Shown: piece after piece, positions 1-51,924 of the stretch
How the letters are laid out: every line of letters starts with the position of its first letter
Numbering within the stretch: the stretch's first letter is position 1
NCBI GenBank assembly: GCA_041288095.1
Contig: JBGGMJ010000210.1
Coordinates: 1 to 51,924 of the forward strand
DNA length: 51,924 nt
Source: Myxococcota bacterium
GTDB taxonomy: Bacteria > Myxococcota > XYA12-FULL-58-9 > JALHOP01
Direction: 5' to 3'
Program-made: the position numbers and the translations under genes
The notes under the pieces: model-generated
Seen by the model: only the letters and a program-made list of their open reading frames with translations
The model's database searches: none
What the model was told of the DNA's origin: nothing

Positions 1-292
1 CGACCGCGTAGAGATCGACGTGCAGGTAGTTGCTGCTCACCGGGTCGCGATCGACCGCCTTGATGAGGACTTTGTAGTTCTTGCCGCCTTCGACTTGCAC
101 TTGGAACAAGTGCGAGGAGGCGAACTGCTGGCGCTGCATCCCGAACTCTTTCGGGTCGAGCGCCAAGAACTGCGAGTCGCTGCCCGGACCGTACATCACC
201 GCCGGGACCTTGCCCGCGGCGCGGAGACGGCGAGCGACGCCTTTGTTGCCGGCATCACGCTTCGAAGCGCGAATCGTATCATCAACCTTCAT
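1..292 (-). CDS. rplY: 50S ribosomal protein L25/general stress protein Ctc (5' part; runs off window start)
   Basis: Not in the ORF track. Manual translation from ATG 292: MKVDDTIRASKRDAGNKGVARRLRAAGKVPAVMYG...VLIKAVDRDPVSSNYLHVDLYAV, with L25 motifs. AAGGA RBS. Conserved position downstream of prs. Confidence 0.95.
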   Translation of the reverse strand, partial: MKVDDTIRASKRDAGNKGVARRLRAAGKVPAVMYGPGSDSQFLALDPKEFGMQRQQFASSHLFQVQVEGGKNYKVLIKAVDRDPVSSNYLHVDLYAV

Positions 293-358
293 GACTCTAA
301 TCCTTACGGACCTTGTCGGTGTCAGCACCTACAGGGTGTCCGCTGTTGCGCACTAAAA

Positions 359-1309
359 CTAAACGAAAAGACTGCTAACCGATTCCCCTAAGTGGATGCG
401 CCTGACCGCTTTAGCGAGCAGGGGCGCGGCCGTCAGCACGTGAATCTTCTTCGATTCACGCGCCGCGTCTCTCAAGGGAATCGTATCGGTGACCACGACG
501 TTCTCGAGCGCGGAGCTCGCGATACGCTCGATGGCGGGGCCGGAGAAAACCGCGTGGCTGGCATAAGCACAGACGCGACGCGCGCCCTTCTCCATGAGGG
601 CGTTGGCGGCTTCCGAGAGGGTGCCGGCGGTGTCGATCATGTCGTCGATGAGGATGGCGTCTTTGCCTTGGACGTCGCCGATGATGTTCATCACCTTGGC
701 GATGTTCGCCTGCGGGCGGCGCTTGTCGATGATGGCGAGCGACGACCCGAGGCGCTTCGCGTAGGCGCGCGCGCGCTCGACGCCACCGGCGTCCGGCGAC
801 ACCATGACGGATTCTTCCGGCTTCCAGTTGGTGCGCATGTGCTGCAAGAGCACCGGCATCGCGAACAAGTGATCGAACGGAATGTTGAAGAAGCCCTGGA
901 TTTGCCCCGCGTGCAGGTCGACCGAGAGGACGCGCGTCGCGCCGGCGGCCGTGATGAGATCGGAGACCAGCTTCGCGGTGATCGGCGTGCGCGGCTGAAC
1001 TTTGCGGTCCTGGCGGGCATAGCCGTAATACGGAATGACGGCGCAGATGCTCTTGGCCGATGCACGCTTGAGCGCATCGATCATGATGAGCAGCTCCATC
1101 AGGTGCTCGTTCGCCGGTGAGCAGGTCGACTGCACGACGAACACTTCGGCGCCACGGACGTTGTCACCGACCTCGACGAAGATCTCGCCGTCGGCAAAGC
1201 GCACGACACGCATCTGGCCGACCGGAATATCGAGAAACTCGCAGATCTTCTTCGTCAGCGCGGGGTTCGAGCTGCCACCGAAGACCTTGATACTCTGTTC
1301 CGTCGGCAT
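359..1309 (-). CDS. prs: Ribose-phosphate pyrophosphokinase
   Basis: Motifs FADGEI, IPYYGYARQDRK, VDLHAGQIQGFF, VSPDAGGVERA, IDDMIDTAGT. Confidence 0.98.
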   Translation of the reverse strand: MPTEQSIKVFGGSSNPALTKKICEFLDIPVGQMRVVRFADGEIFVEVGDNVRGAEVFVVQSTCSPANEHLMELLIMIDALKRASAKSICAVIPYYGYARQDRKVQPRTPITAKLVSDLITAAGATRVLSVDLHAGQIQGFFNIPFDHLFAMPVLLQHMRTNWKPEESVMVSPDAGGVERARAYAKRLGSSLAIIDKRRPQANIAKVMNIIGDVQGKDAILIDDMIDTAGTLSEAANALMEKGARRVCAYASHAVFSGPAIERIASSALENVVVTDTIPLRDAARESKKIHVLTAAPLLAKAVRRIHLGESVSSLFV

Positions 1310-1487
1310 GCTCTTCTCGTCTCACGCTACTTAGAAAGACTCTCAGCGGGGCCTGGGGTGCAACCCCAGATGCGACCGACCGGTCGCGTAACTAGCGGCG
1401 CCAGCCGCGTAACACGGGGCGGCTCCGCCCCAACTTCCCGCCATATCAATCGAATCGCATTCCCACAGTGTCACCACATGCGGGAAG

Positions 1488-1560
1488 TTGGGGCGGAAGG
1501 ACTCGAACCTTCGAATGCCGGGACCAAAGCCCGGTGCCTTACCAACTTGGCGACGCCCCA
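1488..1560 (-). tRNA. tRNA-Gln(TTG); CCA not encoded
   Basis: TGGGGCG/CGCCCCA acceptor stem with U1-A72; anticodon arm CCGGG-CTTTGGT-CCCGG; T-loop GGTTCGAGTCC; usual position upstream of prs. Confidence 0.96.
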
Positions 1561-1859
1561 CCGCTCCAAACATTGCTGTCATTGAGCACGGGGATGATGT
1601 CCCACGAGCTCGCGCGCGGTCCGACACCCAAGAGCGACGTCACGCGAATGCGCGCGCCGCGCCGCTGCTTCCGACGACGCGGAAACATGTCGCGCGCCAG
1701 AGCCAGAGCTACTCCCGAATATCGAATCGCCATCTTCATTGTGACTTCGCTGCTTTACAGACCGTGCGGGGGGCAGAAAATCGACACACGCCGGCCGGTA
1801 AAGTGGCGGCGCCCGATAGCGCGTTTGGATCGCGACTGTCAACGCGATTCGCGTGCCAA

Positions 1860-2657
1860 TCAACGCACGTAGATCTCGCTATAACGCCACAAGGTCGCGG
1901 GGTTGAGCTCGATGCAGCCCGCTCCTAGCACGACGCCGGCCGGCTTCCCGAGATCCGCGCGCCGCAAGGTGACGACCGCGCTGCGCTCCGCCAAGCCGTT
2001 GTCGCGATACCAAAAGTTCGCCAAGGTGTTGTCGCAACGCGTGTTATCGGTCGGCCCCGAGCCGCCGCCAGTGTACGCATCCCCCGCCGAGCCGCCCATG
2101 CGCACCTGGTTACGGATGCTGTCGACCCCAGCGTCGAAAGGCACGAGGTTGATTGCGAGCTGGTCGCAATAGGGGAGATCGCCAAAGAGGCTCCAGCAGC
2201 TCACCGACCCGCTGAAGGCGTAGCGCGCGCGGACGTGCGTCCATGGGAAGCCGGGCTCGAAGTCGACCAGGTGCTGCGGGTTCTCCTGGCCGTCGCCGCA
2301 GCCTTCGACTTGCGGATCGACGGTGACGAGCAGCCCGCCATTCGCGTCGACACTGCTCGTCGCCGTCACCAGGTAATCCACTTGGTGAACGACATCGCTG
2401 GGCCGCATGAGGGTCCAGCCGCCGCCATCCTGGGTCATGTCGCAGTGAACATCCCGCGGCTCCACGCCCTCGGGCGCTATCGCGTACACGCCGTCGCCAA
2501 GCTCGGGCGAGCGCAAATGCAGCGCGCGGCAGCTGACGGCGAGGGGCGGGGTCGTGTCGCCGTCGTCACCGCCGGAGGGTCGTTCGCCGTAGTAGTAGAC
2601 GGTGTCGCAGGCGCCGAGCGTGAGAAGGCCGGCGATGAGACCCACGGCGCGGCTCAT
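1860..2657 (-). CDS. Lipoprotein with fibrinogen-like (CDMxxDGGGWT) domain
   Basis: Lipobox LGAC; SCRAL...DGVYAI...HCDMTQDGGGWT; overlaps the FecR gene stop by 4 nt. Confidence 0.8.
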   Translation of the reverse strand: MSRAVGLIAGLLTLGACDTVYYYGERPSGGDDGDTTPPLAVSCRALHLRSPELGDGVYAIAPEGVEPRDVHCDMTQDGGGWTLMRPSDVVHQVDYLVTATSSVDANGGLLVTVDPQVEGCGDGQENPQHLVDFEPGFPWTHVRARYAFSGSVSCWSLFGDLPYCDQLAINLVPFDAGVDSIRNQVRMGGSAGDAYTGGGSGPTDNTRCDNTLANFWYRDNGLAERSAVVTLRRADLGKPAGVVLGAGCIELNPATLWRYSEIYVR

Positions 2658-3634
2658 TTGCCCTCACAGGTCTCGAGCGCCTTCTTGACGTCGGGCTTCT
2701 TGGCGCTCCCGGAAAAGCGCGAGGCGTGCCGGCGCCAGTGCGCGCACGCCTCCTTGTCGCGCCCGTCGAGCTGCAAGACGTTACCCAGCTCGAAGCTGAA
2801 ACGCTCGCGCTGCGCCTTGGTGAGATCCTTGCGGTTGCTCGCTCGCTCCAGGAGCTCGGCGGCGTCCTGATAGCGACGCTGGCCGCGCAGCTGGAACTGC
2901 TTCTGCATGAGCGCGTCGGCGGTCTGGGGCTCGGGGTCGCGCCGGGGGGGATCGCGGCCGTCGGGAGATGACCGCTCCAGCGGAGGGGTCGGGCTGGGCC
3001 GTGGCGCGAGCTTTGGCTCCCGGCGTGGCCAGAAGAGCCGCTCGCCGGGCGCGAGCACGACGGGAGGCGAACCATCGCTCCAATGCATCTCGATGCGGCC
3101 GGACTCGAGCGCGACATCTCCGCCGTCGTCGCGCTGCTCGACGGCGAACACGGTGCCCATCACCCGCACGGTACCGTGGGAGACCGCGACCTCGAACGCA
3201 GGCTCACCCGCCGCGCGGCGCTCGATGGTGAAACGCGCCCGACCATGACGCAGACGTACACCGTGCGCGTCGGCCGCCAATCGGGTGGACGCCGACACTT
3301 GTACGCGATCGCGGCCAAGCGCCAGCACGGGCTCGCCACAGCCCTCTTCTACCGTCAACTCCTCGACCCCGGTCACGCAACGAGCGCCCTCGGCGACGCG
3401 GTACCAACCCTGGTCTCGCGCTGGCCACACGAGCACCGCGACGACCGCGGCCGTGAGCGCCCCGGTCAACGCGATAGCGGGCACGAGCACCCGCGTCCGG
3501 CTGCTGCTGCGCCTCTCGATAGCCGCCCACGACGCCTCGACCTCGGCGCGCGATAGCCCGTCGGTCTCGGTGCCGCGCCGCAGCTCGTCGATATGCCGTT
3601 GCAACTGGTCAGTCATGGGCGACATCCCATTCAT
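2654..3634 (-). CDS. FecR-domain anti-sigma factor (single TM, C-terminal TPR-like helix)
   Basis: TM helix; LRHGRARFTI, TVRVMGTVFAV and VALESGRIEM FecR-type motifs; directly follows an ECF sigma gene. Confidence 0.85.
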   Translation of the reverse strand: MNGMSPMTDQLQRHIDELRRGTETDGLSRAEVEASWAAIERRSSSRTRVLVPAIALTGALTAAVVAVLVWPARDQGWYRVAEGARCVTGVEELTVEEGCGEPVLALGRDRVQVSASTRLAADAHGVRLRHGRARFTIERRAAGEPAFEVAVSHGTVRVMGTVFAVEQRDDGGDVALESGRIEMHWSDGSPPVVLAPGERLFWPRREPKLAPRPSPTPPLERSSPDGRDPPRRDPEPQTADALMQKQFQLRGQRRYQDAAELLERASNRKDLTKAQRERFSFELGNVLQLDGRDKEACAHWRRHASRFSGSAKKPDVKKALETCEGK

Positions 3635-4133
3635 AACGCCGTAACGCTTCGAGCGCCCGCGTGTGCAGCTTCGAGAGCTGACCCTTCGAGAGCCGCATCA
3701 GCTCGGCCGCCTCTTTCTGACTCTGACCCTCGACCTCGACGAGCACGAACACCGCGCGCTGCTTCGCTGGAAGCTTCTCGAGCGCGCGCTCGAGCTGGGT
3801 GAGATCGCGCTTCGCGCCGACTGCCCGATCGGGCCGCGCGCCTTGACCGCCACCGGCGCCGCGCAACACCTGCTCGATGCGACCCCACACCCGGCCTCGC
3901 CGCAGCGACATCAGGCACACATTGATCGCCGCGCGATACAGCCACCCACCTGGGTCGTCGCGATCCGCGACCTTCTCGAGGTCGCGGGCCAACATGACGA
4001 AGGCATCTTGCATACGGTCCATCGCCCAGGCTCGATCACCCGCCGCGAAACGCAAGCAGGTACGGAACACGCGTTCGCGGTGCTCACGGTACACGCCCGC
4101 GAGCCACGCCGTATCCTTGGCGTTCAGTCCCAT
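3609..4133 (-). CDS. ECF-family RNA polymerase sigma factor
   Basis: Region 2 (YREHRERVFR...AMDRMQDAF...WLYRAAIN) and region 4 (LEKLPAKQRAVFVLVEVEGQSQKEAAELM). Confidence 0.92.
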   Translation of the reverse strand: MGLNAKDTAWLAGVYREHRERVFRTCLRFAAGDRAWAMDRMQDAFVMLARDLEKVADRDDPGGWLYRAAINVCLMSLRRGRVWGRIEQVLRGAGGGQGARPDRAVGAKRDLTQLERALEKLPAKQRAVFVLVEVEGQSQKEAAELMRLSKGQLSKLHTRALEALRRYEWDVAHD

Positions 4134-4158
4134 GCCGAACCAACGCCCATACCCTTGA

Positions 4159-4184
4159 GGTGCTTACCGACCGCCGGAGTTTCC
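4159..4184 (-). promoter_or_regulatory. Candidate ECF promoter GGAAAC-N16-CACC upstream of the ECF sigma gene
   Basis: Identical boxes and spacing to the element at 5164-5189. Confidence 0.55.
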
Positions 4185-4194
4185 CACGAAGCCG

Positions 4195-5133
4195 TCACGG
4201 AGGAATCCGGAACGTAATCGCCACCAGGCCACCCACATGGCGAACACGGTACGCGAGGTCATCGCCAACGCGGTGCTCGACCGGTCGCAGTCGGAAGGTC
4301 GGCACCAACGCGATGCCGAAGCCGCTGGTTGCGTGCTCGACGCGCAGGGGGGCGCTCACGCGGACGTCGAGATGCCCCCCGCGGTCGTCGTCACGCCAGA
4401 AAGCGTGCCCAAGGAGCTGGACGGCGAGGCCGATGCTCATGTCGGCGAAGCCCACCCGCGTGAGTCGGGAGACCTCCGGGCCGAGCGCCGGCTCGAGCAC
4501 GATGACACCCAAGCTGTCGCGCAGGGCCGCATCGACGCAAGCGGCGACCCACCATCCGCCATAGCGAACGCCTAGCTGACCTGTGAGCACCGCGAACGGC
4601 GACTCGGCCGACGACAGACCGGCGCCCAGACCTATGCGTCCTCGCGGCCCAGACCACTCGCGCGTCGTGCTTGCTCGCGGAGCTTCGGCCTGCACGGTCT
4701 CGACCGGTGCTCGCGGCGAATCGGCCCAAAGAGGCGCGGTGGGCGCGGTGCTCGCGGGCACTGGCGCGATGAAGCGCGTCTGCTCCTCCACCTCGGTGGC
4801 CGTGGCTCGCGCGGCCGCCTGAAGCTCGACACCGATGGTACTGTCACAGCGCTGGGGCACGGGTACGCGGCGTCGCGCCACCACGTCGTCGCGACGCGCT
4901 TCGACCGCGATGCCGCCCTTGCGCTCGATCAAGGTCACCTGGATGACACGCGGCCCGACCGCGTCGACCACCGCGAAACCGGACTCCACCATGCCCTGCA
5001 AGAGCAGGCTTTGTAGCAAGCCGAGGTTGCAGCGCCGCACGGTGGCGTCGCTCACCCCGGACCAATCGACCATGGCTGGTCGCAGCTCGGGAGCGGCGGC
5101 AAGCGTTGCGAGCATGAGGAGGGAAAGGAGCAT
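4195..5133 (-). CDS. Secreted hypothetical protein (possible C-terminal beta-barrel)
   Basis: Signal peptide, Pro-rich linker, alternating beta-strand pattern at the C-terminus; same strand as and upstream of the ECF-FecR cassette. Confidence 0.7.
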   Translation of the reverse strand: MLLSLLMLATLAAAPELRPAMVDWSGVSDATVRRCNLGLLQSLLLQGMVESGFAVVDAVGPRVIQVTLIERKGGIAVEARRDDVVARRRVPVPQRCDSTIGVELQAAARATATEVEEQTRFIAPVPASTAPTAPLWADSPRAPVETVQAEAPRASTTREWSGPRGRIGLGAGLSSAESPFAVLTGQLGVRYGGWWVAACVDAALRDSLGVIVLEPALGPEVSRLTRVGFADMSIGLAVQLLGHAFWRDDDRGGHLDVRVSAPLRVEHATSGFGIALVPTFRLRPVEHRVGDDLAYRVRHVGGLVAITFRIPP

Positions 5134-5163
5134 GCGCGGTCTGTCAGCTTGACGAAGATAGCA

Positions 5164-5189
5164 GGAAACATCTCGGCGAGTCGCGCACC
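5164..5189 (+). promoter_or_regulatory. Candidate ECF promoter GGAAAC-N16-CACC upstream of the DUF1592-DUF1552 operon
   Basis: GGAAAC atctcggcgagtcgcg CACC; matches 4159-4184. Confidence 0.55.
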
Positions 5190-5213
5190 GAGAGTGTGAA
5201 CTGGAGGTGGACG

Positions 5214-6827
5214 ATGCGCGTCCTCATGGTCCTGTGCTGCGCGGGCATGCCCGCCTGCCAGGGTATCATCGGCGATACCCCCGCGAGCCTCGCGGGTGCC
5301 GACACCAGCGAGCGCCCGTTCGTGCTCGGGGATCAGCACACCGCCATCGGGGTGCGACGGCTCACGCGGGCCGAGCTGGGCGCGACCATCGAGGACCTCC
5401 TGGGCGTCGCGGGCGCCGAGACCAGCCTGCCACCCGATCAGACCATCGCCTTCCTCTCCAACAACGCGCATGGCCTCAAGGTCGGCCTAGGAGACGTCGA
5501 GGCGCTGGCGCGGATGAGCGAAGCGGTTGCCGCCGAAGCGGTCACCTCCATCGAGTTGCCGCTCGGCTGCGCGGTCGCGACTCTCGGCGCGGATTGCTAC
5601 GACGCCTTCGCCGCCGACTTCCTGCCGCGCGCTTTTCGCAGGCCGGCGAGCGACGCGGAGCTCGAGCGCTACCGCGCGCTGTTCGACGCGACCCGTGAGC
5701 TCGACGGGGACGAAGACGCGCTGGCCGCGGTGATCGCCGCGGTGCTGCAATCGCCCGGCTTTCTCTACCGCACCGAGATCGGCGACGGCGGCGAGCTGAC
5801 CTCGTGGGAGATCGCCTCGCGCCTCTCTTATCTGGTTTGGGGAACGATGCCGGACAACGAGCTGCTGGCGGCCGCCGCGGCGGACAGGCTTCGCTCGCCG
5901 GACAGCCGCGAAGCACAGCTACGGCGCTTGCTCGCGAGCTCGCGCGCCCAGGCCAATGTCAGCCGGTTCGTGCTCGAGTGGCTCGGGCTCGGAGACGCTC
6001 GCCTGTCGCGCAAGGACCCGAGCGTGCTCGACGGCCTGCCCGCCGACTTCGAGGCCTCGACGCGCGCCGAGACCCGCGCGTTCATCGAAGACACCCTGGT
6101 CACGTCCGCTGGAACGGTCGAGACGCTGTACGCCTCCACGCACTCTTTCTTGAACGCGACGCTCGCCGCCTTCTACGGCGTCCCCGGCATCGCCGGCGAC
6201 GACTTACGCAGGGTCTCGCTGCCGAGCCGCGAGCGCCGTGGGCTGTTGACCCAGGCGTCGATCTTCACGGCTCACGCCAAGGAGCTGGGTTATTCGGTCG
6301 TGCAAGTCGGCCGCTTCGTGCGCGAGCGCGTGCTCTGCCAGGAGCTGCCGCCGCCGCCCGACGACGCCGATACCACCCTGCCCGCCCCGCCGGCCGGCAC
6401 ACGGTGGAGCTATCGCGAGCAGTTCGAGGCGCACGCCAAGGAGCCGATCTGCAAGGGCTGCCACGCATTCCTCGACCCGCCGGGGTACGCCTTCCTGCCG
6501 TACGACCCCGTGGGCCGCTATCGCGAACGTGACGAGCACGGTGAGCCCTTCGATACCAAGGGTGAGCTCATCGAGCTCGACGGCGGCAGCGCTCCTTTCG
6601 CCGACGCCGCCGACTTCACGACCCTGATCGCTGGGAGCAACGCCGCCAAGGACTGCTTCGCCACGATGTTCCACCAATGGGCCTACGGCCGCGCTCTGGC
6701 ACGAGAGGATCTCGACGCCTTCGCCCCGCTGCGTGACGACTTCGCCACCTCGGGTGGCCAGTTCACCGGCCTGCTCACGGCGCTGGTGCGAGCCCCGGAG
6801 TTCACGAAGCCGGGTCCGACCCGCTGA
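5214..6827 (+). CDS. DUF1592/DUF1588/DUF1595-domain (PSD/PSCyt-type) lipoprotein with heme c motif
   Basis: RRLTRAEL, RAFRRP, LQSPGFLYR, EIASRLSYLVWGTMPD, RRGLLTQ, CKGCH. GGAGGT RBS favours ATG 5214 over GTG 5196. Confidence 0.9.
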   Translation: MRVLMVLCCAGMPACQGIIGDTPASLAGADTSERPFVLGDQHTAIGVRRLTRAELGATIEDLLGVAGAETSLPPDQTIAFLSNNAHGLKVGLGDVEALARMSEAVAAEAVTSIELPLGCAVATLGADCYDAFAADFLPRAFRRPASDAELERYRALFDATRELDGDEDALAAVIAAVLQSPGFLYRTEIGDGGELTSWEIASRLSYLVWGTMPDNELLAAAAADRLRSPDSREAQLRRLLASSRAQANVSRFVLEWLGLGDARLSRKDPSVLDGLPADFEASTRAETRAFIEDTLVTSAGTVETLYASTHSFLNATLAAFYGVPGIAGDDLRRVSLPSRERRGLLTQASIFTAHAKELGYSVVQVGRFVRERVLCQELPPPPDDADTTLPAPPAGTRWSYREQFEAHAKEPICKGCHAFLDPPGYAFLPYDPVGRYRERDEHGEPFDTKGELIELDGGSAPFADAADFTTLIAGSNAAKDCFATMFHQWAYGRALAREDLDAFAPLRDDFATSGGQFTGLLTALVRAPEFTKPGPTR

Positions 6828-6841
6828 CGCAGGAGTCCCCC

Positions 6842-8212
6842 ATGGTGTCCCGAAAGCTCGATCGCCGAGAGATCTTGAAGCACGCCGCGATGGCCGCGCT
6901 CATCGGCCCGGCCATGCGCGCCACCATGGCTCGGGCGGCCGATCCGCCGGTGCGGCGCCTGGTGACGATCTTCCAGCCGAACGGCCTCACGTACATCGAC
7001 GCCGGTCCGAACGGCGGCGAGACGAGCTGGGACGTCGGCGATCATTTCCGCCCGTACGAGCGCCACAAGAACGACCTCATCGCCTTCTCCGGCATGCACA
7101 TCGGAGGCATGCAGTTCGGAACCTACCGCGAAAGCGGACACGCGGCGGGCGCCCGGAGCTGTCTGACCTGCATGCCCGATGGTGGCAACGACTTCGCGAC
7201 CGGCCCGTCCATCGATCAGTTCGTCGCCCGCAAGCTCTTCGAGCAGCGGCTCGCGCCATACGTCAAAGCTCCGGTCTACGCGGTGGGTGGCAACGGCGCC
7301 GACCCCGCCAATCACTGGCAGCCCTGGTACGAGTCGTCGGGGCGCAAGGCGGCGATCACGCTGCAGCCGCGCGCCGCCTTCGACGGCCTGTTCGCGGGCT
7401 TCACGGCGAGCACCGGCACGACCATCGACCGCGTCATCGCCCGCAAGAAGAGTATCCTCGATCTGGCGCACGCCGACTGCAAAGCGCTCCTGCCGGCACT
7501 GCCCCCCGAGGGCCGCGAGCTCGTCGACTATCACTGCGCGCGCATCCGTGAGGTCGAGCAGAGCCTGAGCGCGGTGACGCCCGCTGGCTCGTCCTGCGAA
7601 GTACCCGGCGCCGCGCTGGAGGCGGTCCAGGGTCGCGACGTCTATAGCCCGTCGAGCTACCCCGCTCTCGCCGGCTTCTTCTTCAAGCTCATCGACGCCG
7701 GGCTACGCTGCGACCTCACGCGCGTCGCCGGCCTCGAGTTCGGGTACGCGGCGACGCGCTTCAACATGCCGTGGGTCAACGCCCCGCTCATCGGCGAGGT
7801 CGGCACCGGTGAATACAACGTCAACGACCACCACTCGTACCATCACGTCGGCAACCGCGAGATCTTGGGCCGCTTCATGACCTGGTACGCCGATCAGATC
7901 GCCGCCTTCGTGGATCTCTTGAAGGCTCCAGGCCCCGACGGCACGCGCCTGCTCGACTCGACCATGGTGCACGTCACCAACGAGTTCGGCGGCACCGGTA
8001 CGCCCAGCGACCACTACAACGGCAACGTGCCCATGTTCGTTTTCGGCGGCGGCGGCGGGACCTTTCGCACGGGACGGCACCTGCGCTACGACAACGACGG
8101 CAGGCACCACCACGCCTTGATGGTGTCGCTCATCAAGGCGATGGGCATCACGGGCGTCGAGCAGTTCGGTCATACCGCGGCGGGCAGCGGTCCGCTGCAG
8201 CGGATGTACTAG
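6842..8212 (+). CDS. DUF1552 (HXXSHH-type) protein, Tat-exported
   Basis: Twin-arginine signal DRREILK; PSIDQ, SILD, CDLTRV and HHSYHH motifs; usual partner of DUF1592. Confidence 0.9.
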   Translation: MVSRKLDRREILKHAAMAALIGPAMRATMARAADPPVRRLVTIFQPNGLTYIDAGPNGGETSWDVGDHFRPYERHKNDLIAFSGMHIGGMQFGTYRESGHAAGARSCLTCMPDGGNDFATGPSIDQFVARKLFEQRLAPYVKAPVYAVGGNGADPANHWQPWYESSGRKAAITLQPRAAFDGLFAGFTASTGTTIDRVIARKKSILDLAHADCKALLPALPPEGRELVDYHCARIREVEQSLSAVTPAGSSCEVPGAALEAVQGRDVYSPSSYPALAGFFFKLIDAGLRCDLTRVAGLEFGYAATRFNMPWVNAPLIGEVGTGEYNVNDHHSYHHVGNREILGRFMTWYADQIAAFVDLLKAPGPDGTRLLDSTMVHVTNEFGGTGTPSDHYNGNVPMFVFGGGGGTFRTGRHLRYDNDGRHHHALMVSLIKAMGITGVEQFGHTAAGSGPLQRMY

Positions 8213-11200
8213 GGCAAAGCCTGGCGGTCCAGCCTCAAGAGATACCCCAAGCACCCGTCGAGCACGTACATGGCGGCGTCTCCCGGGAGCGGCGTCACGC
8301 CCGTGAGGCACTTGGTGACGTTCTCGGGGAAGGTGTCGCGTGGCGGCGCGCCGTAGATGGTTTGCACCGTGTCTTCGCCGGTCGGCACGCCGTCCGCTCC
8401 AGCGTTGACGATGCGAACCGAGGTGGTGCTCGTCACCAGTAGGTCCCCGTAGCCGTCGAAGGCGACGCCGAGCGGCGCCTGGGCCGCGAAAGCGCGCGCC
8501 GGCGTCCCGGAGCCCGCGCCCGAAGGCGTGCCGTCACCGAGCACCGTCTCGATGATCGACGACGGTGAGATGTCGCCCGAGACCTCGGCGATGATGCGGC
8601 GGACACGGTTGTTGCCGGTGTCGGCGATGTAGAGGCTGCCGTCGACCGGGCTCACCACGATGGCGGAGGGGAATGTGAGATAGGCCTCCCCCGCCGCACG
8701 GCCGTCACCAGCGAAGCCGCGAAGCCGCGTCCGCCCAGCGAATGTGGAGACCTGGCCTTGCAGGACATCGATGCGCCGGATGACGTGGTTGCCGGTGTCC
8801 GCGACCCAGAGGACGTCTCGTGTCGCGTCGTAGGTAACGCCGACGGGTCCGTTGAAGGTGGCGTCGGAGAGTGGGCCGTCGTCGTAGCCGAGGCCCAAGA
8901 AGCCGGCGTAGGTGTCCACCGTCCAAGTGCTGCTCGCGCCCGCCACGTTGAGGGTGCGAATCCGCTGCGTCGCTTCCTCGACGAAGTACACGATCTGCCG
9001 CGCGTCGTCGTAGGTGATCCCCGTGGGGTTGGCGAGGAGTTGCAGATAGCGAGCGCGATCACCGGGCAACAAGGCCTCGACATAGCCGTTCGGGTAGCCG
9101 ACCACGGTGCTCACCCGCAACGCTGAATCGTCGAAGAGACGGATGCGACCGGGCTCACCGTCCGCGATCAGCCAGCGATTGTTCGCTATCGCGGTCAAGG
9201 CGCCGGGATGCGTGAGCTCGCCGGTCGCCGCCGGACCGTCGCCCACTGCATCGACGAGGCCGATGATGGTGGAGATCTCGGTGCCGACGATCTTGCGAAT
9301 GGTCTGGGTGCCGTTCACCGGTCCGTTGCTACCGAGATAGATGCCGTCCGGGCCGCGCTGGATGGTCGCGCCACCAACCGCCCCGGCCGCGAGCGCCGGG
9401 CCTCCATCACCGCCGAACCCCGAGGTGCTCACCGCTACCGGGCGAATGAAGGCGCCTGGGGTCAGCGAGTCCAAGCGGCGCAAGCGCGAGTCCGCAATCA
9501 GCAAACCCGTGCCGTCGATGGCGATGCCGCCGAGCGCGGCGAGCTGCGCGGAGGTGCCGGCTGCGTTGTCACCACAGGCATTGTAGCCAACCGCGCACGG
9601 GGTGCCGGTGCCGGCGATGGTTTGAATGGTGCCGCCGGTGATGGTGCGCACGCGCACAGTGCCGCGGTCGCTGAAGACGATGGTCTCGCCGTTGCCGAGC
9701 ACACGGATGGTGCCACGCGAAAACTGCGGGTCGACCGTGCCGAGCTGCGCGGCCGTGGGCGCGTTGCCGTCCCCACAAGTCGCGGTCGAGCACGCCGTAC
9801 CGTCGCCGGCGAAGGTGCTGATGTTGCCGGACGCCGCGTCCACCTTGCGAATGCGACGATTGCCACAGTCGAGGATGTACATGTCGCCGCTGCTCGCGAA
9901 GTCGATGTCGCACGGTTGGTTGAGCTGCGCGTTGGTCGCGGGCTGAACCGCCGCCGAGAAGCCGGAGGATCCGGTGCCGGCGATACGCGTGATGATGTTG
10001 GTCGTCCCATCGATGCGGTAAATCGTGTGGCCGTAGGAATCCACGACCACGATGTCGCCGTTCGGACGCAGACGCAGTGTCGTCAGCAGCGAGAAGCTCG
10101 CATCGATCGCCGGGATGCCGTCCGGAACCGTCTGGCTGCCGCCACCCGCGACCCGCTCGATGACGCCGGTCGTGGCGTTGGCGCGCAGGACCGCGTTCGG
10201 CGACGCGTGCGTCAGGTAGATGTCGCCGTTCGCGGCGAGCTCGAAGCTCTTCAAGCTGGGGAGCGCCGTGCCGGTGAACCCCTGGCCGACGATCAAGCCA
10301 CCGTAGGGTGGGCTTGCGGCGACTTCGTTGACGATGCCCCCTTCGATGACGCGGATCTTGATGACGGCGCTGGCGCCGCCACCGGTCTGTTCGCTGAAGG
10401 CAACGCCGCCACCGTCGATGAAGGCGAGATTCAACGGCGCCATGTTGGCGGCGAGCGCCGAGCCACCGTCGCCGGTCGAGCCATTCACGCCCGTGCCGCC
10501 AATGGTTACGAGTCGGCCGCTGAGATCGACCATACGCAGCTTGTTCTGCTCGACGAAGAGCACCTCACCGGTGACGCGACGCTCGAGATCCGAGAGATTG
10601 CCAGTGACTTGAATGGGGCTGGTCGCGGCGATGCTGCCGTCGGCGGAAACTCCCCCCGGTGAGCCGGTGCCGGCGAAAATGTAGGTGGCGTCTGCCTGCG
10701 AGTCGTAGCGGACGATACGGTCGTTACCGGTGTCGAGAATGTAGACCATGCCGTCGGGATCGACGGCGATCCCCGCCGGCTCGTTGAGGAGAACGCTTTC
10801 GCCCGGCTCGCCCTCGGGGAGATCGCTGCCCGGCATGAACAAGGTCCCAACGAGCACGTGCGACACGGCCTGGCCGGCGGGGATCATGCGCAACACATGC
10901 GAGCCGTCGGTATAGAAGAGGTTGCCTGAAGCGTCGAAGCCCAGATCGCGTACGGAAGGCATCGGCATGCCGGTCGCGAGGCCGCCGGATGGGCAACTCG
11001 TGCCCGGTGTGAAGCAAATGTTGCCGTTGCCCGCTATAACATTCAGTCGACCGGTCACAGGATCGATGCGGCGAATGTAGAGAGCATCCGCGAAGTACAA
11101 AGCACCTAGCGAATCGATAGCCATGTGGCGGACATTGCCGATGTCGGTGCCGCGGGCGATTTCGCCATTGAGCGTGGCGCCGCCCCCGCAGTTTCCCGAG

Positions 11201-11958
11201 CCGGCGACGGTGGTCACGGAGTCGTTCAACCGATCGATGAGCACGACGCGGCAGGTGACGAAGTCGGAGGCATAGATGCGGCGGTCGAGATCGGCAACCA
11301 GACCGGCGAGGCTCGCGAACGTCGCGGCCGCGGGGGTAGCGCCGGAGGAGCCGCGCCCCACCAGCACGGTTGGATTCCAGATGGTCGCGGCGCAGTTGTC
11401 GCAGCCGTCGTTGGGATTGTCGTTGGCGTCGTCACACGCTTCACCCGCGTCGACCTCGGCGTCGTTGCAGACCTCGACCTTCTTGCAGTCGGCCCGGCAG
11501 CCGTCGCCGCTCGTCGTGTTGCCGTCGTCGCAGACCTCTTTGCCGTCGTCGACCACGGCGTCACCGCAGCTCGCGTCACGACAGGTGGTGCGGCAGGCGT
11601 TCGGCGCGCTGTCCGAGTTCGACGCACCGTCATCGCATTCCTCGGCGGCACTGGGGTCCACGAAACCGTCACCGCATGCGGACGTGAGGCATTGTCCATC
11701 GAGGCAGACGCCGCTGGCGCCGGTGCGCTGCGTGCAGCTCGTGCCGTTGGCGACCGAGCTGAAGCCCCCCGCCGCCTCGACGACGCAGGACTGGGTGGCG
11801 TCGACGCACAAGCGCACGTCGAGGAGACACCGCTGCCCGTTGAAGCAGTCTGCGTCGGAGGCGCAGGTCACGCGCGCCCCGGGGGGCACCTCGAGTTGGG
11901 TACTGCAGGCGGCGAGCAAGAGGACGGCAAGAGCGGTTGGGCGAATCACGGGCGCCAT
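8209..11958 (-). CDS. Large lipoprotein with Myxococcus cysteine-rich repeats and many NHL/beta-propeller repeats
   Basis: Lipobox LAAC; repeated CGDG..EECDDGN units; repeated IADTGNNRVR / FAGDG / IAGTG motifs. Confidence 0.88.
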   Translation of the reverse strand: MAPVIRPTALAVLLLAACSTQLEVPPGARVTCASDADCFNGQRCLLDVRLCVDATQSCVVEAAGGFSSVANGTSCTQRTGASGVCLDGQCLTSACGDGFVDPSAAEECDDGASNSDSAPNACRTTCRDASCGDAVVDDGKEVCDDGNTTSGDGCRADCKKVEVCNDAEVDAGEACDDANDNPNDGCDNCAATIWNPTVLVGRGSSGATPAAATFASLAGLVADLDRRIYASDFVTCRVVLIDRLNDSVTTVAGSGNCGGGATLNGEIARGTDIGNVRHMAIDSLGALYFADALYIRRIDPVTGRLNVIAGNGNICFTPGTSCPSGGLATGMPMPSVRDLGFDASGNLFYTDGSHVLRMIPAGQAVSHVLVGTLFMPGSDLPEGEPGESVLLNEPAGIAVDPDGMVYILDTGNDRIVRYDSQADATYIFAGTGSPGGVSADGSIAATSPIQVTGNLSDLERRVTGEVLFVEQNKLRMVDLSGRLVTIGGTGVNGSTGDGGSALAANMAPLNLAFIDGGGVAFSEQTGGGASAVIKIRVIEGGIVNEVAASPPYGGLIVGQGFTGTALPSLKSFELAANGDIYLTHASPNAVLRANATTGVIERVAGGGSQTVPDGIPAIDASFSLLTTLRLRPNGDIVVVDSYGHTIYRIDGTTNIITRIAGTGSSGFSAAVQPATNAQLNQPCDIDFASSGDMYILDCGNRRIRKVDAASGNISTFAGDGTACSTATCGDGNAPTAAQLGTVDPQFSRGTIRVLGNGETIVFSDRGTVRVRTITGGTIQTIAGTGTPCAVGYNACGDNAAGTSAQLAALGGIAIDGTGLLIADSRLRRLDSLTPGAFIRPVAVSTSGFGGDGGPALAAGAVGGATIQRGPDGIYLGSNGPVNGTQTIRKIVGTEISTIIGLVDAVGDGPAATGELTHPGALTAIANNRWLIADGEPGRIRLFDDSALRVSTVVGYPNGYVEALLPGDRARYLQLLANPTGITYDDARQIVYFVEEATQRIRTLNVAGASSTWTVDTYAGFLGLGYDDGPLSDATFNGPVGVTYDATRDVLWVADTGNHVIRRIDVLQGQVSTFAGRTRLRGFAGDGRAAGEAYLTFPSAIVVSPVDGSLYIADTGNNRVRRIIAEVSGDISPSSIIETVLGDGTPSGAGSGTPARAFAAQAPLGVAFDGYGDLLVTSTTSVRIVNAGADGVPTGEDTVQTIYGAPPRDTFPENVTKCLTGVTPLPGDAAMYVLDGCLGYLLRLDRQALP

Positions 11959-12036
11959 AGTAGCCGGTCAGCCGACGCGCGGGCCATGCGCTAAATCACA
12001 AGTGGAAAACCACATCCGCACCCTCTAAACTCGGGC

Positions 12037-12480
12037 GTGGACTCCCTAAACCCCTATGCCGCTCCGGCCGCCCAGCTCGTCCCCGAGGTGGTCGCGGTCA
12101 CGGAAGGGAGCGTCGGCGGCGCCGTGGTCGAAGAGCTTGGCGCGAGCAAGAGCTGGCTCGCCGGCATGGGCGCGTTCGGCATCGCCGCGAGCTGTCTCAT
12201 GATGGGCACCTCGGCCTTCAGGGCGAGCCTACGCGACGAAGCCGGGCTGCACCTCGTCGCTTTCGTGTTGGCGGCGCTCTATGTGGCGCCGGCCATCGCC
12301 CTCTTGCGCACGGCCGGCGCGGTGAAGCGACTCGGAGGCGCCCCGACCGGCCAGAACCTCGCCGAGGTGACACGACGCCTCGCGACCTTCTGGCGGCTCG
12401 CGGGGGTCATTACCGCCGCGGCCGTCGGCGTCACGCTCGTCGTCAATTTCTTCATGCGCATGTTCCTGAGGGCCGTGTGA
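12037..12480 (+). CDS. Small membrane protein (DUF5362-like)
   Basis: NPYAAP N-terminus, three hydrophobic segments, FWRLAG motif. Confidence 0.65.
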   Translation: MDSLNPYAAPAAQLVPEVVAVTEGSVGGAVVEELGASKSWLAGMGAFGIAASCLMMGTSAFRASLRDEAGLHLVAFVLAALYVAPAIALLRTAGAVKRLGGAPTGQNLAEVTRRLATFWRLAGVITAAAVGVTLVVNFFMRMFLRAV

Positions 12481-12863
12481 CCGCACCCGCGGCCGTGTCC
12501 GACGCGGTGGTCGCGCACGTCCGCGCCATGCGTGGGTGGCTGCGCTTCTTCGCGGTCACCGCCGTCGTGGTCACGCTCTGGCTGTTGCAGCTGGAAGGCG
12601 CGAGCCTGCTCGACCTCTTGGTCGGGGCCGCTCGGCCGCGACTCGAGCATCTTCTCACGCTGGTGACGGTGATCACGCTCTCGGTTTGCGCACACCTGAT
12701 ATGGCGTCAGGCAAACGCCGCGACCCGCTTCGTCGCGGCGCCTTCCGAGGAGCTCTTCGTGACGGTAACGTCGGAGATGCGCCGCTTCTGGCGGATCTGC
12801 GGACCACTCGGCGTTTGTCTCGGAGGCTTGCTGCTCGTCGGCTTCTTCGCGGCAGCGAGCTAG
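12477..12863 (+). CDS. Small membrane protein, likely paralogue of the previous gene
   Basis: WL...FWRICG pattern like the preceding ORF; GTGA overlap. Confidence 0.6.
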   Translation: MTAPAAVSDAVVAHVRAMRGWLRFFAVTAVVVTLWLLQLEGASLLDLLVGAARPRLEHLLTLVTVITLSVCAHLIWRQANAATRFVAAPSEELFVTVTSEMRRFWRICGPLGVCLGGLLLVGFFAAAS

Positions 12864-12870
12864 GTAACGC

Positions 12871-13614
12871 ATGCGCGTCGACACCCTCCACCACGTCGAG
12901 ACCCCGGAAGGCGTCGAGCTCGCCCTGCGCTGTGCCGGTCCGGTGCCACGTGCCTTGGCGTGGGGCGTCGACCTCGTGATCCGCGGCTTCGCGGTAGCCA
13001 TCCTCGCGGCCGCCTTGCAGTGGTTCGGCAGCGCCAGCATGGGTCTCATTCTCCTCGTGCTCTTCGTCGCCGAGTGGCTCTACCCCGTGCTCTTCGAAGT
13101 GCTCTGGCACGGCCGCACCCCCGGTAAGCGCGCGTTCGGCCTCACTGTTGTCCGCGATGACGGATTGCCGGTCGACTGGGGCTCGTCCTTCCTGCGCAAC
13201 CTCTTGCGCACCGCCGACTTCTTGCCCGGCATGTTCGGCGCCGCCCTCGTAAGCATGATGGCGACCAAGAGCTTCAAACGACTCGGCGATCTGGCCGCGG
13301 GCACCATCGTCATCTACACCGCGAGCGAGCTTGCGCCGGCCTGGCGGGTCGAGCGCGGCAAGGGCATGCAGCCACACGCGCCGGTTGTACCGCTCACTCT
13401 CGACGAGCAACGCGCCGTCATCGCCTTCGCGGCGCGGGCACCGGCGCTCGGGCCGTCGCGTGCCGACGAGCTCGCGCTGGTCGCGGCGCAGACCTTGGAC
13501 GGCCGCAGCCACTCCACCTCCAATCCTAGCGAGCGCGTCATCGCCGTCGCCGCGTGGCTCCGCGAAAGTGGACACACGTCGGGTGACGCCGGCATCGAGA
13601 GCGAAGCGTCATGA
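12871..13614 (+). CDS. RDD family membrane protein
   Basis: TPEGVEL, RALAWGVD, GRTPGKR, KRLGDLAAGT. Confidence 0.92.
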   Translation: MRVDTLHHVETPEGVELALRCAGPVPRALAWGVDLVIRGFAVAILAAALQWFGSASMGLILLVLFVAEWLYPVLFEVLWHGRTPGKRAFGLTVVRDDGLPVDWGSSFLRNLLRTADFLPGMFGAALVSMMATKSFKRLGDLAAGTIVIYTASELAPAWRVERGKGMQPHAPVVPLTLDEQRAVIAFAARAPALGPSRADELALVAAQTLDGRSHSTSNPSERVIAVAAWLRESGHTSGDAGIESEAS

Positions 13615-14582
13615 ACCAGAACGCCTTCTGCGTGCTCGCCGAGCCCAACTGGCGCAAGCTCGACGAGCTCCTCACCGAGCTGGAAGGCGGCAAGCGTCCG
13701 GATCCGACGGGGCTGCCGCGCCTCTTTCGCCAAGTCAGCAGGGACCTAGCGGTGGCGCGCTCGCGTGGCTTCGACAGCGCCTTGGTCGAGCGCCTCAACA
13801 CCTTGGCGTTGCGCGCGCATCAGGTGGTGTACGTCACGCGCCGTGGCTCGCTGTCGCGATTCGCGGGCTTCTGGACGCGTACTTTCCCGCGCGCCGTGCG
13901 TGGCGAGTGGCGCTCCATGGTGACCGCCCTTTTGCTCTTCTACGGCGGCGGACTCGTCTTCATGCTCGCGGTGCTCGCCTCACCCGACCTCGCCTATCGC
14001 TTCATGAGCCCGTACGAGATCGATCAGATGCAGCAGATGTACGATCCGGCGCGCGAGATGATCACCCGACCGGGCGGCGCGAACAGCGATCTCGCGATGT
14101 TCGGCTTCTACATCTACAACAACGTCGGCATCGCCTTCCGCACCTTCGCCTCCGGCTTGTTCTTCGGGCTCGGCAGCTTCTTCTTCGTCGCCTTCAACGG
14201 CCTGGTGCTCGGCGTGGTCTCCGGGCACCTCATCAACGTCGGCGCCGCCAACGTCTTCTTTCCGTTCGTCATCGGCCACGGCGCGCCCGAGCTCACGGCG
14301 ATCGTCATCTCGGGAGCGGCTGGCTTTCGCATTGGCTGGGCGTTGGTGGCACCTGGGCGTCTGCGCCGCGCCGAGGCCCTGAAGGTCGCGGCCCGCGCCG
14401 TGCTGCCGCTGGTGTACGGCGCCGGCGGTATGCTCGTGCTCGCCGCCTATCTCGAAGGGTTTTGGTCGGCGTCCGCGGCGCCAAAGACGGTGAAGTACGG
14501 GGTCGGGGCCTGTTTGTGGATCGCTACCGCCGGGTATCTCCTGTTGGTCGGCCGCCATCGCGGAGCGCACCGTGCAGCTTGA
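13611..14582 (+). CDS. SpoIIM/DUF95 family membrane protein
   Basis: YIYNNVGIAFRTFASG, FNG, HGAPELTAI, EGFWS. Confidence 0.92.
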   Translation: MNQNAFCVLAEPNWRKLDELLTELEGGKRPDPTGLPRLFRQVSRDLAVARSRGFDSALVERLNTLALRAHQVVYVTRRGSLSRFAGFWTRTFPRAVRGEWRSMVTALLLFYGGGLVFMLAVLASPDLAYRFMSPYEIDQMQQMYDPAREMITRPGGANSDLAMFGFYIYNNVGIAFRTFASGLFFGLGSFFFVAFNGLVLGVVSGHLINVGAANVFFPFVIGHGAPELTAIVISGAAGFRIGWALVAPGRLRRAEALKVAARAVLPLVYGAGGMLVLAAYLEGFWSASAAPKTVKYGVGACLWIATAGYLLLVGRHRGAHRAA

Positions 14583-16056
14583 GCAAATCGTCCTCGGCAT
14601 GCGCCAGCGATCCGGCTGGGAAGCGCTCGATCTTGGGTTCGCCCTGGTGCGCCACGCGTTCCGCGACATCTATGCGGCGCTCTTCGTCGTGGCGGTCCCC
14701 CTCGCCGCCCTTGCCGTGACCTTGGGGCAACTCACCGAACCGCTCTACGGCTGGTTGTTGCTTTGGTGGGCAAAGCCAATCCTCGACGCCGTCACCTTGT
14801 CGGTGCTGGCACGCGCGCTCATCGGCGAGCGCTCGAAGGTGAGCCGCGTGTTCACCACCGTACCGCGCGGCATCCAGCGGCATCTGCTGGGAGCGCTGAC
14901 CCTACGCCGTTTGTCGCCATCGCGAACGTTCACCATGCCGGTGCGCCACCTAGAGGGCCTCTCGAGCAAGGACGCGCGTCGCCGCATCGCGACCCTCGCG
15001 ATGAATCACCGCGGCAGCGCTCAGCTCGCTTGCGTGGTCCTCATGGTGTTCGAGGTCGCGCTCATCTTGTGTGGCCTGCAGGCCATGGCGATGTTCACGA
15101 CCACGCCGATGAGCGGCGAGACCTCGATGTTTCCCGAGAGCGTTCCCAGCGCGGTCGCGGTGCTCAACACCTTCGTCGCCATGCTGGTCCTCGAGCCGGT
15201 GTTCGCCGCCATGGGCTTTGCCCTCTACGTGAACCGTCGCGTCGAGCTCGAGGGCTGGGATCTCGAGCTCGCGTTCCGAGCACTACGCGCCCGTGTGCAA
15301 CGCAAGAGCGGGGGCAAGGTCGCGGCGATGGTCGCGCTGGCTCTCTTGATGCTCCTACCCACCCTCGCGTCCGCGCAAGGCGAAGAGCTGGTGGGTCCAC
15401 CGCCGCCGCCGTCCAAGGTGATCAAAGAGGTGCTGGCGCATCCCGACTTCGATCCGTGGCGGCCGACGGAGCGGTGGATGCCGGTCGAGAAGCCGAAAGA
15501 GGCGGACGAAGAGGCCGACCTCGCCGAAGCGCCCAACATACCCTTCGCGGCGATCGGCACCATCATCGCCGAAGCGATGCCGTACGTGCTCGGTGCTGTC
15601 GGCCTCGCGCTCGTCGTGCATCTCACGCTCATCATGTTGCGCAACCGTGTCGGCCGTTCCGTGCTCGAGCAGCTCACTCCGCGCGGCGACGACGAGCAAG
15701 CACCCGCGAAGAAGTTGGTGATCGCGGGCGATGTGGTCGGTTCGGCGCGCGCCGCCTGGCAACGCGGCGAACAGGCGCTGGCTCTAAGCATCCTCTATCG
15801 CGGATCGATCGGCTACTTCGCGAGCCACGCGCAGGTCGACTTCCCCGAGGGCGCGACCGAGCAGGAGTGCATCGCGTTGGTGCGCCGCAAGACGTCGACA
15901 TCGCCGGCAACAGAGGCCTTCACGGCCATAGCCAGAAGCTGGCAACGCTGCGCTTACGCACACACGCTGCCTTCCGCGAGCGAGTTCGATTCGCTGTCAC
16001 ACGCTTACAGCGCGACCTTCATCGCGGTCACCGTTCCAGAGGAGCCCGTCGCTTGA
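14572..16056 (+). CDS. Membrane protein with C-terminal DUF4129 domain
   Basis: WEALDLG, YVNRRVELEGWDLEL, ALSILYR, TEQEC, WQRCAYAH; operon context. Confidence 0.85.
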   Translation: MQLEQIVLGMRQRSGWEALDLGFALVRHAFRDIYAALFVVAVPLAALAVTLGQLTEPLYGWLLLWWAKPILDAVTLSVLARALIGERSKVSRVFTTVPRGIQRHLLGALTLRRLSPSRTFTMPVRHLEGLSSKDARRRIATLAMNHRGSAQLACVVLMVFEVALILCGLQAMAMFTTTPMSGETSMFPESVPSAVAVLNTFVAMLVLEPVFAAMGFALYVNRRVELEGWDLELAFRALRARVQRKSGGKVAAMVALALLMLLPTLASAQGEELVGPPPPPSKVIKEVLAHPDFDPWRPTERWMPVEKPKEADEEADLAEAPNIPFAAIGTIIAEAMPYVLGAVGLALVVHLTLIMLRNRVGRSVLEQLTPRGDDEQAPAKKLVIAGDVVGSARAAWQRGEQALALSILYRGSIGYFASHAQVDFPEGATEQECIALVRRKTSTSPATEAFTAIARSWQRCAYAHTLPSASEFDSLSHAYSATFIAVTVPEEPVA

Positions 16057-17393
16057 GTCCGGGGTTCAAGACCGCGCTCGGCTACCTGTCTGCTTTGGCG
16101 GTGCTCGAGGCGCTCGCCATCTACGTGATGGAGAACTACGAACGGGTGCGCGTACCCGAGTGGGTCGGCTATGCCGGCGAGGCCCATCGCAACGATTATC
16201 TCGCGGCGCAACGCTTCGTGGTGGCGATGGGTCGCGAAGCACGCGGCATCGAGACACTCTACGGCGAGTCGGCGATGCCGCCGACCGAGGGGACCATCCT
16301 CGTCTCCGGCGACAGGCGCCTCATGAGCCCGGCCCAGCACCGCCGCTTGCTCGACTGGGCCCAAGCTGGTGGCGACCTCATCGTCACCGTCGGCGACGAC
16401 GTGAGCAAGGACGCCGTGCTGAAGGCCATCGGCGTCCGCCTCTTCGAGGAGGCCGGGTATGGTCTGTATCTACCCAACGAGTACATGACCGAGCCCGAGA
16501 ACTGGGTGACGTTCGATCCGACCCTCGACGAGGCCCAAGCTGATGACTCCGGAGCCACCGCTGCAGCGGACGAGAACGAGGACGCCACGGCCGACGACGA
16601 CGGCGCCGATCACGTGTTCGCCGAGGACGACGAACACGAGGACCTCGAGGTCGGGGAGGCCGCCGCGCCCGCGCGCGACGTCGACGACGCCCCACGGCAG
16701 CTCGTGCACGTCCCCGGCTCGCGTGAGATCTACAATGTCTCGCCTTCGGCGCACGAGCTGGTGAGCGAGAACCCAGGTGGCTGGCAGGTGACCGGGCGGA
16801 CCGGTGCTTACGCGGTGCGCGAGCCTCATGGCGCCGGCACGGTGACAGTGCTCGGTTCGCTCTGGTTCATCGAGAATCAGATGATCGGCGAGGTAGACCA
16901 CGCACCGTTCTTCTGGGCCATCCTCGCCGCCAACGGACATCGTGGACCGGTCTGGTTCGTGTTCGGCGACGATGCTCCTTCGATCTGGACGAGCATCGCC
17001 GAGCACGGCTGGCCGGCGCTCGCGACCCTCGGGCTCGTGGTCGTCTTGTTGCTCTGGCGCCACATGCCGCGCGTCGGCGCCCCGATCGCGCCGCTCGCCC
17101 CCATACGCCGCGAGCTCATCGAGCATGTCGACGCGACCGGTAGGTTCCTCGTCGATCACGGCGGCGACCACGTGCTGACCGCGAGCGTCCAGAAACACGT
17201 GAAACGCCGACTCCTCATGCGCTACCCCCAGGTCGCCGCCCTACCCGAGCGCGAACGCCGCGGCCGCCTCGCCCAGCTCGCCAAGCTGTCCCCGTCCGAA
17301 GTGGATGCTATCTATCGTCCGCAGGTCGGACTCTCGCGTAACGACTTCGTTGCCGTCCAACGCGTTCTCGAAAGGTTGAGCCAGAATCCATGA
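16053..17393 (+). CDS. DUF4350-domain membrane protein
   Basis: Start moved to TTG 16053 (GAGGAG RBS, overlap with upstream stop). LLDWAQAGGDL, NQMIGEVDHA, RRELIEHVDATGRF. Confidence 0.82.
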   Translation: MSPGFKTALGYLSALAVLEALAIYVMENYERVRVPEWVGYAGEAHRNDYLAAQRFVVAMGREARGIETLYGESAMPPTEGTILVSGDRRLMSPAQHRRLLDWAQAGGDLIVTVGDDVSKDAVLKAIGVRLFEEAGYGLYLPNEYMTEPENWVTFDPTLDEAQADDSGATAAADENEDATADDDGADHVFAEDDEHEDLEVGEAAAPARDVDDAPRQLVHVPGSREIYNVSPSAHELVSENPGGWQVTGRTGAYAVREPHGAGTVTVLGSLWFIENQMIGEVDHAPFFWAILAANGHRGPVWFVFGDDAPSIWTSIAEHGWPALATLGLVVVLLLWRHMPRVGAPIAPLAPIRRELIEHVDATGRFLVDHGGDHVLTASVQKHVKRRLLMRYPQVAALPERERRGRLAQLAKLSPSEVDAIYRPQVGLSRNDFVAVQRVLERLSQNP

Positions 17394-18373
17394 GCACGGT
17401 AGCCGCCGCCCCCTCGAACCTCGATCAATCGATGCGGCTCGCCCAGGCGATCCGCGAGCAAGTCGCCCGTGCCGTCGTCGGCCAGCGTGAAGTCGTCGAC
17501 CAGGTGCTCGTGGCGCTCTTCGCCGCGGGTCATGTCTTGGTCGAAGGCTTACCCGGCCTCGGCAAGACGTTACTCGTGCGCGCGCTGGCGCGGACGTTCC
17601 GCGGTCAGTCGTCGCGCATCCAATTCACGCCGGACCTCATGCCGAGCGACATCACCGGTCACACGATGTTCGACATGACGAGCGGCAAGTTCACGACCCG
17701 CCAGGGTCCAATCTTCACGAACTTGCTCATCGCCGACGAGATCAATCGCGCGCCCGCGAAGACGCAGGCGGCAATGCTCGAGGTCATGCAGGAGCGGCAG
17801 GTGAGCCTCGACGGCACCGCCGTCGCCTTGCCGCCACCGTTCATGACACTCGCGACCCAGAACCCATTCGATCACGAGGGCACCTATCCCCTACCCGACG
17901 CCCAGCTCGACCGCTTCTTGTTGAAGGTGCTTATCGGCTACCCCGCGCAAGACGAAGAAGTCGCGATGGTCAGCAAGGTGACGCGCGGCGAGATCGGCGA
18001 CCAGCTCTTGCTCGACGCGGTGGAGCCGGTGGCGACGCCCCAGGACATCCTGGCGATTCAGCACGCGGTGGCGGCGTTCGACGTCGATCAACGCGTCATC
18101 GACTACGCGGTGCGCATCTGCCGGGCGACGCGCGCCTGGCAAGGCGTCTCCGTTGGAGCCGGCCCCCGTGGGAGTCTTGCGCTCGTCCGCGCGGCCCGCG
18201 CGGCGGCGCTGCTCGACGGTCGCAACTTCGTGACCCCCGATGACGTCAAGGCGATGGCGTTGCCGGCCCTACGTCACCGCGTGAGCCTGTCGGCCGAGCT
18301 CGAGCTCGATGGCCAGTCGCACGACATGGTGCTGCCGGCGATCCTCGAGACTGTCGAGGCCCCGCGTCTGTGA
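17390..18373 (+). CDS. moxR: MoxR family AAA+ ATPase
   Basis: GHVLVEGLPGLGKT, RIQFTPDLMPSD, DEINRAPAKTQ, ATQNP, EGTYPLPDAQLDRF. Confidence 0.96.
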   Translation: MSTVAAAPSNLDQSMRLAQAIREQVARAVVGQREVVDQVLVALFAAGHVLVEGLPGLGKTLLVRALARTFRGQSSRIQFTPDLMPSDITGHTMFDMTSGKFTTRQGPIFTNLLIADEINRAPAKTQAAMLEVMQERQVSLDGTAVALPPPFMTLATQNPFDHEGTYPLPDAQLDRFLLKVLIGYPAQDEEVAMVSKVTRGEIGDQLLLDAVEPVATPQDILAIQHAVAAFDVDQRVIDYAVRICRATRAWQGVSVGAGPRGSLALVRAARAAALLDGRNFVTPDDVKAMALPALRHRVSLSAELELDGQSHDMVLPAILETVEAPRL

Positions 18374-19707
18374 GCGAGCCCGCGCCCAAAGGCCCGCGCA
18401 AGCTCGTCCGCCCCAGCGGACTGCTCGTCTTGCTGGCAGTGGGGATTCTGACTCTGGGCGTCGCGGCGTCGTTCATCCACGCCCTCGTTTGGTATTGGGT
18501 GGGCTGCTGCGTCCTCATCGCGGCTATTGCGTTTTCGGACGCCCTGCAGCTCGCGCGCGCCGCCGCGCCACGTGTGCAGCGCTTCTTGCCGAACGCGCTG
18601 GCGCTTGGCTCGAAGACCTTGGTGCGCCTCGTGATCAGCAGCGAGCGCAACATTTCGGGGATGGTGGTCGCGGACCACGTCCCGCGGACCCTCGATAGCA
18701 CCGGCCTCCCGGTCACGGTCGACGTGGCCGCAGGCGTCGATCTCGCGGTCGCCTACACCGTGACGCCGCGCGAGCGTGGCAACGTGATCTTCGGCGTCAG
18801 CGAATGCTGGACCACGTCGGCGCTGGGGCTGTGGTCGTGCCGCCGTGCTTGTGGCGCTCCGACGCCGGTGCGCGTCTATCCCAACTTCCGCGCCAGCGCC
18901 CGCTTCGCGCTGCTCGCCGCCGAGAACCAATCGCGAACCACTGGGGTGAAGCAGCGCCAGCGACGCGGCGCCGGCCTGGAGTTCGCGGAGCTGCGCGAAT
19001 ACGCGCAAGGCGACATGCCGCGGCACATCGACTGGAAGGCGACCGCCCGCCGGCGCAAGCTCACGACACGCGCCTTTCGCGACGAGCAGGATCAGCAGCT
19101 CATCCTGCTCCTCGATTGCGGACGACGGCTGCGTGCCGTGGACGACGGGCAGGCGCACTTCGACCATGCCTTGAACGCGGCGCTGCTCCTCGCGTGGGTC
19201 GCTCTGCGCCAAGGTGACCGGGTCGGCTTGATCACGTTCGGCGGGCGCGACCGTTTCATTCCGCCCGGGCGCGGGGTGTCGTTCTTCAATACGCTGTTGA
19301 ACGGCACCTACGATTTGCAGACGACGACGGAGGCATCGGACGTCGCGAGCGCGCTCGAGCGCTGCGTGGAGCGGGTGCGGCGGCGCTCACTGGTCGTCGC
19401 GATCACGAACTTGCGCGACGACGGTGACGAAGAGCTGGTGCGCGTCATGCGACACGCGCGGGCGCGACACTTGGTCGTGGCGGCGAGCCTGCGCGAGGTG
19501 GCGCTACGGACGGCGCTGGCGACACCGGTGATGGATTTCGACGCGGCGGTGAGAGTGGCCGGGACGCATCATTACATCGACGAGAGAGAGCGGGCGCACG
19601 CGGCGCTGCGCTCCGCTGGAATGGACTGCTTGGATGTGGAGCCTTCGCAGTTGCCGGCGGCGTTGGTGAATTTTTATTTGGCGTTGAAGGCGAGTGGGAG
19701 GCTTTGA
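18370..19707 (+). CDS. DUF58 (vWA-like) protein
   Basis: EFAELREYAQGDMPRHIDWKATAR, LLLDCGRR, GDRVGL; follows moxR. Confidence 0.93.
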   Translation: MSEPAPKGPRKLVRPSGLLVLLAVGILTLGVAASFIHALVWYWVGCCVLIAAIAFSDALQLARAAAPRVQRFLPNALALGSKTLVRLVISSERNISGMVVADHVPRTLDSTGLPVTVDVAAGVDLAVAYTVTPRERGNVIFGVSECWTTSALGLWSCRRACGAPTPVRVYPNFRASARFALLAAENQSRTTGVKQRQRRGAGLEFAELREYAQGDMPRHIDWKATARRRKLTTRAFRDEQDQQLILLLDCGRRLRAVDDGQAHFDHALNAALLLAWVALRQGDRVGLITFGGRDRFIPPGRGVSFFNTLLNGTYDLQTTTEASDVASALERCVERVRRRSLVVAITNLRDDGDEELVRVMRHARARHLVVAASLREVALRTALATPVMDFDAAVRVAGTHHYIDERERAHAALRSAGMDCLDVEPSQLPAALVNFYLALKASGRL

Positions 19708-19712
19708 GGGGG

Positions 19713-19765
19713 GCGATGGCCGAGGGCCGATAGCCGAGCCGATAGCCGATGCCGAGGGCCGATTC
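19713..19765. repeat. Degenerate heptamer tandem repeat CCGANNN
   Basis: GCGATGG CCGAGGG CCGATAG CCGAG CCGATAG CCGATG CCGAGGG CCGATTC. Confidence 0.8.
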
Positions 19766-19796
19766 CCGCGCCTTCGGCGGGACCGCTTGGCGGTCC

Positions 19797-19912
19797 TTGG
19801 AATACCTGGTGCTGCGACCTCCGCCGCAACCTCGGCGTGAGGCGCCGCCGAAGTGGCGGCGCTACGCGACCGATGCGATCACATCTGCGCGATGCTCGGC
19901 CGCTTTCGCTAA
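19797..19912 (+). pseudogene. Possible frameshifted remnant of a four-helix-bundle (23S rRNA IVP-like) gene
   Basis: Fragments in different frames: LEYLVL / CDLRRNLGV / AAEVAALRDRCDHICAMLGRFR*; flanked by heptamer repeats. Confidence 0.3.
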
Positions 19913-20019
19913 CGGCGAGCCCACAGCCCCTTCGGAGCCGGTACCGGAGGGTTTTGTGCTTGCCACAAAACCTGAGGAGCGGAAGGCGTAGGAGGGGCGG
20001 TTGCCGAATCCGCAAAATG

Positions 20020-20054
20020 CCGATCACCGACTGCCGACTGCCGAAAACCGAAGG
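20020..20054. repeat. Heptamer tandem repeat CCGANNN
   Basis: CCGATCA CCGACTG CCGACTG CCGAAAA CCGAAGG. Confidence 0.8.
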
Positions 20055-20079
20055 GGCGCGTCCAACGTCGCGCCCCTTC
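20050..20079 (-). terminator. Intrinsic terminator-like hairpin after the lipoprotein gene
   Basis: GAAGGGGCGCG-8 nt-CGCGCCCCTTC (11 bp stem), followed by GGTTTT on the minus strand. Confidence 0.7.
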
Positions 20080-20091
20080 CGCTATAGCGAA

Positions 20092-20622
20092 CTAACCCTT
20101 CTTGACCTTGGTCTTGAGCTTCTTGGCTTTTTTGCCCTTGGCGGGCGCCGGCGGGTACTTGTTCATGTACTCGGCCGAGTCGAACTTCCAGGCGTCAGCG
20201 ATCTTCACGAAGGGCACGTCGCGCTTGTCGGCGCCGATGGTCACCGGGACGGTCGCCTTTTCACCCTCGACGACGCCTTCGCCGCAGGTCGCGGTGGCCA
20301 TCATGGTGAACATCATTTCCTTGGTGGCAGCGTCGGCGACCGCTTGAGCGGTCACGTCGGTGGCGTTGGCGAGGAACTTGGCGTCGTCCTTCGCCTTGGC
20401 GGCCTCGATGAGGGCGTTGCAGGCCTGCTGCGGCGTCTGCTCGACCTTGGCGACCTCGGCATCTCCGCCCGCGGCGGCCTCGCCATCACCCGCGGCGGCC
20501 GCGGTGTCGGCTGGAGCAACGGCAGGGGCGGCATCACCGCCGGCGGTACCAGCACCCTGGTCGCAGGCGACCAATCCCAGAACGGCGAACGAAACGACAC
20601 TGCCAAGGGTCAGAAGTTTCAT
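20092..20622 (-). CDS. Hypothetical lipoprotein
   Basis: Lipobox LVAC; Ala-rich linker; NTF2-like ending VPFVKIADAWKFD; Lys-rich tail. Confidence 0.8.
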   Translation of the reverse strand: MKLLTLGSVVSFAVLGLVACDQGAGTAGGDAAPAVAPADTAAAAGDGEAAAGGDAEVAKVEQTPQQACNALIEAAKAKDDAKFLANATDVTAQAVADAATKEMMFTMMATATCGEGVVEGEKATVPVTIGADKRDVPFVKIADAWKFDSAEYMNKYPPAPAKGKKAKKLKTKVKKG

Positions 20623-20755
20623 GAACGTAGGAGCTCCTTATGCGATCGAGCGCGTGGAGATGGCCAAAGCGGACACATCTCCCTTGTGCGGCTTTGGTAT
20701 AGGCAGCGTGATCTAGGGTCAAGTTGCGGTTTTCTCGGGGAGATCGCGGCGGCAG

Positions 20756-21220
20756 CTAGCGGCTCGCCTCGAAGAGACCGTGCGCCTGCCGGGCAAGGGC
20801 GTGCGCGCGCTTCCCAGCCTCGGTCTGGGCCGTGGGATCCTCTTTGACGAGTTGCTGCAGGGTGGTGGCCGCAAGCGCCCACTGGCCGGTGGCGATCTCG
20901 ACCTTGGCGCGGGCGAGGCGGCCGTCGTAGCTCTTGGGCTCGAGCGCGAGCAGGCGTTGCACCTTCGTCATCGCCTCCCCCGACTTGCCCAGCGCGAGCA
21001 GAGTATCGATGGCCTTGATCGCGGCGGTGGTGTCCTTGCGGTCGAGCTCTTCGAGCATCTCGAGCATGACCAGCGCCCGTTCATCGTGACCGCCGTCGAT
21101 GAACATCTGCGCGCGCTTGCGCAGTTGTTGCACTTGCTCGGCCGACAGCTGCGCCAGCTCGCGCAGCTCGACCTCGCCGCGCAGGTACTTTTCGATATGT
21201 CCTTCGGATAGCTCCGCCAT
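20756..21220 (-). CDS. TPR protein resembling SycD/LcrH (class II type III secretion) chaperones
   Basis: 154 aa; YLRGEVELRELAQLSAEQVQQL...FIDGGHDERALVMLEMLEELD followed by TPR helices; GGAGG RBS; 9 nt downstream of the filament-like gene. Confidence 0.65.
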   Translation of the reverse strand: MAELSEGHIEKYLRGEVELRELAQLSAEQVQQLRKRAQMFIDGGHDERALVMLEMLEELDRKDTTAAIKAIDTLLALGKSGEAMTKVQRLLALEPKSYDGRLARAKVEIATGQWALAATTLQQLVKEDPTAQTEAGKRAHALARQAHGLFEASR

Positions 21221-21229
21221 AGCGTCCTC

Positions 21230-22954
21230 CTAGCTGTTCATGTTGCGAATGATCGCCATGGTGACGTCGTGCAGCACCTTCGAGATGTTCGACATCATCT
21301 GCAAGGTCTGCTGCTGCTTCTGCAAGCAGTTCTGCAGGTCGATGTTCGCGAGCTGCGCGTCGTCGCCGACGGAGTTCATCTGCTCTTCGAGGTACTTCAG
21401 GTAGTCGTCCATCTCGGCGACGGTATCGATGGTCTTGGCCGCGCCTGCTTGGGGGCCAGTGGTCTCAGCGGCGGTCTGGGCGCCTTTTTGCACCGCGAGG
21501 TTCTGGCGGCCGGCGAGGTCTGCTCCGACGAGACGGCCGCGCTCACCAAGACGCCCATGCGACTGCCCTGGGCTCGACACCACCTTGGGGCCCTCGAGCT
21601 TCTCCTTGTACGCCGTGACGATCTCTCCGGCCTGGGCGGTGCTCAATCCACTGCCCGCGACCGTCACCTCGTCGCCCATCAGCTCGTAAGCGGCCCCCAC
21701 CAGGAGACTGTTGTATTCGGCGCGCTCCTCGACGCTGAACTCATCGTGCGGCTTGCTGCCCGCCGAGGGCGTGTACCAGAAGGCCGACCCGTCCGATCCG
21801 AAACCGGCCGCCGCGACGACCAGGCGTTGCTCGGGGCTCATCACGCGCACGAGCTCGAGGATGCCGCCCTCATGACCATGCTTCTCGAAGTTCTCGAGAA
21901 TCGGCACCAAGAGCTCTCGGATATCGGCCTCGCTCATCTTCGGAACCAGTTCCTTGAGGTCCTCGAAGATCGACTTCTCGTTGCGAATCTTGTCGTTCTT
22001 CACCCCCGAGATCGTCTGGACCCAAGCCCTATCCTCGGGCTCGAGCGAGTTGCCCTCCCAGAAGTCGTTCGCGGCGGGGGCGCTTTCGTTGTTGGGCTCA
22101 CCGTCCTTGCCGATGAGCTCTCCCTGCTGCCTGTCCTTCTGCTCGTCGAGCTCTTCCTGCGTGTACGTGGCGGGGATGAGCGCAAGCTGGGCGCCATCCA
22201 CCTTCACCGGTGCGTAGAGATAAGGTGCGACCCAGTTCTCGTCGCCCTTCGCCGCGGTCGCCCACTCGCTCTTCATCTTGCGCGCCCGGTCCGCCTCTTC
22301 GCGGATCTTCTTCTTGAGCTCGTTGAGCGCCTTCAAACGGTCGCCGTAGAGCTGCAGGTCGGTCATGCCGAGCAGGTAGCACTCGCGCAGCACTTGCTGG
22401 ACGAACGCGTTCACGTCGCCGCCCTTGAAGTAGCCGCCGACGGCGACGCGCCATTCTTGCGCGTGGATGATTTCCTTCGCGTCGGTCTTTGCCGGGCGCT
22501 CGACGAGCACGCGGGCGAGCTGTTCGCCGGCGTCGCGCTCGAGCAGCGATGCGGCGACTCGCTCTTCTTGCGCATCGTAGGTCACCTGCATGTAGCCGTG
22601 GCGAACCTTGCTGGGGCCCCAGGCGTCGCGCGGGGTCACGCGGCTCTCGATCTCGGCGAGCACGGTGAGGACGCCGAGGTGCGCCTCGCAGCTCGCGCTC
22701 GTCGCATCCGCGCTAGATGCCAGGCGAAGCTCGGCGGCCGCGACGTCGCTGGTCGCGGTCAGCAGCGCGGCAAAAGGATTGGCGCCGGTGGCGGGCGCGG
22801 CTTCGGTCAACACAACCACGGATGCGGTGCCGCCAGCGCCGACAGTGTCCGCGACAGCGGAGGGAACGGTCGACGGGGCGCGCTTCTGCGCGGTCGGGCC
22901 GCTGGTGAAGGAGGAGAGTTTTTCGACGTTGGTGTTTTGAACCTTGCTGACCAT
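21230..22954 (-). CDS. Hypothetical protein with Bsp22/EspA-like (type III filament/tip) terminal helices
   Basis: C-terminus MNSVGDDAQLANIDLQNCLQKQQQTLQMMSNISKVLHDVTMAIIRNMNS; internal helix DVNAFVQQVLRECY...LKALNELKKKIRE; S/T/P/A-rich N-terminus; no Sec signal; GAGGAG RBS. Confidence 0.6.
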   Translation of the reverse strand: MVSKVQNTNVEKLSSFTSGPTAQKRAPSTVPSAVADTVGAGGTASVVVLTEAAPATGANPFAALLTATSDVAAAELRLASSADATSASCEAHLGVLTVLAEIESRVTPRDAWGPSKVRHGYMQVTYDAQEERVAASLLERDAGEQLARVLVERPAKTDAKEIIHAQEWRVAVGGYFKGGDVNAFVQQVLRECYLLGMTDLQLYGDRLKALNELKKKIREEADRARKMKSEWATAAKGDENWVAPYLYAPVKVDGAQLALIPATYTQEELDEQKDRQQGELIGKDGEPNNESAPAANDFWEGNSLEPEDRAWVQTISGVKNDKIRNEKSIFEDLKELVPKMSEADIRELLVPILENFEKHGHEGGILELVRVMSPEQRLVVAAAGFGSDGSAFWYTPSAGSKPHDEFSVEERAEYNSLLVGAAYELMGDEVTVAGSGLSTAQAGEIVTAYKEKLEGPKVVSSPGQSHGRLGERGRLVGADLAGRQNLAVQKGAQTAAETTGPQAGAAKTIDTVAEMDDYLKYLEEQMNSVGDDAQLANIDLQNCLQKQQQTLQMMSNISKVLHDVTMAIIRNMNS

Positions 22955-22969
22955 GACTGACTCCTCGAG

Positions 22970-23494
22970 TTAACGACTTTTGCGAACGGCTTCGGCGATG
23001 CTCTTGGCGTCCAGACCCAGCTCGCGGAGCAGCGCGCTCTGCTCCGCGAAAGCGGTGGCCATGGCACCTTCGTTGGCGTCGACGGTGCCGCGGTCGAGCA
23101 GCTTCACGAAGCCGACGACTTGCTCGCGAAGACCGGCGCGGGCCGCCGCCAGCTCCTCGTCGAGCGCCTTCCTCTTGGCGTCGATGTCCTGGCGTTTGGC
23201 GGCGAAGGCGTCCGCCTTGCCGGAGAGGAAGAAACGGATGGTGTCGCGGAGCTGGCTGGCCGTGTCCGCGGCATGCGAGGGCGTGGGCGCCGCCGCTGCT
23301 TCGCGCTGCACCAAGGGCTCGCCGCGCTCGAGCGACTTCTTCACCTGCGCCGTGGTCCGCCCAGCGCGCAGGGCCGGGTTCACCTTCAGCATCTTGCGAA
23401 CGACCTGCTCGTCGACCTTCATCTTGGCCGGTTCGCTACTTTCGCCGGCGGTCGGCTTGTTCATCGACGGGGGTTGCCAGCGCTGCTTCGACAT
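22970..23494 (-). CDS. Hypothetical coiled-coil protein
   Basis: Start moved to ATG 23494 (GAGGT RBS, downstream of the sigma54 motif); first gene of a three-gene operon. Confidence 0.7.
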   Translation of the reverse strand: MSKQRWQPPSMNKPTAGESSEPAKMKVDEQVVRKMLKVNPALRAGRTTAQVKKSLERGEPLVQREAAAAPTPSHAADTASQLRDTIRFFLSGKADAFAAKRQDIDAKRKALDEELAAARAGLREQVVGFVKLLDRGTVDANEGAMATAFAEQSALLRELGLDAKSIAEAVRKSR

Positions 23495-23524
23495 TGCCTG
23501 ACCTCGCATCATGCACCGAACCAA

Positions 23525-23541
23525 AGCAGGGTTCGGGCCAA
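23525..23541 (-). promoter_or_regulatory. Sigma54 (-24/-12) promoter
   Basis: TTGGCCCGAACCCTGCT: GG-N10-GC, 30 nt upstream of ATG 23494. Confidence 0.65.
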
Positions 23542-23670
23542 GCTGAAAAACCGCCAAAACGGGCTCGAATCGGCGGTTCCGTTCGTTCCGTGGCGGTTCG
23601 CGGCGCGCTTTGCGGCAGGCGCGTCGCAAAGTGAGACGCGATCGTGTCGCACGGGCTATAGTGCCGATCA

Positions 23671-24639
23671 ATGAGCGGTGACGGCTCTAACAAGGTTGGA
23701 AGGCGCTCCCAGCACTTTCACAACCATCAGATCCAGCGGACCAAGGCGCACCTCGCCTTCTCGCGGGTCACCGCCAAGGTGCAGCAGCTCAAGATACAAC
23801 GTGTGCACAACAAGCAGCTGCGCGAGCTGCGTATGCTCACCGAGCTGGTCGAAGAGGCGCTCGAAGAAGCGCGCCAGCGCGCCGAGCAGGCACTTCAAGA
23901 CCAGCGCTACGAAGTCATGCGCTCGGTCGACGCGGTCAAGCAGCAGCTCAAGAACCTGCTCGACTCGCTGCCGCCCGAGTTTGCCGAGCTCGAGGAGTGG
24001 GAGCAGCTGCAAAAGAAGCTGCTCAAGAGCGGCGAGCGTGACGACAAGAACACATTCGCGCGCGGAACCCAGATGAACGCCACGACCCGCAAGGAAGTTC
24101 ACCTCGGCGAGGTGAAGCGCTGGGTCAGCAAGACGGACACAAAGGTCGGCACCATCGCGCCGCGTCCCGGCATCATCAAGAAGGGTATGCCCGTCAAAGA
24201 CGACGGCACCGTGGACGCGGACGACAAGCGCGAGTCCGGCGGCACCGCCGAGGTGGGCGCGGTTGCTGCCGCTGAAACGGCGACCGACGAAAAAGAAGCC
24301 GACCGCCTCACCTTCCACAATGTCTGCGATGGCGTACGCCGGCGCAAACGCCGAGGCGAAGAGCTCGAGCCGGACGACATCGAGCTGGTGGCGGACCGCG
24401 CCTACGTGTTGATGCGCGAGCTACGAAACGAGCTGTCACCGAGCTGGAAGCCCGAGGAAGTGCCGCGCTGGTTGAACGCTGGAGACAAGTACGTGTTCGA
24501 CATGGCGCTGGCGTCGGTGCCCAAGGAGCTGTTCGAGGCGACGGCTGGGTATCAGGGGATCCAGGATCTGCGAAAGCAGCAGAGCGCGTTTACCCTGCGG
24601 GCGGCGGAGCAAATGGCGCAGGGGGTTCGGCGGACGTAG
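23671..24639 (+). CDS. Hypothetical protein with N-terminal coiled coil
   Basis: 322-aa ORF with GC3-rich codons; TATAGT 8 nt before the ATG. Confidence 0.75.
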   Translation: MSGDGSNKVGRRSQHFHNHQIQRTKAHLAFSRVTAKVQQLKIQRVHNKQLRELRMLTELVEEALEEARQRAEQALQDQRYEVMRSVDAVKQQLKNLLDSLPPEFAELEEWEQLQKKLLKSGERDDKNTFARGTQMNATTRKEVHLGEVKRWVSKTDTKVGTIAPRPGIIKKGMPVKDDGTVDADDKRESGGTAEVGAVAAAETATDEKEADRLTFHNVCDGVRRRKRRGEELEPDDIELVADRAYVLMRELRNELSPSWKPEEVPRWLNAGDKYVFDMALASVPKELFEATAGYQGIQDLRKQQSAFTLRAAEQMAQGVRRT

Positions 24640-24654
24640 GTCGGCGGTCGAGCT

Positions 24655-24724
24655 CCGATCACCGATAGCCGACCACCGATTGCCGATCAGCGAGTTCCGA
24701 TTGCCGATTTCCGAGGCCCGAGAA
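24655..24724. repeat. Heptamer tandem repeat CCGANNN (about 10 units), extending into the 3' end of the convergent gene
   Basis: CCGATCA CCGATAG CCGACCA CCGATTG CCGATCA GCGAGTT CCGATTG CCGATTT CCGAGGC CCGAGAA. Confidence 0.8.
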
Positions 24725-25010
24725 TCGGCTTCCCCTCGAGCTGTTCGATTCTCCTCCCCACATCACTCGTCGCATGCCGCATGATGCGCATGACGTCATC
24801 GATATCCGACAGCTTGTGCATCACGGGCTCGAAGCTCGCTCTCACCTCTTCGCGAAACTCGTCGAGAGAGCGCACGTGCTCCGATAGCTGAGCGATCCAC
24901 TCCATCGATTTGTTGCGATGGGTCATGACCGTCGCGAGCTTGGCGTCGATGTCGCCCAAGCGGCTTTCCAGGCGGTCCAGGAGGGACTTAAGCTCTTCCG
25001 GCAAACTCAT
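24687..25010 (-). CDS. Small coiled-coil hypothetical protein
   Basis: Heptad pattern; TTGGCC-N16-TAGCGT-N6-ATG promoter-like element. Confidence 0.7.
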   Translation of the reverse strand: MSLPEELKSLLDRLESRLGDIDAKLATVMTHRNKSMEWIAQLSEHVRSLDEFREEVRASFEPVMHKLSDIDDVMRIMRHATSDVGRRIEQLEGKPILGPRKSAIGTR

Positions 25011-25072
25011 GAGAAAACGCTAGCAAGAATGCGTCGAAGGCCAAAAAAAGCCGCGCCGCCGCGCGGCGGATC

Positions 25073-25777
25073 GTGCTTGCGTACACCGAAACGCCATGTC
25101 TTAGTTCCGCTGTGGAGCAAACGCCGCCGGTCCCGAGCACCTTCGACGCGCTGCCGGTATTTCCGCTTTCGGGCACGGTGTTGTTCCCCAACACGGTCTT
25201 GCCGCTGCACATCTTCGAACCGCGTTATCGCGAGATGGTGAGCGACGCCCTCGCTTCGGACCGCCTGATCGCCGTGGTTCTGGCCAAAGGTTCGACCGAG
25301 CCTGGTGAGTCGCCCGAAGTGCACGAGGTCGCCGGTTGCGGCCGCATCATCCATCACGAAAAGCTCCCCGACGGTCGCTACAACATTCTCGTGCAGGGCC
25401 TCGCGCGGGTGCGGCTCATCACCGAGCTGCCGCTGCAACGCCACTACCGTCGCTTTACGGCACGCGTGATCGCACGGCCCGACGAAAACGATATGTCCGA
25501 GGCGAAGGGCGAGCTGGCGAAGCTTCAGTCATGCGTCTTGAGCCTACGCACCTTGGTCGCCGAGCGTGATCAGCCGCTGCTCGAGGTGCTCCGCTCGACC
25601 TCCGACCCGATCGATCTCTCGGACATTCTCGCGGCCTCGGTCATTTCGACGCCCGCGCTGCAACAGCAGGTCCTCGAGACCGTGCGCTTCAAGCAGCGCC
25701 TCGCCGTGCTCATCGATGCCCTGGCCGACGTCATGCTCCAGATCAGCGAGCCGTCCGCCGAGCAGACGCTGAATTAG
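25073..25777 (+). CDS. LON peptidase N-terminal (substrate-binding) domain protein
   Basis: LPVFPLSGTVLFPNTVLPLHIFEPRYREMV, LPDGRYNILVQG; start uncertain. Confidence 0.92.
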   Translation: MLAYTETPCLSSAVEQTPPVPSTFDALPVFPLSGTVLFPNTVLPLHIFEPRYREMVSDALASDRLIAVVLAKGSTEPGESPEVHEVAGCGRIIHHEKLPDGRYNILVQGLARVRLITELPLQRHYRRFTARVIARPDENDMSEAKGELAKLQSCVLSLRTLVAERDQPLLEVLRSTSDPIDLSDILAASVISTPALQQQVLETVRFKQRLAVLIDALADVMLQISEPSAEQTLN

Positions 25778-26300
25778 GACTCGGAAAACCGACGTCCCAC
25801 ACTGTCCGCCATCGCGGAATGCGGCGTGGTGTGCGGCACTTCCTGGAGTCATCCTACACTTCCCCACTTAACCCCGCGAAAACAGGTCTAGACCCCCAAG
25901 TTAGGCCTCCGGCACGATTTTCGCTGGGGTCGAAAAGTGACAGCGGGGCAACATTTTCGGGATGTTTTGTTCAACGGCCGGGGTTAAGGTTTTGTCATCA
26001 GGTCGCGGAGGGGGAGTTTGGGCCTTTGGCAGCATCCCACTCGAGATATGAAGCCGCTACGCTTGGGTTCTCATATCGCACGTCAGCCTTGGTTGCGCAT
26101 TCGCGCGACCGGGAGAGGCTGCACGGGGATGCCCGCTTCAGAGACCCTCTCGATGTCCGCTTTAGCGCTCACGCGCTGGGACGCCTCATGGTGTCTTTCA
26201 AAGCAGACGGAGCCGCCGCACCGCCGCGCCTGCCTGAAGCACGTTGGCCCTTCGCCAACGCGCGTCGTTCCACATTTTTAGGTTACGCAAGGAGGCATCC

Positions 26301-26723
26301 ATGCACGTCATCGTCAAAGCCCGTCACATGACTCTGACGCCAGCTCTCAAGGCTTTCGCCGAAGAGAAGCTCGGCCGATCCGTGATGCGAGTATTCGACC
26401 GGCCAGCCTGTCAGGTCGAAATCGAGCTCACGGACCTCGGGGCTAAGGATGGTGACACCAAGGAGTGTCGCGTGATCGTATTCATGCCGAAGGGCAAGAC
26501 GATCACCATCACCGAGGTGACGGACAACATGTACAAGGCCATCGACCTTGCCCAGTCCCGTCTCCTTCAACAGGTCAAGCGCGAGCGCGGGCGTCGTCAC
26601 AACCCGCATCGCCAGCGCCTTGCCGCGCAGCAAATGCGCGACAGAGTGGCGCGGGAGAGCTTAACAGTGGGCCTCGAGCCCTGGGAGCGCGAAGTCGCCG
26701 AGTTCGAACGGTCGACCTTGTGA
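26301..26723 (+). CDS. hpf: Ribosome hibernation promoting factor (HPF/RaiA family)
   Basis: MHVIVKARHMTLTPALKAFAEEKL...NMYKAIDLA; AAGGAGG RBS fixes the start at 26301. Confidence 0.88.
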   Translation: MHVIVKARHMTLTPALKAFAEEKLGRSVMRVFDRPACQVEIELTDLGAKDGDTKECRVIVFMPKGKTITITEVTDNMYKAIDLAQSRLLQQVKRERGRRHNPHRQRLAAQQMRDRVARESLTVGLEPWEREVAEFERSTL

Positions 26724-26880
26724 GCATTGATTTCGCGTAAGCAACAACGTCGAGACATGTGAGGCAGGACGAGGACGAATCGCGTGACAGCAAATGACTC
26801 GGATGCCGAGCCGCTTTAGCGCACATCAACACTCGTAGCTTCGCGAATGACTCGCAACCCAACAGTGAAAACGATGGATC

Positions 26881-26906
26881 CCCCGCGCGTCCGATGGCGC
26901 GCGGGG
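26881..26906 (+). terminator. GC-rich hairpin
   Basis: CCCCGCGCG...CGCGCGGGG stem; U-tract weak. Confidence 0.45.
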
Positions 26907-26960
26907 TTCCAATCGACCTCTCTCGACTCCCAGCGCGCCTGACACTAGAGTCCCTGCGCT

Positions 26961-28250
26961 TTGGTAGAGCCCGTCGTCATCCTCGGAGCTGGCCTCGCCG
27001 GCCTCACCTGCGCCCTCGAGCTGGGCAGCGGCTATATCCTCCTCGAGCGCGATGCCGCGGTCGGCGGCACTGCCCGAAGCACGCAGCTCCACGGGTTCAC
27101 CTTCGACGTGACGGGGCACTGGCTGCATCTGTCGGACCCGGAGGTGAAGACGCTGGTCACGGGGCTCATGGGCGACGACCTCGTCCGGGTGGCGCGACGC
27201 GCCGAGGTTCATTCGCACGGCGTCCGCACCCCCTACCCATTTCAAGCCAACACCTACGGGCTGCCCGCCGAGGTCGTCGCCGAGTGCGTGCTCGGCTACT
27301 TCAAGGCCCGCGAGCTCGAAGCCAAGGGCGCGCATCCGCCGGCGCGCACCTTGGAGGACTTCATCCGCCAGCGCATGGGTGACGGCATCGCCCGGCACTT
27401 CATGATCCCTTACAACACAAAGCTGTGGACCGTGCCTCCATCCGCCATGGCGCACACCTGGTGCGGCCGCTTCGTACCGGTACCTACTCCGGAAGAAGTG
27501 GTGATGGGGGCGCTGACGCCGCGGGGCGCAGGGCATGCGCTGGGCTACAACTCGTCGTTCTATTACCCGAAGAGCGGCGGCATTCAGACCCTGGCCGATC
27601 GGCTGGCCGCGAAGCTCGGCGAAGCGCCACGCTTGTCGACGAGCATCGACCGTATCGACACCTCGGCGCGGACCGTGAACGACACTGTCCGCTACAGAAG
27701 TCTCGTGTCGACGCTGCCGCTCACCGAGCTGGTGAAGCGCATCACCGACGCCCCCGAGAGCGTTCGCCAAGCTTCGGCGAAGCTCCGCTCCACCAGCGTC
27801 ACCTACTGGAACGTCGGCTTCCGTGGCGCCAACGGCCCACACGACGCTCATTGGGTCTACTTCCCCGAGGCGAGCGTGCCCTTCTATCGCGCCGGCAGCG
27901 CCAGCGCCGCGCTCCCGAGCCTCGCGCCCGCGGGGCATCGCTCGTATTACGTCGAAGTGGCCCATCGCACCGGCACGGCTTGCCCGGTCTCGGATGCCGA
28001 GATCCTCGCCGGCATGCGCGAGGTCGGTCTCGCGGCCCCGGGCGACACCCCCGTGCTCATCGAGCGGCATACGGTGCCCATCGCCTACGTCATCATGGAC
28101 GACGACTACGGCCCGGCGCGCGCCCACGTCCTCGAGTGGCTCGCCGCGCGCGACATCCACTCGGTCGGCCGCTACGGCGCTTGGACCTACGACTCGATGG
28201 AAGGCGCCATGGTACAAGGGCGCGAGGCCGCGAGGCGGCTGCGAAAGTGA
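26961..28250 (+). CDS. FAD-dependent oxidoreductase (protoporphyrinogen oxidase/UDP-galactopyranose mutase-like)
   Basis: ILGAGLAGL, VGGTARS, FDVTGHWLH, PYNTKLW, GRYGAWTY. Confidence 0.88.
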   Translation: MVEPVVILGAGLAGLTCALELGSGYILLERDAAVGGTARSTQLHGFTFDVTGHWLHLSDPEVKTLVTGLMGDDLVRVARRAEVHSHGVRTPYPFQANTYGLPAEVVAECVLGYFKARELEAKGAHPPARTLEDFIRQRMGDGIARHFMIPYNTKLWTVPPSAMAHTWCGRFVPVPTPEEVVMGALTPRGAGHALGYNSSFYYPKSGGIQTLADRLAAKLGEAPRLSTSIDRIDTSARTVNDTVRYRSLVSTLPLTELVKRITDAPESVRQASAKLRSTSVTYWNVGFRGANGPHDAHWVYFPEASVPFYRAGSASAALPSLAPAGHRSYYVEVAHRTGTACPVSDAEILAGMREVGLAAPGDTPVLIERHTVPIAYVIMDDDYGPARAHVLEWLAARDIHSVGRYGAWTYDSMEGAMVQGREAARRLRK

Positions 28251-28966
28251 CGCGTCTGAAGCTCTCGGTGATCATCCCGGTCTACAACGAGGAAGCCATC
28301 CTCGAGACCGCGGTGCGCGGCTTGGTGGGAAAGCTCGCGCAAGAAGGCTTCGCGTACGAGCTCATTCTCTCGGAGAACGGCAGCACCGACGCGACCCTGA
28401 CCATCGCCCGTGAGCTCGCCCGCGAGCTGCCGCACATCCGCGTCCTGCATGGTGACGCACCCAACTATGGCCGCGCCCTGCGCCGAGGCATCGAGGAAGC
28501 GCGCGGCGAGCTCGTGGTCTGCGACGAGATCGACCTCGGCGACATGGACTTCTATCGGCGCTCGATCGCGATGCTCGACGGCGGCATCGATCTGGTGGTG
28601 GGCTCGAAGCGCCACCCCGAGAGCGACGACTCGCGTCCACTATTACGGAAGGCCGGAACCGCCGTAATCACCACGCTGCTGCGCGTCTCCGTCGGCTTCA
28701 AGGGGACCGACACCCACGGCCTGAAGGCGTTCCGCAGATCCGCGCTCATGCCCATCGTCGCGAAGTGCGTGGTCGAGCACGACATCTTCGCGAGCGAGCT
28801 GGTCGTGCGGGCGTCACGCGCCAAGGTCGAATCACGCGAGATCCCGCTGCGCGTCCGCGAGATCCGTCCGCCGTCGATTCACCTGGTGCAGCGCGTACCG
28901 CGGGTTCTGAAGAACCTGGTGCGGCTCGCCCAGGTCATCCACTTCCCCCCGGACGATCAGGCGTGA
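28247..28966 (+). CDS. Glycosyltransferase family 2
   Basis: Start moved to GTG 28247 (overlap with upstream stop); SVIIPVYNEE, ENGSTDAT, DTHGLKAF. Confidence 0.92.
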   Translation: MTRLKLSVIIPVYNEEAILETAVRGLVGKLAQEGFAYELILSENGSTDATLTIARELARELPHIRVLHGDAPNYGRALRRGIEEARGELVVCDEIDLGDMDFYRRSIAMLDGGIDLVVGSKRHPESDDSRPLLRKAGTAVITTLLRVSVGFKGTDTHGLKAFRRSALMPIVAKCVVEHDIFASELVVRASRAKVESREIPLRVREIRPPSIHLVQRVPRVLKNLVRLAQVIHFPPDDQA

Positions 28967-29883
28967 GTGTGCGCGCGGTCGCCTTGACCATCGACATGGA
29001 CGGGGTGGCCGAATACGCGCGGCTTCACGGCATCGCGCGCCCGTCGGCCGACCCACTGCTGATGTACCGGGCACCACTCGCGAGATTCGCGGCGCTCTGC
29101 GACAGCTTGGGCGCGCTGGGTACCGTCTATGCCATCGGCCGGGACGTCGAGGCAGGCGCCGGCGAGCTGCTCACGCCTCTGGTGGCGCGCGGCTTCGAGG
29201 TTGGAGCCCACTCGTTCGCGCACGACTACGCGATGGCGGACCGCGACGTGCCGTTCGTCTATGACGACGTATCGCGCGTGCGGCGCGCCATCGAGATCGC
29301 CGTCGGACGAGCGCCCTCGGGTTTCCGCGCTCCGGGCTACCTGCTGAGCACCACCATCCTCGACGCGCTCGAGGCCCTGGGCTTCGACTACGACTCTTCG
29401 GTGCTGCCGAGCCCGAGCTACTACGCGTTGAAGCTCACGGTGCTCGCCGGCTACCGCGCCATCGGGCGCGACTTCGGCTCGAGCTGGAAGACCCCGCGCC
29501 TGGGGCTCGCGCCGACACAACCCTATCGCCCCTCGGTGAAGCCGTACGAACGGGGGAACCGTAAGCTCATCGAGCTGCCGATCGCCGTGACCACCGCGGC
29601 GCGCCTGCCGCTCACCGCCGCTGCCATGGTGCTCGCGCCGCGGGCGCTGCGCCGCTTCATGATGCGGAGCCTCGCTCCGCGCGACGTCGTCATCGTGAAC
29701 TTCCACGCCATGGATCTGGCGGACCCGAGCGTCGACGAGATCCCGCCCGAGCTCGTCCGCTATCAGCCCGAGCTGCGTATCGCCGTCGACGAGCGCCTCG
29801 AGCGTTTGCGTGAGAGCCTCGCTGGTCTGCTCCGCGATCGCGCACCGATGACCTGCGCGACCATCGCGCGTGCTTTCGTCTGA
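28963..29883 (+). CDS. Polysaccharide deacetylase family protein
   Basis: Start GTG 28963; LTIDMD, HSFAH, GFRAPGY, YDSSVLP, NFH. Confidence 0.9.
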   Translation: MSVRAVALTIDMDGVAEYARLHGIARPSADPLLMYRAPLARFAALCDSLGALGTVYAIGRDVEAGAGELLTPLVARGFEVGAHSFAHDYAMADRDVPFVYDDVSRVRRAIEIAVGRAPSGFRAPGYLLSTTILDALEALGFDYDSSVLPSPSYYALKLTVLAGYRAIGRDFGSSWKTPRLGLAPTQPYRPSVKPYERGNRKLIELPIAVTTAARLPLTAAAMVLAPRALRRFMMRSLAPRDVVIVNFHAMDLADPSVDEIPPELVRYQPELRIAVDERLERLRESLAGLLRDRAPMTCATIARAFV

Positions 29884-29886
29884 GCC

Positions 29887-30684
29887 CTATTCGTAGCCGT
29901 AGTTGGCGATGAGCGTCACGCCCGGGGCCACCTGCGGCTGATTGGGCGCTCGGGGGCCGTTCAAAAGAATGGCGGCCGCGTCGGGGAAGACGCGCTTGTA
30001 GTCGTTGGCGTTCGCCGGCTGCGTGTCGACGGTGGCGACCACCCGGCCGTATTGACGCAAGTAGGTGACCAGCTGCTGCTTGAACGTAGCGTCCGGCGTC
30101 TGCTGCGTCGGCTTCAAGACGACCTCGGTGCCGGCGATTCCGATGGGGAATCCGTGATCGCGGAGAGCCTTGACCGTGCCGATGAGCTGCCGCGGCACGT
30201 CACGCGAGCTCACATAAACGATGCGCGCGCCGTTGGTGTAGAGGTTGCGTACGAAAGTGACGGCTCCGGACACTGGCTCGTCGTACTTCACGTAGTCGTC
30301 GTCGAAGAAGTGTTGCGACCAGAAGACCGCCGCGTTGTTCACGACCGCCTGCTCGGTGACGCCAGCGCGGCTCAGCGTGTCCGTGAGCATGTAGCCGATC
30401 ATCGAGGGCGGCAATGAGCTCAGGCGTTGAGCGGCGTCGGGCCTCGCGGTACGCAGCTCGGCGTCGGCGTACTCGCGCAGGATGTGCGCCGTGCGCGCGC
30501 GGCTGTCGAAGATGGCGCCGTCGAGGTCGAACACCACCATGGGCCGCTCGGTCTTGTTGTAGGCGATGCGCGCGTCGTCCGTGACCTTGCGGAATACCGC
30601 GGTGGCGGGAAGCGGCGCGACGGTCTGAGCGCCGGCTGACGACGTCACGGCGAGCACCACGACGAACAAGAAGGACTTGCGCAT
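29887..30684 (-). CDS. Secreted HAD-superfamily (acid phosphatase-like) protein
   Basis: Start at ATG 30684 gives signal peptide MRKSFLFVVVLAVTSSAGA; VFDLDG motif I; YVSSR; LKP. Confidence 0.82.
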   Translation of the reverse strand: MRKSFLFVVVLAVTSSAGAQTVAPLPATAVFRKVTDDARIAYNKTERPMVVFDLDGAIFDSRARTAHILREYADAELRTARPDAAQRLSSLPPSMIGYMLTDTLSRAGVTEQAVVNNAAVFWSQHFFDDDYVKYDEPVSGAVTFVRNLYTNGARIVYVSSRDVPRQLIGTVKALRDHGFPIGIAGTEVVLKPTQQTPDATFKQQLVTYLRQYGRVVATVDTQPANANDYKRVFPDAAAILLNGPRAPNQPQVAPGVTLIANYGYE

Positions 30685-30728
30685 GCGAAAGACCCTACTA
30701 GGCCCGGCGGCAGCGCTCAAAAAAACGC

Positions 30729-32234
30729 TCACGCCGTGGCGGTACGCAGGAGCGTGCGGCTGTCGATGGGCTTGGTGAGGTGCGAGTCGAAGCCGGCCTC
30801 GAGGGCTCGTGCCTTGTCCTCGGATCTACCGTAGCCGCTCACCGCCACCAGCGTCACCGAGCTGCCGAGGCGCTGGCGTGCGGCGCGGGCGATGGCATAG
30901 CCGTCCAGGCCGGGAAGACCGATGTCGATGAAGGCGACCTGTGGTCTGGTCGACAGCAAGAGATCGAGCCCCTTGGCACCGTCTCCGGCCACCGCGATCT
31001 GATGCCCAGCTCGCTCGAGGAGCGTCTTCATGGTCTCGCGCAAGTCTTCGCTGTCTTCGATGACGACGATGGTGCGCTGTTCGTGCGATGTCGCTGGCAT
31101 GTCGCTGTCGGCCTCCGTCGAGACCGGCTGAGTCATGGGTAAAGTCACCGTGAAAGTGGCGCCCTGACCGACGCCGCCGCTCGCGGCTTCGATACGACCG
31201 CCGTGAAGCTCGACGAGGCTCTTGGCGAGAGTCAAGCCGATACCCATCCCACCCTGCGAGCGCGCCAGTGCACTGTCCGCTTGAACGAACATATCGAAGA
31301 TGCGTGAGAGCATCTCGGCGGCGATGCCGATACCGTCGTCGCGGAAGGTGATGCGGACATCGGCTTCGACGCGCTCGACCGAGATCATGACCCGGCCGGG
31401 TGGCGGCGTGTACTTCAAACCGTTGGTCAACAGGTTCACGAACACCTGTTCGAGGCGCACCGGATCGCCGCGCACGAGCACGGCCTCCTTCGGCATCGAC
31501 AACATGACGCGCCGTTGGCCCTCGCGGGCTCCGACGTTGTTGATCGTGGCGGTGAGCATGGCGCTCACATCGACGGTGTCTTGCTTCAAGATGATGCGTC
31601 CGCTGGTGATACGCGAGACCTCGAGCAGATCGTCGACCAGCCGTGTGAGATGGCGTGCCTGGCGGGCGATGCGTTCGAGATGGACGTGGCGTGCGATGGC
31701 ATCGGGGTTGTCGTGGCGCAGCACCTCGACGCCGAGGACGACGGCGGCGAGCGGGTTGCGCAGCTCGTGCGAGAGCATGGCAAGGAAGCCGTCGCGTTGC
31801 AGGATGGCACCTTCGGCGGCGTATTGGCGATCGCGGGCCCGCAGCGCGCTCTTCAACGTGCTGGTGAAAGATACAATCTGGAGCGGCCGCTCGATGAACG
31901 TCACATTGCCGCCGGCGAGTAGCGTGTCGAGGCGGGCGGCGCGGCGCTGGGGGAGACGCCTAGGCTGGCGGGCAGTGATGACGATGAGCGGCAAGTCCGA
32001 CCACGCTGGCTGATCGCCGAGCAAGTCGGCCAGGCGCTCGATACCCTGCGCGTCGAACGCCTCTTCCGCGATGACGCAGACTCCTACCCCGCGGCGCGCT
32101 TCGTCGCACAGGGCCGACAAGTTGGCGCACACGGTGACCTCGAACTCAGCGCGGGTGAGAAACATGTGAGCAAGCTCACCGTCGCGGCCCGAGGGTGCCA
32201 CCACCAGGATGCGCGCGCGCATCCGATCACCCAC
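30729..32234 (-). CDS. Hybrid sensor histidine kinase/response regulator
   Basis: FLAMLSHELRNPL, NLLTNGLKY, DDGIGI, GMGIGL; C-terminal receiver DIGLPGLDG...KP. Confidence 0.95.
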   Translation of the reverse strand: MGDRMRARILVVAPSGRDGELAHMFLTRAEFEVTVCANLSALCDEARRGVGVCVIAEEAFDAQGIERLADLLGDQPAWSDLPLIVITARQPRRLPQRRAARLDTLLAGGNVTFIERPLQIVSFTSTLKSALRARDRQYAAEGAILQRDGFLAMLSHELRNPLAAVVLGVEVLRHDNPDAIARHVHLERIARQARHLTRLVDDLLEVSRITSGRIILKQDTVDVSAMLTATINNVGAREGQRRVMLSMPKEAVLVRGDPVRLEQVFVNLLTNGLKYTPPPGRVMISVERVEADVRITFRDDGIGIAAEMLSRIFDMFVQADSALARSQGGMGIGLTLAKSLVELHGGRIEAASGGVGQGATFTVTLPMTQPVSTEADSDMPATSHEQRTIVVIEDSEDLRETMKTLLERAGHQIAVAGDGAKGLDLLLSTRPQVAFIDIGLPGLDGYAIARAARQRLGSSVTLVAVSGYGRSEDKARALEAGFDSHLTKPIDSRTLLRTATA

Positions 32235-33696
32235 CCTTTCGCCTTAGCAAGTCGGCGTTCTCCCCCATGAAGCTGGGCACGCCGGTCAACACCCCTTGAA
32301 AGTTCTTGAGCTGATTGCCCACTAGGGCCCCGCCGTCTCCGAAACCCAGCTCGCGAATCGCGTCCTCGTGCCTGCCGGTGCGCTTCTTCACTACCGAGAT
32401 GGCTTTGCGGATGCTGCCCGCCGCTTCGAAGTAACGCAGCAAGACCACCGTGTCGGCGATGTAGCTTATGTCCACCGGAGCAGCCATCCCTGCGCCCATG
32501 AGTCCGTGCTGCGCCATCACCAAGAAGGTCGCGACTCCCTTGAGCGAGGCGTAGGTCAGGAGCTCGTGGATGTGCAGGGTCAGGAAGGATTCCTGCGGCA
32601 TCGCGGAGAGGTAACCATTCAAGCTGTCGATGACGACCGCGTCGGTGCCGCCGTCGATGGACGCGCGCACTCGGCAGGCGAATTCCCCGGGAGAAACCTC
32701 GGCGGGGTCGACCTGTTCGAGCAAGAGCCGGCCGCTCGCCATGGCCTTGTCGATGCCCATGCCGAGATGACGCGCGCGCGTCACGAGAGTCTCAACCGAC
32801 TCCTCGAAGCAATACATGACCGAGCGTCCGCCATTGCGGGCACTCGCTAGAGCGTAGTGCAAGCTGATCGTCGACTTGCCCGATCCCGCGGGACCGACGA
32901 TCAAGCTCGCGGTCCCGTAATCGATGCCGCCGCCGACCAAGGAATCGAGACCGGCGATGCCTGACGACAAGACACGCTGTAGCTTGCCGCCGCGGTGCTC
33001 CGCCGCCACCAGGCGCGGGAAGACCATCAAGCCGCCTTCGCGGATGACGTAGTCGTGATGGCCGCCGCGGAAAGGCACGCCGCGCAGCTTGGCCACGTGC
33101 AAGCGGCGCCGCTCACCGCCGTATTCCGGCGCCAAGCGCTGCAGGCCGATGACGCCGTGGACGAGGCTGCGCACCTGCTCGTCCGACGTCGGGTTGCTGT
33201 CATCGATGAGCAGAACGGTCGCTTCCTTGCCCACGAAGAAGCTCTTGAGCGCGAGGATTTGTCTGCGATAGCGGAGCGGGTCTTGCGCAAGCAAGCGGAC
33301 CTCGGCTAGCGAGTCGAAGACCACGCGATTTGGGTTGACCCGCGCTACCTCCTTCAGGAGCGCATCGGTGACCTCCTGCAGGTCGACATCGGCCGGATCG
33401 AACAGCGTGTTATCGTTGAGGCCCAGACGCTCGATGGCCGATAGCTCGAAGATGTCGAGCCCCTCGAGGTCCCACTTGTGAGCACCGGCGACCTCGGTGA
33501 TCTCGTCGCGCGTCTCAGCCAAAGTGACGTAAAGACAGCGTTCCCCCTGGCGAACGCCTTCGAGCAGATACTGCAGGGCCAGAGTCGTCTTGCCGACGCC
33601 GGGCTCACCCTGGATCAGGTACATGCGGCGGCGCGGCAACCCGCCACGTAACACATTGTCGAGTCCGGCGATCCCGGTGCGCGCTAAGTGCTCCAT
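32227..33696 (-). CDS. KaiC-like double-domain ATPase
   Basis: Start moved to ATG 33696 (GGAG RBS). TGIAGLDNVLRGG, GEPGVGKT, GPAGSGKS, VVKKR. Stop overlaps the kinase start. Confidence 0.92.
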   Translation of the reverse strand: MEHLARTGIAGLDNVLRGGLPRRRMYLIQGEPGVGKTTLALQYLLEGVRQGERCLYVTLAETRDEITEVAGAHKWDLEGLDIFELSAIERLGLNDNTLFDPADVDLQEVTDALLKEVARVNPNRVVFDSLAEVRLLAQDPLRYRRQILALKSFFVGKEATVLLIDDSNPTSDEQVRSLVHGVIGLQRLAPEYGGERRRLHVAKLRGVPFRGGHHDYVIREGGLMVFPRLVAAEHRGGKLQRVLSSGIAGLDSLVGGGIDYGTASLIVGPAGSGKSTISLHYALASARNGGRSVMYCFEESVETLVTRARHLGMGIDKAMASGRLLLEQVDPAEVSPGEFACRVRASIDGGTDAVVIDSLNGYLSAMPQESFLTLHIHELLTYASLKGVATFLVMAQHGLMGAGMAAPVDISYIADTVVLLRYFEAAGSIRKAISVVKKRTGRHEDAIRELGFGDGGALVGNQLKNFQGVLTGVPSFMGENADLLRRKGG

Positions 33697-33826
33697 CTTA
33701 TTGCTCCGTTGCTTGTAACGAATAGGCATCAAGCGGGCATCGCGCCACACCTGTGGCATTGGAAAAACGAACTGGGTTCTGCGTACCCAGGTGACCACCA
33801 GGCGCCAGCATCGCGGGAAAAAGGGC

Positions 33827-33853
33827 GCAACAACGCATTTGGCGGGCCGATAA
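33827..33853 (+). promoter_or_regulatory. Sigma28-like promoter GCAAC-N14-GCCGATAA
   Basis: Consensus FliA -10 box, 53 nt upstream of ATG 33907. Confidence 0.75.
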
Positions 33854-33906
33854 GTCTCGATGCTAGGCGAATTGCGCCCGGCGCGACTCGAGGACGTAAA
33901 AGCACC

Positions 33907-35106
33907 ATGCGTAGGCTCACAGCGTTGATCTTGCTCAGTTTCGCGGCAGCTTGCGGCTCGGAGCGGGACGTCCCGCCGGGCGCACCTCAAGACGACGACG
34001 GCGGCCCCAGCAGCGCGGCCTTCAGCGCCGAAGACCAAACGCCCGGATTTTACCGCGACGCCTATCGCCTCGTGACCGCGGTCAGCAGCGAGGATCACGC
34101 CACCGCGATCGAGCGTCTCCACTCGCACATCACCCACAAGCTCGAGAGCTCCCCGGAGCTCGACCGCATGCTCGAGCACGATCGCGACACCATTCGCGGC
34201 CTGCTCATCCTGGCCTTGCGCACCATGCAAGCGACCGAGCACCACCCCGAAGTCGCCCACCGCATGGGTGAGTCGATCCTCCAGAAGATTCTCGCGCTCG
34301 ATCCAGCCCGCAAGGTCTGGAACCAGAACAACCCTGGCGACCCGGTCGACATCGCCGAGCCCGGCGCCCGCCTCATCGCGCAGGCGACCGAAGGCGTCTT
34401 GCTCGACGCGGTGAACGCCCCGGTCGACAACTTCGGCAATCCCCTCGTGGGCGGACTGACCGCTGAAGCGGCCGCGCAGTGCGGGACTCCGACCACCCGC
34501 TCGTCGGTGTGGATCCCCGGCCTCGCCGAGCTCACCTGGGTCGACGGTTATTGTCTCCCCGACCAGTATCGCGAGGGCTATTGCGAGCCCGATCGCTACG
34601 TCGAAGGACAATGTTACGACGTCTGGGTCGACGACTGCGCCGGCGGCGAATACGTCAACCAGGGCTATTACGAGTACGTCTGCTACACGAGCACCGACTG
34701 CCAATATCTCTGGCGCAACCGCTGGGTCTGGGTCGGCGGCGGCTGCAACGACGGCTACTGGGACGAAGAGTGCGTCGGCGGTTCATACGAGCCCGGCCTT
34801 TGTTATCCCGACGAGGTCATTGCCGGCGTGTGCATCCCCGGTCGCTACTACTACTTCTATCCCTACGGCAGCTGGGCCTTCCGTGGCGGCGCCAGCAGCG
34901 CCTGTAGCCCGGTCGTGCCGGCGCAGGCGGCAGTGGCGCAGACCAGCGCCAAGATCCTCTCGGGCCGCCTCTCCAAGGACATCGCCGACGACTCGTGGCG
35001 CGCCGCGGTCTTGAACCTGGTCGCGCTGAGCAGCCGCCCGCCCGACGCCGACTACGTGGATGCCGTCCGCCAAATTCTCGAGGCTGCCAGAACGGCAGGT
35101 CCCTGA
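33907..35106 (+). CDS. Lipoprotein with Cys/Tyr/Trp/Gly-rich insertion
   Basis: Start ATG 33907 gives MRRLTALILLSFAAAC lipobox; 12 cysteines with mirror spacing. Confidence 0.8.
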   Translation: MRRLTALILLSFAAACGSERDVPPGAPQDDDGGPSSAAFSAEDQTPGFYRDAYRLVTAVSSEDHATAIERLHSHITHKLESSPELDRMLEHDRDTIRGLLILALRTMQATEHHPEVAHRMGESILQKILALDPARKVWNQNNPGDPVDIAEPGARLIAQATEGVLLDAVNAPVDNFGNPLVGGLTAEAAAQCGTPTTRSSVWIPGLAELTWVDGYCLPDQYREGYCEPDRYVEGQCYDVWVDDCAGGEYVNQGYYEYVCYTSTDCQYLWRNRWVWVGGGCNDGYWDEECVGGSYEPGLCYPDEVIAGVCIPGRYYYFYPYGSWAFRGGASSACSPVVPAQAAVAQTSAKILSGRLSKDIADDSWRAAVLNLVALSSRPPDADYVDAVRQILEAARTAGP

Positions 35107-35114
35107 TTTTTCGA

Positions 35115-35141
35115 GCAACAACCGGAAGCCGCTGCCGAAAA
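35115..35141 (+). promoter_or_regulatory. Sigma28-like promoter GCAAC-N14-GCCGAAAA
   Basis: Same boxes and spacing as the other copies; upstream of AGGAGG RBS and ATG 35166. Confidence 0.7.
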
Positions 35142-35165
35142 CTGATCTGAGACTAGGAGGATGCG

Positions 35166-35663
35166 ATGGAAGCGAGCTCATTTTCCACCAGCCTAGCGAA
35201 GGCCAGCGCTGAAGACCGCAAGGTCTACATCACCAAGAAGAACGGTGATGTCGTCGGTAAAGGCTTCTCGGTCCCCAAGGGTGACTTCTCGCGCTTCCTC
35301 GGCATGAAGGCTCCGACCCCGCAGGAGACCGCCGGCAACGTCGCGGGTTTCCGCGCCATCGAAGTCGCGCTGCAGAAGCAGTTCAATCAGGTCGGCCGCA
35401 GCGCCGTGAAGAACGGTTCGAAGTACACCAGCATCGGTGGCGCCCTCGGCGCTTTCGACAATGAGCCCGGCCGCGAGTTCGATGCCGCGGCGAACGGCCT
35501 GGACGCTATGAAAGACAGCGTCGAGCTCGGTCACGCGATGGGCATGCAGTACCTGGAAATGCAGTACAAGTTCCAGGTCGCGAGCACGAACTATGGCGCC
35601 ATCTCGAACATGATGAAGGCCCGCTACGAGACCGTGAAGAAGTCGCTCGACGGCGTTCGCTAG
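35166..35663 (+). CDS. Hypothetical protein with type III needle/inner-rod-like C-terminal helix
   Basis: MQYLEMQYKFQVASTNYGAISNMMKARYETVKKSLDGVR; strong RBS; no Sec signal. Confidence 0.6.
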   Translation: MEASSFSTSLAKASAEDRKVYITKKNGDVVGKGFSVPKGDFSRFLGMKAPTPQETAGNVAGFRAIEVALQKQFNQVGRSAVKNGSKYTSIGGALGAFDNEPGREFDAAANGLDAMKDSVELGHAMGMQYLEMQYKFQVASTNYGAISNMMKARYETVKKSLDGVR

Positions 35664-37267
35664 AGCGGATCCCGGCCGCGTAACATCCGCTCACCGATGC
35701 TCTCGATGAGCAGCTGAGTGCTCGTCGCCAGCTCGACGAGCCCATCCCGCCGCATGCGCTCACGTGGCGTGTGGTTGTCCACGAGGTCGGTGCCCAGTGA
35801 GATGGCGGCCATGCCCTCGTAGAGCGCCGCGATCGCGCCACACTCGATCGTCGCCGGCAGCAGCGCGACCGATGCGAAATGCTGGCGTCCCAACGCCAAT
35901 GCCGTGCGCACCAGCCAGTGATCTTCTTCCAGCAACCACGGCGCGACGGCGTCGCGTTGGGTTTTTGCCACGTCGAACGCACCGCGCAAGGCTGACTCGA
36001 TGCGCGTGGCCCACGTGGTGGTGTCCGCGGGGGTAAACGTCCGCGCGCTGTAGACCGTGCCGACCGACCCATCGGCGGCGTCGGCCATCAACAAGGCGAA
36101 GTTCGAGGACACCTTCACGGTATCGGGATAGCCGGGGTCAGCGACCAAGAGACCGTCGGGAACCCCAGCGAGCCCGGTGGCTAGCCGCCGCGTTGCCTCC
36201 GAGGTGAAGGCCTTGGCCGCGGTGACCTCGCCGATCGAAGCGGTGAGCTTTACCTGCGCGGGATCTTCGTCGCGCGTCGCGAGCAACGCGGCGAGCTTGG
36301 CGCGCATCTCGGTCAGCGCCTTCTCCACGTTCTCCTTGGGGAGCACGAGGGTCATGCCGCAGGCGTCGTTGATCTTGTTGAAGACCTTACCATCGCCGGA
36401 CCTCACGTTCACGAGTCGTCCGCCAAAGCGTTCAGCGACGGCGATGAGCTCGGCGCCGGCGATCGCCGCGTTGAGACGTCGGCGGTGAGCATCGCGGGCC
36501 GCATGTCCGCCGCGCAGACCGCGAAGGTCGAGCTGCATCTGCGTCGAGCCGGCGTCGGGCGGAGCGGTCGGCGCGAGGCCCCCCATGAACGCTCCCGAGG
36601 ACCCCATGCACCCACGGGTGATGGTGCGGGCGCCGGGCGAGTCGAAGTTGAAGAGGACTCGCCCCGCGAGCGGCAGGCGCATCTGCCTTGCGCCAACGAG
36701 GCCGACTTCTTCACGTGTCGTGAAGACGAGCTCGAGCGGCGGGTGCTCGATGCTCGGGTCGGTGATGTAACGCGCCGCCACCGCCATACCCAAGGCGTTG
36801 TCGGCCCCGAGTGAGGTGCGGGAGCCGAGCGATCGGATCCACTGCTCACCGTCGACGGTGACCAGCTCGGTCTTCACGCCTTGGCGAAAATATGGGCGCA
36901 GATCTTCGCCGGGCTTCGCGCCCTCGACAGCGAGAACCATGTCCATGTGCGCCTGGAGGACGACCGGCTTCGCGAGGTTCGCGAACCGGCCGGTGCCGGG
37001 CAAACGCACGAGGAGGTTTCCCGCGTCGTCGCGGGCGGTCGAAACGCTCCCCGCCGGCCACAGGCTCTCTGACCGGCGCACGATGTCTTCGATTGCGGCG
37101 CGTGCCGCGTCTTCCTCACCCGGCGGGCGATAGAGCCTGGTGAATGCCTCGAAGAGATCCAACACGGCGCCGGCTTTCGTCTCCTGGCGGGGCAGCTTGC
37201 CGCCAGCGACTGCCGGCGGCGCGGGAGGCGCGGCTACTCCAAGGGGGCCCATCGTCACGTGTCGCAT
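35660..37267 (-). CDS. M20 family metallopeptidase, PepD (Xaa-His dipeptidase)-like, with Pro/Ala-rich N-terminal extension
   Basis: DDAGN, LQAHMDMV, LGADN, TREEVG, NFDS, GGH, HTPRE; start 37267 or 37252, downstream of the promoter motif. Confidence 0.85.
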   Translation of the reverse strand: MRHVTMGPLGVAAPPAPPAVAGGKLPRQETKAGAVLDLFEAFTRLYRPPGEEDAARAAIEDIVRRSESLWPAGSVSTARDDAGNLLVRLPGTGRFANLAKPVVLQAHMDMVLAVEGAKPGEDLRPYFRQGVKTELVTVDGEQWIRSLGSRTSLGADNALGMAVAARYITDPSIEHPPLELVFTTREEVGLVGARQMRLPLAGRVLFNFDSPGARTITRGCMGSSGAFMGGLAPTAPPDAGSTQMQLDLRGLRGGHAARDAHRRRLNAAIAGAELIAVAERFGGRLVNVRSGDGKVFNKINDACGMTLVLPKENVEKALTEMRAKLAALLATRDEDPAQVKLTASIGEVTAAKAFTSEATRRLATGLAGVPDGLLVADPGYPDTVKVSSNFALLMADAADGSVGTVYSARTFTPADTTTWATRIESALRGAFDVAKTQRDAVAPWLLEEDHWLVRTALALGRQHFASVALLPATIECGAIAALYEGMAAISLGTDLVDNHTPRERMRRDGLVELATSTQLLIESIGERMLRGRDPL

Positions 37268-37275
37268 GGCCGGCG

Positions 37276-37302
37276 GTATCGGCAGGGCGCCATCCAAGGT
37301 GC
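37276..37302 (-). promoter_or_regulatory. Sigma28-like promoter GCACC-N14-GCCGATAC
   Basis: Same spacing; one mismatch in each box. Confidence 0.6.
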
Positions 37303-37401
37303 AGGGCGGGAAATGCCCGAATGGCACCCCGGGCTGTTCACCAGGTCACGGCGCCGGTTTTTTCTCAACGGCGACGCCCCCTGGCATGCTCGCCAGGCGC
37401 G

Positions 37402-38058
37402 ATGATTCAGCTCTTCCACGTCTACAAGTCGTACGGCGAAGGCGTGCAGGCCTTGCTCGACGTCAACGTCGAGATCGCCAAAGGCGAGCTGGTCTATCTC
37501 ACCGGCCCATCGGGCGCGGGTAAGTCGACACTGCTCCGACTGATCTTCGCGGCCGAGACGCCGTCGCGCGGCCAGGTCTTCGTGGCCGGCAAGAACCTGA
37601 CGCGCCTCACCACCGGCGCCGTGCCCTATTTGCGGCGCAATCTCGGCATCGTCTTCCAGGACTTCAAGTTGCTGCCATCGCGGACCACCTTCGAGAACGT
37701 CGCGGTGGCGCTCGAGGTCTTGGGGCTTCCACGCGCTCATATCCAGAAGCGGGTCTTCGACATGCTCCGGCGCGTCGGGCTCGCGCACAAGCTACACGCG
37801 CTGCCTCGCGCTCTCTCGGGCGGCGAGCAGCAACGCGTCGCCATCGCCCGCGCCTTGGTCGCCGACCCGCAAATCGTCATAGCGGACGAGCCGACGGGTA
37901 ACCTCGACACCGAGCGCGCCGCCGAAATCATGGAGCTCCTCGAGGACGCCAACGCCCGTGGCGCCACCGTCATCGTGGCGACCCACGACAAAGAGCTCAT
38001 GCGGCGCGGCGAACGGCGCATTCTCCGGCTCGACGCCGGAAAGCTCTCGGCCGCGTGA
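37402..38058 (+). CDS. ftsE: Cell division ATP-binding protein FtsE
   Basis: MIQLFHVYKSY, GPSGAGKS, VPYLRRNLGIVFQDFKLL, LSGGEQQRV, ADEPTGNLD. Confidence 0.95.
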   Translation: MIQLFHVYKSYGEGVQALLDVNVEIAKGELVYLTGPSGAGKSTLLRLIFAAETPSRGQVFVAGKNLTRLTTGAVPYLRRNLGIVFQDFKLLPSRTTFENVAVALEVLGLPRAHIQKRVFDMLRRVGLAHKLHALPRALSGGEQQRVAIARALVADPQIVIADEPTGNLDTERAAEIMELLEDANARGATVIVATHDKELMRRGERRILRLDAGKLSAA

Positions 38059-38960
38059 TGCTGGGCCGCTTCGCATATTTCGTCGGGCGTACGGTCTCGA
38101 CGCTGCGCGAGGCTCCGGGCATGAGCCTCCTTACGACGCTGACCATCGCCGCGGCGCTGGTGGTGCTCGGGATCTTCGCGGTCGGCTTCATGGCGATCGA
38201 CGGCTTCACCGCGAGCTGGGGCCGAGTCGCGACCGTTACGGCGTACATCGCGGACGATGTCTCGGCCGACTCTTGGCCTGGGCTGCTCGAGGCCATCGCC
38301 GCCCTACCTTCGGTCGAGAGCGCGGCGTTGGTCACACCCGAGGAAGCGCTCGAGGCTTTCAAGGCACGCGGCCAAGAGGCGCGGGCGCTGGTCGACGGTG
38401 TGAGCACGACGCTGCTACCGGCGTCGATCGAGGTGGTCGTCGCGGAAGACGCGATGGCACTCGAGGCCGTGCACGCGTTAGCGGACACCGTCGCGGGCAT
38501 CAAAGGCGTCGCCGATGTCGATTACGGCCAGGCAGACCACGCACGCTTGTCGGCGCTGGCGCGCGTCATTCGCATCGGCGGCGCCGCGGCGGCGCTGCTC
38601 GTGGCGCTGGCAACCGCGTTCATCGTCTCCTCCACCATCCGTCTCACGGTCTATGCACGGCGCGCCGAGATCGGCATCTTGAAGCTGGTCGGCGCCACCA
38701 ACGGCTTCGTGCGCCTTCCCTTCCTGCTCGAGGGCGCGGTCTGGGGTGCGTGCGGCGGTGGTACCGCGGCATTGCTCCTGTGGCTCGCCGACCACACGCT
38801 GGTGCGCCATCTCGACCTCGGCGAGGTGCTCGGCGTCGCCGCGTCGGTGCGCTTGTTCGCGCCCGAGGTCGCGCTCGGCATTTTCGCCACCGGCATTCTC
38901 TTGGGCGTCTCGGGCGCGGTGCTAGCGGTGCGGCGCTTCCTCGACCTGGAGCCGGCGTGA
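38055..38960 (+). CDS. ftsX: Cell division permease FtsX
   Basis: TIRLTVYARRAEIGILKLVGATNGFVRLPFLLEG; follows ftsE. Confidence 0.93.
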   Translation: MMLGRFAYFVGRTVSTLREAPGMSLLTTLTIAAALVVLGIFAVGFMAIDGFTASWGRVATVTAYIADDVSADSWPGLLEAIAALPSVESAALVTPEEALEAFKARGQEARALVDGVSTTLLPASIEVVVAEDAMALEAVHALADTVAGIKGVADVDYGQADHARLSALARVIRIGGAAAALLVALATAFIVSSTIRLTVYARRAEIGILKLVGATNGFVRLPFLLEGAVWGACGGGTAALLLWLADHTLVRHLDLGEVLGVAASVRLFAPEVALGIFATGILLGVSGAVLAVRRFLDLEPA

Positions 38961-39991
38961 GCTTGATCGCGTTCGCGGTCGCGGTGTTGCCGTTCGTCCA
39001 CGGCGGCGTCCAGACCGACGTAGGCTCCGTGTTGGGCGAGATCGAGAGCATCGGCCGCGCCATCGGTCGCAGCGAACAGACGCTGCACGACCTGTCGCGA
39101 GAGGCGGAGCTCATGACCTCGCGCGCGAGTCTCGCCGACGTCGAGCTGGCGAGCGCTCGCTTGCGCTACGACGCCGCGTTCGCGGTTTACCGCGAACGGC
39201 TGCGAGCATTGGCGCGTCTGCCACTCGGCACCTTGTTCGTCCTCTTCGGAGAGAGTGACTCGCTGTCCGATGTTCTACGCGCGAGCAAGCTCCTGCGGCG
39301 CGTCGCGACCTATGACCACGGTGTGCAGGAGCGCCTGCGCGTGGAAGCCGAGCATCTGCGGGCGGCTGTCGCCAAAGCGGACGAGGACAAGCGAGCGCTC
39401 GAACACGTCATCGCGCGCTTCCGCGAGACTCGCAACGCGCTCGCGACGCAGCGCCGGGCCCGTGTCGACGTCATCAAGACCGCCCTCGCTTCTCCCGACC
39501 GAAGAGCCGGTGTGCAGCGCGAGCTCGCCTCGGCGCGTAGCAACCTCGCCGGCATGCTGCAGCGCGTGCAACCCACCGCGTCGACACGCTTCACCGCGCT
39601 TCGCGGCAAGCTCCCGTGGCCCGTCGTGGGCACCCTGACCGGCCGCTTCGGTGAAGCCGTGCATCGCGAGCTCGGCACCACCACGACACGCCAAGGCATC
39701 GCCATTCGCGCCGTCGCTGGTGATCCGGTGCAGGCTGTCGCCGCCGGCCGTGTGGTGTACGCCGGTTGGATGCGTGGCTACGGACAGATGGTCCTGCTCG
39801 ACCACGGCGAGCACTACCATACGCTGGTCGCGCACCTCGATCGCGTCGCCGTGCACGTCGGCCAGCAACTCGCCGCGGGCGCGGTGCTCGGGCACGTCGG
39901 CGAAAGCGGATGGCAAGAGGCCCCGGGACTCGCCTTCGAGCTACGGCACGGAAGCGGAGCCGTCGACCCCACGCCGTGGCTCAGGCGCTGA
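38957..39991 (+). CDS. envC: EnvC-like murein hydrolase activator (coiled coil + degenerate M23 domain)
   Basis: Start GTG 38957; GKLPWPV, YAGWMRGYGQMVLLDHG; Zn ligands lost (RQGIAI, LAFELR). Confidence 0.85.
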   Translation: MSLIAFAVAVLPFVHGGVQTDVGSVLGEIESIGRAIGRSEQTLHDLSREAELMTSRASLADVELASARLRYDAAFAVYRERLRALARLPLGTLFVLFGESDSLSDVLRASKLLRRVATYDHGVQERLRVEAEHLRAAVAKADEDKRALEHVIARFRETRNALATQRRARVDVIKTALASPDRRAGVQRELASARSNLAGMLQRVQPTASTRFTALRGKLPWPVVGTLTGRFGEAVHRELGTTTTRQGIAIRAVAGDPVQAVAAGRVVYAGWMRGYGQMVLLDHGEHYHTLVAHLDRVAVHVGQQLAAGAVLGHVGESGWQEAPGLAFELRHGSGAVDPTPWLRR

Positions 39992-40014
39992 GGCTCTGCT
40001 AGAGCATCCGTCAC

Positions 40015-41160
40015 ATGCGCTCGCGAATCATCTGGCTCGGTAGCGGCCTCGCCCTCGGAACGATCTTCGGACTTGCGATGTCCGCGTGGGGCCTCGCCTC
40101 CGCGGCGGGCCGAGACCCCCGCGCCGACACGCTCTATCGCAAGCTCGAGGTGCTCGCGGAGGTCCTCACCGCCGTCGAGAACACTTACGTCGACGCCCTT
40201 ACCCCGAGCGAGCTCGTCTACGGCGCGGCCCGCGGCGCGCTGGTGGGGCTCGACCCGCACTCCGACTTCTTCGATCCCAACGACTTCCAGCAGCTCGTGA
40301 ACGCCACCGAAGGTGAATACGCCGGCATCGGCATCGAGCTCTCGGAGGGTCAAGGCGAGACCGACATCGTCACCGTCTTCGACGACTCACCCGCGAAGCA
40401 GGCAGGCCTACAGGTCGCCGACCGCTTGGTGGCTGTCGACGATCAGCCGGTGCGTGACCTCTCCTTCGAGGCAATCCAGCGGCGGCTGCGCGGCCCGGTC
40501 GGCAGCAAGGTGAAGCTCGGTGTCTTGCGCGCCGGCCGTAAGGAGCCGTGGACGTTCACGGTGGTACGCGGCTGGATCCGCGTCGCGCCGGTGACGTGGC
40601 GCGCCTTGGGTGACGGCGTCGAATACATCCAAGTGAAGACCTTCTCGCGGCGCGTCGCCCATGACCTCGACGTGCTGCTCAAGAAGCAAGCGCCCAAGAA
40701 GGGCTTGGTGCTCGACCTGCGCGGCAATCCCGGAGGCCTCTTCGACGAAGCCATCAGCATGTGCGACCTGTTCCTCGCGAACGGGCCCATCGTCTCGGCC
40801 ATCGGTCGCGGCGGGCGCGTCCTCGATCAACAGTCCGCGAAAGAAGCCGGCACGCAGCCGAGCTACCCGGTGGCGGTGCTCATCGACAGGGGTAGCGCCT
40901 CGGCGGCCGAGGTCGTCGCCGGCGCTCTCCGCGATCGCGGACGAGCGCGTCTCTTCGGCGAGCGCTCCTATGGCAAGGGCAGCGTCCAAAGCATCATGCC
41001 GCTCTCCGACGGCTCGGGCTTGAAGCTCACCGTAGCGCGTTATTCGACGCCTTCGGGCCGAGTCATCGACGGCCAGGGGATCGAGCCCGACGAGACGGTG
41101 GACGCCAAGTCGGACGCACCCATCACGCAGGCGCTCGCCTGGATACGGGGTCAGAAGTGA
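40015..41160 (+). CDS. ctpA: S41 carboxyl-terminal processing protease
   Basis: LDPHS, PDZ GIGI, LDLRGNPGG, SASAAE, GKGSVQ. Confidence 0.93.
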   Translation: MRSRIIWLGSGLALGTIFGLAMSAWGLASAAGRDPRADTLYRKLEVLAEVLTAVENTYVDALTPSELVYGAARGALVGLDPHSDFFDPNDFQQLVNATEGEYAGIGIELSEGQGETDIVTVFDDSPAKQAGLQVADRLVAVDDQPVRDLSFEAIQRRLRGPVGSKVKLGVLRAGRKEPWTFTVVRGWIRVAPVTWRALGDGVEYIQVKTFSRRVAHDLDVLLKKQAPKKGLVLDLRGNPGGLFDEAISMCDLFLANGPIVSAIGRGGRVLDQQSAKEAGTQPSYPVAVLIDRGSASAAEVVAGALRDRGRARLFGERSYGKGSVQSIMPLSDGSGLKLTVARYSTPSGRVIDGQGIEPDETVDAKSDAPITQALAWIRGQK

Positions 41161-41615
41161 GCCGCGAAGACAATGCCGCCGTCCTCACCAAGGCCTACGG
41201 CGCGCTGCAGCGCCGAGATGCCGCCGCGCTCAACGCCGCCTACGCCGATGATGCGACCTTCGAAGATCCGGTCTTCGGCAAGCTCGACGCGGCCGGCGCA
41301 CGCAAGATGTGGAGCACCCTGCTCAAGGGCGAGACGCTGAAGATGACCTTCACGGTGACGCCCACCGACGATGGCGGCACCGTCCAATGGGTCGCGGACT
41401 ACGTGCTCGGCCGCCGGCCGGTGCACAATGAGATCACCTCGGTGGTGGTCCTTCGGGACGGCAAGATTTCCCGCCAGCGCGACACCTTCGACTTTTCGAA
41501 GTGGGTGCGCCAGGCCGTGGGAGGCCCGGTCGCGGTGCTGGCCGGCAACCCGCTAACGAAGTGGCTTGCGCAGTCCTTGATCCGCTCCAAGGTGCGTAAG
41601 CGCTGCGGCATCTGA
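41157..41615 (+). CDS. SnoaL-like/NTF2 family protein
   Basis: YADDATFEDPVF, MW, RPVHN, DGKISRQRDTFDF. Confidence 0.88.
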   Translation: MSREDNAAVLTKAYGALQRRDAAALNAAYADDATFEDPVFGKLDAAGARKMWSTLLKGETLKMTFTVTPTDDGGTVQWVADYVLGRRPVHNEITSVVVLRDGKISRQRDTFDFSKWVRQAVGGPVAVLAGNPLTKWLAQSLIRSKVRKRCGI

Positions 41616-41703
41616 CCGCGACCGCCAAAGCAGGCACCTGCGATCGCTAAAACGGCCGCACGCGTGGGCGAGCCCGTTTGCGCGCATTAGGTGCTATCGC
41701 GAA

Positions 41704-41730
41704 TTATCGGCGCCCAGCCCTGGTGGTTGC
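41704..41730 (-). promoter_or_regulatory. Sigma28-like promoter GCAAC-N14-GCCGATAA, antisense to the SnoaL/ctpA genes
   Basis: Perfect match, back-to-back with the plus-strand copy. Confidence 0.6.
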
Positions 41731-41757
41731 GCAACTTCGGCGAACACAGGCCGATAT
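41731..41757 (+). promoter_or_regulatory. Sigma28-like promoter GCAAC-N14-GCCGATAT
   Basis: 54 nt upstream of ATG 41812. Confidence 0.72.
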
Positions 41758-41811
41758 CGATTGAGAGCGGGTCTCCACCCGTTCAATCCCACAGCAAGTT
41801 GAGGCAGACGC

Positions 41812-42387
41812 ATGGGCACTCCGAATGCCGAGCCACGCTCGGCCATTGCACTCGCACGTCCGGTCGCAGCACCCGTTGCTCCGGCCCCAGGTTTCTCGCG
41901 CGCGGTGTTGACCGGCGCGTTGGCTGCTCCCGTGACGTCGCAAGATCGCGGCAATGCCCGCGGCATGCTCGTCTTGGCCCAGCAGCGGCAGACGGTCGCC
42001 CCCGGCGCTCGCCCCGGCCAGCCGATGCGGCCGATGCCCGTGCCCCCCGGCGGCAACCGCGGTGGCTACTATACGCCTGGGTACTCGCCCGGTTACACGC
42101 CCGGCTACTCGTCGCCTGGGTACGTGTCGCCCGGCTACAGCTACCAGCAGCCGAACAGCACCTTCTTCGGCCTCAGCATCGGGCCCAACGGCGTGCAGCT
42201 TGGCGTCGGCAACGGCGTGAACGGCTATTACGGGCAGCAGCAGGCGCTGGCGCAAGACGTGATCGTCGCCAACTCCTATGGCCAGCGTTACTACCTGAAG
42301 GCCGGCTACCCCGTGCCCGCGGGTTACTACGTCGTCGACATGAACCCCGGCCTCTGGGCCTGGTTGACCACGCCGAACGCCTACTAA
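41812..42387 (+). CDS. Hypothetical Pro/Gly/Tyr-rich protein with Y(T/S)PG repeats
   Basis: GAGG RBS; YTPG YSPG YTPG YSSPG YVSPG; GC3-rich codons. Confidence 0.75.
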   Translation: MGTPNAEPRSAIALARPVAAPVAPAPGFSRAVLTGALAAPVTSQDRGNARGMLVLAQQRQTVAPGARPGQPMRPMPVPPGGNRGGYYTPGYSPGYTPGYSSPGYVSPGYSYQQPNSTFFGLSIGPNGVQLGVGNGVNGYYGQQQALAQDVIVANSYGQRYYLKAGYPVPAGYYVVDMNPGLWAWLTTPNAY

Positions 42388-42403
42388 GTCACGCGAGGAT
42401 CGC

Positions 42404-42431
42404 GGGCTGACCGGGTGATGCCGGTCAGTCC
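42404..42431. terminator. Hairpin between convergent genes
   Basis: GGGCTGACCGG-6 nt-CCGGTCAGTCC. Confidence 0.6.
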
Positions 42432-42433
42432 TG

Positions 42434-43144
42434 CTACTCGTCCGTTTTAGCAGTCGGCTTGATACCGAAGCGGGCGGCCCAGCCAGTGAGCGTTTGCTTG
42501 GCTTGGTCAGCGAGCTCGGCGGCTTGCCCGGCTAGCGCCGCGGCGCGCTCTGGCGCCTGGTCCACGAGGGCGTTGATCTCGCCGTAGACCTGCTTGCCAG
42601 CCGCGACCGGGTCCTCACCGTCGACCAGCGTGAGCTTGGCGGTTCGCGCGGCGGCGCCGAGAGCGACTGCTACAGCGGGCAGGCCGCCCACGAGCAGTGC
42701 GGCACCAGCCACGAGGCCACCCTTGTTGCGCCCGGCAACGTCCTTGGCCGCGTCAGTCACCTTCTTGACGCCGTCTTCGGTCGCGAGCTCGCCGACCGCA
42801 TCCGCGCCCTTCAAGAGGGTGTCGCGAACGGCGCCGTATGCTTGGCCGGCCACGTGGCCCGCGGCGCGCATGTTGGCTTCGAAGGTGCTCTCGGCAGCCG
42901 CGGCGGCAACCTCGGGGTTGGGGCGTTGCGGCTCGGCCGCCGGCGGCGGGTCGGGAAGCTTGCGCTGCGAATCAGCGAAGCTCGGGCGCGGGGTGCCTTG
43001 GTCGGCCTTTTGCGTTTTCGCGCCGCCTTCAGTCGACGCCTTGCGACGCTTGCGACGGGTCGGCTGGGCCTTCTCGCCCGAGGCGACATCGTCAGTGGTG
43101 GTAGCGCCGCGGTCAGTGCCCGTATTCGTAGCCTTGCGAACCAT
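42434..43144 (-). CDS. Hypothetical protein with disordered N-terminus and Gly/Ala-rich hydrophobic hairpin
   Basis: GGGAG RBS; GGLVAGAALLVGGLPAVAVALGAAA segment. Confidence 0.75.
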   Translation of the reverse strand: MVRKATNTGTDRGATTTDDVASGEKAQPTRRKRRKASTEGGAKTQKADQGTPRPSFADSQRKLPDPPPAAEPQRPNPEVAAAAAESTFEANMRAAGHVAGQAYGAVRDTLLKGADAVGELATEDGVKKVTDAAKDVAGRNKGGLVAGAALLVGGLPAVAVALGAAARTAKLTLVDGEDPVAAGKQVYGEINALVDQAPERAAALAGQAAELADQAKQTLTGWAARFGIKPTAKTDE

Positions 43145-43225
43145 GATCGACTCCCTTGAATGAGCGCTCGAGGCGCACGCCGGCTGCTTTGTAAACAGCC
43201 ACTTTGTCGCGTTTCAGTCGCTTCG

Positions 43226-43252
43226 TTATCGACGAACGCGGACCGGCGTTGC
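43226..43252 (-). promoter_or_regulatory. Sigma28-like promoter GCAAC-N14-GTCGATAA
   Basis: Intergenic, about 80 nt upstream of ATG 43144. Confidence 0.72.
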
Positions 43253-43310
43253 GCCTCGTACGCGGGAATCGCGGATCGCTCGGTGTCGCTATGACACCAG
43301 GGGCGCGCGC

Positions 43311-44024
43311 CTAGGTTGCGGCGACGACGCGACTGCCGGGAGCCGGCAACTGCGCGGGCGGCACGGGCTCGACCGCGGGGCCGGTGAGCTGCTTCGGCGT
43401 GTCGGGACCAGGCGGCGGCAGCGCCAAGGGCTGGAAAGGCTTGGCGCCGAGCATGAGGAGGAGGCGCCGTCGCCATGATTTGTCACGGGCGATCCCCTGC
43501 TGGTTCGCCGCCTGCACCGCTTCGAAATCTTCGCGCGCCTTCACGTACTTGGGATCGCGCATGAGGACGAAACGCTCTCCGTTCGTCTCGTACGGCCCGC
43601 TGATCGCGAACCCAGCGGCTTGGTACATGCCGCGCACTTCGACCATGAGCGTTCTGTGGAGGACGACGACGTCCGGCACCGGAGCGCTTTCGCCCTCGCC
43701 CTTGAACGCGGTGGCGTGGCGCTTCTCGAACTCCGCCTTGCTGAGGAGGTCGACGCGCGTCGCCCAGCGGAGGGTTCGGTCGTAGTTGTCCTCGTTACGG
43801 TAGTTGATGGTCTCGCGATACGGATTCTCGCCGATGTCACGCAGGCGCTTGAAGTGCTCGTCGATCAGGCCCTCGCACTCCTTCGCGAGACCCTCGCAGA
43901 AACGGCGCGCCGCCATGATCTGATCCGGCGTCGCCGCGCCCTTGTAACCATAGCGCTCGGTCAACGGCGTCGTGTCGGCGGTCTGGACCGGCTTCTCCGC
44001 GCGAACGGCATCCGCGGTAATCAT
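43311..44024 (-). CDS. Hypothetical protein (last gene of the AAA/TelA-like operon)
   Basis: GGAG RBS; ATGA overlap with the upstream small ORF. Confidence 0.75.
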   Translation of the reverse strand: MITADAVRAEKPVQTADTTPLTERYGYKGAATPDQIMAARRFCEGLAKECEGLIDEHFKRLRDIGENPYRETINYRNEDNYDRTLRWATRVDLLSKAEFEKRHATAFKGEGESAPVPDVVVLHRTLMVEVRGMYQAAGFAISGPYETNGERFVLMRDPKYVKAREDFEAVQAANQQGIARDKSWRRRLLLMLGAKPFQPLALPPPGPDTPKQLTGPAVEPVPPAQLPAPGSRVVAAT

Positions 44025-44197
44025 GACTTGTCTCCAATAGCGGAACTGGCGCGGAGCTCGAGAGCGCGAACTCCGCCCTCGACCCGCTCGCCTCGGGGCA
44101 CGATGTCGCCCAAGACACGCGCCAGCTTGTGACGGTCCACGCGCGGTGTCTTGCCGAGCTCAGCGATGAAACGACGCACCTCTGCCGCTGTGATCAT
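44021..44197 (-). CDS. 58-aa small protein missing from the ORF track
   Basis: MITAAEVRRFIAELGKTPRVDRHKLARVLGDIVPRGERVEGGVRALELRASSAIGDKS; GAGGT RBS; stop overlaps the next start; fills the operon gap. Confidence 0.6.
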   Translation of the reverse strand: MITAAEVRRFIAELGKTPRVDRHKLARVLGDIVPRGERVEGGVRALELRASSAIGDKS

Positions 44198-44216
44198 GCA
44201 AACCTCGCTGCGTTGG

Positions 44217-45365
44217 CTACTTCTTGCTCGCGGCGGCCCGGAAGCCCGCGAACAGCGCCTTACCCGTGGCGCCGGCGGTGCTGAGTAAGCGACCGACGTT
44301 TTCGCGCAGTTGAACGACTTCGGGGGCGTCGATCAGCTTCGGCTCGTCTGCGAACAGTGCGTTGATCTGGCCCATCTTCTCGGGCTCGGTGAGCTTGCCC
44401 TGCACGGCCTTGCGCGCCTGTGAGCGTTGATCGTCGAACAACACGAGGAAGGCGCAGATCTCGTCGGCGCTCATGCCGTTGTACTTGCTGACAATCGCCT
44501 CGAACGCGGCGAGACGCGCACTCTCATCGTCCTTCGCGAAGCGGGCGACGACCTCGGTTGCGATGACACGCGATTCGATGTGCTTGGCCAGCACCTTGAG
44601 CGCCTCGACCCGGAACGGGTAGTTGGCTTTGCCCTGCGTGTTGTTGAAGCCGTCGAGGACCTCGAGGGTCGTCGCGGCATCGATCTTCATGTCGAGGATA
44701 GCGTCTGAGATCGAGCCCAGCGCCTTGAGGCGCTCCTCGCAGCTGTTCGAGAAGAAATCGAGGAGCTTGAAGACGCGCGGATCGGGGTTGTCTTTCATCC
44801 GCCGCAGCGACTGGGCGAAGCCCTTGCCCTTGAGCCACCCGGCAACGCCGCCGTGCACGTTCTCGGTGAAGCCAATCGCCGCCGCGATATCGTCAGGCGA
44901 AGCGCGTTTCCTCCAGATGCGAAAACCAACTCCGACTGGCCGCGGCGTGAGGCCTTCGGCCACCGTCGCGAGCTGACGTGCTTGGTCGGCGACGATGAGC
45001 GAGGTGCCCTTCACCTTTTCGCTGACGCGCGCGAGTGCTTCATCGGTTTGCGGCGACACCGCGACCGGGGTGCCAGCGCTCTGCTTGAACGCCGCCAGCG
45101 CACCCGCCAGCGCGGCCTGCAAATTGGGTGCGGCACCCGCCGTCGTGGCGGCGCTGCCTTCGATCGACTTGGCTTTCCCTTCGCCCTTCGGCGCGCGCTT
45201 ACCAGTGTCGACGTCGTCGAGGACCTTGCGCGCCCTCTTCACCACGCGTCGTGTCTTACCGGCGACGCGTGCGGCGGCGATGGTAGCGGTCGCCGCGCCC
45301 TCGTCACCGGCGATCTGCTTTGCGATGTTGATGCCGAGCTCGACGCCCGCCGCTTTCATGCTCAT
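44217..45365 (-). CDS. Hypothetical alpha-helical protein
   Basis: 382 aa; ATGA overlap with the upstream gene. Confidence 0.78.
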   Translation of the reverse strand: MSMKAAGVELGINIAKQIAGDEGAATATIAAARVAGKTRRVVKRARKVLDDVDTGKRAPKGEGKAKSIEGSAATTAGAAPNLQAALAGALAAFKQSAGTPVAVSPQTDEALARVSEKVKGTSLIVADQARQLATVAEGLTPRPVGVGFRIWRKRASPDDIAAAIGFTENVHGGVAGWLKGKGFAQSLRRMKDNPDPRVFKLLDFFSNSCEERLKALGSISDAILDMKIDAATTLEVLDGFNNTQGKANYPFRVEALKVLAKHIESRVIATEVVARFAKDDESARLAAFEAIVSKYNGMSADEICAFLVLFDDQRSQARKAVQGKLTEPEKMGQINALFADEPKLIDAPEVVQLRENVGRLLSTAGATGKALFAGFRAAASKK

Positions 45366-45955
45366 GACACGTCGCTCCGATTGCGGCGAATGGCGGCCGT
45401 CCAGCCGCGTTGCGCTAACGAGCGGCCGAGGTCGAATAGATCGCTCGCACGCGCGCGCACTTGCTCTCTGACGGCGTCGACGGTGCCGTCATCGACTTTG
45501 CGCTGCCAAGCAGCGTGCGCTGCCTTGATGCCCTGATCAGCCATCTGCAGACCGCGGTCCGCGACCGAGGCCGCGACGATGATCACGCTGGCGAGCCCGG
45601 GGCCCTGCTTCGCGAGCTCGACCGGTGCCTTGGCGGCCTTCGTGCAAATCATGAGGCGGTGGAAGGCTGCATTGGTTTCGATGATCTCAGCCGGGGTGGC
45701 GCCGTTGTTCTTGACGAAGTCTTCGTAGAGCAGCTTCGCAAGCTTGCGCTGCTTTACTTTTGCCGCTGCGGGGTCCTTGCCGAGCACATCGCGCACGAAC
45801 GACAGGTCGAGCTCGGGTTTTTCTCGGTGCGGCCGCGCGTTGATGGCGCGCGCTGCCTCGAGCGCCTTCAAGAGATCCGGGTTGCGGGCGGGCTGCGCCT
45901 CGCCGGGGATGACAGCGAGCGCGCCTGCCGATTGCGCTGCGGGTTCGACACTCAT
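45362..45955 (-). CDS. Hypothetical protein
   Basis: 197 aa; ATGA overlaps at both ends. Confidence 0.75.
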   Translation of the reverse strand: MSVEPAAQSAGALAVIPGEAQPARNPDLLKALEAARAINARPHREKPELDLSFVRDVLGKDPAAAKVKQRKLAKLLYEDFVKNNGATPAEIIETNAAFHRLMICTKAAKAPVELAKQGPGLASVIIVAASVADRGLQMADQGIKAAHAAWQRKVDDGTVDAVREQVRARASDLFDLGRSLAQRGWTAAIRRNRSDVS

Positions 45956-48900
45956 GCGCTGTCTCGCTTTCGTTTGCTGGGTGCTGCGGTCTTGGCTGGC
46001 GCCGGCTTGGCGGCGGGCAGGTGTGCGGCGAGCTTCGGAGCGCGGGCCTCCCAGGCGAGCCCACCCTTGCCGGCGATCACGTAGTCGACGGCGTTGATGA
46101 GCGCTTCACTACTCACCGCGGAACGATCCCACTCGGCGTACTCGGGCTGGCGGCGCACGCTGAGGTGCTCGTCACGCACTGCTTGCGCGAGCGTCTCGAG
46201 GTCGAGACCGTTGTTCCAGTTGGGCTGCTCGATGAGGTGCTGCATGACCTCGATGAGCTGGGCCTTGGCCTCGTCGTGGAGCTGGAGGTCGAACGCCTCG
46301 ATCTTTTTCGCGAGCACCTTGCCGGCGGCGTCGGCGTCCATCACATGGGTCTCGAAGCGACGGTTGAAGAGCGAAGCCAGCACACCCGTCTGATCGAGCT
46401 TGAGGAAGTCGGCGATCTCTTTGTCGGTGCCGACGAGCGACACGGCGATGTTTTTCCCGTGCTCGCGCAAGCCGGACTTCAGCGTCGAGATGACGTCGGT
46501 CGTGTACTGGTCCTTGTTGTCGACCAAGCCCTTGAGGTTGTGCAGCACCAAGTGTCCGCCCGCGGAAGCGACACGACGGAGCTCCTTGTTGGTCAAGGTG
46601 ATCGCGGCGCCGACGACATCGCCCTTGAGTGTCGTGACATCGGTGACGAAGGGCTCGTCGCTACCCACCAAGCTGAAGGCCTTGTAGATGTGCGTGAGCT
46701 CGTTGGCGAAGGTCTTTCGGCCGGTGCCGGAGTCGCCGATGATGCGGGCGAACGGCTTGTAGCCTTCGCGAACCGGCTTCTTCTTGATGCGCTGGTCGTC
46801 GACCGTCGCGCCGATCTTGGAAAGCGCCGCCTGCAGATGCCCGAAGCCGACGAACGACTCGAGGCGCCGCACCACATTGTCGATCGTGTCCGGCTGGTCG
46901 CCGAAGTCCGAGGCGATGAGGTCGTTCATGGTGTCGGGCGTGCGCACGCGGTTCGCGAGTCGCGTGATCGCCTCGGCGACCAGGTCGCGAATCGCGCCGC
47001 CATTGCCGAAGCCGGCGCGAGTCTTGAGCACGTCGACGATGCGCATCGCCGCGTCGATGACTTCGTCGGTCGCGTTGTAACCGCGGTTCTTGATGCGCGA
47101 GACGAGCATGGCGCGCAGGTCCGGGAGCTCCGGCACGTCGAGCGTGATGCGATTCACGAGCGGGAAGCGCCGGTCGGTGCCCTGATCGATGTCGGGGTCG
47201 AGCACGTCTTTCATCTCTTCCGGATAACCGAGGCCGATGACCGTGGTCGTGCCAGACTCGTTGAGCAGGTGGGGCACGAGGACGCTGATGGCGTAGCGGC
47301 CCATCTCCGTCTTCGCCAGCGTGTGCATCTCGTCGATGGCGCCGACGCCGAACTTGGCGCGCTTCAAGAAGTCGAGGACCAGCTCTTTGGTCTCCGCCTC
47401 GGTCGAGCCGATGAGCTCGCTCGAGGTGATGTACGTGAGCTTACCGTTGCGCTCTCCGATCTCGTAGAGCAGGTCGTTGATGAACTCGACGGCGGTCGTC
47501 TTGCCCGTGCCCTTCTCGCCGAGGAGCAGGATGTTGTTGTTGTCTTCCTCGACGGCGACGCCAGCCGTGAGCTTGCGCTGGTTCTCGACCACGCGCTTGG
47601 CGTAGCTCTCGGCCCACGCGATGAAGTTCTTCTGGCTAGAGCGCTCCCTCTTCAGGCGCTCGAGCGCAGGCAGGCTGCCATCGGCCTCGTAGAAGGTCGC
47701 CGGCGCGACGTCGGCGCCCGTGAGGGTTCTCTCCACTTCGTCGGAGTGCGGCGTCTCGGGGACCTTGCCGTCGGGATAGAGTCGCGTCGACATACGACCG
47801 CACGACTCCTCGAGGATCGCGTCGACTTCGTCGCCACCGGCGTTGGTGATGCTACGCAGCCGGCCTTTGGCCGCCTTCTCGGCGTCGACGTCGACGAGGA
47901 GCTTGTACTTGTCCGCCGCCATCTTGACGAACATCGCCATGAGCGTGTCGGCCGTGAGGCCGGTGAAGGGGATTTGGGTGCGAAGAGTGTCGCGGGTGCG
48001 GTAGTCGGCGTCGAGCGTGCCGCGCAGGCTCTTGGCACCGGACATCACCAGCACCGGCTCGCCTACGCAGGCCGCCAGCGCTTCGATGAGGTTGAGCTCG
48101 CCGTGGTGCACGTCGCGATCGAGGATCTCGGCGTTCTCCATGAGGATCACGCCCTGTTTGCAATGGCGAACGACGGCGTGCAGGTCGGCGCCGCTCTCGA
48201 TGACGCGGCGCAGGTCGATGACGTTGACGCGCGGAGCAGTCGCGATCTTGGCATCGAAGAGCATGCGCGCGTAGATCATCGCGGCGAGCTTGCGGCCGAC
48301 CCCGTTGGGCCCGACTAGCGCCGCGGCGAGCACCGGACGCATCGCCGGGTTGCGCTGAGCGTGCGTGATCTTGCTCGCCATACCCGAGAGCCACTTGGTC
48401 GCGGCTTTCTGGTCCTTGAGCTTGTCGATCGTGCAGTCCACGGGGACGTCGATGACGTGCAGGACTTCGCGCTTGGCGTTGAGCGAGGTCGCGGCGTTGG
48501 GCGGTGAAGCGAACGGGTCCGACTCGTCGACGGCGGTGCGCGTCGCCGCCGGCGCGGCGGTAGCTCGTGCAGGCCGGGTGGCGGGCGCGTCATGGTTCGC
48601 GGCCTCGACTGCGTCAGTCCCGTGGTCACCGAGGATCGGTCCAACGCTCTCGATGAGCTGGCGATGCGCGGTCGCCAATGCGGCGCGACGATGGCCCAAT
48701 TCGGAGATGATGTTGCGCGCGGCGTACATAGGAACGTCGCGGCCCAGCTGGTCATCGCCCGTCGTGGGCGCGGGGCGCGGCGCTTGGGGCGCGTCCTCGG
48801 TGGAGAGCGGCTCTCCCGATTGCTGCTTGGCGGTGCGAACAGCCGTGAGCACGCGGTCGTACTCGACGTCGCCAATCGCGAAGCGCTGGCGCTGCCCGCT

Positions 48901-49014
48901 GATGTGAGCAAGCGCTTCGTCCGGCGTGACCGGAACTCCGGTGAGGTCTGCGCCGCGGTAGAAAATCCGACCGTCGGGATGGACCTGAAGCTTTGCATTC
49001 GCCGGAATCGACAT
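45952..49014 (-). CDS. Triple-module AAA+ ATPase, CbbX/SpoVK/EccA-like
   Basis: GPNGVGRK, GEKGTGKT (with IDEMH, RRF, FGNGG), GDSGTGRK. GGGAG RBS favours ATG 49014 over 49047. Confidence 0.85.
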   Translation of the reverse strand: MSIPANAKLQVHPDGRIFYRGADLTGVPVTPDEALAHISGQRQRFAIGDVEYDRVLTAVRTAKQQSGEPLSTEDAPQAPRPAPTTGDDQLGRDVPMYAARNIISELGHRRAALATAHRQLIESVGPILGDHGTDAVEAANHDAPATRPARATAAPAATRTAVDESDPFASPPNAATSLNAKREVLHVIDVPVDCTIDKLKDQKAATKWLSGMASKITHAQRNPAMRPVLAAALVGPNGVGRKLAAMIYARMLFDAKIATAPRVNVIDLRRVIESGADLHAVVRHCKQGVILMENAEILDRDVHHGELNLIEALAACVGEPVLVMSGAKSLRGTLDADYRTRDTLRTQIPFTGLTADTLMAMFVKMAADKYKLLVDVDAEKAAKGRLRSITNAGGDEVDAILEESCGRMSTRLYPDGKVPETPHSDEVERTLTGADVAPATFYEADGSLPALERLKRERSSQKNFIAWAESYAKRVVENQRKLTAGVAVEEDNNNILLLGEKGTGKTTAVEFINDLLYEIGERNGKLTYITSSELIGSTEAETKELVLDFLKRAKFGVGAIDEMHTLAKTEMGRYAISVLVPHLLNESGTTTVIGLGYPEEMKDVLDPDIDQGTDRRFPLVNRITLDVPELPDLRAMLVSRIKNRGYNATDEVIDAAMRIVDVLKTRAGFGNGGAIRDLVAEAITRLANRVRTPDTMNDLIASDFGDQPDTIDNVVRRLESFVGFGHLQAALSKIGATVDDQRIKKKPVREGYKPFARIIGDSGTGRKTFANELTHIYKAFSLVGSDEPFVTDVTTLKGDVVGAAITLTNKELRRVASAGGHLVLHNLKGLVDNKDQYTTDVISTLKSGLREHGKNIAVSLVGTDKEIADFLKLDQTGVLASLFNRRFETHVMDADAAGKVLAKKIEAFDLQLHDEAKAQLIEVMQHLIEQPNWNNGLDLETLAQAVRDEHLSVRRQPEYAEWDRSAVSSEALINAVDYVIAGKGGLAWEARAPKLAAHLPAAKPAPAKTAAPSKRKRDSA

Positions 49015-49077
49015 GACGGATGCTCCCGGAGGGCGCGGCCGAGCCATCGCTGGCCCGGCCGCTCAGGTTGCGGAGAA

Positions 49078-50487
49078 TTAGCGGGTCAGGCTCGCGCGTC
49101 CGGCCTGCTTGGCCTGCAGACCCTGCACGAACTTCGTCATGTCGCTGGTACGCGCACGCATCGGGTTCTGGGTCACCGGGCCGGTTAGCTTCGCCGTGGT
49201 CGGCGTGAAGATGGCGCGCTTGCCGGCCGCGCGGTCGGCGAGGAGCTGCTCCATGAAAGCCATCGTGTCTTCCTCGGACTTGAGGTTGGCCGCGTACATG
49301 GCGCCGGCCATCTGCATGGTGGCGTCGTGGGTGCGCTGCTGCCATTCGTTCATGTTGTCGCCGAACGCGGCGACGCGACCCGAGAGGTGCTCGATGGCGC
49401 GCGTCAGGTTCTGCGTCGTGGTGTCGAACACGAGCATGCTCCAGTCGGCGGCGTTGATCATCGCGGCGACCGCGGCGACGACGCCGGTGGTCACGCCTTG
49501 GAGCTCGCGCAGCTTGACGCCGTTCGAAAGGACGCGTGCGGCGTTGCCTTCCGCGTTGTCGAGCAAAGCCTGGAGCTGTACGCCCATGACCTCGAAGTCA
49601 CGCAGGTTGCCACACCAGTCGTTCAAGAACGCCGCGTACTTGGTGATCTCGCGCGAGCGGTCTTTCAAGGTGGTCAGGGTGGCCTCGTTCGCGCCGTAGT
49701 CAGCGTGCATCGGGTCGAGGGTCTTCTGCTCCTCTTCGATCGCCTTGATCTCTTCCTGCACCTCGTGGAGCACGTCGACGGCGCCGTTGAAGCGCGTGAC
49801 CGATTCCTCGAGCTGCTGCGAGAACTCGACGCGGGAAGCCGCGAGATTTTGGCCGACGCCCTCGAAGGCCTTGATGCGGTCCTCGAGAGTGGTGATCGCC
49901 GCCTCGACGATGTCGAGCTGCTTGAGCAAGAGCTTGTCGAGCTCGAGGTCGTCAATCTTGGCGGGCGCGGGCTTGCGCTTCACCCAGTTCATGAACTTGC
50001 CGACGACGCCTTCCTTGACCTCTTCCTTTTGGTTGGTCTTGTGGACGTTCGCGCCCTTCAGCATGTCGGCCGGCATGAGGTCGACGAGCTCTTGCAAGTT
50101 GTCGGCGACGGCCTGGCGCACTTCGTCACCGCTCGCGATAGCGGCCTGCATGGTCGTGAACGAGGTCTTGATGTCCTCTTTGCGCTTGTCGAAGGAGGCC
50201 TGGCGCGACTCGTTGTAGGCAGCCAGCGTCTGGCCGTCGACGATGCCGCCCTTCAGGGTCTCCTTGAAGGCATCGATCGAGGCGATGGCCTTGCCTGCGG
50301 CGCGAATGGTCGCGCCCGCACCGGCGACTTGCGTGCCCGCGGGCACTTTGCCTTCAGCCGACGGCGCTCGGCGCTCGGCGGCAATGTCCTCTAGGCCACG
50401 GCGCTTGCGCTTCGTCGCCGCGGGCTTGTCGGTCGCTGCCGCTGCGGCGGCTGGGGTCTGCGGGGCACCATCTACTTTGCTAACCAT
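49078..50487 (-). CDS. Long coiled-coil protein, possibly a distant TelA (toxic anion resistance)-like protein
   Basis: AGGA RBS; LQELV...KEGVVGKFMNW, long heptads, hydrophobic TTGVVAAVAAMI, FDTTTQNL; family call by eye only. Confidence 0.55.
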   Translation of the reverse strand: MVSKVDGAPQTPAAAAAATDKPAATKRKRRGLEDIAAERRAPSAEGKVPAGTQVAGAGATIRAAGKAIASIDAFKETLKGGIVDGQTLAAYNESRQASFDKRKEDIKTSFTTMQAAIASGDEVRQAVADNLQELVDLMPADMLKGANVHKTNQKEEVKEGVVGKFMNWVKRKPAPAKIDDLELDKLLLKQLDIVEAAITTLEDRIKAFEGVGQNLAASRVEFSQQLEESVTRFNGAVDVLHEVQEEIKAIEEEQKTLDPMHADYGANEATLTTLKDRSREITKYAAFLNDWCGNLRDFEVMGVQLQALLDNAEGNAARVLSNGVKLRELQGVTTGVVAAVAAMINAADWSMLVFDTTTQNLTRAIEHLSGRVAAFGDNMNEWQQRTHDATMQMAGAMYAANLKSEEDTMAFMEQLLADRAAGKRAIFTPTTAKLTGPVTQNPMRARTSDMTKFVQGLQAKQAGRASLTR

Positions 50488-50508
50488 GATGTTTTTTCCT
50501 TTTGCTCG

Positions 50509-51660
50509 TCAAAAAAAAGTGGATCGAACTTTCAACGTCGTGTCGTACTTCTCTGCATAGAACTCGAGTGCGCTGCGCAGCTCCGGCGTACACACCCAGA
50601 GCTTGTCCACTTCCGCGGACCAACCCTGTGCGATCAAACGCTCGAGTGGAGCGTCGTCGGGATCGACCCATGCGGGGTTCGTCACCTCACGCGGCTCGCG
50701 CCAGAGCTCGAAGGCGGTGAAGCAAGCAATCAGGTTGTCCGGTAGCGCGTCGAACACGTCGGCGATGGGGTCCGGCATCACCGCGCCGCTAAAATAGACC
50801 GGCCCGACGATACCTTGCGTGACGCCGGTGAGCGCCTGGCCGCAGTGCCTCGAAACGATGAGAGCGAGGTGTGATGCGCCTTGCTTGGCGAGCGAGCCGA
50901 CCATCGCGTTCAGCTCGCGGTTCATTGCCCAAGCGCCGCTCGCGTCTTGGGTCATGGGCGCCACGTCGACGCTGGTCGCCTTGCTCGGATCGATGTGCAA
51001 GGTGGTGCGCACGACGAAGCCGGGATCGCGCCAGGCATCCAGGTGGACGCGAAAGCGGCGCGTCTGACCGTCGACCTCGACCACTTCGATGCGCGCGTCG
51101 CTGGTCAACGGCGAATCGGGGATGTCCTTCAAGAGGTCGCGCACGTGTGCGCTCATGGGCGTCGAGAGGTGTAGCTTCGTGTAGCGTGGGTCGTCGGCGC
51201 GGAAATGGCGCGCGAGGTCGCGCTGCGCGTGGACTTGGGCCCAGCTGACGTACGTCGGCATGCCGGTCTCGCCGTGGAGCTGGACCCGCTGCTCGCGCGG
51301 CATCATGCCCAGCGCCGAGAGGCCGGTGAATGCTCTCTCGAGGTACTTCGGGCTGACGAAACGATCGTCGAGCTGCGCCGTCTTCACCGCGCGGCTCATG
51401 CTGGCACCGTAGTCTTGCACCTCTTTGTGCGTCAGCTTTAGCGGAGGCACGCTATCGTAGACTTCCGCGGTGCCGACCGCGACCAAGCGTCCAGCGCCAG
51501 GATGGACCTCGAAGCCGTCTTGGACTTCGTGACCGGAAGGGACAGCCGGCGCCTCGTTGGCGGGAGCGAGGCTCGGCAACGCGTCGAGCGCTTGACCAAG
51601 ATCAGCGAGCCAGTGCGGCTCACCGTTGCTTGCTCCGTTCGCTGAGGACGTGAAGGCCAC
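50509..51660 (-). CDS. Hypothetical protein (first gene of the operon)
   Basis: Start moved to GTG 51660 (GGAG RBS, downstream of the promoter motif). ETGMPTY, RRFRVH, VGPVYF segments. Confidence 0.75.
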   Translation of the reverse strand: MAFTSSANGASNGEPHWLADLGQALDALPSLAPANEAPAVPSGHEVQDGFEVHPGAGRLVAVGTAEVYDSVPPLKLTHKEVQDYGASMSRAVKTAQLDDRFVSPKYLERAFTGLSALGMMPREQRVQLHGETGMPTYVSWAQVHAQRDLARHFRADDPRYTKLHLSTPMSAHVRDLLKDIPDSPLTSDARIEVVEVDGQTRRFRVHLDAWRDPGFVVRTTLHIDPSKATSVDVAPMTQDASGAWAMNRELNAMVGSLAKQGASHLALIVSRHCGQALTGVTQGIVGPVYFSGAVMPDPIADVFDALPDNLIACFTAFELWREPREVTNPAWVDPDDAPLERLIAQGWSAEVDKLWVCTPELRSALEFYAEKYDTTLKVRSTFF

Positions 51661-51696
51661 CGTTAACCGCTCCGCAATCGCTGAGTTCGAGGAAGA

Positions 51697-51723
51697 TATT
51701 CGGCGGCGTTGTTCGCTTGTTGT
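51697..51723 (-). promoter_or_regulatory. Sigma28-like promoter ACAAC-N14-GCCGAATA
   Basis: Same spacing; 36 nt upstream of GTG 51660. Confidence 0.65.
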
Positions 51724-51924
51724 GCGATTCCCACGGAAGGGACCGAGTGAAGCGGTGGCAGCGTAAGCGTTTGATCGCCGAGCAACTCGCGCTGTCGCGT
51801 CCCGATACACCGGCCATCACGAAACTTTGGGTGCGCTCTATCTCGCGCTCGGAAAAGACTTGAGGAGAATCTCGTGGGTGACTTGGGAGTATCGAACCGA
51901 CCGCGTTTCAAATCGCAGACCAAA

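Follow-up and report, generated by a model that had tools for sequence, protein, structure and literature searches.

Does a three-gene operon that stands apart from all type III secretion genes of a soil Myxococcota encode an axial type III subunit together with its own chaperone? The question touches on how the type III secretion systems (T3SSs) of this phylum are built: a passage of PMC3459982 describes Myxococcales T3SS loci as being without a needle subunit, tip and translocon, SctF having been lost in the lineage, and a passage of PMC12075869 terms the Myxococcus predation system a 'needleless' T3SS*. The operon studied here comes from a 5.85-Mb soil Myxococcota MAG, 90% complete, of another order than Myxococcus xanthus.

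Layout and upstream region of the operon

The window, as we call the whole stretch of DNA analyzed (51,924 nucleotides), bears on its minus strand a sigma54-type -24/-12 element followed by co-oriented genes for proteins of 174 aa (ORF1, 22970..23494), 574 aa (ORF2, 21230..22954) and 154 aa (ORF3, 20756..21220). The intergenic gaps are 15 nt between ORF1 and ORF2 and 9 nt between ORF2 and ORF3, in agreement with the tight spacing claimed in the initial annotation, and the three-gene order recurs, along with the promoter element, in the orthologous loci of the 574-aa protein. The 174 aa of ORF1 are counted from the ATG at 23494; an alternative in-frame ATG at 23512, giving 180 aa, may be the true start because the orthologous locus L024 lacks the second ATG. 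The ORF1 protein belongs to no known family (no Pfam, NCBIfam or PDB match) and is a candidate co-chaperone or regulator. In all three orthologous loci, a homolog (E about 1e-75) immediately precedes the 574-aa ortholog, and a search for a paralog in the same genome gave none. Just as had been claimed, the operon lies away from any sct apparatus: sct genes are absent from the 51.9-kb contig (35 proteins scanned on the contig and the secretin loci).

The promoter element was read directly as TTGGCCCGAACCCTGCTT (23524..23541, minus strand), with the -24/-12 motif TGGCCCGAACCCTGCT at 23540..23525, the GG/GC in canonical spacing, about 30 nt upstream of the ORF1 ATG at 23494. The loose pattern TGGC-N8-TGCW alone is not rare in the window, with 8 matches vs. 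3.6 expected and 6 of 100 shuffles reaching 8. The copy in front of ORF1 is kept in L024 (identical) and L026 (two changes), the two orthologous loci whose upstream sequence is available, and the genome encodes an rpoN scoring 396 bits over its cut-off. The GG/GC spacing, the conservation among orthologs and the presence of rpoN together bear out the sigma54-type promoter proposed earlier. No second genomic copy of the element was found at <=3 mismatches with GG/GC intact, nor were sigma54-like motifs found upstream of six paralogs bearing the C-terminal module described below.

Furthermore, a three-way alignment of the window, L024 and L026 revealed a nearly invariant upstream block with the inverted repeat TTGCG-N11-CGCAA (23608..23630, minus strand), the spacer to the -24 element being variable; a second genomic copy of this block was not found at <=4 mismatches. 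The inverted repeat is a candidate binding site for an enhancer-binding protein, which would activate the sigma54 promoter of the operon. The window contains no gene for such a protein, its sole AAA protein being of the MoxR type, and an enhancer-binding protein without a receiver domain is encoded beside the paralog C82.

The 574-aa protein and the adjacent TPR protein

The AlphaFold2 model of the 574-aa protein (6 input sequences, mean pLDDT 54) is consistent with the anatomy outlined in the initial annotation, i.e., a low-complexity N-terminus and two helices flanking an unrelated middle region. The Ser/Thr/Asn-rich N-terminal region, residues 1-183 (22406..22954, minus strand), is disordered (pLDDT <50) and bears short conserved motifs, with 32 of 158 columns invariant among 6 sequences. 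No Sec-type hydrophobic signal could be read in it, and it may serve as a secretion signal or a chaperone-binding region. The long conserved helix 1, residues 181-235 (22250..22414, minus strand; pLDDT 61-87), is of a type that recurs in paralogs and distant family members, and is modelled antiparallel to the C-terminal module, residues 510-574 (21233..21427, minus strand). The latter is occupied by a helix at 512-573 (pLDDT about 60-87), and the protein ends with exactly the sequence quoted earlier for its C-terminal helix. Between the two helices lies a variable insert, residues 236-509 (21428..22249, minus strand), with a helical domain at about residues 300-455 (pLDDT 68-89). Across 5 orthologs, identity amounts to 66-95% in residues 159-235 and 77-98% in the module vs. 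29-50% in the insert.

For the insert domain, we found no Pfam, Foldseek or Atlas feature match, the Atlas structural rows being weak, and Foldseek with the whole 574-aa model gave no match in the PDB at E<=0.001. The structural aligner VIA-align (wide) matched residues 178-574 to generic antiparallel two-helix hairpins with Z about 9-11, including the dynein stalk, the IpaB N-terminal coiled coil, YscO and FliJ; these were not taken as family evidence because they fall below the tool's bar for helical proteins. The structure searches with this model were uninformative.

The profile searches indicate that the C-terminal ~65 residues of ORF2 are a divergent SctF (needle)-like module. When a profile of 8 paralogs was compared with 177,635 PDB sequences, needle proteins ranked first and made up 8 of the 12 hits at E<=10. 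A 15-member family profile also placed them first (8 of 14 hits), with the 43-residue chain of 7y6c as the best match (E 1.7e-6), followed by YscF (0.023) and PrgI (0.18-0.97). The needle matches of this profile were all aligned at the extreme C-termini, and both YscF helices were covered (positions 12-69 vs. residues 28-84). A helix-1 profile served as a control and retrieved nothing specific from the PDB sequences, none of its 22 hits being needle proteins. The hhalign comparison of the module with EscF gave E 4.7e-4 at a probability of only 32.6% (module 38-71 vs. EscF 36-69 of 73). The Pfam needle model PF09392 had no hit at E<=10 in the 574-aa protein or its last 60-80 aa, and its hits in paralogs and relatives were all sub-threshold, with 13.5-25.5 bits vs. 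a cut-off of 29.4 (E 7.7e-5, 1.3e-3 and 2.3e-2; 6.8e-3 and 8.2e-2; 0.014 and 0.032).

Membership in the EspA family (PF03433) was rejected, there being no Pfam match in the protein (E<=1) or in the whole genome (E<=10), and hhalign gave no support for a relation between the module profile and the LEE protein EspA (E 0.53, probability 0.1%). The initial annotation had thus been right in expecting an axial type III signature at the C-terminus, which is needle-like, but not in likening it to EspA.

The 154-aa ORF3 protein is a candidate dedicated chaperone with TPR matches in Pfam (TPR_14, E 4.6e-8) and an AlphaFold2 model (pLDDT 89.4) of three TPR pairs and a capping helix. Aligned by hhalign with 8 SycD-like chaperones from Myxococcota T3SS loci, it reached 97.5% (E 7.4e-12, 142 columns), and the similarity spans the N-terminal region before the repeats. 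Judged by this alignment, ORF3 is homologous end to end to the SycD-like chaperones of its source lineage. In NCBIfam, SctY (E 1.4e-5) and LcrH_SycD (TIGR02552, E 7.3e-4) were both below the cut-off; TIGR02552, aligned over 3-132 of its 136 positions, gave 19.3 bits vs. the required 104.8, and the reference Myxococcota SycD-like chaperones score E 1e-15 to 1e-38 on it. SycD (2vgx_B) and the AcrH complex (3wxx_A) appeared in the fold search at E 3e-3, ranking 30-31 among generic TPR folds. The TPR profile retrieved generic TPR proteins only from the PDB sequences, with no T3SS chaperone at E<=1, and no similarity of ORF3 to EscG or CesD of the LEE was detected. The SycD/LcrH-like chaperone named in the initial annotation is therefore to be kept as a relative of the lineage's chaperones and not as a member of the NCBI SycD/LcrH model; its tie to the SycD class goes only through these chaperones and the generic 3-TPR fold. 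The seven ORF3 orthologs are all 154 aa long, 66-86% identical, and lie on contigs carrying 574-aa orthologs.

Type III apparatus, module family and possible roles

A type III export apparatus, which the initial annotation proposed to look for elsewhere in the genome, was found there. The non-flagellar core comprises SctV (850.8 bits over a cut-off of 692), SctU, R, S, T, Q, N, L and J as well as a FliJ-like protein, encoded by genes on contigs C31, C41/C10 and C92. No sctC-type secretin was recognized in the 90%-complete genome, its three secretins being of the PilQ, RcpA/CpaC and GspD types. The comparison with Myxococcus xanthus drawn earlier is to be corrected: the genome belongs to another order, and it encodes an SseC-family translocator (E 8.5e-11) and several SycD-like chaperones.

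The 574-aa protein is not unique in this genome, being one of at least 10 module-bearing paralogs, and four of ten such genes have a TPR gene directly downstream. One paralog adjoins sctU. Cargo-TPR pairs are found on C10 (412 aa with a SycD-like protein, E 2.3e-23), C92 (185 aa with a 138-aa TPR protein matching LcrH_SycD at 1.8e-9 and CdsG at 6.3e-5) and C203 (393 aa with a tandem SycD, 130.6 bits over the cut-off); in the C203 cluster, the paralog occupies the gene position before the chaperone and SseC/SseD-like genes. More widely, the module is the C-terminal end of 1,720 protein clusters. Both the module and SctV were present in all 22 sampled genomes of the source order, with 1-13 module copies per genome, and of 21 weak module matches in genomes of other orders in the phylum sample, 10 were situated 1-7 kb from an sctV match. 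Over 42 aa, the module shares 48% identity with 74-aa proteins that are encoded next to sctV in other Myxococcota, and the examples retrieved are proteins of 74/75 aa whose genes adjoin sctV and a SycD-like TPR gene. A literature search found no mention of the module motif.

Taken together, the data incline us, by a modest degree, to the view that the operon encodes a T3SS substrate of the axial (needle/tip) class and its private chaperone. While in the cytoplasm, the amphipathic needle-like module would be held by the TPR protein, perhaps assisted by the 174-aa protein, and kept from self-associating, in parallel to YscG/EscG/CdsG with needle proteins or to class II chaperones with translocators. 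Export of the 574-aa protein, directed by its N-terminus, would proceed through the T3SS whose genes lie on other contigs. Once outside the cell, the module would dock into or onto a needle-like polymer of family members with the variable insert facing outward, such that the protein would be a tip, adaptor or decorated-needle subunit built by a flagellin-like logic.

A second explanation, which we consider unlikely, is that the module is a general self-association or assembly domain independent of T3SSs, with SctF as one relative, the TPR protein as an ordinary partner, and the 574-aa protein cytoplasmic or surface-bound by another route. In a related-loci search based on a 3-sequence alignment, the closely conserved module (58-98% identity over 60 aa) was indeed found in MAGs labelled Thorarchaeota, Rikenellaceae, Terracidiphilus and Mariniphaga. 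Its occurrence at 58-75% identity in these and in Armatimonadota and other MAGs speaks for such a domain. Some module proteins there carry Sec-type signal peptides, and those of Thorarchaeota (4 MAGs) have a zinc-ribbon N-terminus and housekeeping neighbour genes. The FHIPEP gene is absent in 2 of the 5 such genomes searched, Rikenellaceae and Thorarchaeota; the module is not T3SS-exclusive because it is present in these genomes lacking the T3SS gate, and in some organisms it thus functions independently of a T3SS, which weakens the inference of an obligatory type III filament subunit. The same explanation would accommodate the 4 tandem modules of some family proteins, the position of the operon away from sct genes, and the finding that a TPR or SycD-like gene lay within 4 kb in only 17 of the 61 related loci examined. 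It is harder to reconcile with the joint occurrence of module and SctV throughout the sampled order, the paralogs adjoining sctU and SycD-like chaperones, the small relatives 1-7 kb from sctV in other Myxococcota, the homology of ORF3 to chaperones encoded in T3SS loci, and the 574-aa protein being without a Sec signal.

Still less probable, in our opinion, is that the 574-aa protein is an effector or payload whose insert is the active part, the module being only a chaperone/export handle or tip dock that does not polymerize. Very different middles on the shared module, including a calpain-type protease, EF-hands and DUF1521, would fit this, as would one DUF1521 protein whose gene has sctV, a gene for a needle-like protein of 75 aa and a TPR gene as neighbours, and the 1-13 copies per genome in the order. 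However, the insert has no recognizable enzymatic family, conservation covers helix 1 as well as the module, a pattern shared with axial proteins, and payload-free stand-alone forms of 72-111 aa exist. A polymorphic toxin with a downstream TPR immunity protein was also considered, given the conserved C-terminal domain on variable N-terminal regions and the small gene directly downstream in the operon, its orthologs and L081, and was rejected as highly improbable, since a TPR gene is directly downstream in only 3 of 61 loci, the Thorarchaeota neighbours are housekeeping genes, the 60-98% identity across phyla is unlike that of toxin domains, the module is repeated in tandem along the chain of some proteins, and ORF3 is homologous to T3SS chaperones.

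Returning to the axial substrate with its chaperone, a broader proposal can be made, if only tentatively and as more probably wrong than right: Myxococcota T3SSs may not be needleless but may have a divergent SctF family missed by standard models, ranging from 74-aa to decorated long forms. Such a family would include the 74-aa tandem beside sctV, proteins of 165-185 aa near sctI-sctJ or a CdsG-like TPR gene, and long decorated subunits like the 574-aa protein. Should the module indeed build or cap an axial structure, the T3SS used in predation would not be without a conduit or adaptor, and the many and diverse proteins that bear the module (about 1,700 clusters; 1-13 per genome in the order) would offer candidates for the link still missing between gate and prey. 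By means of the long forms, which have a variable outer domain between conserved helices like flagellin, the predator would be able to exchange the surfaces of its needle or tip. In addition, an almost invariant 60-aa module across domains would bear on the origin of needle proteins: its presence in T3SS-free Bacteroidota and Asgard archaea would suggest that the needle protomer derived from, or spread as, an older self-assembling helical module independent of type III export.

As a separate observation, Myxococcus-like genomes carry 74-aa needle-like genes beside sctV.

Comparison with known systems

Like the class II chaperones SycD/LcrH/IpgC, the ORF3 protein is about 150 aa long and has three TPR motifs plus a capping helix. 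Unlike SycD/LcrH, it remains below the TIGR02552 cut-off, with generic TPR domains ranking higher in the fold search, and the adjacent 574-aa protein, with its needle-like terminus, is no transmembrane translocator.

The 574-aa protein resembles flagellin and hook-associated axial proteins in its conserved terminal helices and variable, presumably outward-facing insert. However, no flagellin is among the module-profile PDB hits at E<=10, no flagellin Pfam hit was obtained, and in the Atlas structural comparison the flagellin rows do not reach the naming bar. With EspA/SseB and Bsp22, it shares an architecture of two long helices around a middle region, resembling a coiled-coil hairpin, and the Atlas points to the EspA/T3SS_TC cluster with a lead of 0.86, which is a lead only; unlike EspA/SseB (PF03433), it has no Pfam match to this family, and hhalign gave E 0.53.

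The differences from SctF proteins are considerable. The protein is 574 aa long vs. about 73-86 aa, the module accounts for its last ~65 residues only, and this module comes after a disordered N-terminus, a further long helix and an insert of 270 aa. The gene lies outside the sct cluster, the PF09392 threshold is not reached, and members of the module family occur in organisms that have no T3SS. In size, it also departs from the two-helix hairpin proteins of about 70-90 aa typical of SctF, though such small forms occur elsewhere in the family. The ORF3 protein has no detectable similarity to EscG. The small TPR gene follows directly downstream, in the same gene order as escF-escG of the LEE. 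Just as in the needle proteins YscF, PrgI, EscF and SsaG, the 574-aa protein bears the C-terminal helix signature of SctF in the same C-terminal register.

The operon and its upstream region

The three genes lie close together on the minus strand: ORF1 (23494..22970; 174 aa) is separated by 15 nt from ORF2 (22954..21230; 574 aa), which is followed after 9 nt by ORF3 (21220..20756), encoding a TPR protein of 154 aa. Upstream of them, on the same strand, a sigma54-type −24/−12 element, TGGCCCGAACCCTGCT (23540..23525), bears GG and GC at the canonical sigma54 spacing, and rpoN was found in the same genome. The loose pattern TGGC-N8-TGCW alone is not rare in the window (8 matches vs. 3.6 expected, with at least 8 in 6 of 100 shuffles). 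The operon's own element is identical in one orthologous locus (L024) and differs by two changes in another (L026). Among the orthologous loci, the block preceding the element is almost invariant and comprises an inverted repeat TTGCG-N11-CGCAA, the spacer between this block and the element being variable; a genome-wide motif search revealed no further copies of either the element or the block. Homologs of ORF1 are situated directly upstream of ORF2 orthologs in 3/3 orthologous loci, and the seven ORF3 orthologs, every one 154 aa long and 66–86% identical, apparently share contigs with ORF2 orthologs. Since the promoter and the ORF1 and ORF3 orthologs accompany the ORF2 orthologs, we conclude that the three-gene operon is real and conserved, in agreement with the initial annotation, which had described it as sigma54-driven. 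ORF1 may begin at an alternative ATG at 23512, because the second ATG is missing from the L024 sequence in the alignment.

A 322-aa gene of no known family (23671-24639, plus strand) is oriented divergently from the operon and starts right at the conserved upstream block. This arrangement is conserved in three loci, and the gene and the operon may share a regulatory region.

The 574-aa protein and its C-terminal module

No Pfam or NCBIfam family was found for the 574-aa protein, and only five orthologs (46–59% identity) were recovered among 8,000 scored candidates. The AlphaFold2 model, built on a six-sequence alignment and having a mean pLDDT of 54, predicts disorder in residues 1-183, then a long helix (181-235) and a helical insert whose confident part covers about 300-455; a C-terminal helix takes up 512-573. 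The identity among orthologs is 66–95% in residues 159-235 and 77–98% in 510-574, vs. 29–50% in the insert and 40–62% in the N-terminus. Both the model and the identities bear out the anatomy proposed from the sequence, i.e., terminal helices around a variable middle, with low complexity at the N-terminus. The matches of a structural aligner cover residues 178-574 as an antiparallel two-helix hairpin, but they are all generic hairpins of the coiled-coil type with Z about 10, a score that the aligner's own guidance treats as non-discriminating for helical proteins; Foldseek returned no match to the model.

The last 60 or so residues, hereafter the module, were compared as profiles with all 177,635 distinct PDB sequences. 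Needle proteins ranked first with both profiles used: they made up 8 of the 12 matches at E<=10 with eight paralogs and 8 of 14 with 15 members, led in the latter case by a 43-residue chain of a needle/co-chaperone complex (7y6c, E 1.7e-6), with YscF (0.023) and PrgI (E 0.18-0.97) next. All these needle-protein alignments fall at the very C-termini, and that with YscF spans both helices. Likewise, hhalign aligned the module profile with EscF of the LEE in the same register (E 4.7e-4, probability 32.6%). The comparison with SctF proposed in the initial annotation thus placed needle proteins first, while a control profile of the long helix (181-235) gave none among its 22 PDB matches. The Pfam needle model (PF09392) matches family members repeatedly, every time below threshold, and does not match the 574-aa protein itself. 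An Atlas feature search with residues 505-574 led to LcrV (0.88), EspA/tip-complex (0.86) and needle (0.84) clusters, all under the tool's 0.9 bar. Judged by these profile comparisons, the C-terminal module is needle-like. The EspA part of the proposed Bsp22/EspA-like identity was not upheld, as there is no Pfam match and hhalign to EspA yields only E 0.53.

The module forms the extreme C-terminus of many proteins. Among 230 candidates, 227 proteins of 315-1005 aa match it at E<=0.001; the few that are named are hypothetical proteins from Myxococcota or Deltaproteobacteria MAGs, and EF-hands, a calpain-type protease and DUF1521 are among the middle regions found in module proteins. An exhaustive profile search produced 1,720 clusters at E<=0.001 (1,228 of them at E<=1e-10) with lengths of 60-918 aa, including stand-alone forms of 72-111 aa. 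A few proteins, e.g., P0129 (870 aa) and P0131 (449 aa), carry four tandem modules in one chain.

The window's genome (5.85 Mb, 212 contigs, 90% complete) encodes ten module-bearing members. Besides the 574-aa protein, they comprise a pair of close paralogs (contigs C82 and C181), more distantly related ones (C10, C203, C188, C46 and C196), a 165-aa protein in the window itself (35166-35660, plus strand) and, on the T3SS contig C92 (37389-37943, minus strand; L097 2389-2943), a 185-aa protein that lay outside the profile training set and was found at E 1.9e-12. The C82 paralog has as its neighbour a sigma54 activator that lacks a receiver domain. The 165-aa protein, which has no Pfam family, ends in a needle-like C-terminus. 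Over 54 aa it shares 33% identity (pairwise E 6e-9) with a protein of equal length whose gene immediately precedes SctI- and SctJ-like genes in a Myxococcota genome of roughly 10 Mb (locus L095). By its predicted product, the 165-aa gene is the contig's second orphan axial gene of T3SS type.

Type III secretion genes and TPR proteins

The genome of the window encodes a non-flagellar T3SS core, its SctV scoring 850.8 bits (cut-off 692). Also present are SctU, R, S, T, Q, N, L and J and a FliJ-like protein, so that the export apparatus genes sctRSTUVN, which the initial annotation had left to be sought, were all found. In addition, we detected a FliK/SctP-like C-terminus, a weak SctI match, an SseC-family translocator (E 8.5e-11, above cut-off) and several SycD/LcrH-like chaperones. 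Three secretins, of the PilQ, RcpA/CpaC and GspD types, are encoded, none of them on T3SS contigs. Inside the non-flagellar cluster on C92, a FliG-like protein (FliG_M E 1.7e-6; L022 5671-6690) is encoded next to SctJ.

The ends of C10 and of the sctU-bearing contig C41 overlap, both encoding the same protein stretch (L008 11245-11577 and L023 4272-5144); therefore, a 412-aa module member and a SycD-like chaperone lie just downstream of sctU. The sctU locus runs on into genes for a 216-aa protein, the 412-aa protein with its needle-like end and the SycD-like protein. A TPR gene immediately 3′ of a module gene occurs four times in this genome: in the window operon, on C10 (LcrH_SycD E 2.3e-23), on C203 (a tandem SycD-like protein, 130.6 bits, above cut-off) and on C92, where the 138-aa TPR protein scores 1.8e-9 with LcrH_SycD, 7.7e-6 with SctY and 6.3e-5 with CdsG. 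Within this genome, the C92 pair of 185-aa and 138-aa proteins is probably the strongest candidate for a needle and its chaperone. Downstream of it, on the same strand, are genes for a 159-aa protein and then a FliA/WhiG-type sigma factor. Directly upstream of a conserved operon on C181, which encodes a chaperone, 242-aa and 270-aa proteins, the 303-aa family member and a 797-aa protein, lies a gene for a protein of prepilin type bearing an N-terminal methylation motif (L006 8533-9102); this gene may have a bearing on the cooperation reported between the Tad pilus and T3SS*.

The 154-aa TPR protein of the window operon had been taken for a SycD/LcrH-like chaperone, and this held in part. The NCBIfam scores for SctY (E 1.4e-5) and LcrH_SycD (E 7.3e-4) are both far under the cut-offs, the PDB sequence-profile search gave generic TPR proteins only, and single-sequence comparisons with EscG and CesD showed no similarity. 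The AlphaFold2 model (pLDDT 89.4) has three TPR pairs and a capping helix; with it, Foldseek found generic TPR domains first, SycD (2vgx_B) and the AcrH complex (3wxx_A) ranking 30-31 at E 3e-3. What stood is the homology to the lineage's own chaperones: hhalign matched the protein to eight SycD-like chaperones of Myxococcota T3SS loci (97.5%, E 7.4e-12, 142/154 columns), the alignment taking in the region before the repeats. We file the TPR protein as a divergent relative of the T3SS chaperones of this lineage, outside TIGR02552.

Candidate functions and needle-like genes in Myxococcota

We consider it fairly probable that the operon is a sigma54-controlled unit for a T3SS-exported protein of the axial class, which would combine a needle-like docking or polymerisation module with a variable outer insert. 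The 154-aa TPR protein would then be the chaperone of the 574-aa protein, and the 174-aa protein a co-chaperone or regulator. The 574-aa protein may be a subunit of a decorated needle, a tip/adaptor or a payload using the module as a handle only.

A serious rival, though a rather unlikely one in our estimate, is that the module acts independently of the T3SS, and it is the distribution of the module that speaks for it. A one-genome-per-species scan gave 61 loci with the module at 52–98% identity. Many belong to MAGs that carry the label Myxococcota, Deltaproteobacteria or Bdellovibrionales; the remaining labels include Thorarchaeota (four MAGs), Rikenellaceae (a 937-kb contig), Terracidiphilus, Mariniphaga, Armatimonadota and Burkholderiales. 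The module is near-invariant across domains of life. The Thorarchaeota proteins (L059, L080, L054, L062) have a zinc-ribbon N-terminus and about 60–65% module identity, and their genes adjoin ribosomal, translation and other housekeeping genes. In the Rikenellaceae (Bacteroidota) member L060, the module follows a signal peptide, and Sec-type signal peptides start several bacterial module proteins. An FHIPEP gene was present in 3/5 genomes tested and absent from those of Rikenellaceae and Thorarchaeota. A TPR or SycD-like gene lies within 4 kb at only 17/61 loci, and 13 of these have a single conserved operon type in common, of which a SycD-like chaperone is part. Since the module is present in genomes without FHIPEP and behind signal peptides or zinc ribbons, it can apparently function without a T3SS. 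The export of the 574-aa protein by the T3SS is nevertheless the reading we prefer.

Among 201 genomes of the phylum (including G200, which is flagged as unpublished and underlies no specific claim here), strong module matches occur in 22/22 genomes of the window's order, in 1-13 copies each; the other orders gave only weak matches (E about 1e-6), in 16/179 genomes. SctV-like genes are present in 177/201 genomes and in 22/22 of the window's order. Outside the window's order the weak matches number 21, of which ten lie 1-7 kb from a listed sctV match; the examples examined include 74/75-aa proteins whose genes neighbour sctV and a gene for a SycD-like TPR protein in ~10-Mb genomes (four tandem copies at L094 4625-6167; L096 5604-5828). 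PF09392 scores them below threshold (E 0.014 and 0.032), and over 42 aa the 74-aa protein shares 48% identity (pairwise E 1e-8) with the C-terminus of the 574-aa protein. DUF1521, known as a self-cleaving domain in a rhizobial T3SS effector, occurs in module proteins (P0015, P0069) and in a 356-aa protein (L096 4228-5295) encoded beside the same sctV, TPR and 75-aa needle-like genes.

Abby and Rocha (2012, PMC3459982) describe Myxococcales systems as having neither secretin, SctF, tip nor translocon, SctF having been lost. According to Herrou et al. (2025, PMC12075869), the M. xanthus T3SS* is devoid of secretin, needle and translocon, and a paper about Bradymonabacteria likewise uses "needle-less T3SS*" (PMC11509652). 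No paper containing the module motif was found in the literature search; supplementary gene tables might list such small genes. The SctF-like genes may have been missed because they score below the threshold of the standard needle model. Their products are candidate needle proteins, and as predicted genes beside sctV they are at odds with the published loss of SctF in the Myxococcales T3SS. The order of genes in the module gene-TPR pairs is the same as that of escF-escG in the LEE.

Follow-up and report, generated by a model that had tools for sequence, protein, structure and literature searches.

Promoter Copies and Genes in the Window

The window, i.e., the whole analysed stretch of 51,924 nt, comes from an uncultured soil myxobacterium, which is a likely bacterial predator and whose assembly is 90% complete. 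It carries a series of two-box elements placed before dispersed genes. The window was searched for the pattern GCAAC-N14-GCCGATAA, tolerating ≤2 mismatches, and 100 shuffles served as a control; 8 matches were obtained, compared with a shuffle mean of 0.98 (maximum 4). The elements and the genes behind them are given below, with PWM scores that are circular for ranking because near-exact seeds were used to build the matrix. Genes were called with a home-made ORF caller.

979-1005, minus strand: extra two-box match, 2 mismatches, within a called CDS
33827-33853, plus strand: P1, exact GCAAC-N14-GCCGATAA, 0 mismatches, PWM score 24.9
33907-35106, plus strand: gene behind P1, 399 aa, Cys-rich product with a lipoprotein-like start, MRRLTALILLSFAAACGS
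35115-35141, plus strand: P2, GCAAC-N14-GCCGAAAA, 1 mismatch, PWM score 23.2
35166-35663, plus strand: orphan gene behind P2, 165 aa
37276-37302, minus strand: P3, variant boxes GCACC-N14-GCCGATAC, 2 mismatches
35660-37267, minus strand: gene behind P3, ~535 aa
41704-41730, minus strand: P4, exact consensus, 0 mismatches, PWM score 26.4
41731-41757, plus strand: P5, GCAAC-N14-GCCGATAT, 1 mismatch, PWM score 23.6
41812-42387, plus strand: orphan gene behind P5, 191 aa
43226-43252, minus strand: P6, GCAAC-N14-GTCGATAA, 1 mismatch, PWM score 22.0
42434-43144, minus strand: orphan gene behind P6, 236 aa
51697-51723, minus strand: P7 (doubtful), ACAAC-N14-GCCGAATA, 3 mismatches
50509-51660, minus strand: gene behind P7, 383 aa
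51782-51808, plus strand: P8, GCAAC-N14-CCCGATAC, 2 mismatches, PWM score 19.6
GTG at 51874, plus strand: gene behind P8, cut by the contig end

The initial annotation had listed seven copies at a constant N14 spacing. Six of them were recovered at ≤2 mismatches; the seventh, P7, has 3 mismatches, was not returned by the search and therefore stays doubtful. P8, absent from that list, looks like a real promoter of the truncated gene, and the last 40 bases of the window are found again in contig C201, which has a 160-aa regulon gene at that place. The match at 979-1005 is probably due to chance. The GCCGATA copies at 6366, 17932 and 21922, which had been set apart as lying inside CDSs and lacking the upstream box, are present, and none was returned by the two-box search. 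The sites had also been described as close to start codons; the distance from the -10 box to the start is 53, 24, 8, 54, 81 and 36 nt for P1, P2, P3, P5, P6 and P7, respectively.

Across three sister species, the boxes of the window motif are invariant and the spacers divergent. In the alignment with G001-G003, both boxes of P1 are invariant around a variable spacer, and the boxes of P2 are kept; those of P6 are kept in both sister species that aligned there. P5 is conserved as well, and the ATG at 41812 with its GAGG is kept in four species. The -35 variant of P3, GCACC, was found repeatedly across the genome, and since the ATG lies so close to the -10 box of P3, its mRNA may be leaderless. 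P4 and P5 are arranged back to back (GTTGC followed directly by GCAAC). No ORF was found downstream of P4; its -10 box and ~35 nt of the putative transcript start are kept in four species, the ATG is not kept, and the RNA fold of the putative transcript is not unusual (z = +0.61).

No Pfam family was found in the products of 33907-35106, 35166-35663, 42434-43144 and 50509-51660, nor in the part of the 191-aa orphan product encoded by 41905-42387. The 35166-35663 product has no Sec-type N-terminus. That of 33907-35106 begins like a lipoprotein and is therefore not a T3SS substrate. In the case of 35660-37267, matches to Peptidase_M20 and M28 were obtained, both under the Pfam cut-offs, and there is no DNA-level alignment of this gene in three sister species, though both flanks align.

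Genome-Wide Promoter Class

The motif scan of the whole genome, proposed in the initial annotation, revealed a genuine promoter class, which is spacer-specific, intergenic and gene-proximal. Exact matches numbered 20 at N14 and 6 at N15, whereas eight other spacers gave 0-1 apiece; with ≤1 mismatch allowed, N14 and N15 gave 108 and 54, and the other spacers 2-16. Among the 162 near-exact matches, 143 are intergenic (gene calls leave 6.7% of the genome uncovered), and 133 have a start codon in the same orientation ≤300 nt downstream (median distance 43 nt). At a PWM score of ≥16, we found 197 (N14) and 94 (N15) sites versus 8-30 at other spacers, and the N14/N15 sites yield 251 downstream genes. 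Of 97 control-spacer matches, 8 were intergenic. We estimate the promoter total in the genome at ~250.

The -10 element was also assessed free of seeds, with only the anchor GCAAC-N16-CGA at intergenic sites. At the 173 sites obtained, GC stood before CGA in 74 and TA[A/C/T] after it in 117, whereas control spacers gave 27-35 sites with 0-4 of each -10 extension. The -10 element is thus sigma-28-like without seed bias.

The geometry matches that of the canonical sigma-28 promoter (TAAAG-N14-GCCGATAA), but the -35 box differs (GCAAC). The P. aeruginosa fliC promoter, as described in parts of PMC12784957, has TCTAAAG at -36..-30 and GCCGATAA at -15..-8. Flagellin genes of sister species carry CTAAAG at the identical N14 spacing, in line with the earlier view of GCAAC as a non-canonical -35 box; the flagellin promoters of G001 and G005 read CTAAAG-N14-GGCGATGA and CTAAAG-N14-GTCGATGC. 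Sister species carry flagellar genes that were not detected in the assembly studied here; as this assembly is 90% complete, absence of a flagellum cannot be claimed for the organism.

A Sigma-28 Paralogue in a Type III Secretion Cluster

A sigma-28-like gene and export genes had been expected elsewhere in the genome. It holds two FliA/WhiG-like sigma genes, and one of them lies inside a non-flagellar T3SS cluster.

G000:C92:35188-36072, minus strand: sigma S, 294 aa, sigma-28 paralogue in the non-flagellar T3SS cluster
G000:C127:21759-22571: sigma X, 270 aa, with a FlgM-family protein directly after

The T3SS components found in the S cluster are SctV, R, S, T, Q, N, L, J and U. A search for a T3SS-type secretin was negative: its top match reached 142 bits, short of the cut-off at 238. 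The S operon encodes a needle-like protein, a TPR chaperone, a 159-aa protein and S. Variant motif boxes precede each of the three T3SS-related operons, namely this one, the sctI-sctJ operon and the sctV operon; the box before the S operon has 3 mismatches in this genus, and no strong motif copy stands directly upstream of the S or X gene. The check for flgM gave the FlgM-family protein that follows X (31.3 bits; Pfam cut-off 25). No FlgM was found beside S, and no anti-sigma factor for S was identified.

With the FliA/WhiG model, S scores 163.7 bits, under the curated cut-off of 189.6; among solved structures it is closest to FliA proteins (E = 6e-27). Alignment to solved FliA, with residue roles taken from parts of PMC12784957, showed that S retains the counterparts of D66, R82 and R97, while R replaces Q228 and W replaces R225. 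The region 4.2 helix reads SKSW[T/A]SRLH in 36 of the 38 S orthologues reaching that part (48-99% identity to S), whereas the other two sigma-28 paralogues retain the canonical SR.CQL. By association, S is probably the reader of the motif and is its best candidate.

The Motif and S across Myxococcota

In a survey of 39 Myxococcota loci holding S (238 kb), plus-strand motif copies were recorded at ≤2 mismatches. Of 24 loci testable for the start of the S operon, 16 have the motif 62-123 nt ahead of its first gene, and of 32 testable for the interval between S and the SctI-like gene of the next T3SS operon, 21 have it there. The remainder of the 238 kb contains 15 plus-strand and 11 minus-strand matches. 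Among four loci that are more distant, three are arranged in the same way. There is a physical link between the motif and S.

Genome-wide enrichment was assessed at ≤1 mismatch against a reversed-pattern control. G015, where S is the sole FliA-like gene and no flagellin is present, has 80 matches versus 10; G013, which holds only S, has 24 versus 3, and G005 has 44 versus 4. The use of G005 as an S-less genome was rejected: its S gene is cut by a contig end (residues 63-79 at bases 51-1). Exact matches among S-holding genomes range from 0 in G009 and G007 to 28 in G002. Enrichment is low or absent in some genomes that carry an S homologue (G029, 9 versus 4; G040, 12 versus 7; G037, 2 versus 1). 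In G029, a 9-Mb relative, the S homologue lies 17 kb from sctV and the motif precedes its operon, but the motif is little enriched genome-wide (a further count gave 4 versus 3), so the large regulon is lineage-specific.

Content of the Regulon

As the initial annotation had it, the downstream genes are non-flagellar. Their products mostly lack Sec-type N-termini. A hydrophobic N-terminal core was found in 18 of 197 regulon proteins (9%), compared with 1785 of 4686 other proteins (38%; p = 1e-19). Residues 2-26 contain more S, T, P, A and Q and less L, D, E and K; the bias is modest (S+T, 16.0% vs 13.1%). No paralogue within the set was found for 226 of 251 regulon genes.

A Pfam scan of 118 regulon proteins left 87 without a family, and 22 of the 31 that matched one are hydrolases or related. 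The peptidase families are S8 (two), C11, C2, C26, M4, M14, M64, S9 and S41. The other families comprise Endonuclease_NS, Exo_endo_phos, DHH, lipases, SLT with LysM, PHB depolymerase, amylase, adenosine deaminase and serpin. The enzyme domains mostly start at residue 70-165, after long N-terminal extensions of some 70-160 residues. Enzymes of extracellular type without Sec signals include thermolysin (propeptide motif present), subtilases, lipases, a non-specific endonuclease and a lytic transglycosylase. The regulon also contains housekeeping enzymes (UvrC, a fatty-acid desaturase, cyclopropane synthase), an AAA ATPase, and some genes with Sec or lipoprotein-type N-termini, including 33907-35106 of the window. 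Because of the housekeeping enzymes and the Sec- or lipoprotein-type proteins, not all regulon products can be T3SS cargo.

Discussion

Every part of the initial interpretation that could be checked held, and it is supported overall. Judged from sequence, it is rather probable that S reads GCAAC-N14/15-GCCGATAA and drives the T3SS together with dispersed genes whose products are mostly T3SS cargo. S is a group-3 sigma-28-family paralogue encoded within the non-flagellar T3SS cluster, and it keeps the sigma-28 parts that read the extended -10 element GCCGATAA. Its changed region 4.2 recognition helix fits the -35 change from TAAAG to GCAAC at equal spacing. It would drive its own operon, the T3SS structural operons and, in this genus, ~200-250 dispersed genes. 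Their products, mostly unique Sec-less proteins and many of them degradative enzymes with long N-terminal extensions, would be T3SS cargo digesting prey cells after contact.

ECF (group 4) sigmas usually recognize a -35 'AAC' and a -10 'CGA/CGT' 16-17 nt apart, and the motif, read as AAC-N16-CGA, fits this layout. The genome has 36 Sigma70_r2 matches and ~30 small sigma-70-family genes, one of which (C126:18121-18726) directly follows a regulon gene with a promoter score of 18.0. It is nevertheless highly improbable that an ECF sigma reads the motif as AAC-N16-CGAT and that the sigma-28 resemblance is convergent: the -10 extends to GC-CGA-TA[A/C], as in sigma-28 promoters; the motif lies within 300 nt upstream of none of the 32 sigma genes having a gene call; three sigma genes have it 988-1699 nt upstream, with ~2.4 expected by chance; and in loci across the phylum it is S, rather than an ECF gene, that the motif flanks. 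That X is the reader is improbable as well, even if X scores as high as S with the FliA/WhiG model (166 vs 164 bits), its neighbour passes the Pfam FlgM cut-off, and an orthologue (59% identity) is present in motif-rich G005. G005 also holds the truncated S, and the search for X orthologues at ≥40% identity gave them solely in G001-G003, G005, G006 and G012, while the motif is abundant in G015, G013, G009 and G025, which have none at this threshold. In addition, X has the canonical SRVCQLH helix, which it shares with the flagellar paralogue, and the flagellin promoters that go with the latter have CTAAAG. There is no motif upstream of the X gene.

It is possible, if somewhat unlikely, that S reads the motif for a life-cycle or 'attack-phase' programme, with most products intracellular or leaving by other routes. 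A precedent is Bdellovibrio bacteriovorus, where, according to parts of PMC3627812, FliA-type promoters (TTAAG-N16-CCGATA) precede 92 of 140 attack-phase promoters and drive proteases, surface proteins and many unknowns. In both cases, a sigma-28-type promoter has spread to >100 non-flagellar genes, proteases and unknowns among them. The housekeeping enzymes, the AAA ATPase, several Sec/lipoprotein-type proteins and the modest N-terminal bias also fit such a programme. Against it are the position of S and its promoter within the T3SS cluster, before structural operons, across the phylum, and the typically extracellular enzymes that lack Sec signals and carry 70-165-residue leaders. Moreover, Bdellovibrio is proposed to use its flagellar FliA for both jobs, with a near-canonical TTAAG box (PMC3627812, in part), whereas the system described here would employ a distinct paralogue that has a -35 box of its own and is encoded in a non-flagellar T3SS cluster.

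The assignment of the motif to S invites comparison with other systems. HrpL belongs to the ECF (group 4) sigmas and recognizes another box, whereas S is a group-3, sigma-28-type factor; the S regulon is several times larger (~250 promoters), and the organism is a myxobacterium from soil instead of a plant pathogen. Common to both would be a T3SS-encoded sigma driving machine operons and dispersed effector genes through one promoter, as described for HrpL in parts of PMC2957411 and PMC3879358. There, the hrp box of Pseudomonas syringae, Erwinia and Dickeya was used to list effectors genome-wide. With FliA/FlgM class-3 control in E. coli, Salmonella and P. aeruginosa, the system shares the -10 GCCGATAA with its GC extension, the 14-nt spacing to a -35 pentamer, the -10-contacting residues and a sigma gene among type III export genes. 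It differs in the GCAAC instead of TAAAG box, the changed recognition helix of S, the non-flagellar targets, the lack of FlgM beside S, and the score of S below the FliA/WhiG cut-off.

A related machine is the 'Myxo' non-flagellar T3SS, the needle-less T3SS* of Myxococcus xanthus, which belongs to the same phylum and has a similar core set; the lack of a detected T3SS-type secretin here is a further likeness. No sigma factor in or for the T3SS* cluster is mentioned in the papers examined on it; PMC3459982 and PMC12075869 have 0 occurrences of 'sigma' and 'FliA' in their main text. Parts of PMC10849154 and PMC12075869 describe T3SS* as required for prey lysis and its effectors as unknown. The promoter described here may flag the long-sought cargo of the T3SS.

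A promoter class spread over the genome

The uncultured soil myxobacterium is represented by a metagenome-assembled genome of 5.85 Mb in 212 contigs (66% G+C, 90% complete), of which the window is one entire contig (C210). All close relatives of its proteins belong to uncultured genomes, under the labels Myxococcota, Deltaproteobacteria or Bdellovibrionales. Its DNA was present in soil metagenomes (five DNA runs from two studies), and no RNA run containing it turned up in this search.

A search of this genome (G000) for the two-box motif GCAAC-N14-GCCGATAA returned 20 exact matches with the N14 spacer and 6 with N15, while spacers N10-13 and N16-19 gave 0-1 each. When up to one mismatch was allowed, the numbers rose to 108 for N14, 54 for N15 and 2-16 for the other spacers. 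Gene calls came from a home-made ORF caller, which gave 5094 genes and a coding share of 93.5%. Of the 162 near-exact matches, 143 were intergenic, where intergenic DNA makes up 6.7% of the genome, and 133 lay within 300 nt upstream of a same-strand start codon, at a median distance of 43 nt.

A position weight matrix (PWM) was then built from the near-exact matches; it is circular in its core columns and was therefore used for ranking only. A score of at least 16 was reached by 197 sites with N14 and 94 with N15, compared with 8-30 at other spacers. The initial annotation had proposed a genome-wide scan with intergenic enrichment as the test, and the motif emerged from it as an intergenic class: 257 of the 291 PWM sites were intergenic versus 8 of 97 at four control spacers. 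The 291 sites define 251 downstream genes, referred to here as the regulon. The consensus gains one upstream base, (A/G)CGCAAC, and GCACC is a frequent variant of the -35 box. Seed bias was controlled with the anchor GCAAC-N16-CGA alone. Among 173 anchored intergenic sites, CGA was preceded by GC in 74 and followed by TA[A/C/T] in 117, compared with about 30 sites and 0-4 occurrences of each flanking feature at control spacings. The motif is almost certainly a promoter read by an alternative sigma factor.

Promoter sites in the window

In the window, a search allowing up to two mismatches found 8 sites, against a mean of 0.98 and a maximum of 4 in shuffled sequence. The sites that need individual mention are listed below.

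Individual sites in the window
33827-33853 (+): P1
37276-37302 (-): P3
41704-41730 (-): orphan promoter, PWM score 26.4
51697-51723 (-): P7, three mismatches, doubtful
51782-51808 (+): P8, a good site absent from the initial annotation; the gene downstream is cut by the contig end and resumes on contig C201
979-1005 (-): two-box match with two mismatches within a called CDS, probably a chance match

Six of the seven sites in the initial annotation were recovered in this search, and only the seventh, P7, is doubtful. The control of that annotation held as well: the three intragenic copies of GCCGATA are present, and the two-box search found no upstream box at any of them. Degenerate 7-bp tandem repeats containing GCCGATA occur at window 19710-19763, C110:14-97 and C64:118-138; at one contig end the word is repeated exactly up to 12 times. 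Such repeats raise the raw number of GCCGATA matches and have no relation to the two-box promoter.

Alignment of the orthologous intergenic regions from three sister species showed that both boxes are invariant and the 14-nt spacers vary; for P1 the spacers read AACGCATTTGGCGG, AACGCCTTCGGGCG, AACGCCTTGGACGG and AACGTGTGGGTCGG. Of the six window genes behind sites, five have no Pfam family and the sixth has only sub-threshold peptidase matches. One gene behind a site has a lipoprotein-like N-terminus.

Several features next to these sites were recorded. The orphan promoter at 41704-41730 (-) is among the genome's best-scoring; considered with the stretch leftwards to about 41640, it has no ORF, and it faces the 3' end of a convergent SnoaL-like gene. 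The initial ~35 nt of its putative transcript are conserved in four species and the ATG is not. It could give rise to a short RNA or an antisense transcript; a structured small RNA was rejected, as the predicted fold was no better than shuffles (z = +0.61). The gene behind P3 (region 35660-37350) is the sole part of the 33.5-43.5 kb region without a DNA alignment in the three sister species, a pattern that would suit a fast-changing cargo gene. Directly upstream of P1 and divergent from it, 30729-33759 (-) encodes a 510-aa KaiC-like ATPase with a double domain and, after it, a hybrid histidine kinase/receiver. Seven minus-strand genes at 43311-51660 (-), which may form one operon, stand behind the doubtful P7; six of them have no Pfam family, and the exception is a 1020-aa AAA+ ATPase.

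Sigma-28 geometry with a changed -35 box

The motif was compared with a characterised sigma-28 promoter. According to PMC12784957, the P. aeruginosa fliC promoter carries TCTAAAG at -36 to -30 and GCCGATAA at -15 to -8, which equals TAAAG-N14-GCCGATAA. Our motif keeps the -10 element and the spacing, and GCAAC replaces TAAAG. It thus shares with the sigma-28 family the -10 element GCCGATAA with its GC extension and departs from it at -35, where (C)GCAAC stands in place of TAAAG. The flagellin genes of two relatives are preceded by CTAAAG-N14-GGCGATGA (G001, a sister species) and CTAAAG-N14-GTCGATGC (G005). These are ordinary sigma-28 promoters, and two -35 specificities with one common geometry therefore coexist in the group. 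In G000 the canonical class TAAA[G/C]-N14/15-[GC]NCGA[TA] was not enriched (23 and 23 matches versus 7-25 at other spacers).

The genome has 36 Sigma70_r2 matches. A check for fliA/whiG-like genes, also proposed in the initial annotation, gave two, both slightly below the NCBI cut-off.

FliA/WhiG-like sigma genes of G000
C92:35188-36072 (-): S, 294 aa
C127:21759-22571: X, 270 aa

The best-scoring family for both proteins is NCBIfam TIGR02479 (FliA/WhiG), with 163.7 bits for S and 166.1 for X, below the cut-off of 189.6. Residues 71-290 of S align with residues 24-248 of P. aeruginosa FliA (E = 6e-27), and the next-best matches are also FliA or WhiG. S resembles solved sigma-28 proteins over its full length (domains 2, 3 and 4, no region 1.1). 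A third type, F, adjoins flhA, flhB and flagellins in the sister species. The region 4.2 recognition helix has the canonical S, R and Q in F (TESRACQL) and X (TDSRVCQL), and in S it reads SKSWTSRL, with R at the position of Q228 and W at that of R225 of P. aeruginosa FliA. As described in PMC12784957, the helix residues S224 and Q228 serve the -35 TAAAG, with Q228 contacting -35 bases, and R97 reads the GC of the extended -10. The alignment showed counterparts of D66, R82 and R97 in S. The helix SKSW[T/A]SRLH was found in 36 of the 38 S orthologues covering that stretch, at 48-99% overall identity; databases name these orthologues only 'sigma-70 family RNA polymerase sigma factor'.

The search for flgM, likewise suggested at the outset, was also successful: an 80-aa protein directly after X passes the Pfam FlgM threshold (X and this protein together, C127:21759-22853). 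The 159-aa protein adjoining S showed no FlgM likeness (hhalign probability 0.2%), and no Pfam family was common to more than 2 of 15 members of its family. A complex prediction for S with this neighbour scored 0.09, below the mark of 0.32, and speaks neither for nor against binding. The late flagellar control with a FlgM partner that marks sigma-28 factors was not found for S. F, a flagellin, a rod protein and a second FlhA/FlhB were not found in G000 (90% complete). As F and the flagellar genes are present in all three sister species and the assembly is incomplete, either loss or a missing contig may explain the absence.

S is encoded in a non-flagellar type III secretion cluster

The initial annotation had also called for a search for sct/flh export genes, and these are present as a non-flagellar type III secretion system (T3SS) cluster that encodes S within it. 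Contig C92 carries sctT, sctS, sctR, a FliO-like gene, sctQ, FliK-like and FliJ-like genes, sctN, sctL, a weakly FliG-like gene and sctJ; sctV is on C31 and sctU on C41. In cut-off tests SctV, SctR, SctS and SctQ scored above the threshold, the best matches for SctT, SctN, SctL and SctJ were just below, and SctU is present. A T3SS-type secretin was not found in G000, the best SctC match scoring 142 bits against a cut-off of 238. The 'Myxo'-type non-flagellar T3SS (Abby and Rocha 2012) is similar in having the core export and sorting genes and no dedicated secretin.

In 39 loci of other Myxococcota a gene order is conserved, consisting of a ~185-aa protein, a TPR chaperone, a ~150-aa protein, S and a ~162-aa protein, with SctJ next in line. 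The first gene of the S operon had no Pfam match; the C-terminus of its product is reminiscent of needle proteins. The TPR chaperone shows weak likeness to LcrH/SycD, SctY and CdsG. The ~162-aa protein has its G000 homologue in C92:23691-24182, the weakly SctI-like gene that opens the sctJ operon. S and the sctI-sctJ operon are separated in this genus and adjacent in most other Myxococcota loci; the intervening region in G000, C92:24471-35154, holds an RND efflux operon (MdtABC-like plus outer-membrane factor) and a 473-aa gene.

In 16 of 24 testable loci the S operon has a plus-strand motif with up to two mismatches 62-123 nt upstream of its first gene, and in 21 of 32 such a motif is present in the interval from S to the SctI-like gene. 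Outside these positions the 238 kb of the 39 loci yielded 15 plus-strand and 11 minus-strand matches. The same arrangement was seen in three of four more distant loci (S 39-45% identical), one of them from a 9-Mb genome with S 17 kb from sctV. G000 itself has weaker boxes at the corresponding operons.

Weaker boxes in G000
Before the S operon: ACAAC-N14-ATCGATAA
Before the sctI-sctJ operon: ACAAC-N14-TCCGATAA
Before the sctV operon: GCACC-N15-GACGATAC

A sigma gene in a T3SS cluster with its promoter before T3SS operons is the arrangement of HrpL and the hrp box, and the motif is placed in the same way. This placement is what is expected of a sigma factor driving its own operon and the machine, and it is the main reason why we assign the motif to S. 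Other readers were considered. An autoregulated ECF (group 4) sigma factor was rejected, since none of the 32 called sigma genes has the motif within 300 nt upstream. X is a FliA/WhiG-like protein of the same genome; its orthologues of at least 40% identity were found only in G001-G003, G005, G006 and G012, and X therefore cannot explain the motif elsewhere. S is probably the factor that reads the motif.

Other parts of the T3SS neighbourhood were noted. C92:21671-22693 encodes a 340-aa protein with a FliG_M match slightly above the Pfam cut-off (28.5 versus 25). At C92:10570-13679 the cluster has a pair of genes that encode HD domains and weakly RelA/SpoT-like ones, hinting at a nucleotide signal. 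sctU stands on a separate contig, and within C41:2120-5144 it has behind it a stretch weakly like TPR chaperones and then a regulon gene whose promoter scores 21.6; more of the T3SS neighbourhood may lie here.

Distribution of the motif and of S

Each of the three sister species had 19-28 exact N14 matches, compared with 0-17 in the 18 further genomes of the order and 0-5 in 19 genomes of other orders; the reversed pattern gave 0-1. In these counts relatives are not independent samples, and exact matches vary with each genome's own consensus. Matches with up to one mismatch were then compared with the reversed-pattern control.

Motif matches (up to one mismatch) versus reversed-pattern control
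G015: S the sole FliA-like gene, no flagellin; N14 80 vs 10
G013: S the sole FliA-like gene found; N14 24 vs 3
G009: S present; N14 21 vs 2
G025 (another order): S 69% identical; N14 53 vs 11, N15 42 vs 5
G005: S apparently missing; N14 44 vs 4
G029: S homologue 45% identical; N14 9 vs 4, N15 4 vs 3
G040: S homologue 56% identical; N14 12 vs 7, N15 0 vs 7
G037: S homologue 43% identical; N14 2 vs 1, N15 5 vs 3

The apparent absence of S from G005 was rejected on inspection: the contig breaks off within the S operon, and its last 51 bases encode S residues 63-79. G029, G040 and G037 show little or no enrichment despite an S homologue, so the large regulon belongs to some lineages only.

Products of the regulon

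A Pfam scan (E <=1e-4) covered 118 of the 198 genes behind promoters scoring at least 18, which is not a random sample. In this set 87 of the 118 proteins had no Pfam family, and 22 of the 31 with a family were hydrolases or related proteins.

Hydrolases and related proteins of the regulon
Peptidases: two subtilases, clostripain, calpain, C26, thermolysin, carboxypeptidase M14, M64, prolyl oligopeptidase, S41
Nucleases/phosphatases: non-specific endonuclease, Exo_endo_phos nuclease/phosphatase, DHH
Other hydrolases: two alpha/beta hydrolases, two lipases, PHB depolymerase, amylase-type enzyme, adenosine deaminase
Related members: lytic transglycosylase with LysM and PG-binding domains; serpin

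The first Pfam domain mostly starts at residue 70-165, and the N-termini inspected lack a signal peptide. A crude Kyte-Doolittle test found a hydrophobic N-terminal core in 18 of 197 regulon proteins compared with 1785 of 4686 others (p = 1e-19). Over residues 2-26, S, T, P, A and Q are over-represented, and L, F, D, E and K are under-represented. Within the set 226 of the 251 proteins have no paralogue, and no pair had a match confined to the first 130 residues, as a common N-terminal module would give. Usually-extracellular enzymes that are Sec-less, long-leadered and under a T3SS-cluster sigma factor are most simply read as T3SS cargo. For most regulon products we consider the chances of this predicted role to be evenly balanced. 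The regulon also includes UvrC, a desaturase and other enzymes whose export is unlikely.

Discussion

The initial annotation interpreted the motif as the promoter of a FliA-like sigma factor with a non-canonical -35 box serving non-flagellar genes. This interpretation is supported by our data, as the motif flanks S in the T3SS cluster and the products are mostly Sec-less. In function the closest known system is HrpL with the hrp box; in the mechanism of promoter reading it is FliA, and Bdellovibrio FliA comes closest as a case of a sigma-28 promoter dispersed through the genome of a predator. The motif and S extend these known kinds rather than founding a new one. Our literature search, which covered main texts of non-subscription papers, found neither the motif nor a sigma-28-type factor described for a myxobacterial T3SS cluster; the words 'sigma' and 'FliA' are absent from the main texts of two T3SS papers (PMC3459982 and PMC12075869). 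M. xanthus needs its T3SS* (mxan_2434-2464) to lyse prey, and according to PMC12075869 and PMC10849154 no effector of this system has been named. The Myxo-type system has been placed at the root of the non-flagellar T3SS (PMC3459982).

Taken jointly, these observations allow a tentative reading, rather unlikely to hold as a whole, in which S would be a flagellar class-3 checkpoint carried into the earliest-branching injectisome lineage and controlling a prey-triggered cargo regulon. Activation of the T3SS on prey contact would remove a brake on S, perhaps by export as with FlgM. Freed S would then boost its own operon and the machine and switch on more than 200 unique cargo genes. If true, this set would far exceed every known T3SS effector repertoire, and its purpose would be to digest the bacterial prey cell from within by means of proteases, nucleases, lipases, a peptidoglycan lyase, a PHB depolymerase and a glycogen-type amylase.

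The system is also a clean natural case of sigma re-specification, with two or three sigma-28 paralogues and one -10 element in one cell; a single helix and a single pentamer appear to keep the paralogues separate. A flagellar-type sigma factor in a T3SS cluster, with its -35 reading re-aimed, would be a regulatory remnant of descent from the flagellum. In plant pathogens, as reported in PMC2957411 and PMC3879358, the hrp box gave a testable list of effector candidates. The promoter described here marks T3SS operons and, in certain lineages, also hundreds of other genes, which gives a concrete and testable list of cargo candidates. If the checkpoint reading is true, the box would be a phylum-wide 'hrp box' for finding the effectors of myxobacterial T3SS*.

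Follow-up and report, generated by a model that had tools for sequence, protein, structure and literature searches.

A predicted disulfide-stapled beta-ribbon rod with mirrored cysteine spacing in a lipoprotein of uncultured Myxococcota

A lipoprotein gene of an uncultured Myxococcota bacterium encodes a segment of 142 residues in which twelve cysteines are spaced as a near-perfect mirror image about a central turn. Judged from two AF2 models and an alignment of homologues, this segment probably forms a single, very long two-stranded beta ribbon that is stapled by disulfides and stands by itself as a soluble rod on the lipoprotein base. All that goes beyond the sequence pattern is prediction, made for organisms that are uncultured. 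The window, by which we mean the whole stretch of DNA analysed (51,924 nucleotides), contains the following features in and around the gene.

33827..33853, + strand: promoter of the lipoprotein gene, GCAAC (-35), 14-nt spacer, GCCGATAA (-10)
33907..35106, + strand: lipoprotein gene, 399 aa and stop, from the open reading frame and 13 full-length homologues
33907..33954, + strand: signal peptide with lipobox, M-RR-LTALILLSFAAA-C16, read by eye
33955..34023, + strand: acidic, Pro/Gly-rich tether, residues 17-39, of low confidence (AF2 pLDDT <50 for residues 1-36)
34024..34479, + strand: N-terminal half of the helical base, residues 40-191, in which the motifs TPGxxRxxxR and LDP are invariant
34480..34905, + strand: mirrored ladder of 12 Cys, residues 192-333, a predicted two-stranded beta ribbon
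34480, 34552, 34582, 34612, 34636, 34681, 34699, 34744, 34771, 34801, 34831 and 34903, + strand: the 12 ladder Cys codons, in the frame 33688-35106
34681..34701, + strand: tip turn C259-YTSTD-C265, flanked by strands 254-259 and 265-270 in both AF2 models
34906..35103, + strand: C-terminal helices of the base, residues 334-399, with AF2 helices at 337-352, 354-358, 362-373 and 381-395
35115..35141, + strand: another promoter of this class, GCAAC-N14-GCCGAAAA, immediately 5' of the 165-aa gene
35166..35663, + strand: neighbouring gene of 165 aa, whose product lacks a signal peptide and carries a conserved PKGDFSRFLG motif; a conserved helix that ends in R forms its C-terminus

The lipoprotein and its family

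The gene has a GC3 of 0.84, counted from an ATG that is preceded by GAGGA 11 nt upstream. Its product was described in the initial annotation as a lipoprotein, and the N-terminus reads the same way by eye, with a basic n-region and a hydrophobic h-region followed by a lipobox that ends in Cys (codon at 33952 in the frame 33688-35106, + strand). Cys16 is conserved in at least 90% of the aligned sequences, where the lipobox reads L-A-A-C, L-V-A-C or L-T-S-C, and the residues at +2/+3 are Gly-Ser. The best explanation is a Sec-exported, lipid-anchored envelope protein, as predicted from these features. A Tat signal was rejected since the RR pair is confined to this genus, a single R being present in the homologues.

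The full-length AF2 model (mean pLDDT 77.3, pTM 0.71) shows a base made of helices and, inserted in it, one long segment. The helices N-terminal to the insert span residues 48-170 and 186-193 with block pLDDT values of 77-95, and the parts on both sides of the ladder are helical, as had been suggested. The best conserved motifs other than the cysteines sit in this base, for which no match to a known family was found by fold search or sequence profile against the PDB. In the VIA-wide search with the full model, the helical base alone was matched, to generic bundles with a best Z of 8.3. The FliS chaperones (Z 7.3 and 7.0) were dismissed since helical bundles give values in this range as noise.

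Searches with the whole lipoprotein yielded no Pfam family at E<=1 and no match of the sequence profile to the PDB at E<=10. The best NCBIfam row, TP0584_fam, was at noise level (E 0.065; 12.1 bits, the cut-off being 125). The ESM Atlas contained no usable feature match, its own model having a pLDDT of 0.44 and its structure rows TM values of <=0.28. A profile search of a database of 5.8 billion sequences added one further member to give a total of 5 proteins, and a metagenome scan recovered 2 loci. The family is thus tiny, and the members found in the homologue searches are all from uncultured Myxococcota. Two of the 14 listed sequencing runs, both of soil-metagenome DNA, cover most of the lipoprotein locus; no RNA runs were listed. 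The FtsEX/M23/S41 genes downstream were rejected as partners, since they adjoin the locus in the close relatives L009-L011 and are absent from that position in L012.

Cysteine spacing and its conservation

The spacings of the ladder cysteines given in the initial annotation (24, 10, 10, 8, 15, 6, 15, 9, 10, 10 and 24, summing to 141, around a central C-YTSTD-C) proved exact when re-read from the sequence. The segment comprises 20 Gly, 19 Tyr, 12 Cys, 12 Val and 8 Trp residues, with a net charge of -13. When 10 Cys were placed at random between fixed ends, none of 2,000,000 trials matched the asymmetry of the ladder (summed gap difference <=1), and upon permutation of its own 11 gaps the fraction of arrangements that were as symmetric was 2.8e-4. 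As a genome-wide control we used 3,463 runs of 12 consecutive Cys from 174 open reading frames, counting an asymmetry of <=3 as palindromic. Palindromic runs are common in this genome and 142 of them stem from periodic tandem Cys repeats, while non-periodic palindromic runs occur in 9 open reading frames. Among these, the lipoprotein has by far the widest range of gaps and a non-periodicity score of 5.11, the highest in the genome, compared to <=3.1 for the others. Part of the symmetry, namely the 10,10 gaps on each side, arises because both arms contain tandem units of 10 residues with the pattern C-x-P-D-x-aromatic-x-x-G-x.

All 12 ladder cysteines are invariant in the 13 aligned full-length homologues, down to 29% identity, and the inner gaps of 10, 10, 8 or 9, 15, 6, 15, 9, 10 and 10, including the 6-residue spacing at the tip, are kept in 12 of the 13. 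The symmetry that was to be expected of homologues is therefore retained, with a constant number of rungs. The exception is the homologue P0012, in which gaps of 6, 15, 5 and 14 at the hinge and the tip (6 versus 9, 15 versus 14, with a loop of 5) break the symmetry locally. The distant members come closer to an exact palindrome, with gaps of 25, 10, 10, 9, 15, 6, 15, 9, 10, 10 and 26. Because the gaps are mirrored and not directly repeated, tandem duplication cannot be their source, and we infer a constraint imposed by antiparallel pairing.

Predicted structure of the ladder

Modelled as an isolated domain, the ladder reached a mean pLDDT of 82.0, with values of at least 90 in 77 of 155 residues and a pTM of 0.34, while the per-block pLDDT for the same segment in the full-length model was just 60-79. 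All strands in both models are mirrored about C259-YTSTD-C265, with residue numbers i+j summing to 525 in the outer and 524 in the inner part. Pairing each Cys k with Cys 13-k gives six pairs whose sums are likewise 525 or 524, so that at the level of the two models the segment is an antiparallel hairpin in which Cys faces Cys. AF2 may mostly be tracing the Cys pattern, since the alignments contain 13-15 sequences.

The alignment columns follow the mirror register as well. Eight pairs of aromatic-majority columns face each other in this register (residues 202/323, 211/314, 225/300, 231/294, 240/285, 249/275, 255/269 and 257/267), as compared to 0-3 in sixteen slid registers, and invariant Gly columns lie opposite Pro/Asp columns. 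The conserved face consists of Tyr and Trp and the opposite face is charged and variable; over the 11 residues on either side of the tip, the conserved Tyr/Trp face alternates with a mixed face. The long hairpin with Cys k opposite Cys 13-k, proposed from the spacing, thereby gains support from two models, the strand register and the aromatic columns, and neither model turned the ladder into a globular fold.

Taken as a structural proposal, the N- and C-terminal helices would pack as one domain into which residues 192-333 are inserted, and the insert would fold as an antiparallel two-stranded ribbon whose arms have 67 residues each. Six nested disulfides (C192-C333, C216-C309, C226-C299, C236-C289, C244-C280 and C259-C265), a connectivity that we infer from the register and the mirror spacing, would staple the arms, and the cross-strand Tyr/Trp pairs would stabilise the ribbon further, akin to a natural tryptophan zipper. 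Each rung unit of 10 residues would place Pro-Asp opposite Gly, with a single softer hinge at the C244/C280 rung. Such a rod would most likely be monomeric, soluble and at most ~22 nm long, as calculated from the 67 residues per arm.

The genome contains oxidising machinery in the form of 8 DSBA-family and 2 VKOR matches, and no match to DsbB was found in the assembly, which is 90% complete. DsbA tends to link consecutive cysteines, in which case isomerisation or folding after translocation would be required for all but one of the six nested bonds.

Structural searches and alternative explanations

A comparison of the domain model with 48,161 PDB representatives yielded a single chain at Z>=2, from an HU-like protein whose beta-ribbon arm was matched (6lmh_A; Z 2.2, rmsd 2.7 Å over 48 residues from both arms). 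Arms of the HU/IHF type resemble the proposed ribbon in being free-standing two-stranded ribbons, but they are cytoplasmic, bind DNA, have no cysteines and are ~20 residues in length. The best match of the domain model in BFVD (E 2.9e-3 at a TM of 0.17) was not accepted, and a Foldseek search of the full model against the PDB gave no matches at E<=0.001. The predicted rod built of a two-stranded ribbon is in this respect a shape without a solved counterpart.

The top Foldseek rows, although non-significant, were to very long hairpins, namely phi29-type tail proteins and, for both models, pore stems (lysenin, anthrax PA, aerolysin, CDTb and iota). These rows fit a scheme in which hairpins from several protomers build an oligomeric beta-barrel or tube, as in a pore-toxin stem or a lipoprotein channel, standing side by side with the aromatic tip inserted in a membrane. 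The conserved Tyr/Trp face that alternates with a mixed face along the 11 residues flanking the tip on either arm is in line with this, as is the fact that an isolated two-stranded ribbon exposing an aromatic face would be unusual. However, all rows to pore-forming families had E >=0.1, TM <=0.23 and rmsd >20 Å, and sequence searches of Pfam and the PDB gave no match. Stems of beta-pore-forming toxins and phi29-type tail proteins have hairpins of similar length, yet these exist inside oligomeric barrels only; they lack a ladder of disulfides, and their tip, which faces the membrane, is aliphatic. The conserved face of the ladder is instead made of Tyr/Trp cross-strand pairs in which aliphatic residues do not feature, its opposite face is charged and variable in a segment with a net charge of -13, and its strands are broken by Pro-Asp/Gly bulges at intervals of 10 residues. 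We consider a barrel unlikely. It seems similarly improbable that the mirror spacing reflects antiparallel pairing between molecules, through interchain disulfides or packing of the aromatic faces, to give a dimer, covalent or tight, or a fibre. The one-sided strip of conserved aromatic residues would make a natural dimer interface, and the spacing by itself fits intramolecular and swapped pairing equally well, but the 6-residue turn at C259-C265, with strands that reach it in both models, favours an intramolecular hairpin, and the aromatic pairs share the parity of the cysteines and would already be mutually satisfied inside a single hairpin.

Least probable is a compact knotted or modular Cys-rich domain whose disulfides are local, as in EGF, TNFR or granulin modules or in the Cys repeats that are common in Myxococcota, with the palindrome as a by-product of the 10-residue units. 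The genome is rich in periodic Cys-repeat proteins with trivially palindromic spacings, and repetition of one motif does give the 10,10 gaps on both arms. Against this, the remaining gaps of 24, 8/9, 15, 6, 15, 9 and 24 are non-periodic, at the genome maximum of the score, and the mirror register is followed by the aromatic columns too. Both AF2 models show mirrored strands and no modules. A domain of this kind would be expected to have many weak structural neighbours, while one chain in 48,161 was found, and Pfam yielded no family and NCBIfam just the one row far below threshold.

Comparison with known systems

To our knowledge, cross-strand cystine ladders are known only from peptides of ~20 residues. 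Theta-defensins, tachyplesin, protegrin, gomesin and arenicin are generally described as cationic antimicrobials of ~17-21 residues, secreted as free peptides and having 2-3 closely spaced rungs. The predicted ladder is like them in being an antiparallel hairpin with parallel cross-strand disulfide rungs, the rungs and nearby side chains lying on one face. It differs in its length of 142 residues, its six rungs placed 6-24 residues apart, its net charge of -13 and its position as a domain within a helical lipoprotein of 399 aa, so that it is not a short, cationic, secreted peptide of ~20 residues, and no sequence relation between the two was found. Designed tryptophan-zipper hairpins are synthetic, 12-16 residues long and without disulfides, and pairs of aromatic residues on one face stabilise the monomer in the absence of a hydrophobic core; the eight conserved cross-strand aromatic pairs of the ladder are similar to these.

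The functional analogy that we favour is with Lpp, LpoA, LpoB and RcsF, outer-membrane lipoproteins that span the envelope by means of coiled coils, TPR rods or disordered linkers. The lipid anchor, the flexible tether and an elongated element that reaches a defined periplasmic distance would be shared, whereas the element itself would here be a disulfide-stapled beta ribbon, and a match to these proteins in sequence or fold is absent. The protein is probably a rigid envelope rod, which would act as a reach or spacer element across the periplasm or at the surface. Among titles and abstracts on cystine ladders, disulfide hairpins and periplasmic lipoproteins, we found nothing that resembles a ladder lipoprotein.

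If the proposed structure is correct, cystine ladders can attain the size of a domain, with six rungs over 142 residues combined with a natural aromatic zipper, and a long rigid rod can be built from a two-stranded beta ribbon without a hydrophobic core. The rod would be new to fold space and represent a new way of reaching across the bacterial envelope, and protein engineers could use it as a scaffold where a thin spacer is wanted that has a set length and resists proteases.

Promoters and the neighbouring gene

The initial annotation had assigned a perfect sigma28-like promoter to the lipoprotein gene. The consensus for sigma28 (FliA) has GCCGATAA at -10 and TAAA ~15 nt upstream at -35. The -10 element, at 33846-33853, is indeed an exact GCCGATAA, but the -35 element, at a distance of 14 nt, is GCAAC and not TAAA. 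This combination occurs at 26 sites in the genome with spacers of 13-16 nt as compared to 0-1 in five other spacer ranges, and in terms of motif and spacing the predicted GCAAC/GCCGATAA promoters are a genuine, spacing-specific, genome-wide class. Orthologues in L009, L010, L011, L061 and L062 are preceded by the same promoter, and L012 has it as a GCCGAAAA variant. Among the FliA-like sigma genes of the genome, the best two scored 166 and 164 bits, which is under the cut-off of 189.6 bits. A flagellar context was rejected, as no flagellin was found in the genome and its match to the YscJ_FliF family lies in an open frame of just 294 aa.

The 165-aa gene lies next to the lipoprotein gene, both in the window and in L009-L012. 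Its product had been called needle-like, for which the Pfam search gave no needle match: PF09392 is not listed for this protein at E<=1, and at the same threshold the family matched three other loci in the genome and not this gene. What speaks indirectly for the assignment is that PF09392 is found in 11% of the members of its language-model look-alike cluster and that its C-terminal 54 residues are homologous to a 190-aa open reading frame of the type III secretion cluster (hhalign probability 96.8%). The protein resembles a type III secretion substrate, and the term needle-like is only a lead. Its profile gave chance rows only when compared with PDB sequences (E >=1.2). A complex prediction for the lipoprotein (residues 40-399) and this neighbour, run without controls, scored 0.00, a value that is uninformative either way.

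The relatives of these Myxococcota include predatory bacteria. A promoter class of the sigma28 type could drive the lipoprotein gene together with the neighbour that resembles a type III substrate, and both the neighbour and the promoter class bear on whether the type III-like system of the Myxococcota has unrecognised extracellular or periplasmic parts. Two reports describe this system as used in predation and term it 'needle-less' (PMC12075869; PMC11509652). A speculative scheme, to which we give little credence, is that the rod of ~20 nm, with its six disulfides and aromatic zipper, is a new element that sets a distance or contacts prey in concert with the so-called needle-less apparatus, and that the sigma28-like factor of that apparatus regulates it jointly with a needle-like partner that is secreted. 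The second promoter of the class, just upstream of the 165-aa gene, has a counterpart in L012, where CAAC-N14-CCGATAA is located ~50 nt ahead of the orthologue.

A mirror-symmetric cysteine ladder

The gene under study lies in a window with a G+C content of 62-70%. The features discussed are:

Features of the window (coordinates, strand, description)
33827-33853, +, promoter of the lipoprotein gene: GCAAC -35 element, 14-nt spacer, GCCGATAA -10 element at 33846-33853
33907-35106, +, lipoprotein gene (399 aa); ATG at 33907 within the open frame 33688-35106 and preceded by GAGGA
34480, 34552, 34582, 34612, 34636, 34681, 34699, 34744, 34771, 34801, 34831, 34903, +, codon starts of the cysteines in the mature part
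35115-35141, +, second promoter copy, GCAAC-N14-GCCGAAAA, directly 5' of the 165-aa gene
35166-35663, +, gene for a 165-aa protein, 60 nt 3' of the lipoprotein gene
about 41704-41730, -, further copy of the promoter class

The N-terminus, M-RR-LTALILLSFAAA-C, reads by eye as a lipoprotein signal, and its lipobox residue Cys16 is conserved in at least 90% of the aligned homologues. The mature protein contains exactly 12 cysteines, with successive spacings of 24,10,10,8,15,6,15,9,10,10,24 between residues 192 and 333. Re-reading of the frame reproduced the ladder coordinates and spacings of the initial annotation exactly, and its description of the segment as rich in Tyr, Trp, Gly and Val agrees with the composition (Gly 20, Tyr 19, Val 12, Trp 8; net charge -13).

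To estimate how readily such symmetry arises, we placed ten cysteines at random between fixed ends; in none of 2,000,000 placements did the differences between left and right gaps sum to <=1, and the fraction of permutations of the same eleven gaps that were as symmetric as the ladder was 2.8e-4. As a control, we examined 3,463 runs of 12 consecutive cysteines, spread over 174 ORFs of the same genome. Palindromic spacing was frequent because 142 such runs were periodic tandem repeats, which are trivially palindromic. Non-periodic palindromic runs occurred in 9 ORFs, among which the lipoprotein alone had gaps ranging from 6 to 24, with a non-periodicity score of 5.11 versus <=3.1 for the others. 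Part of the symmetry, the 10,10 gaps on each arm, derives from a 10-residue unit, C-x-P-D-x-aromatic-x-x-G-x, that recurs on each arm, running the same way along the chain; the non-periodic gaps are 24, 8/9, 15, 6, 15, 9 and 24. Strictly periodic cysteine repeats (e.g. 7,6,7,12) were also seen in many large proteins of this genome and its relatives:

Examples of proteins with periodic cysteine repeats (contig or locus, coordinates)
contig C34, 1157-3457
contig C47, 23634-26375
contig C181, 11138-13339
related locus L029, 1-1179, -

A small family with invariant cysteines

The lipoprotein family is very small. It was represented by 4 proteins among 5.8 billion clusters, by 14 proteins (11 at E<=1e-30) in an exhaustive HMMER search of 1.84 billion representatives, by 5 proteins in a profile search, and by 4 and 2 loci in scans of species genomes and metagenomes, respectively. 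All members are from uncultured organisms, and the record titles identify the hosts as Myxococcota MAGs, two of which were submitted as 'uncultured Bdellovibrionales'. The gene was present in 7 of 41 related genomes, and the three further genomes of the genus were all among these 7. Searches with the lipoprotein returned no Pfam family at E<=1 and a single NCBIfam row far under its cut-off (12.1 versus 125 bits), while its profile matched no PDB chain at E<=10.

All 12 cysteines are invariant across 13 aligned full-length members with identities down to 29%. Eight of nine distant members have gaps of 24-26,10,10,9,15,6,15,9,10,10,25-30, so that the palindrome is more exact in these than in the genus of the window, where one gap is 8 rather than 9. 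The sole departure is P0012, whose gaps around hinge and tip read 6,15,5,14. No member has gained or lost a rung, as we term a proposed pair of cysteine k with cysteine 13-k, and the symmetry is kept in the homologues.

Predicted structure of the insert

We modelled the full-length protein with AF2 from a 13-sequence alignment (mean pLDDT 77.3, pTM 0.71), and residues 186-340 separately from 15 rows (mean pLDDT 82.0, 77 of 155 residues >=90, pTM 0.34). The full-length model has a disordered segment (residues 1-36) and an all-beta insert, with a pLDDT of 60-79 per block in its middle, between helices spanning residues 48-170 and 337-395, in line with the helical flanks proposed initially. Strand partners were read from the DSSP strings of both models, and every strand had a mirror partner in each:

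Mirrored strand pairs in the AF2 models (residues, from DSSP)
200-203 and 322-325
208-212 and 313-317
215-216 and 309-310
220-222 and 303-305
225-226 and 299-300
230-241 and 284-295
248-251 and 273-276
254-259 and 265-270

Residue numbers of paired strand positions add up to 525 in the outer part and to 524 further in. The six proposed cysteine pairs add up to the very same values (525 for 192+333, 216+309, 226+299 and 236+289; 524 for 244+280 and 259+265), and the domain-only model agrees after renumbering. The strands are thus predicted to mirror each other in the register C1-C12, C2-C11 and so on that had been suggested from the spacing. The register changes by one residue at the C244/C280 rung, which is likely to be a hinge, judging from the loops and lower pLDDT there in both models.

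Non-cysteine columns lend this register further, independent support. Eight pairs of facing aromatic-majority columns were obtained in the cysteine-defined register (202/323, 211/314, 225/300, 231/294, 240/285, 249/275, 255/269 and 257/267), against 0-3 in each of sixteen registers slid by 1-8 positions, and the invariant glycines 224, 297, 307 and 321 lie opposite Pro/Asp columns of the other arm. Near the tip, positions of cysteine parity are conserved Tyr/Trp and those of opposite parity are charged and variable, which argues that the ribbon would satisfy its own aromatic residues and be soluble on its other face. Such alternation is the arrangement of tryptophan-zipper hairpins.

Of 48,161 PDB representatives compared with the domain model, only one chain reached Z>=2. 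It is the HU-like protein 6lmh_A (Z 2.2), whose two-stranded arm is the part matched; 48 residues from both arms align with an rmsd of 2.7 A. Many weak neighbours would be expected of a compact beta domain, and we consider a compact module with local bonds very improbable. Foldseek gave no match at E<=0.001 in PDB and BFVD; its top rows, all non-significant, consisted mainly of proteins whose hairpins are extremely long, including pore stems (lysenin, anthrax PA, aerolysin, CDTb, iota) and tail proteins (phi29, Andhra, P68). The stem of an oligomeric barrel is an unlikely identity for the ladder, and we regard a dimer or fibre, formed intermolecularly or face to face, as equally doubtful. High local confidence with low pTM fits an extended, hinged object. 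From the single neighbour, the long-hairpin rows and this contrast between local confidence and pTM, we conclude that the modelled insert is best read as an extended ribbon. Its length has an arithmetical upper bound of ~22 nm (67 residues per arm x 0.33 nm), below which the Pro-Asp/Gly bulges must shorten it. The helical base resembled generic bundles only (Z <=8.3), inside the stated noise band of the fold comparison.

A promoter class shared with the neighbouring gene

The lipoprotein gene had been credited with a perfect sigma28-like promoter. The -10 element GCCGATAA is indeed an exact match to the sigma28-type consensus; at the -35 position GCAAC stands instead of TAAA, and the spacer is 14 nt. 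GCAAC-N13-16-GCCGATAA occurs 26 times in the genome (20 copies with a 14-nt and 6 with a 15-nt spacer), compared with 0-1 copies in each of five other spacer windows, and the relaxed form CAAC-N13-16-CCGATA[AT] occurs 83 times versus 6-11 in controls. GCAAC-N14/15-GCCGATAA is hence a real, spacing-specific promoter class. It is kept 5' of the lipoprotein orthologues at the related loci L009, L010, L011, L061 and L062, and as a GCCGAAAA variant at L012 and L008. By our criteria, an ORF lies downstream of 25 of the 26 strict sites. With the lipoprotein gene and four short ORFs (70-109 aa) set aside, 20 of these were examined, and Pfam gave no family at E<=0.01 for 14 of them. The sites thus resemble a large regulon that encodes uncharacterised proteins and is read by a sigma28-like factor, although the organism has no flagellin; the two best FliA-like sigma genes score 166 and 164 bits, under the 189.6-bit cut-off. 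One 412-aa protein (contig C10, 81060-82298, -; L039) has a strict GCAAC-N14-GCCGATAA promoter and no Pfam family, and its C-terminus weakly matches the needle family PF09392 (E 0.023).

The lipoprotein gene directly precedes the gene called needle-like in the initial annotation, and the two are adjacent in the window and at L009, L010, L011 and L012, with a lipoprotein only 37-39% identical to that of the window. The promoter copies before each gene, including one 5' of the 165-aa orthologue at L012, indicate co-regulation beyond mere adjacency. The link is not obligatory. Both genes are present and non-adjacent in G017 and G019, the 165-aa gene is absent from about 1.2 kb downstream of the lipoprotein gene at L062, and G009, G011 and G014 have 165-aa orthologues yet gave no lipoprotein match with the query used.

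The 165-aa protein lacks a signal peptide. Its N-terminus is rich in Ser, a PKGDFSRFLG-type motif is invariant, and its conserved C-terminal helix has Arg as the final residue. Its description as needle-like is tentative: Pfam gave no needle call, and a genome-wide PF09392 search (E<=1) matched other loci. Its profile found nothing in the PDB, and the Myxococcota cluster nearest in language-model features (0.95) has PF09392 in 11% of its members. An ORF of 190 aa on contig C92 (37389-37958) encodes a homologue of its last 54 residues (hhalign probability 96.8%). The ORF is grouped on that contig with genes for a 141-aa TPR protein and for a FliA-like sigma factor (35191-37958; L037:3192-5959, -). 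This contig further carries FliP/SctR and YscJ_FliF-family (SctJ/FliF) matches, contig C31 has an FHIPEP/SctV match, and flagellin was not found in the genome, which therefore has a type III export apparatus that is not flagellar. In its C-terminus, the 165-aa protein is a paralogue of a protein encoded in this type III cluster, in which the 141-aa TPR and 190-aa pair looks like a chaperone with a needle- or translocator-like substrate. The type III-like system of Myxococcota is termed 'needle-less' in the literature (PMC12075869; PMC11509652). Weak matches to the C-terminal part of the 165-aa protein were also seen in ORFs of ~180-260 aa in most related genomes.

Proposed disulfide formation and mechanism

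The genome contains 8 DSBA-family and 2 VKOR matches. Both types co-occur in one 414-aa open frame (contig C1, 20076-21176, +), whose product is probably a fused disulfide-forming enzyme; DsbB was not found in this 90% complete genome. DsbA favours consecutive cysteines, and among the six proposed bonds only C259-C265 joins such a pair, so the other five would need isomerisation, or oxidation after tip-first zipping of the hairpin.

Once the protein has been exported by Sec and lipidated, its N- and C-terminal helices would fold into a base, and the insert would zip up from the tight turn at YTSTD. The aromatic zipper, together with six nested disulfides, would lock the insert as a rod that is thin, acidic and resistant to proteases, held on a flexible tether of roughly 25 residues. 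Most speculatively, the rod might provide envelope reach or act as a spacer, e.g. through the cell-wall mesh or out from the surface, as part of a programme expressed together with a protein resembling a type III substrate. The structural core is probably a long, disulfide-stapled beta ribbon; any particular function of the rod is much less likely than this, and a direct role beside the type III-like apparatus is improbable.

Among known principles, the closest is the cystine ladder found in small antimicrobial peptides of beta-hairpin form, from which the lipoprotein differs in size, charge and context; only the architectural idea is common, here at about sevenfold scale and fused into a lipoprotein. 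It may work like the envelope-spanning lipoproteins Lpp and LpoA/LpoB, without relationship to them. The protein would embody a known structural principle in a new form, in a family without annotation; if confirmed, the rod would in practice be a new fold class.

Variable neighbours of the lipoprotein gene

KaiC-like ATPase and hybrid histidine kinase genes lie upstream, and M20-like peptidase and FtsE/FtsX/M23/S41 genes downstream; none of these is a conserved partner. The M20/M28-like peptidase gene (35660-37327, -), with only sub-threshold Pfam scores, separates ftsE from the 165-aa gene in the window alone, with no counterpart at L009-L012. The double-domain KaiC-like ATPase and hybrid histidine kinase/receiver genes (30729-33648, -) lie, in the window as at L010, between a HAD-like gene and the lipoprotein gene. 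L009, L011 and L012 lack them at this position, and the pair is a mobile or variable two-gene insertion.
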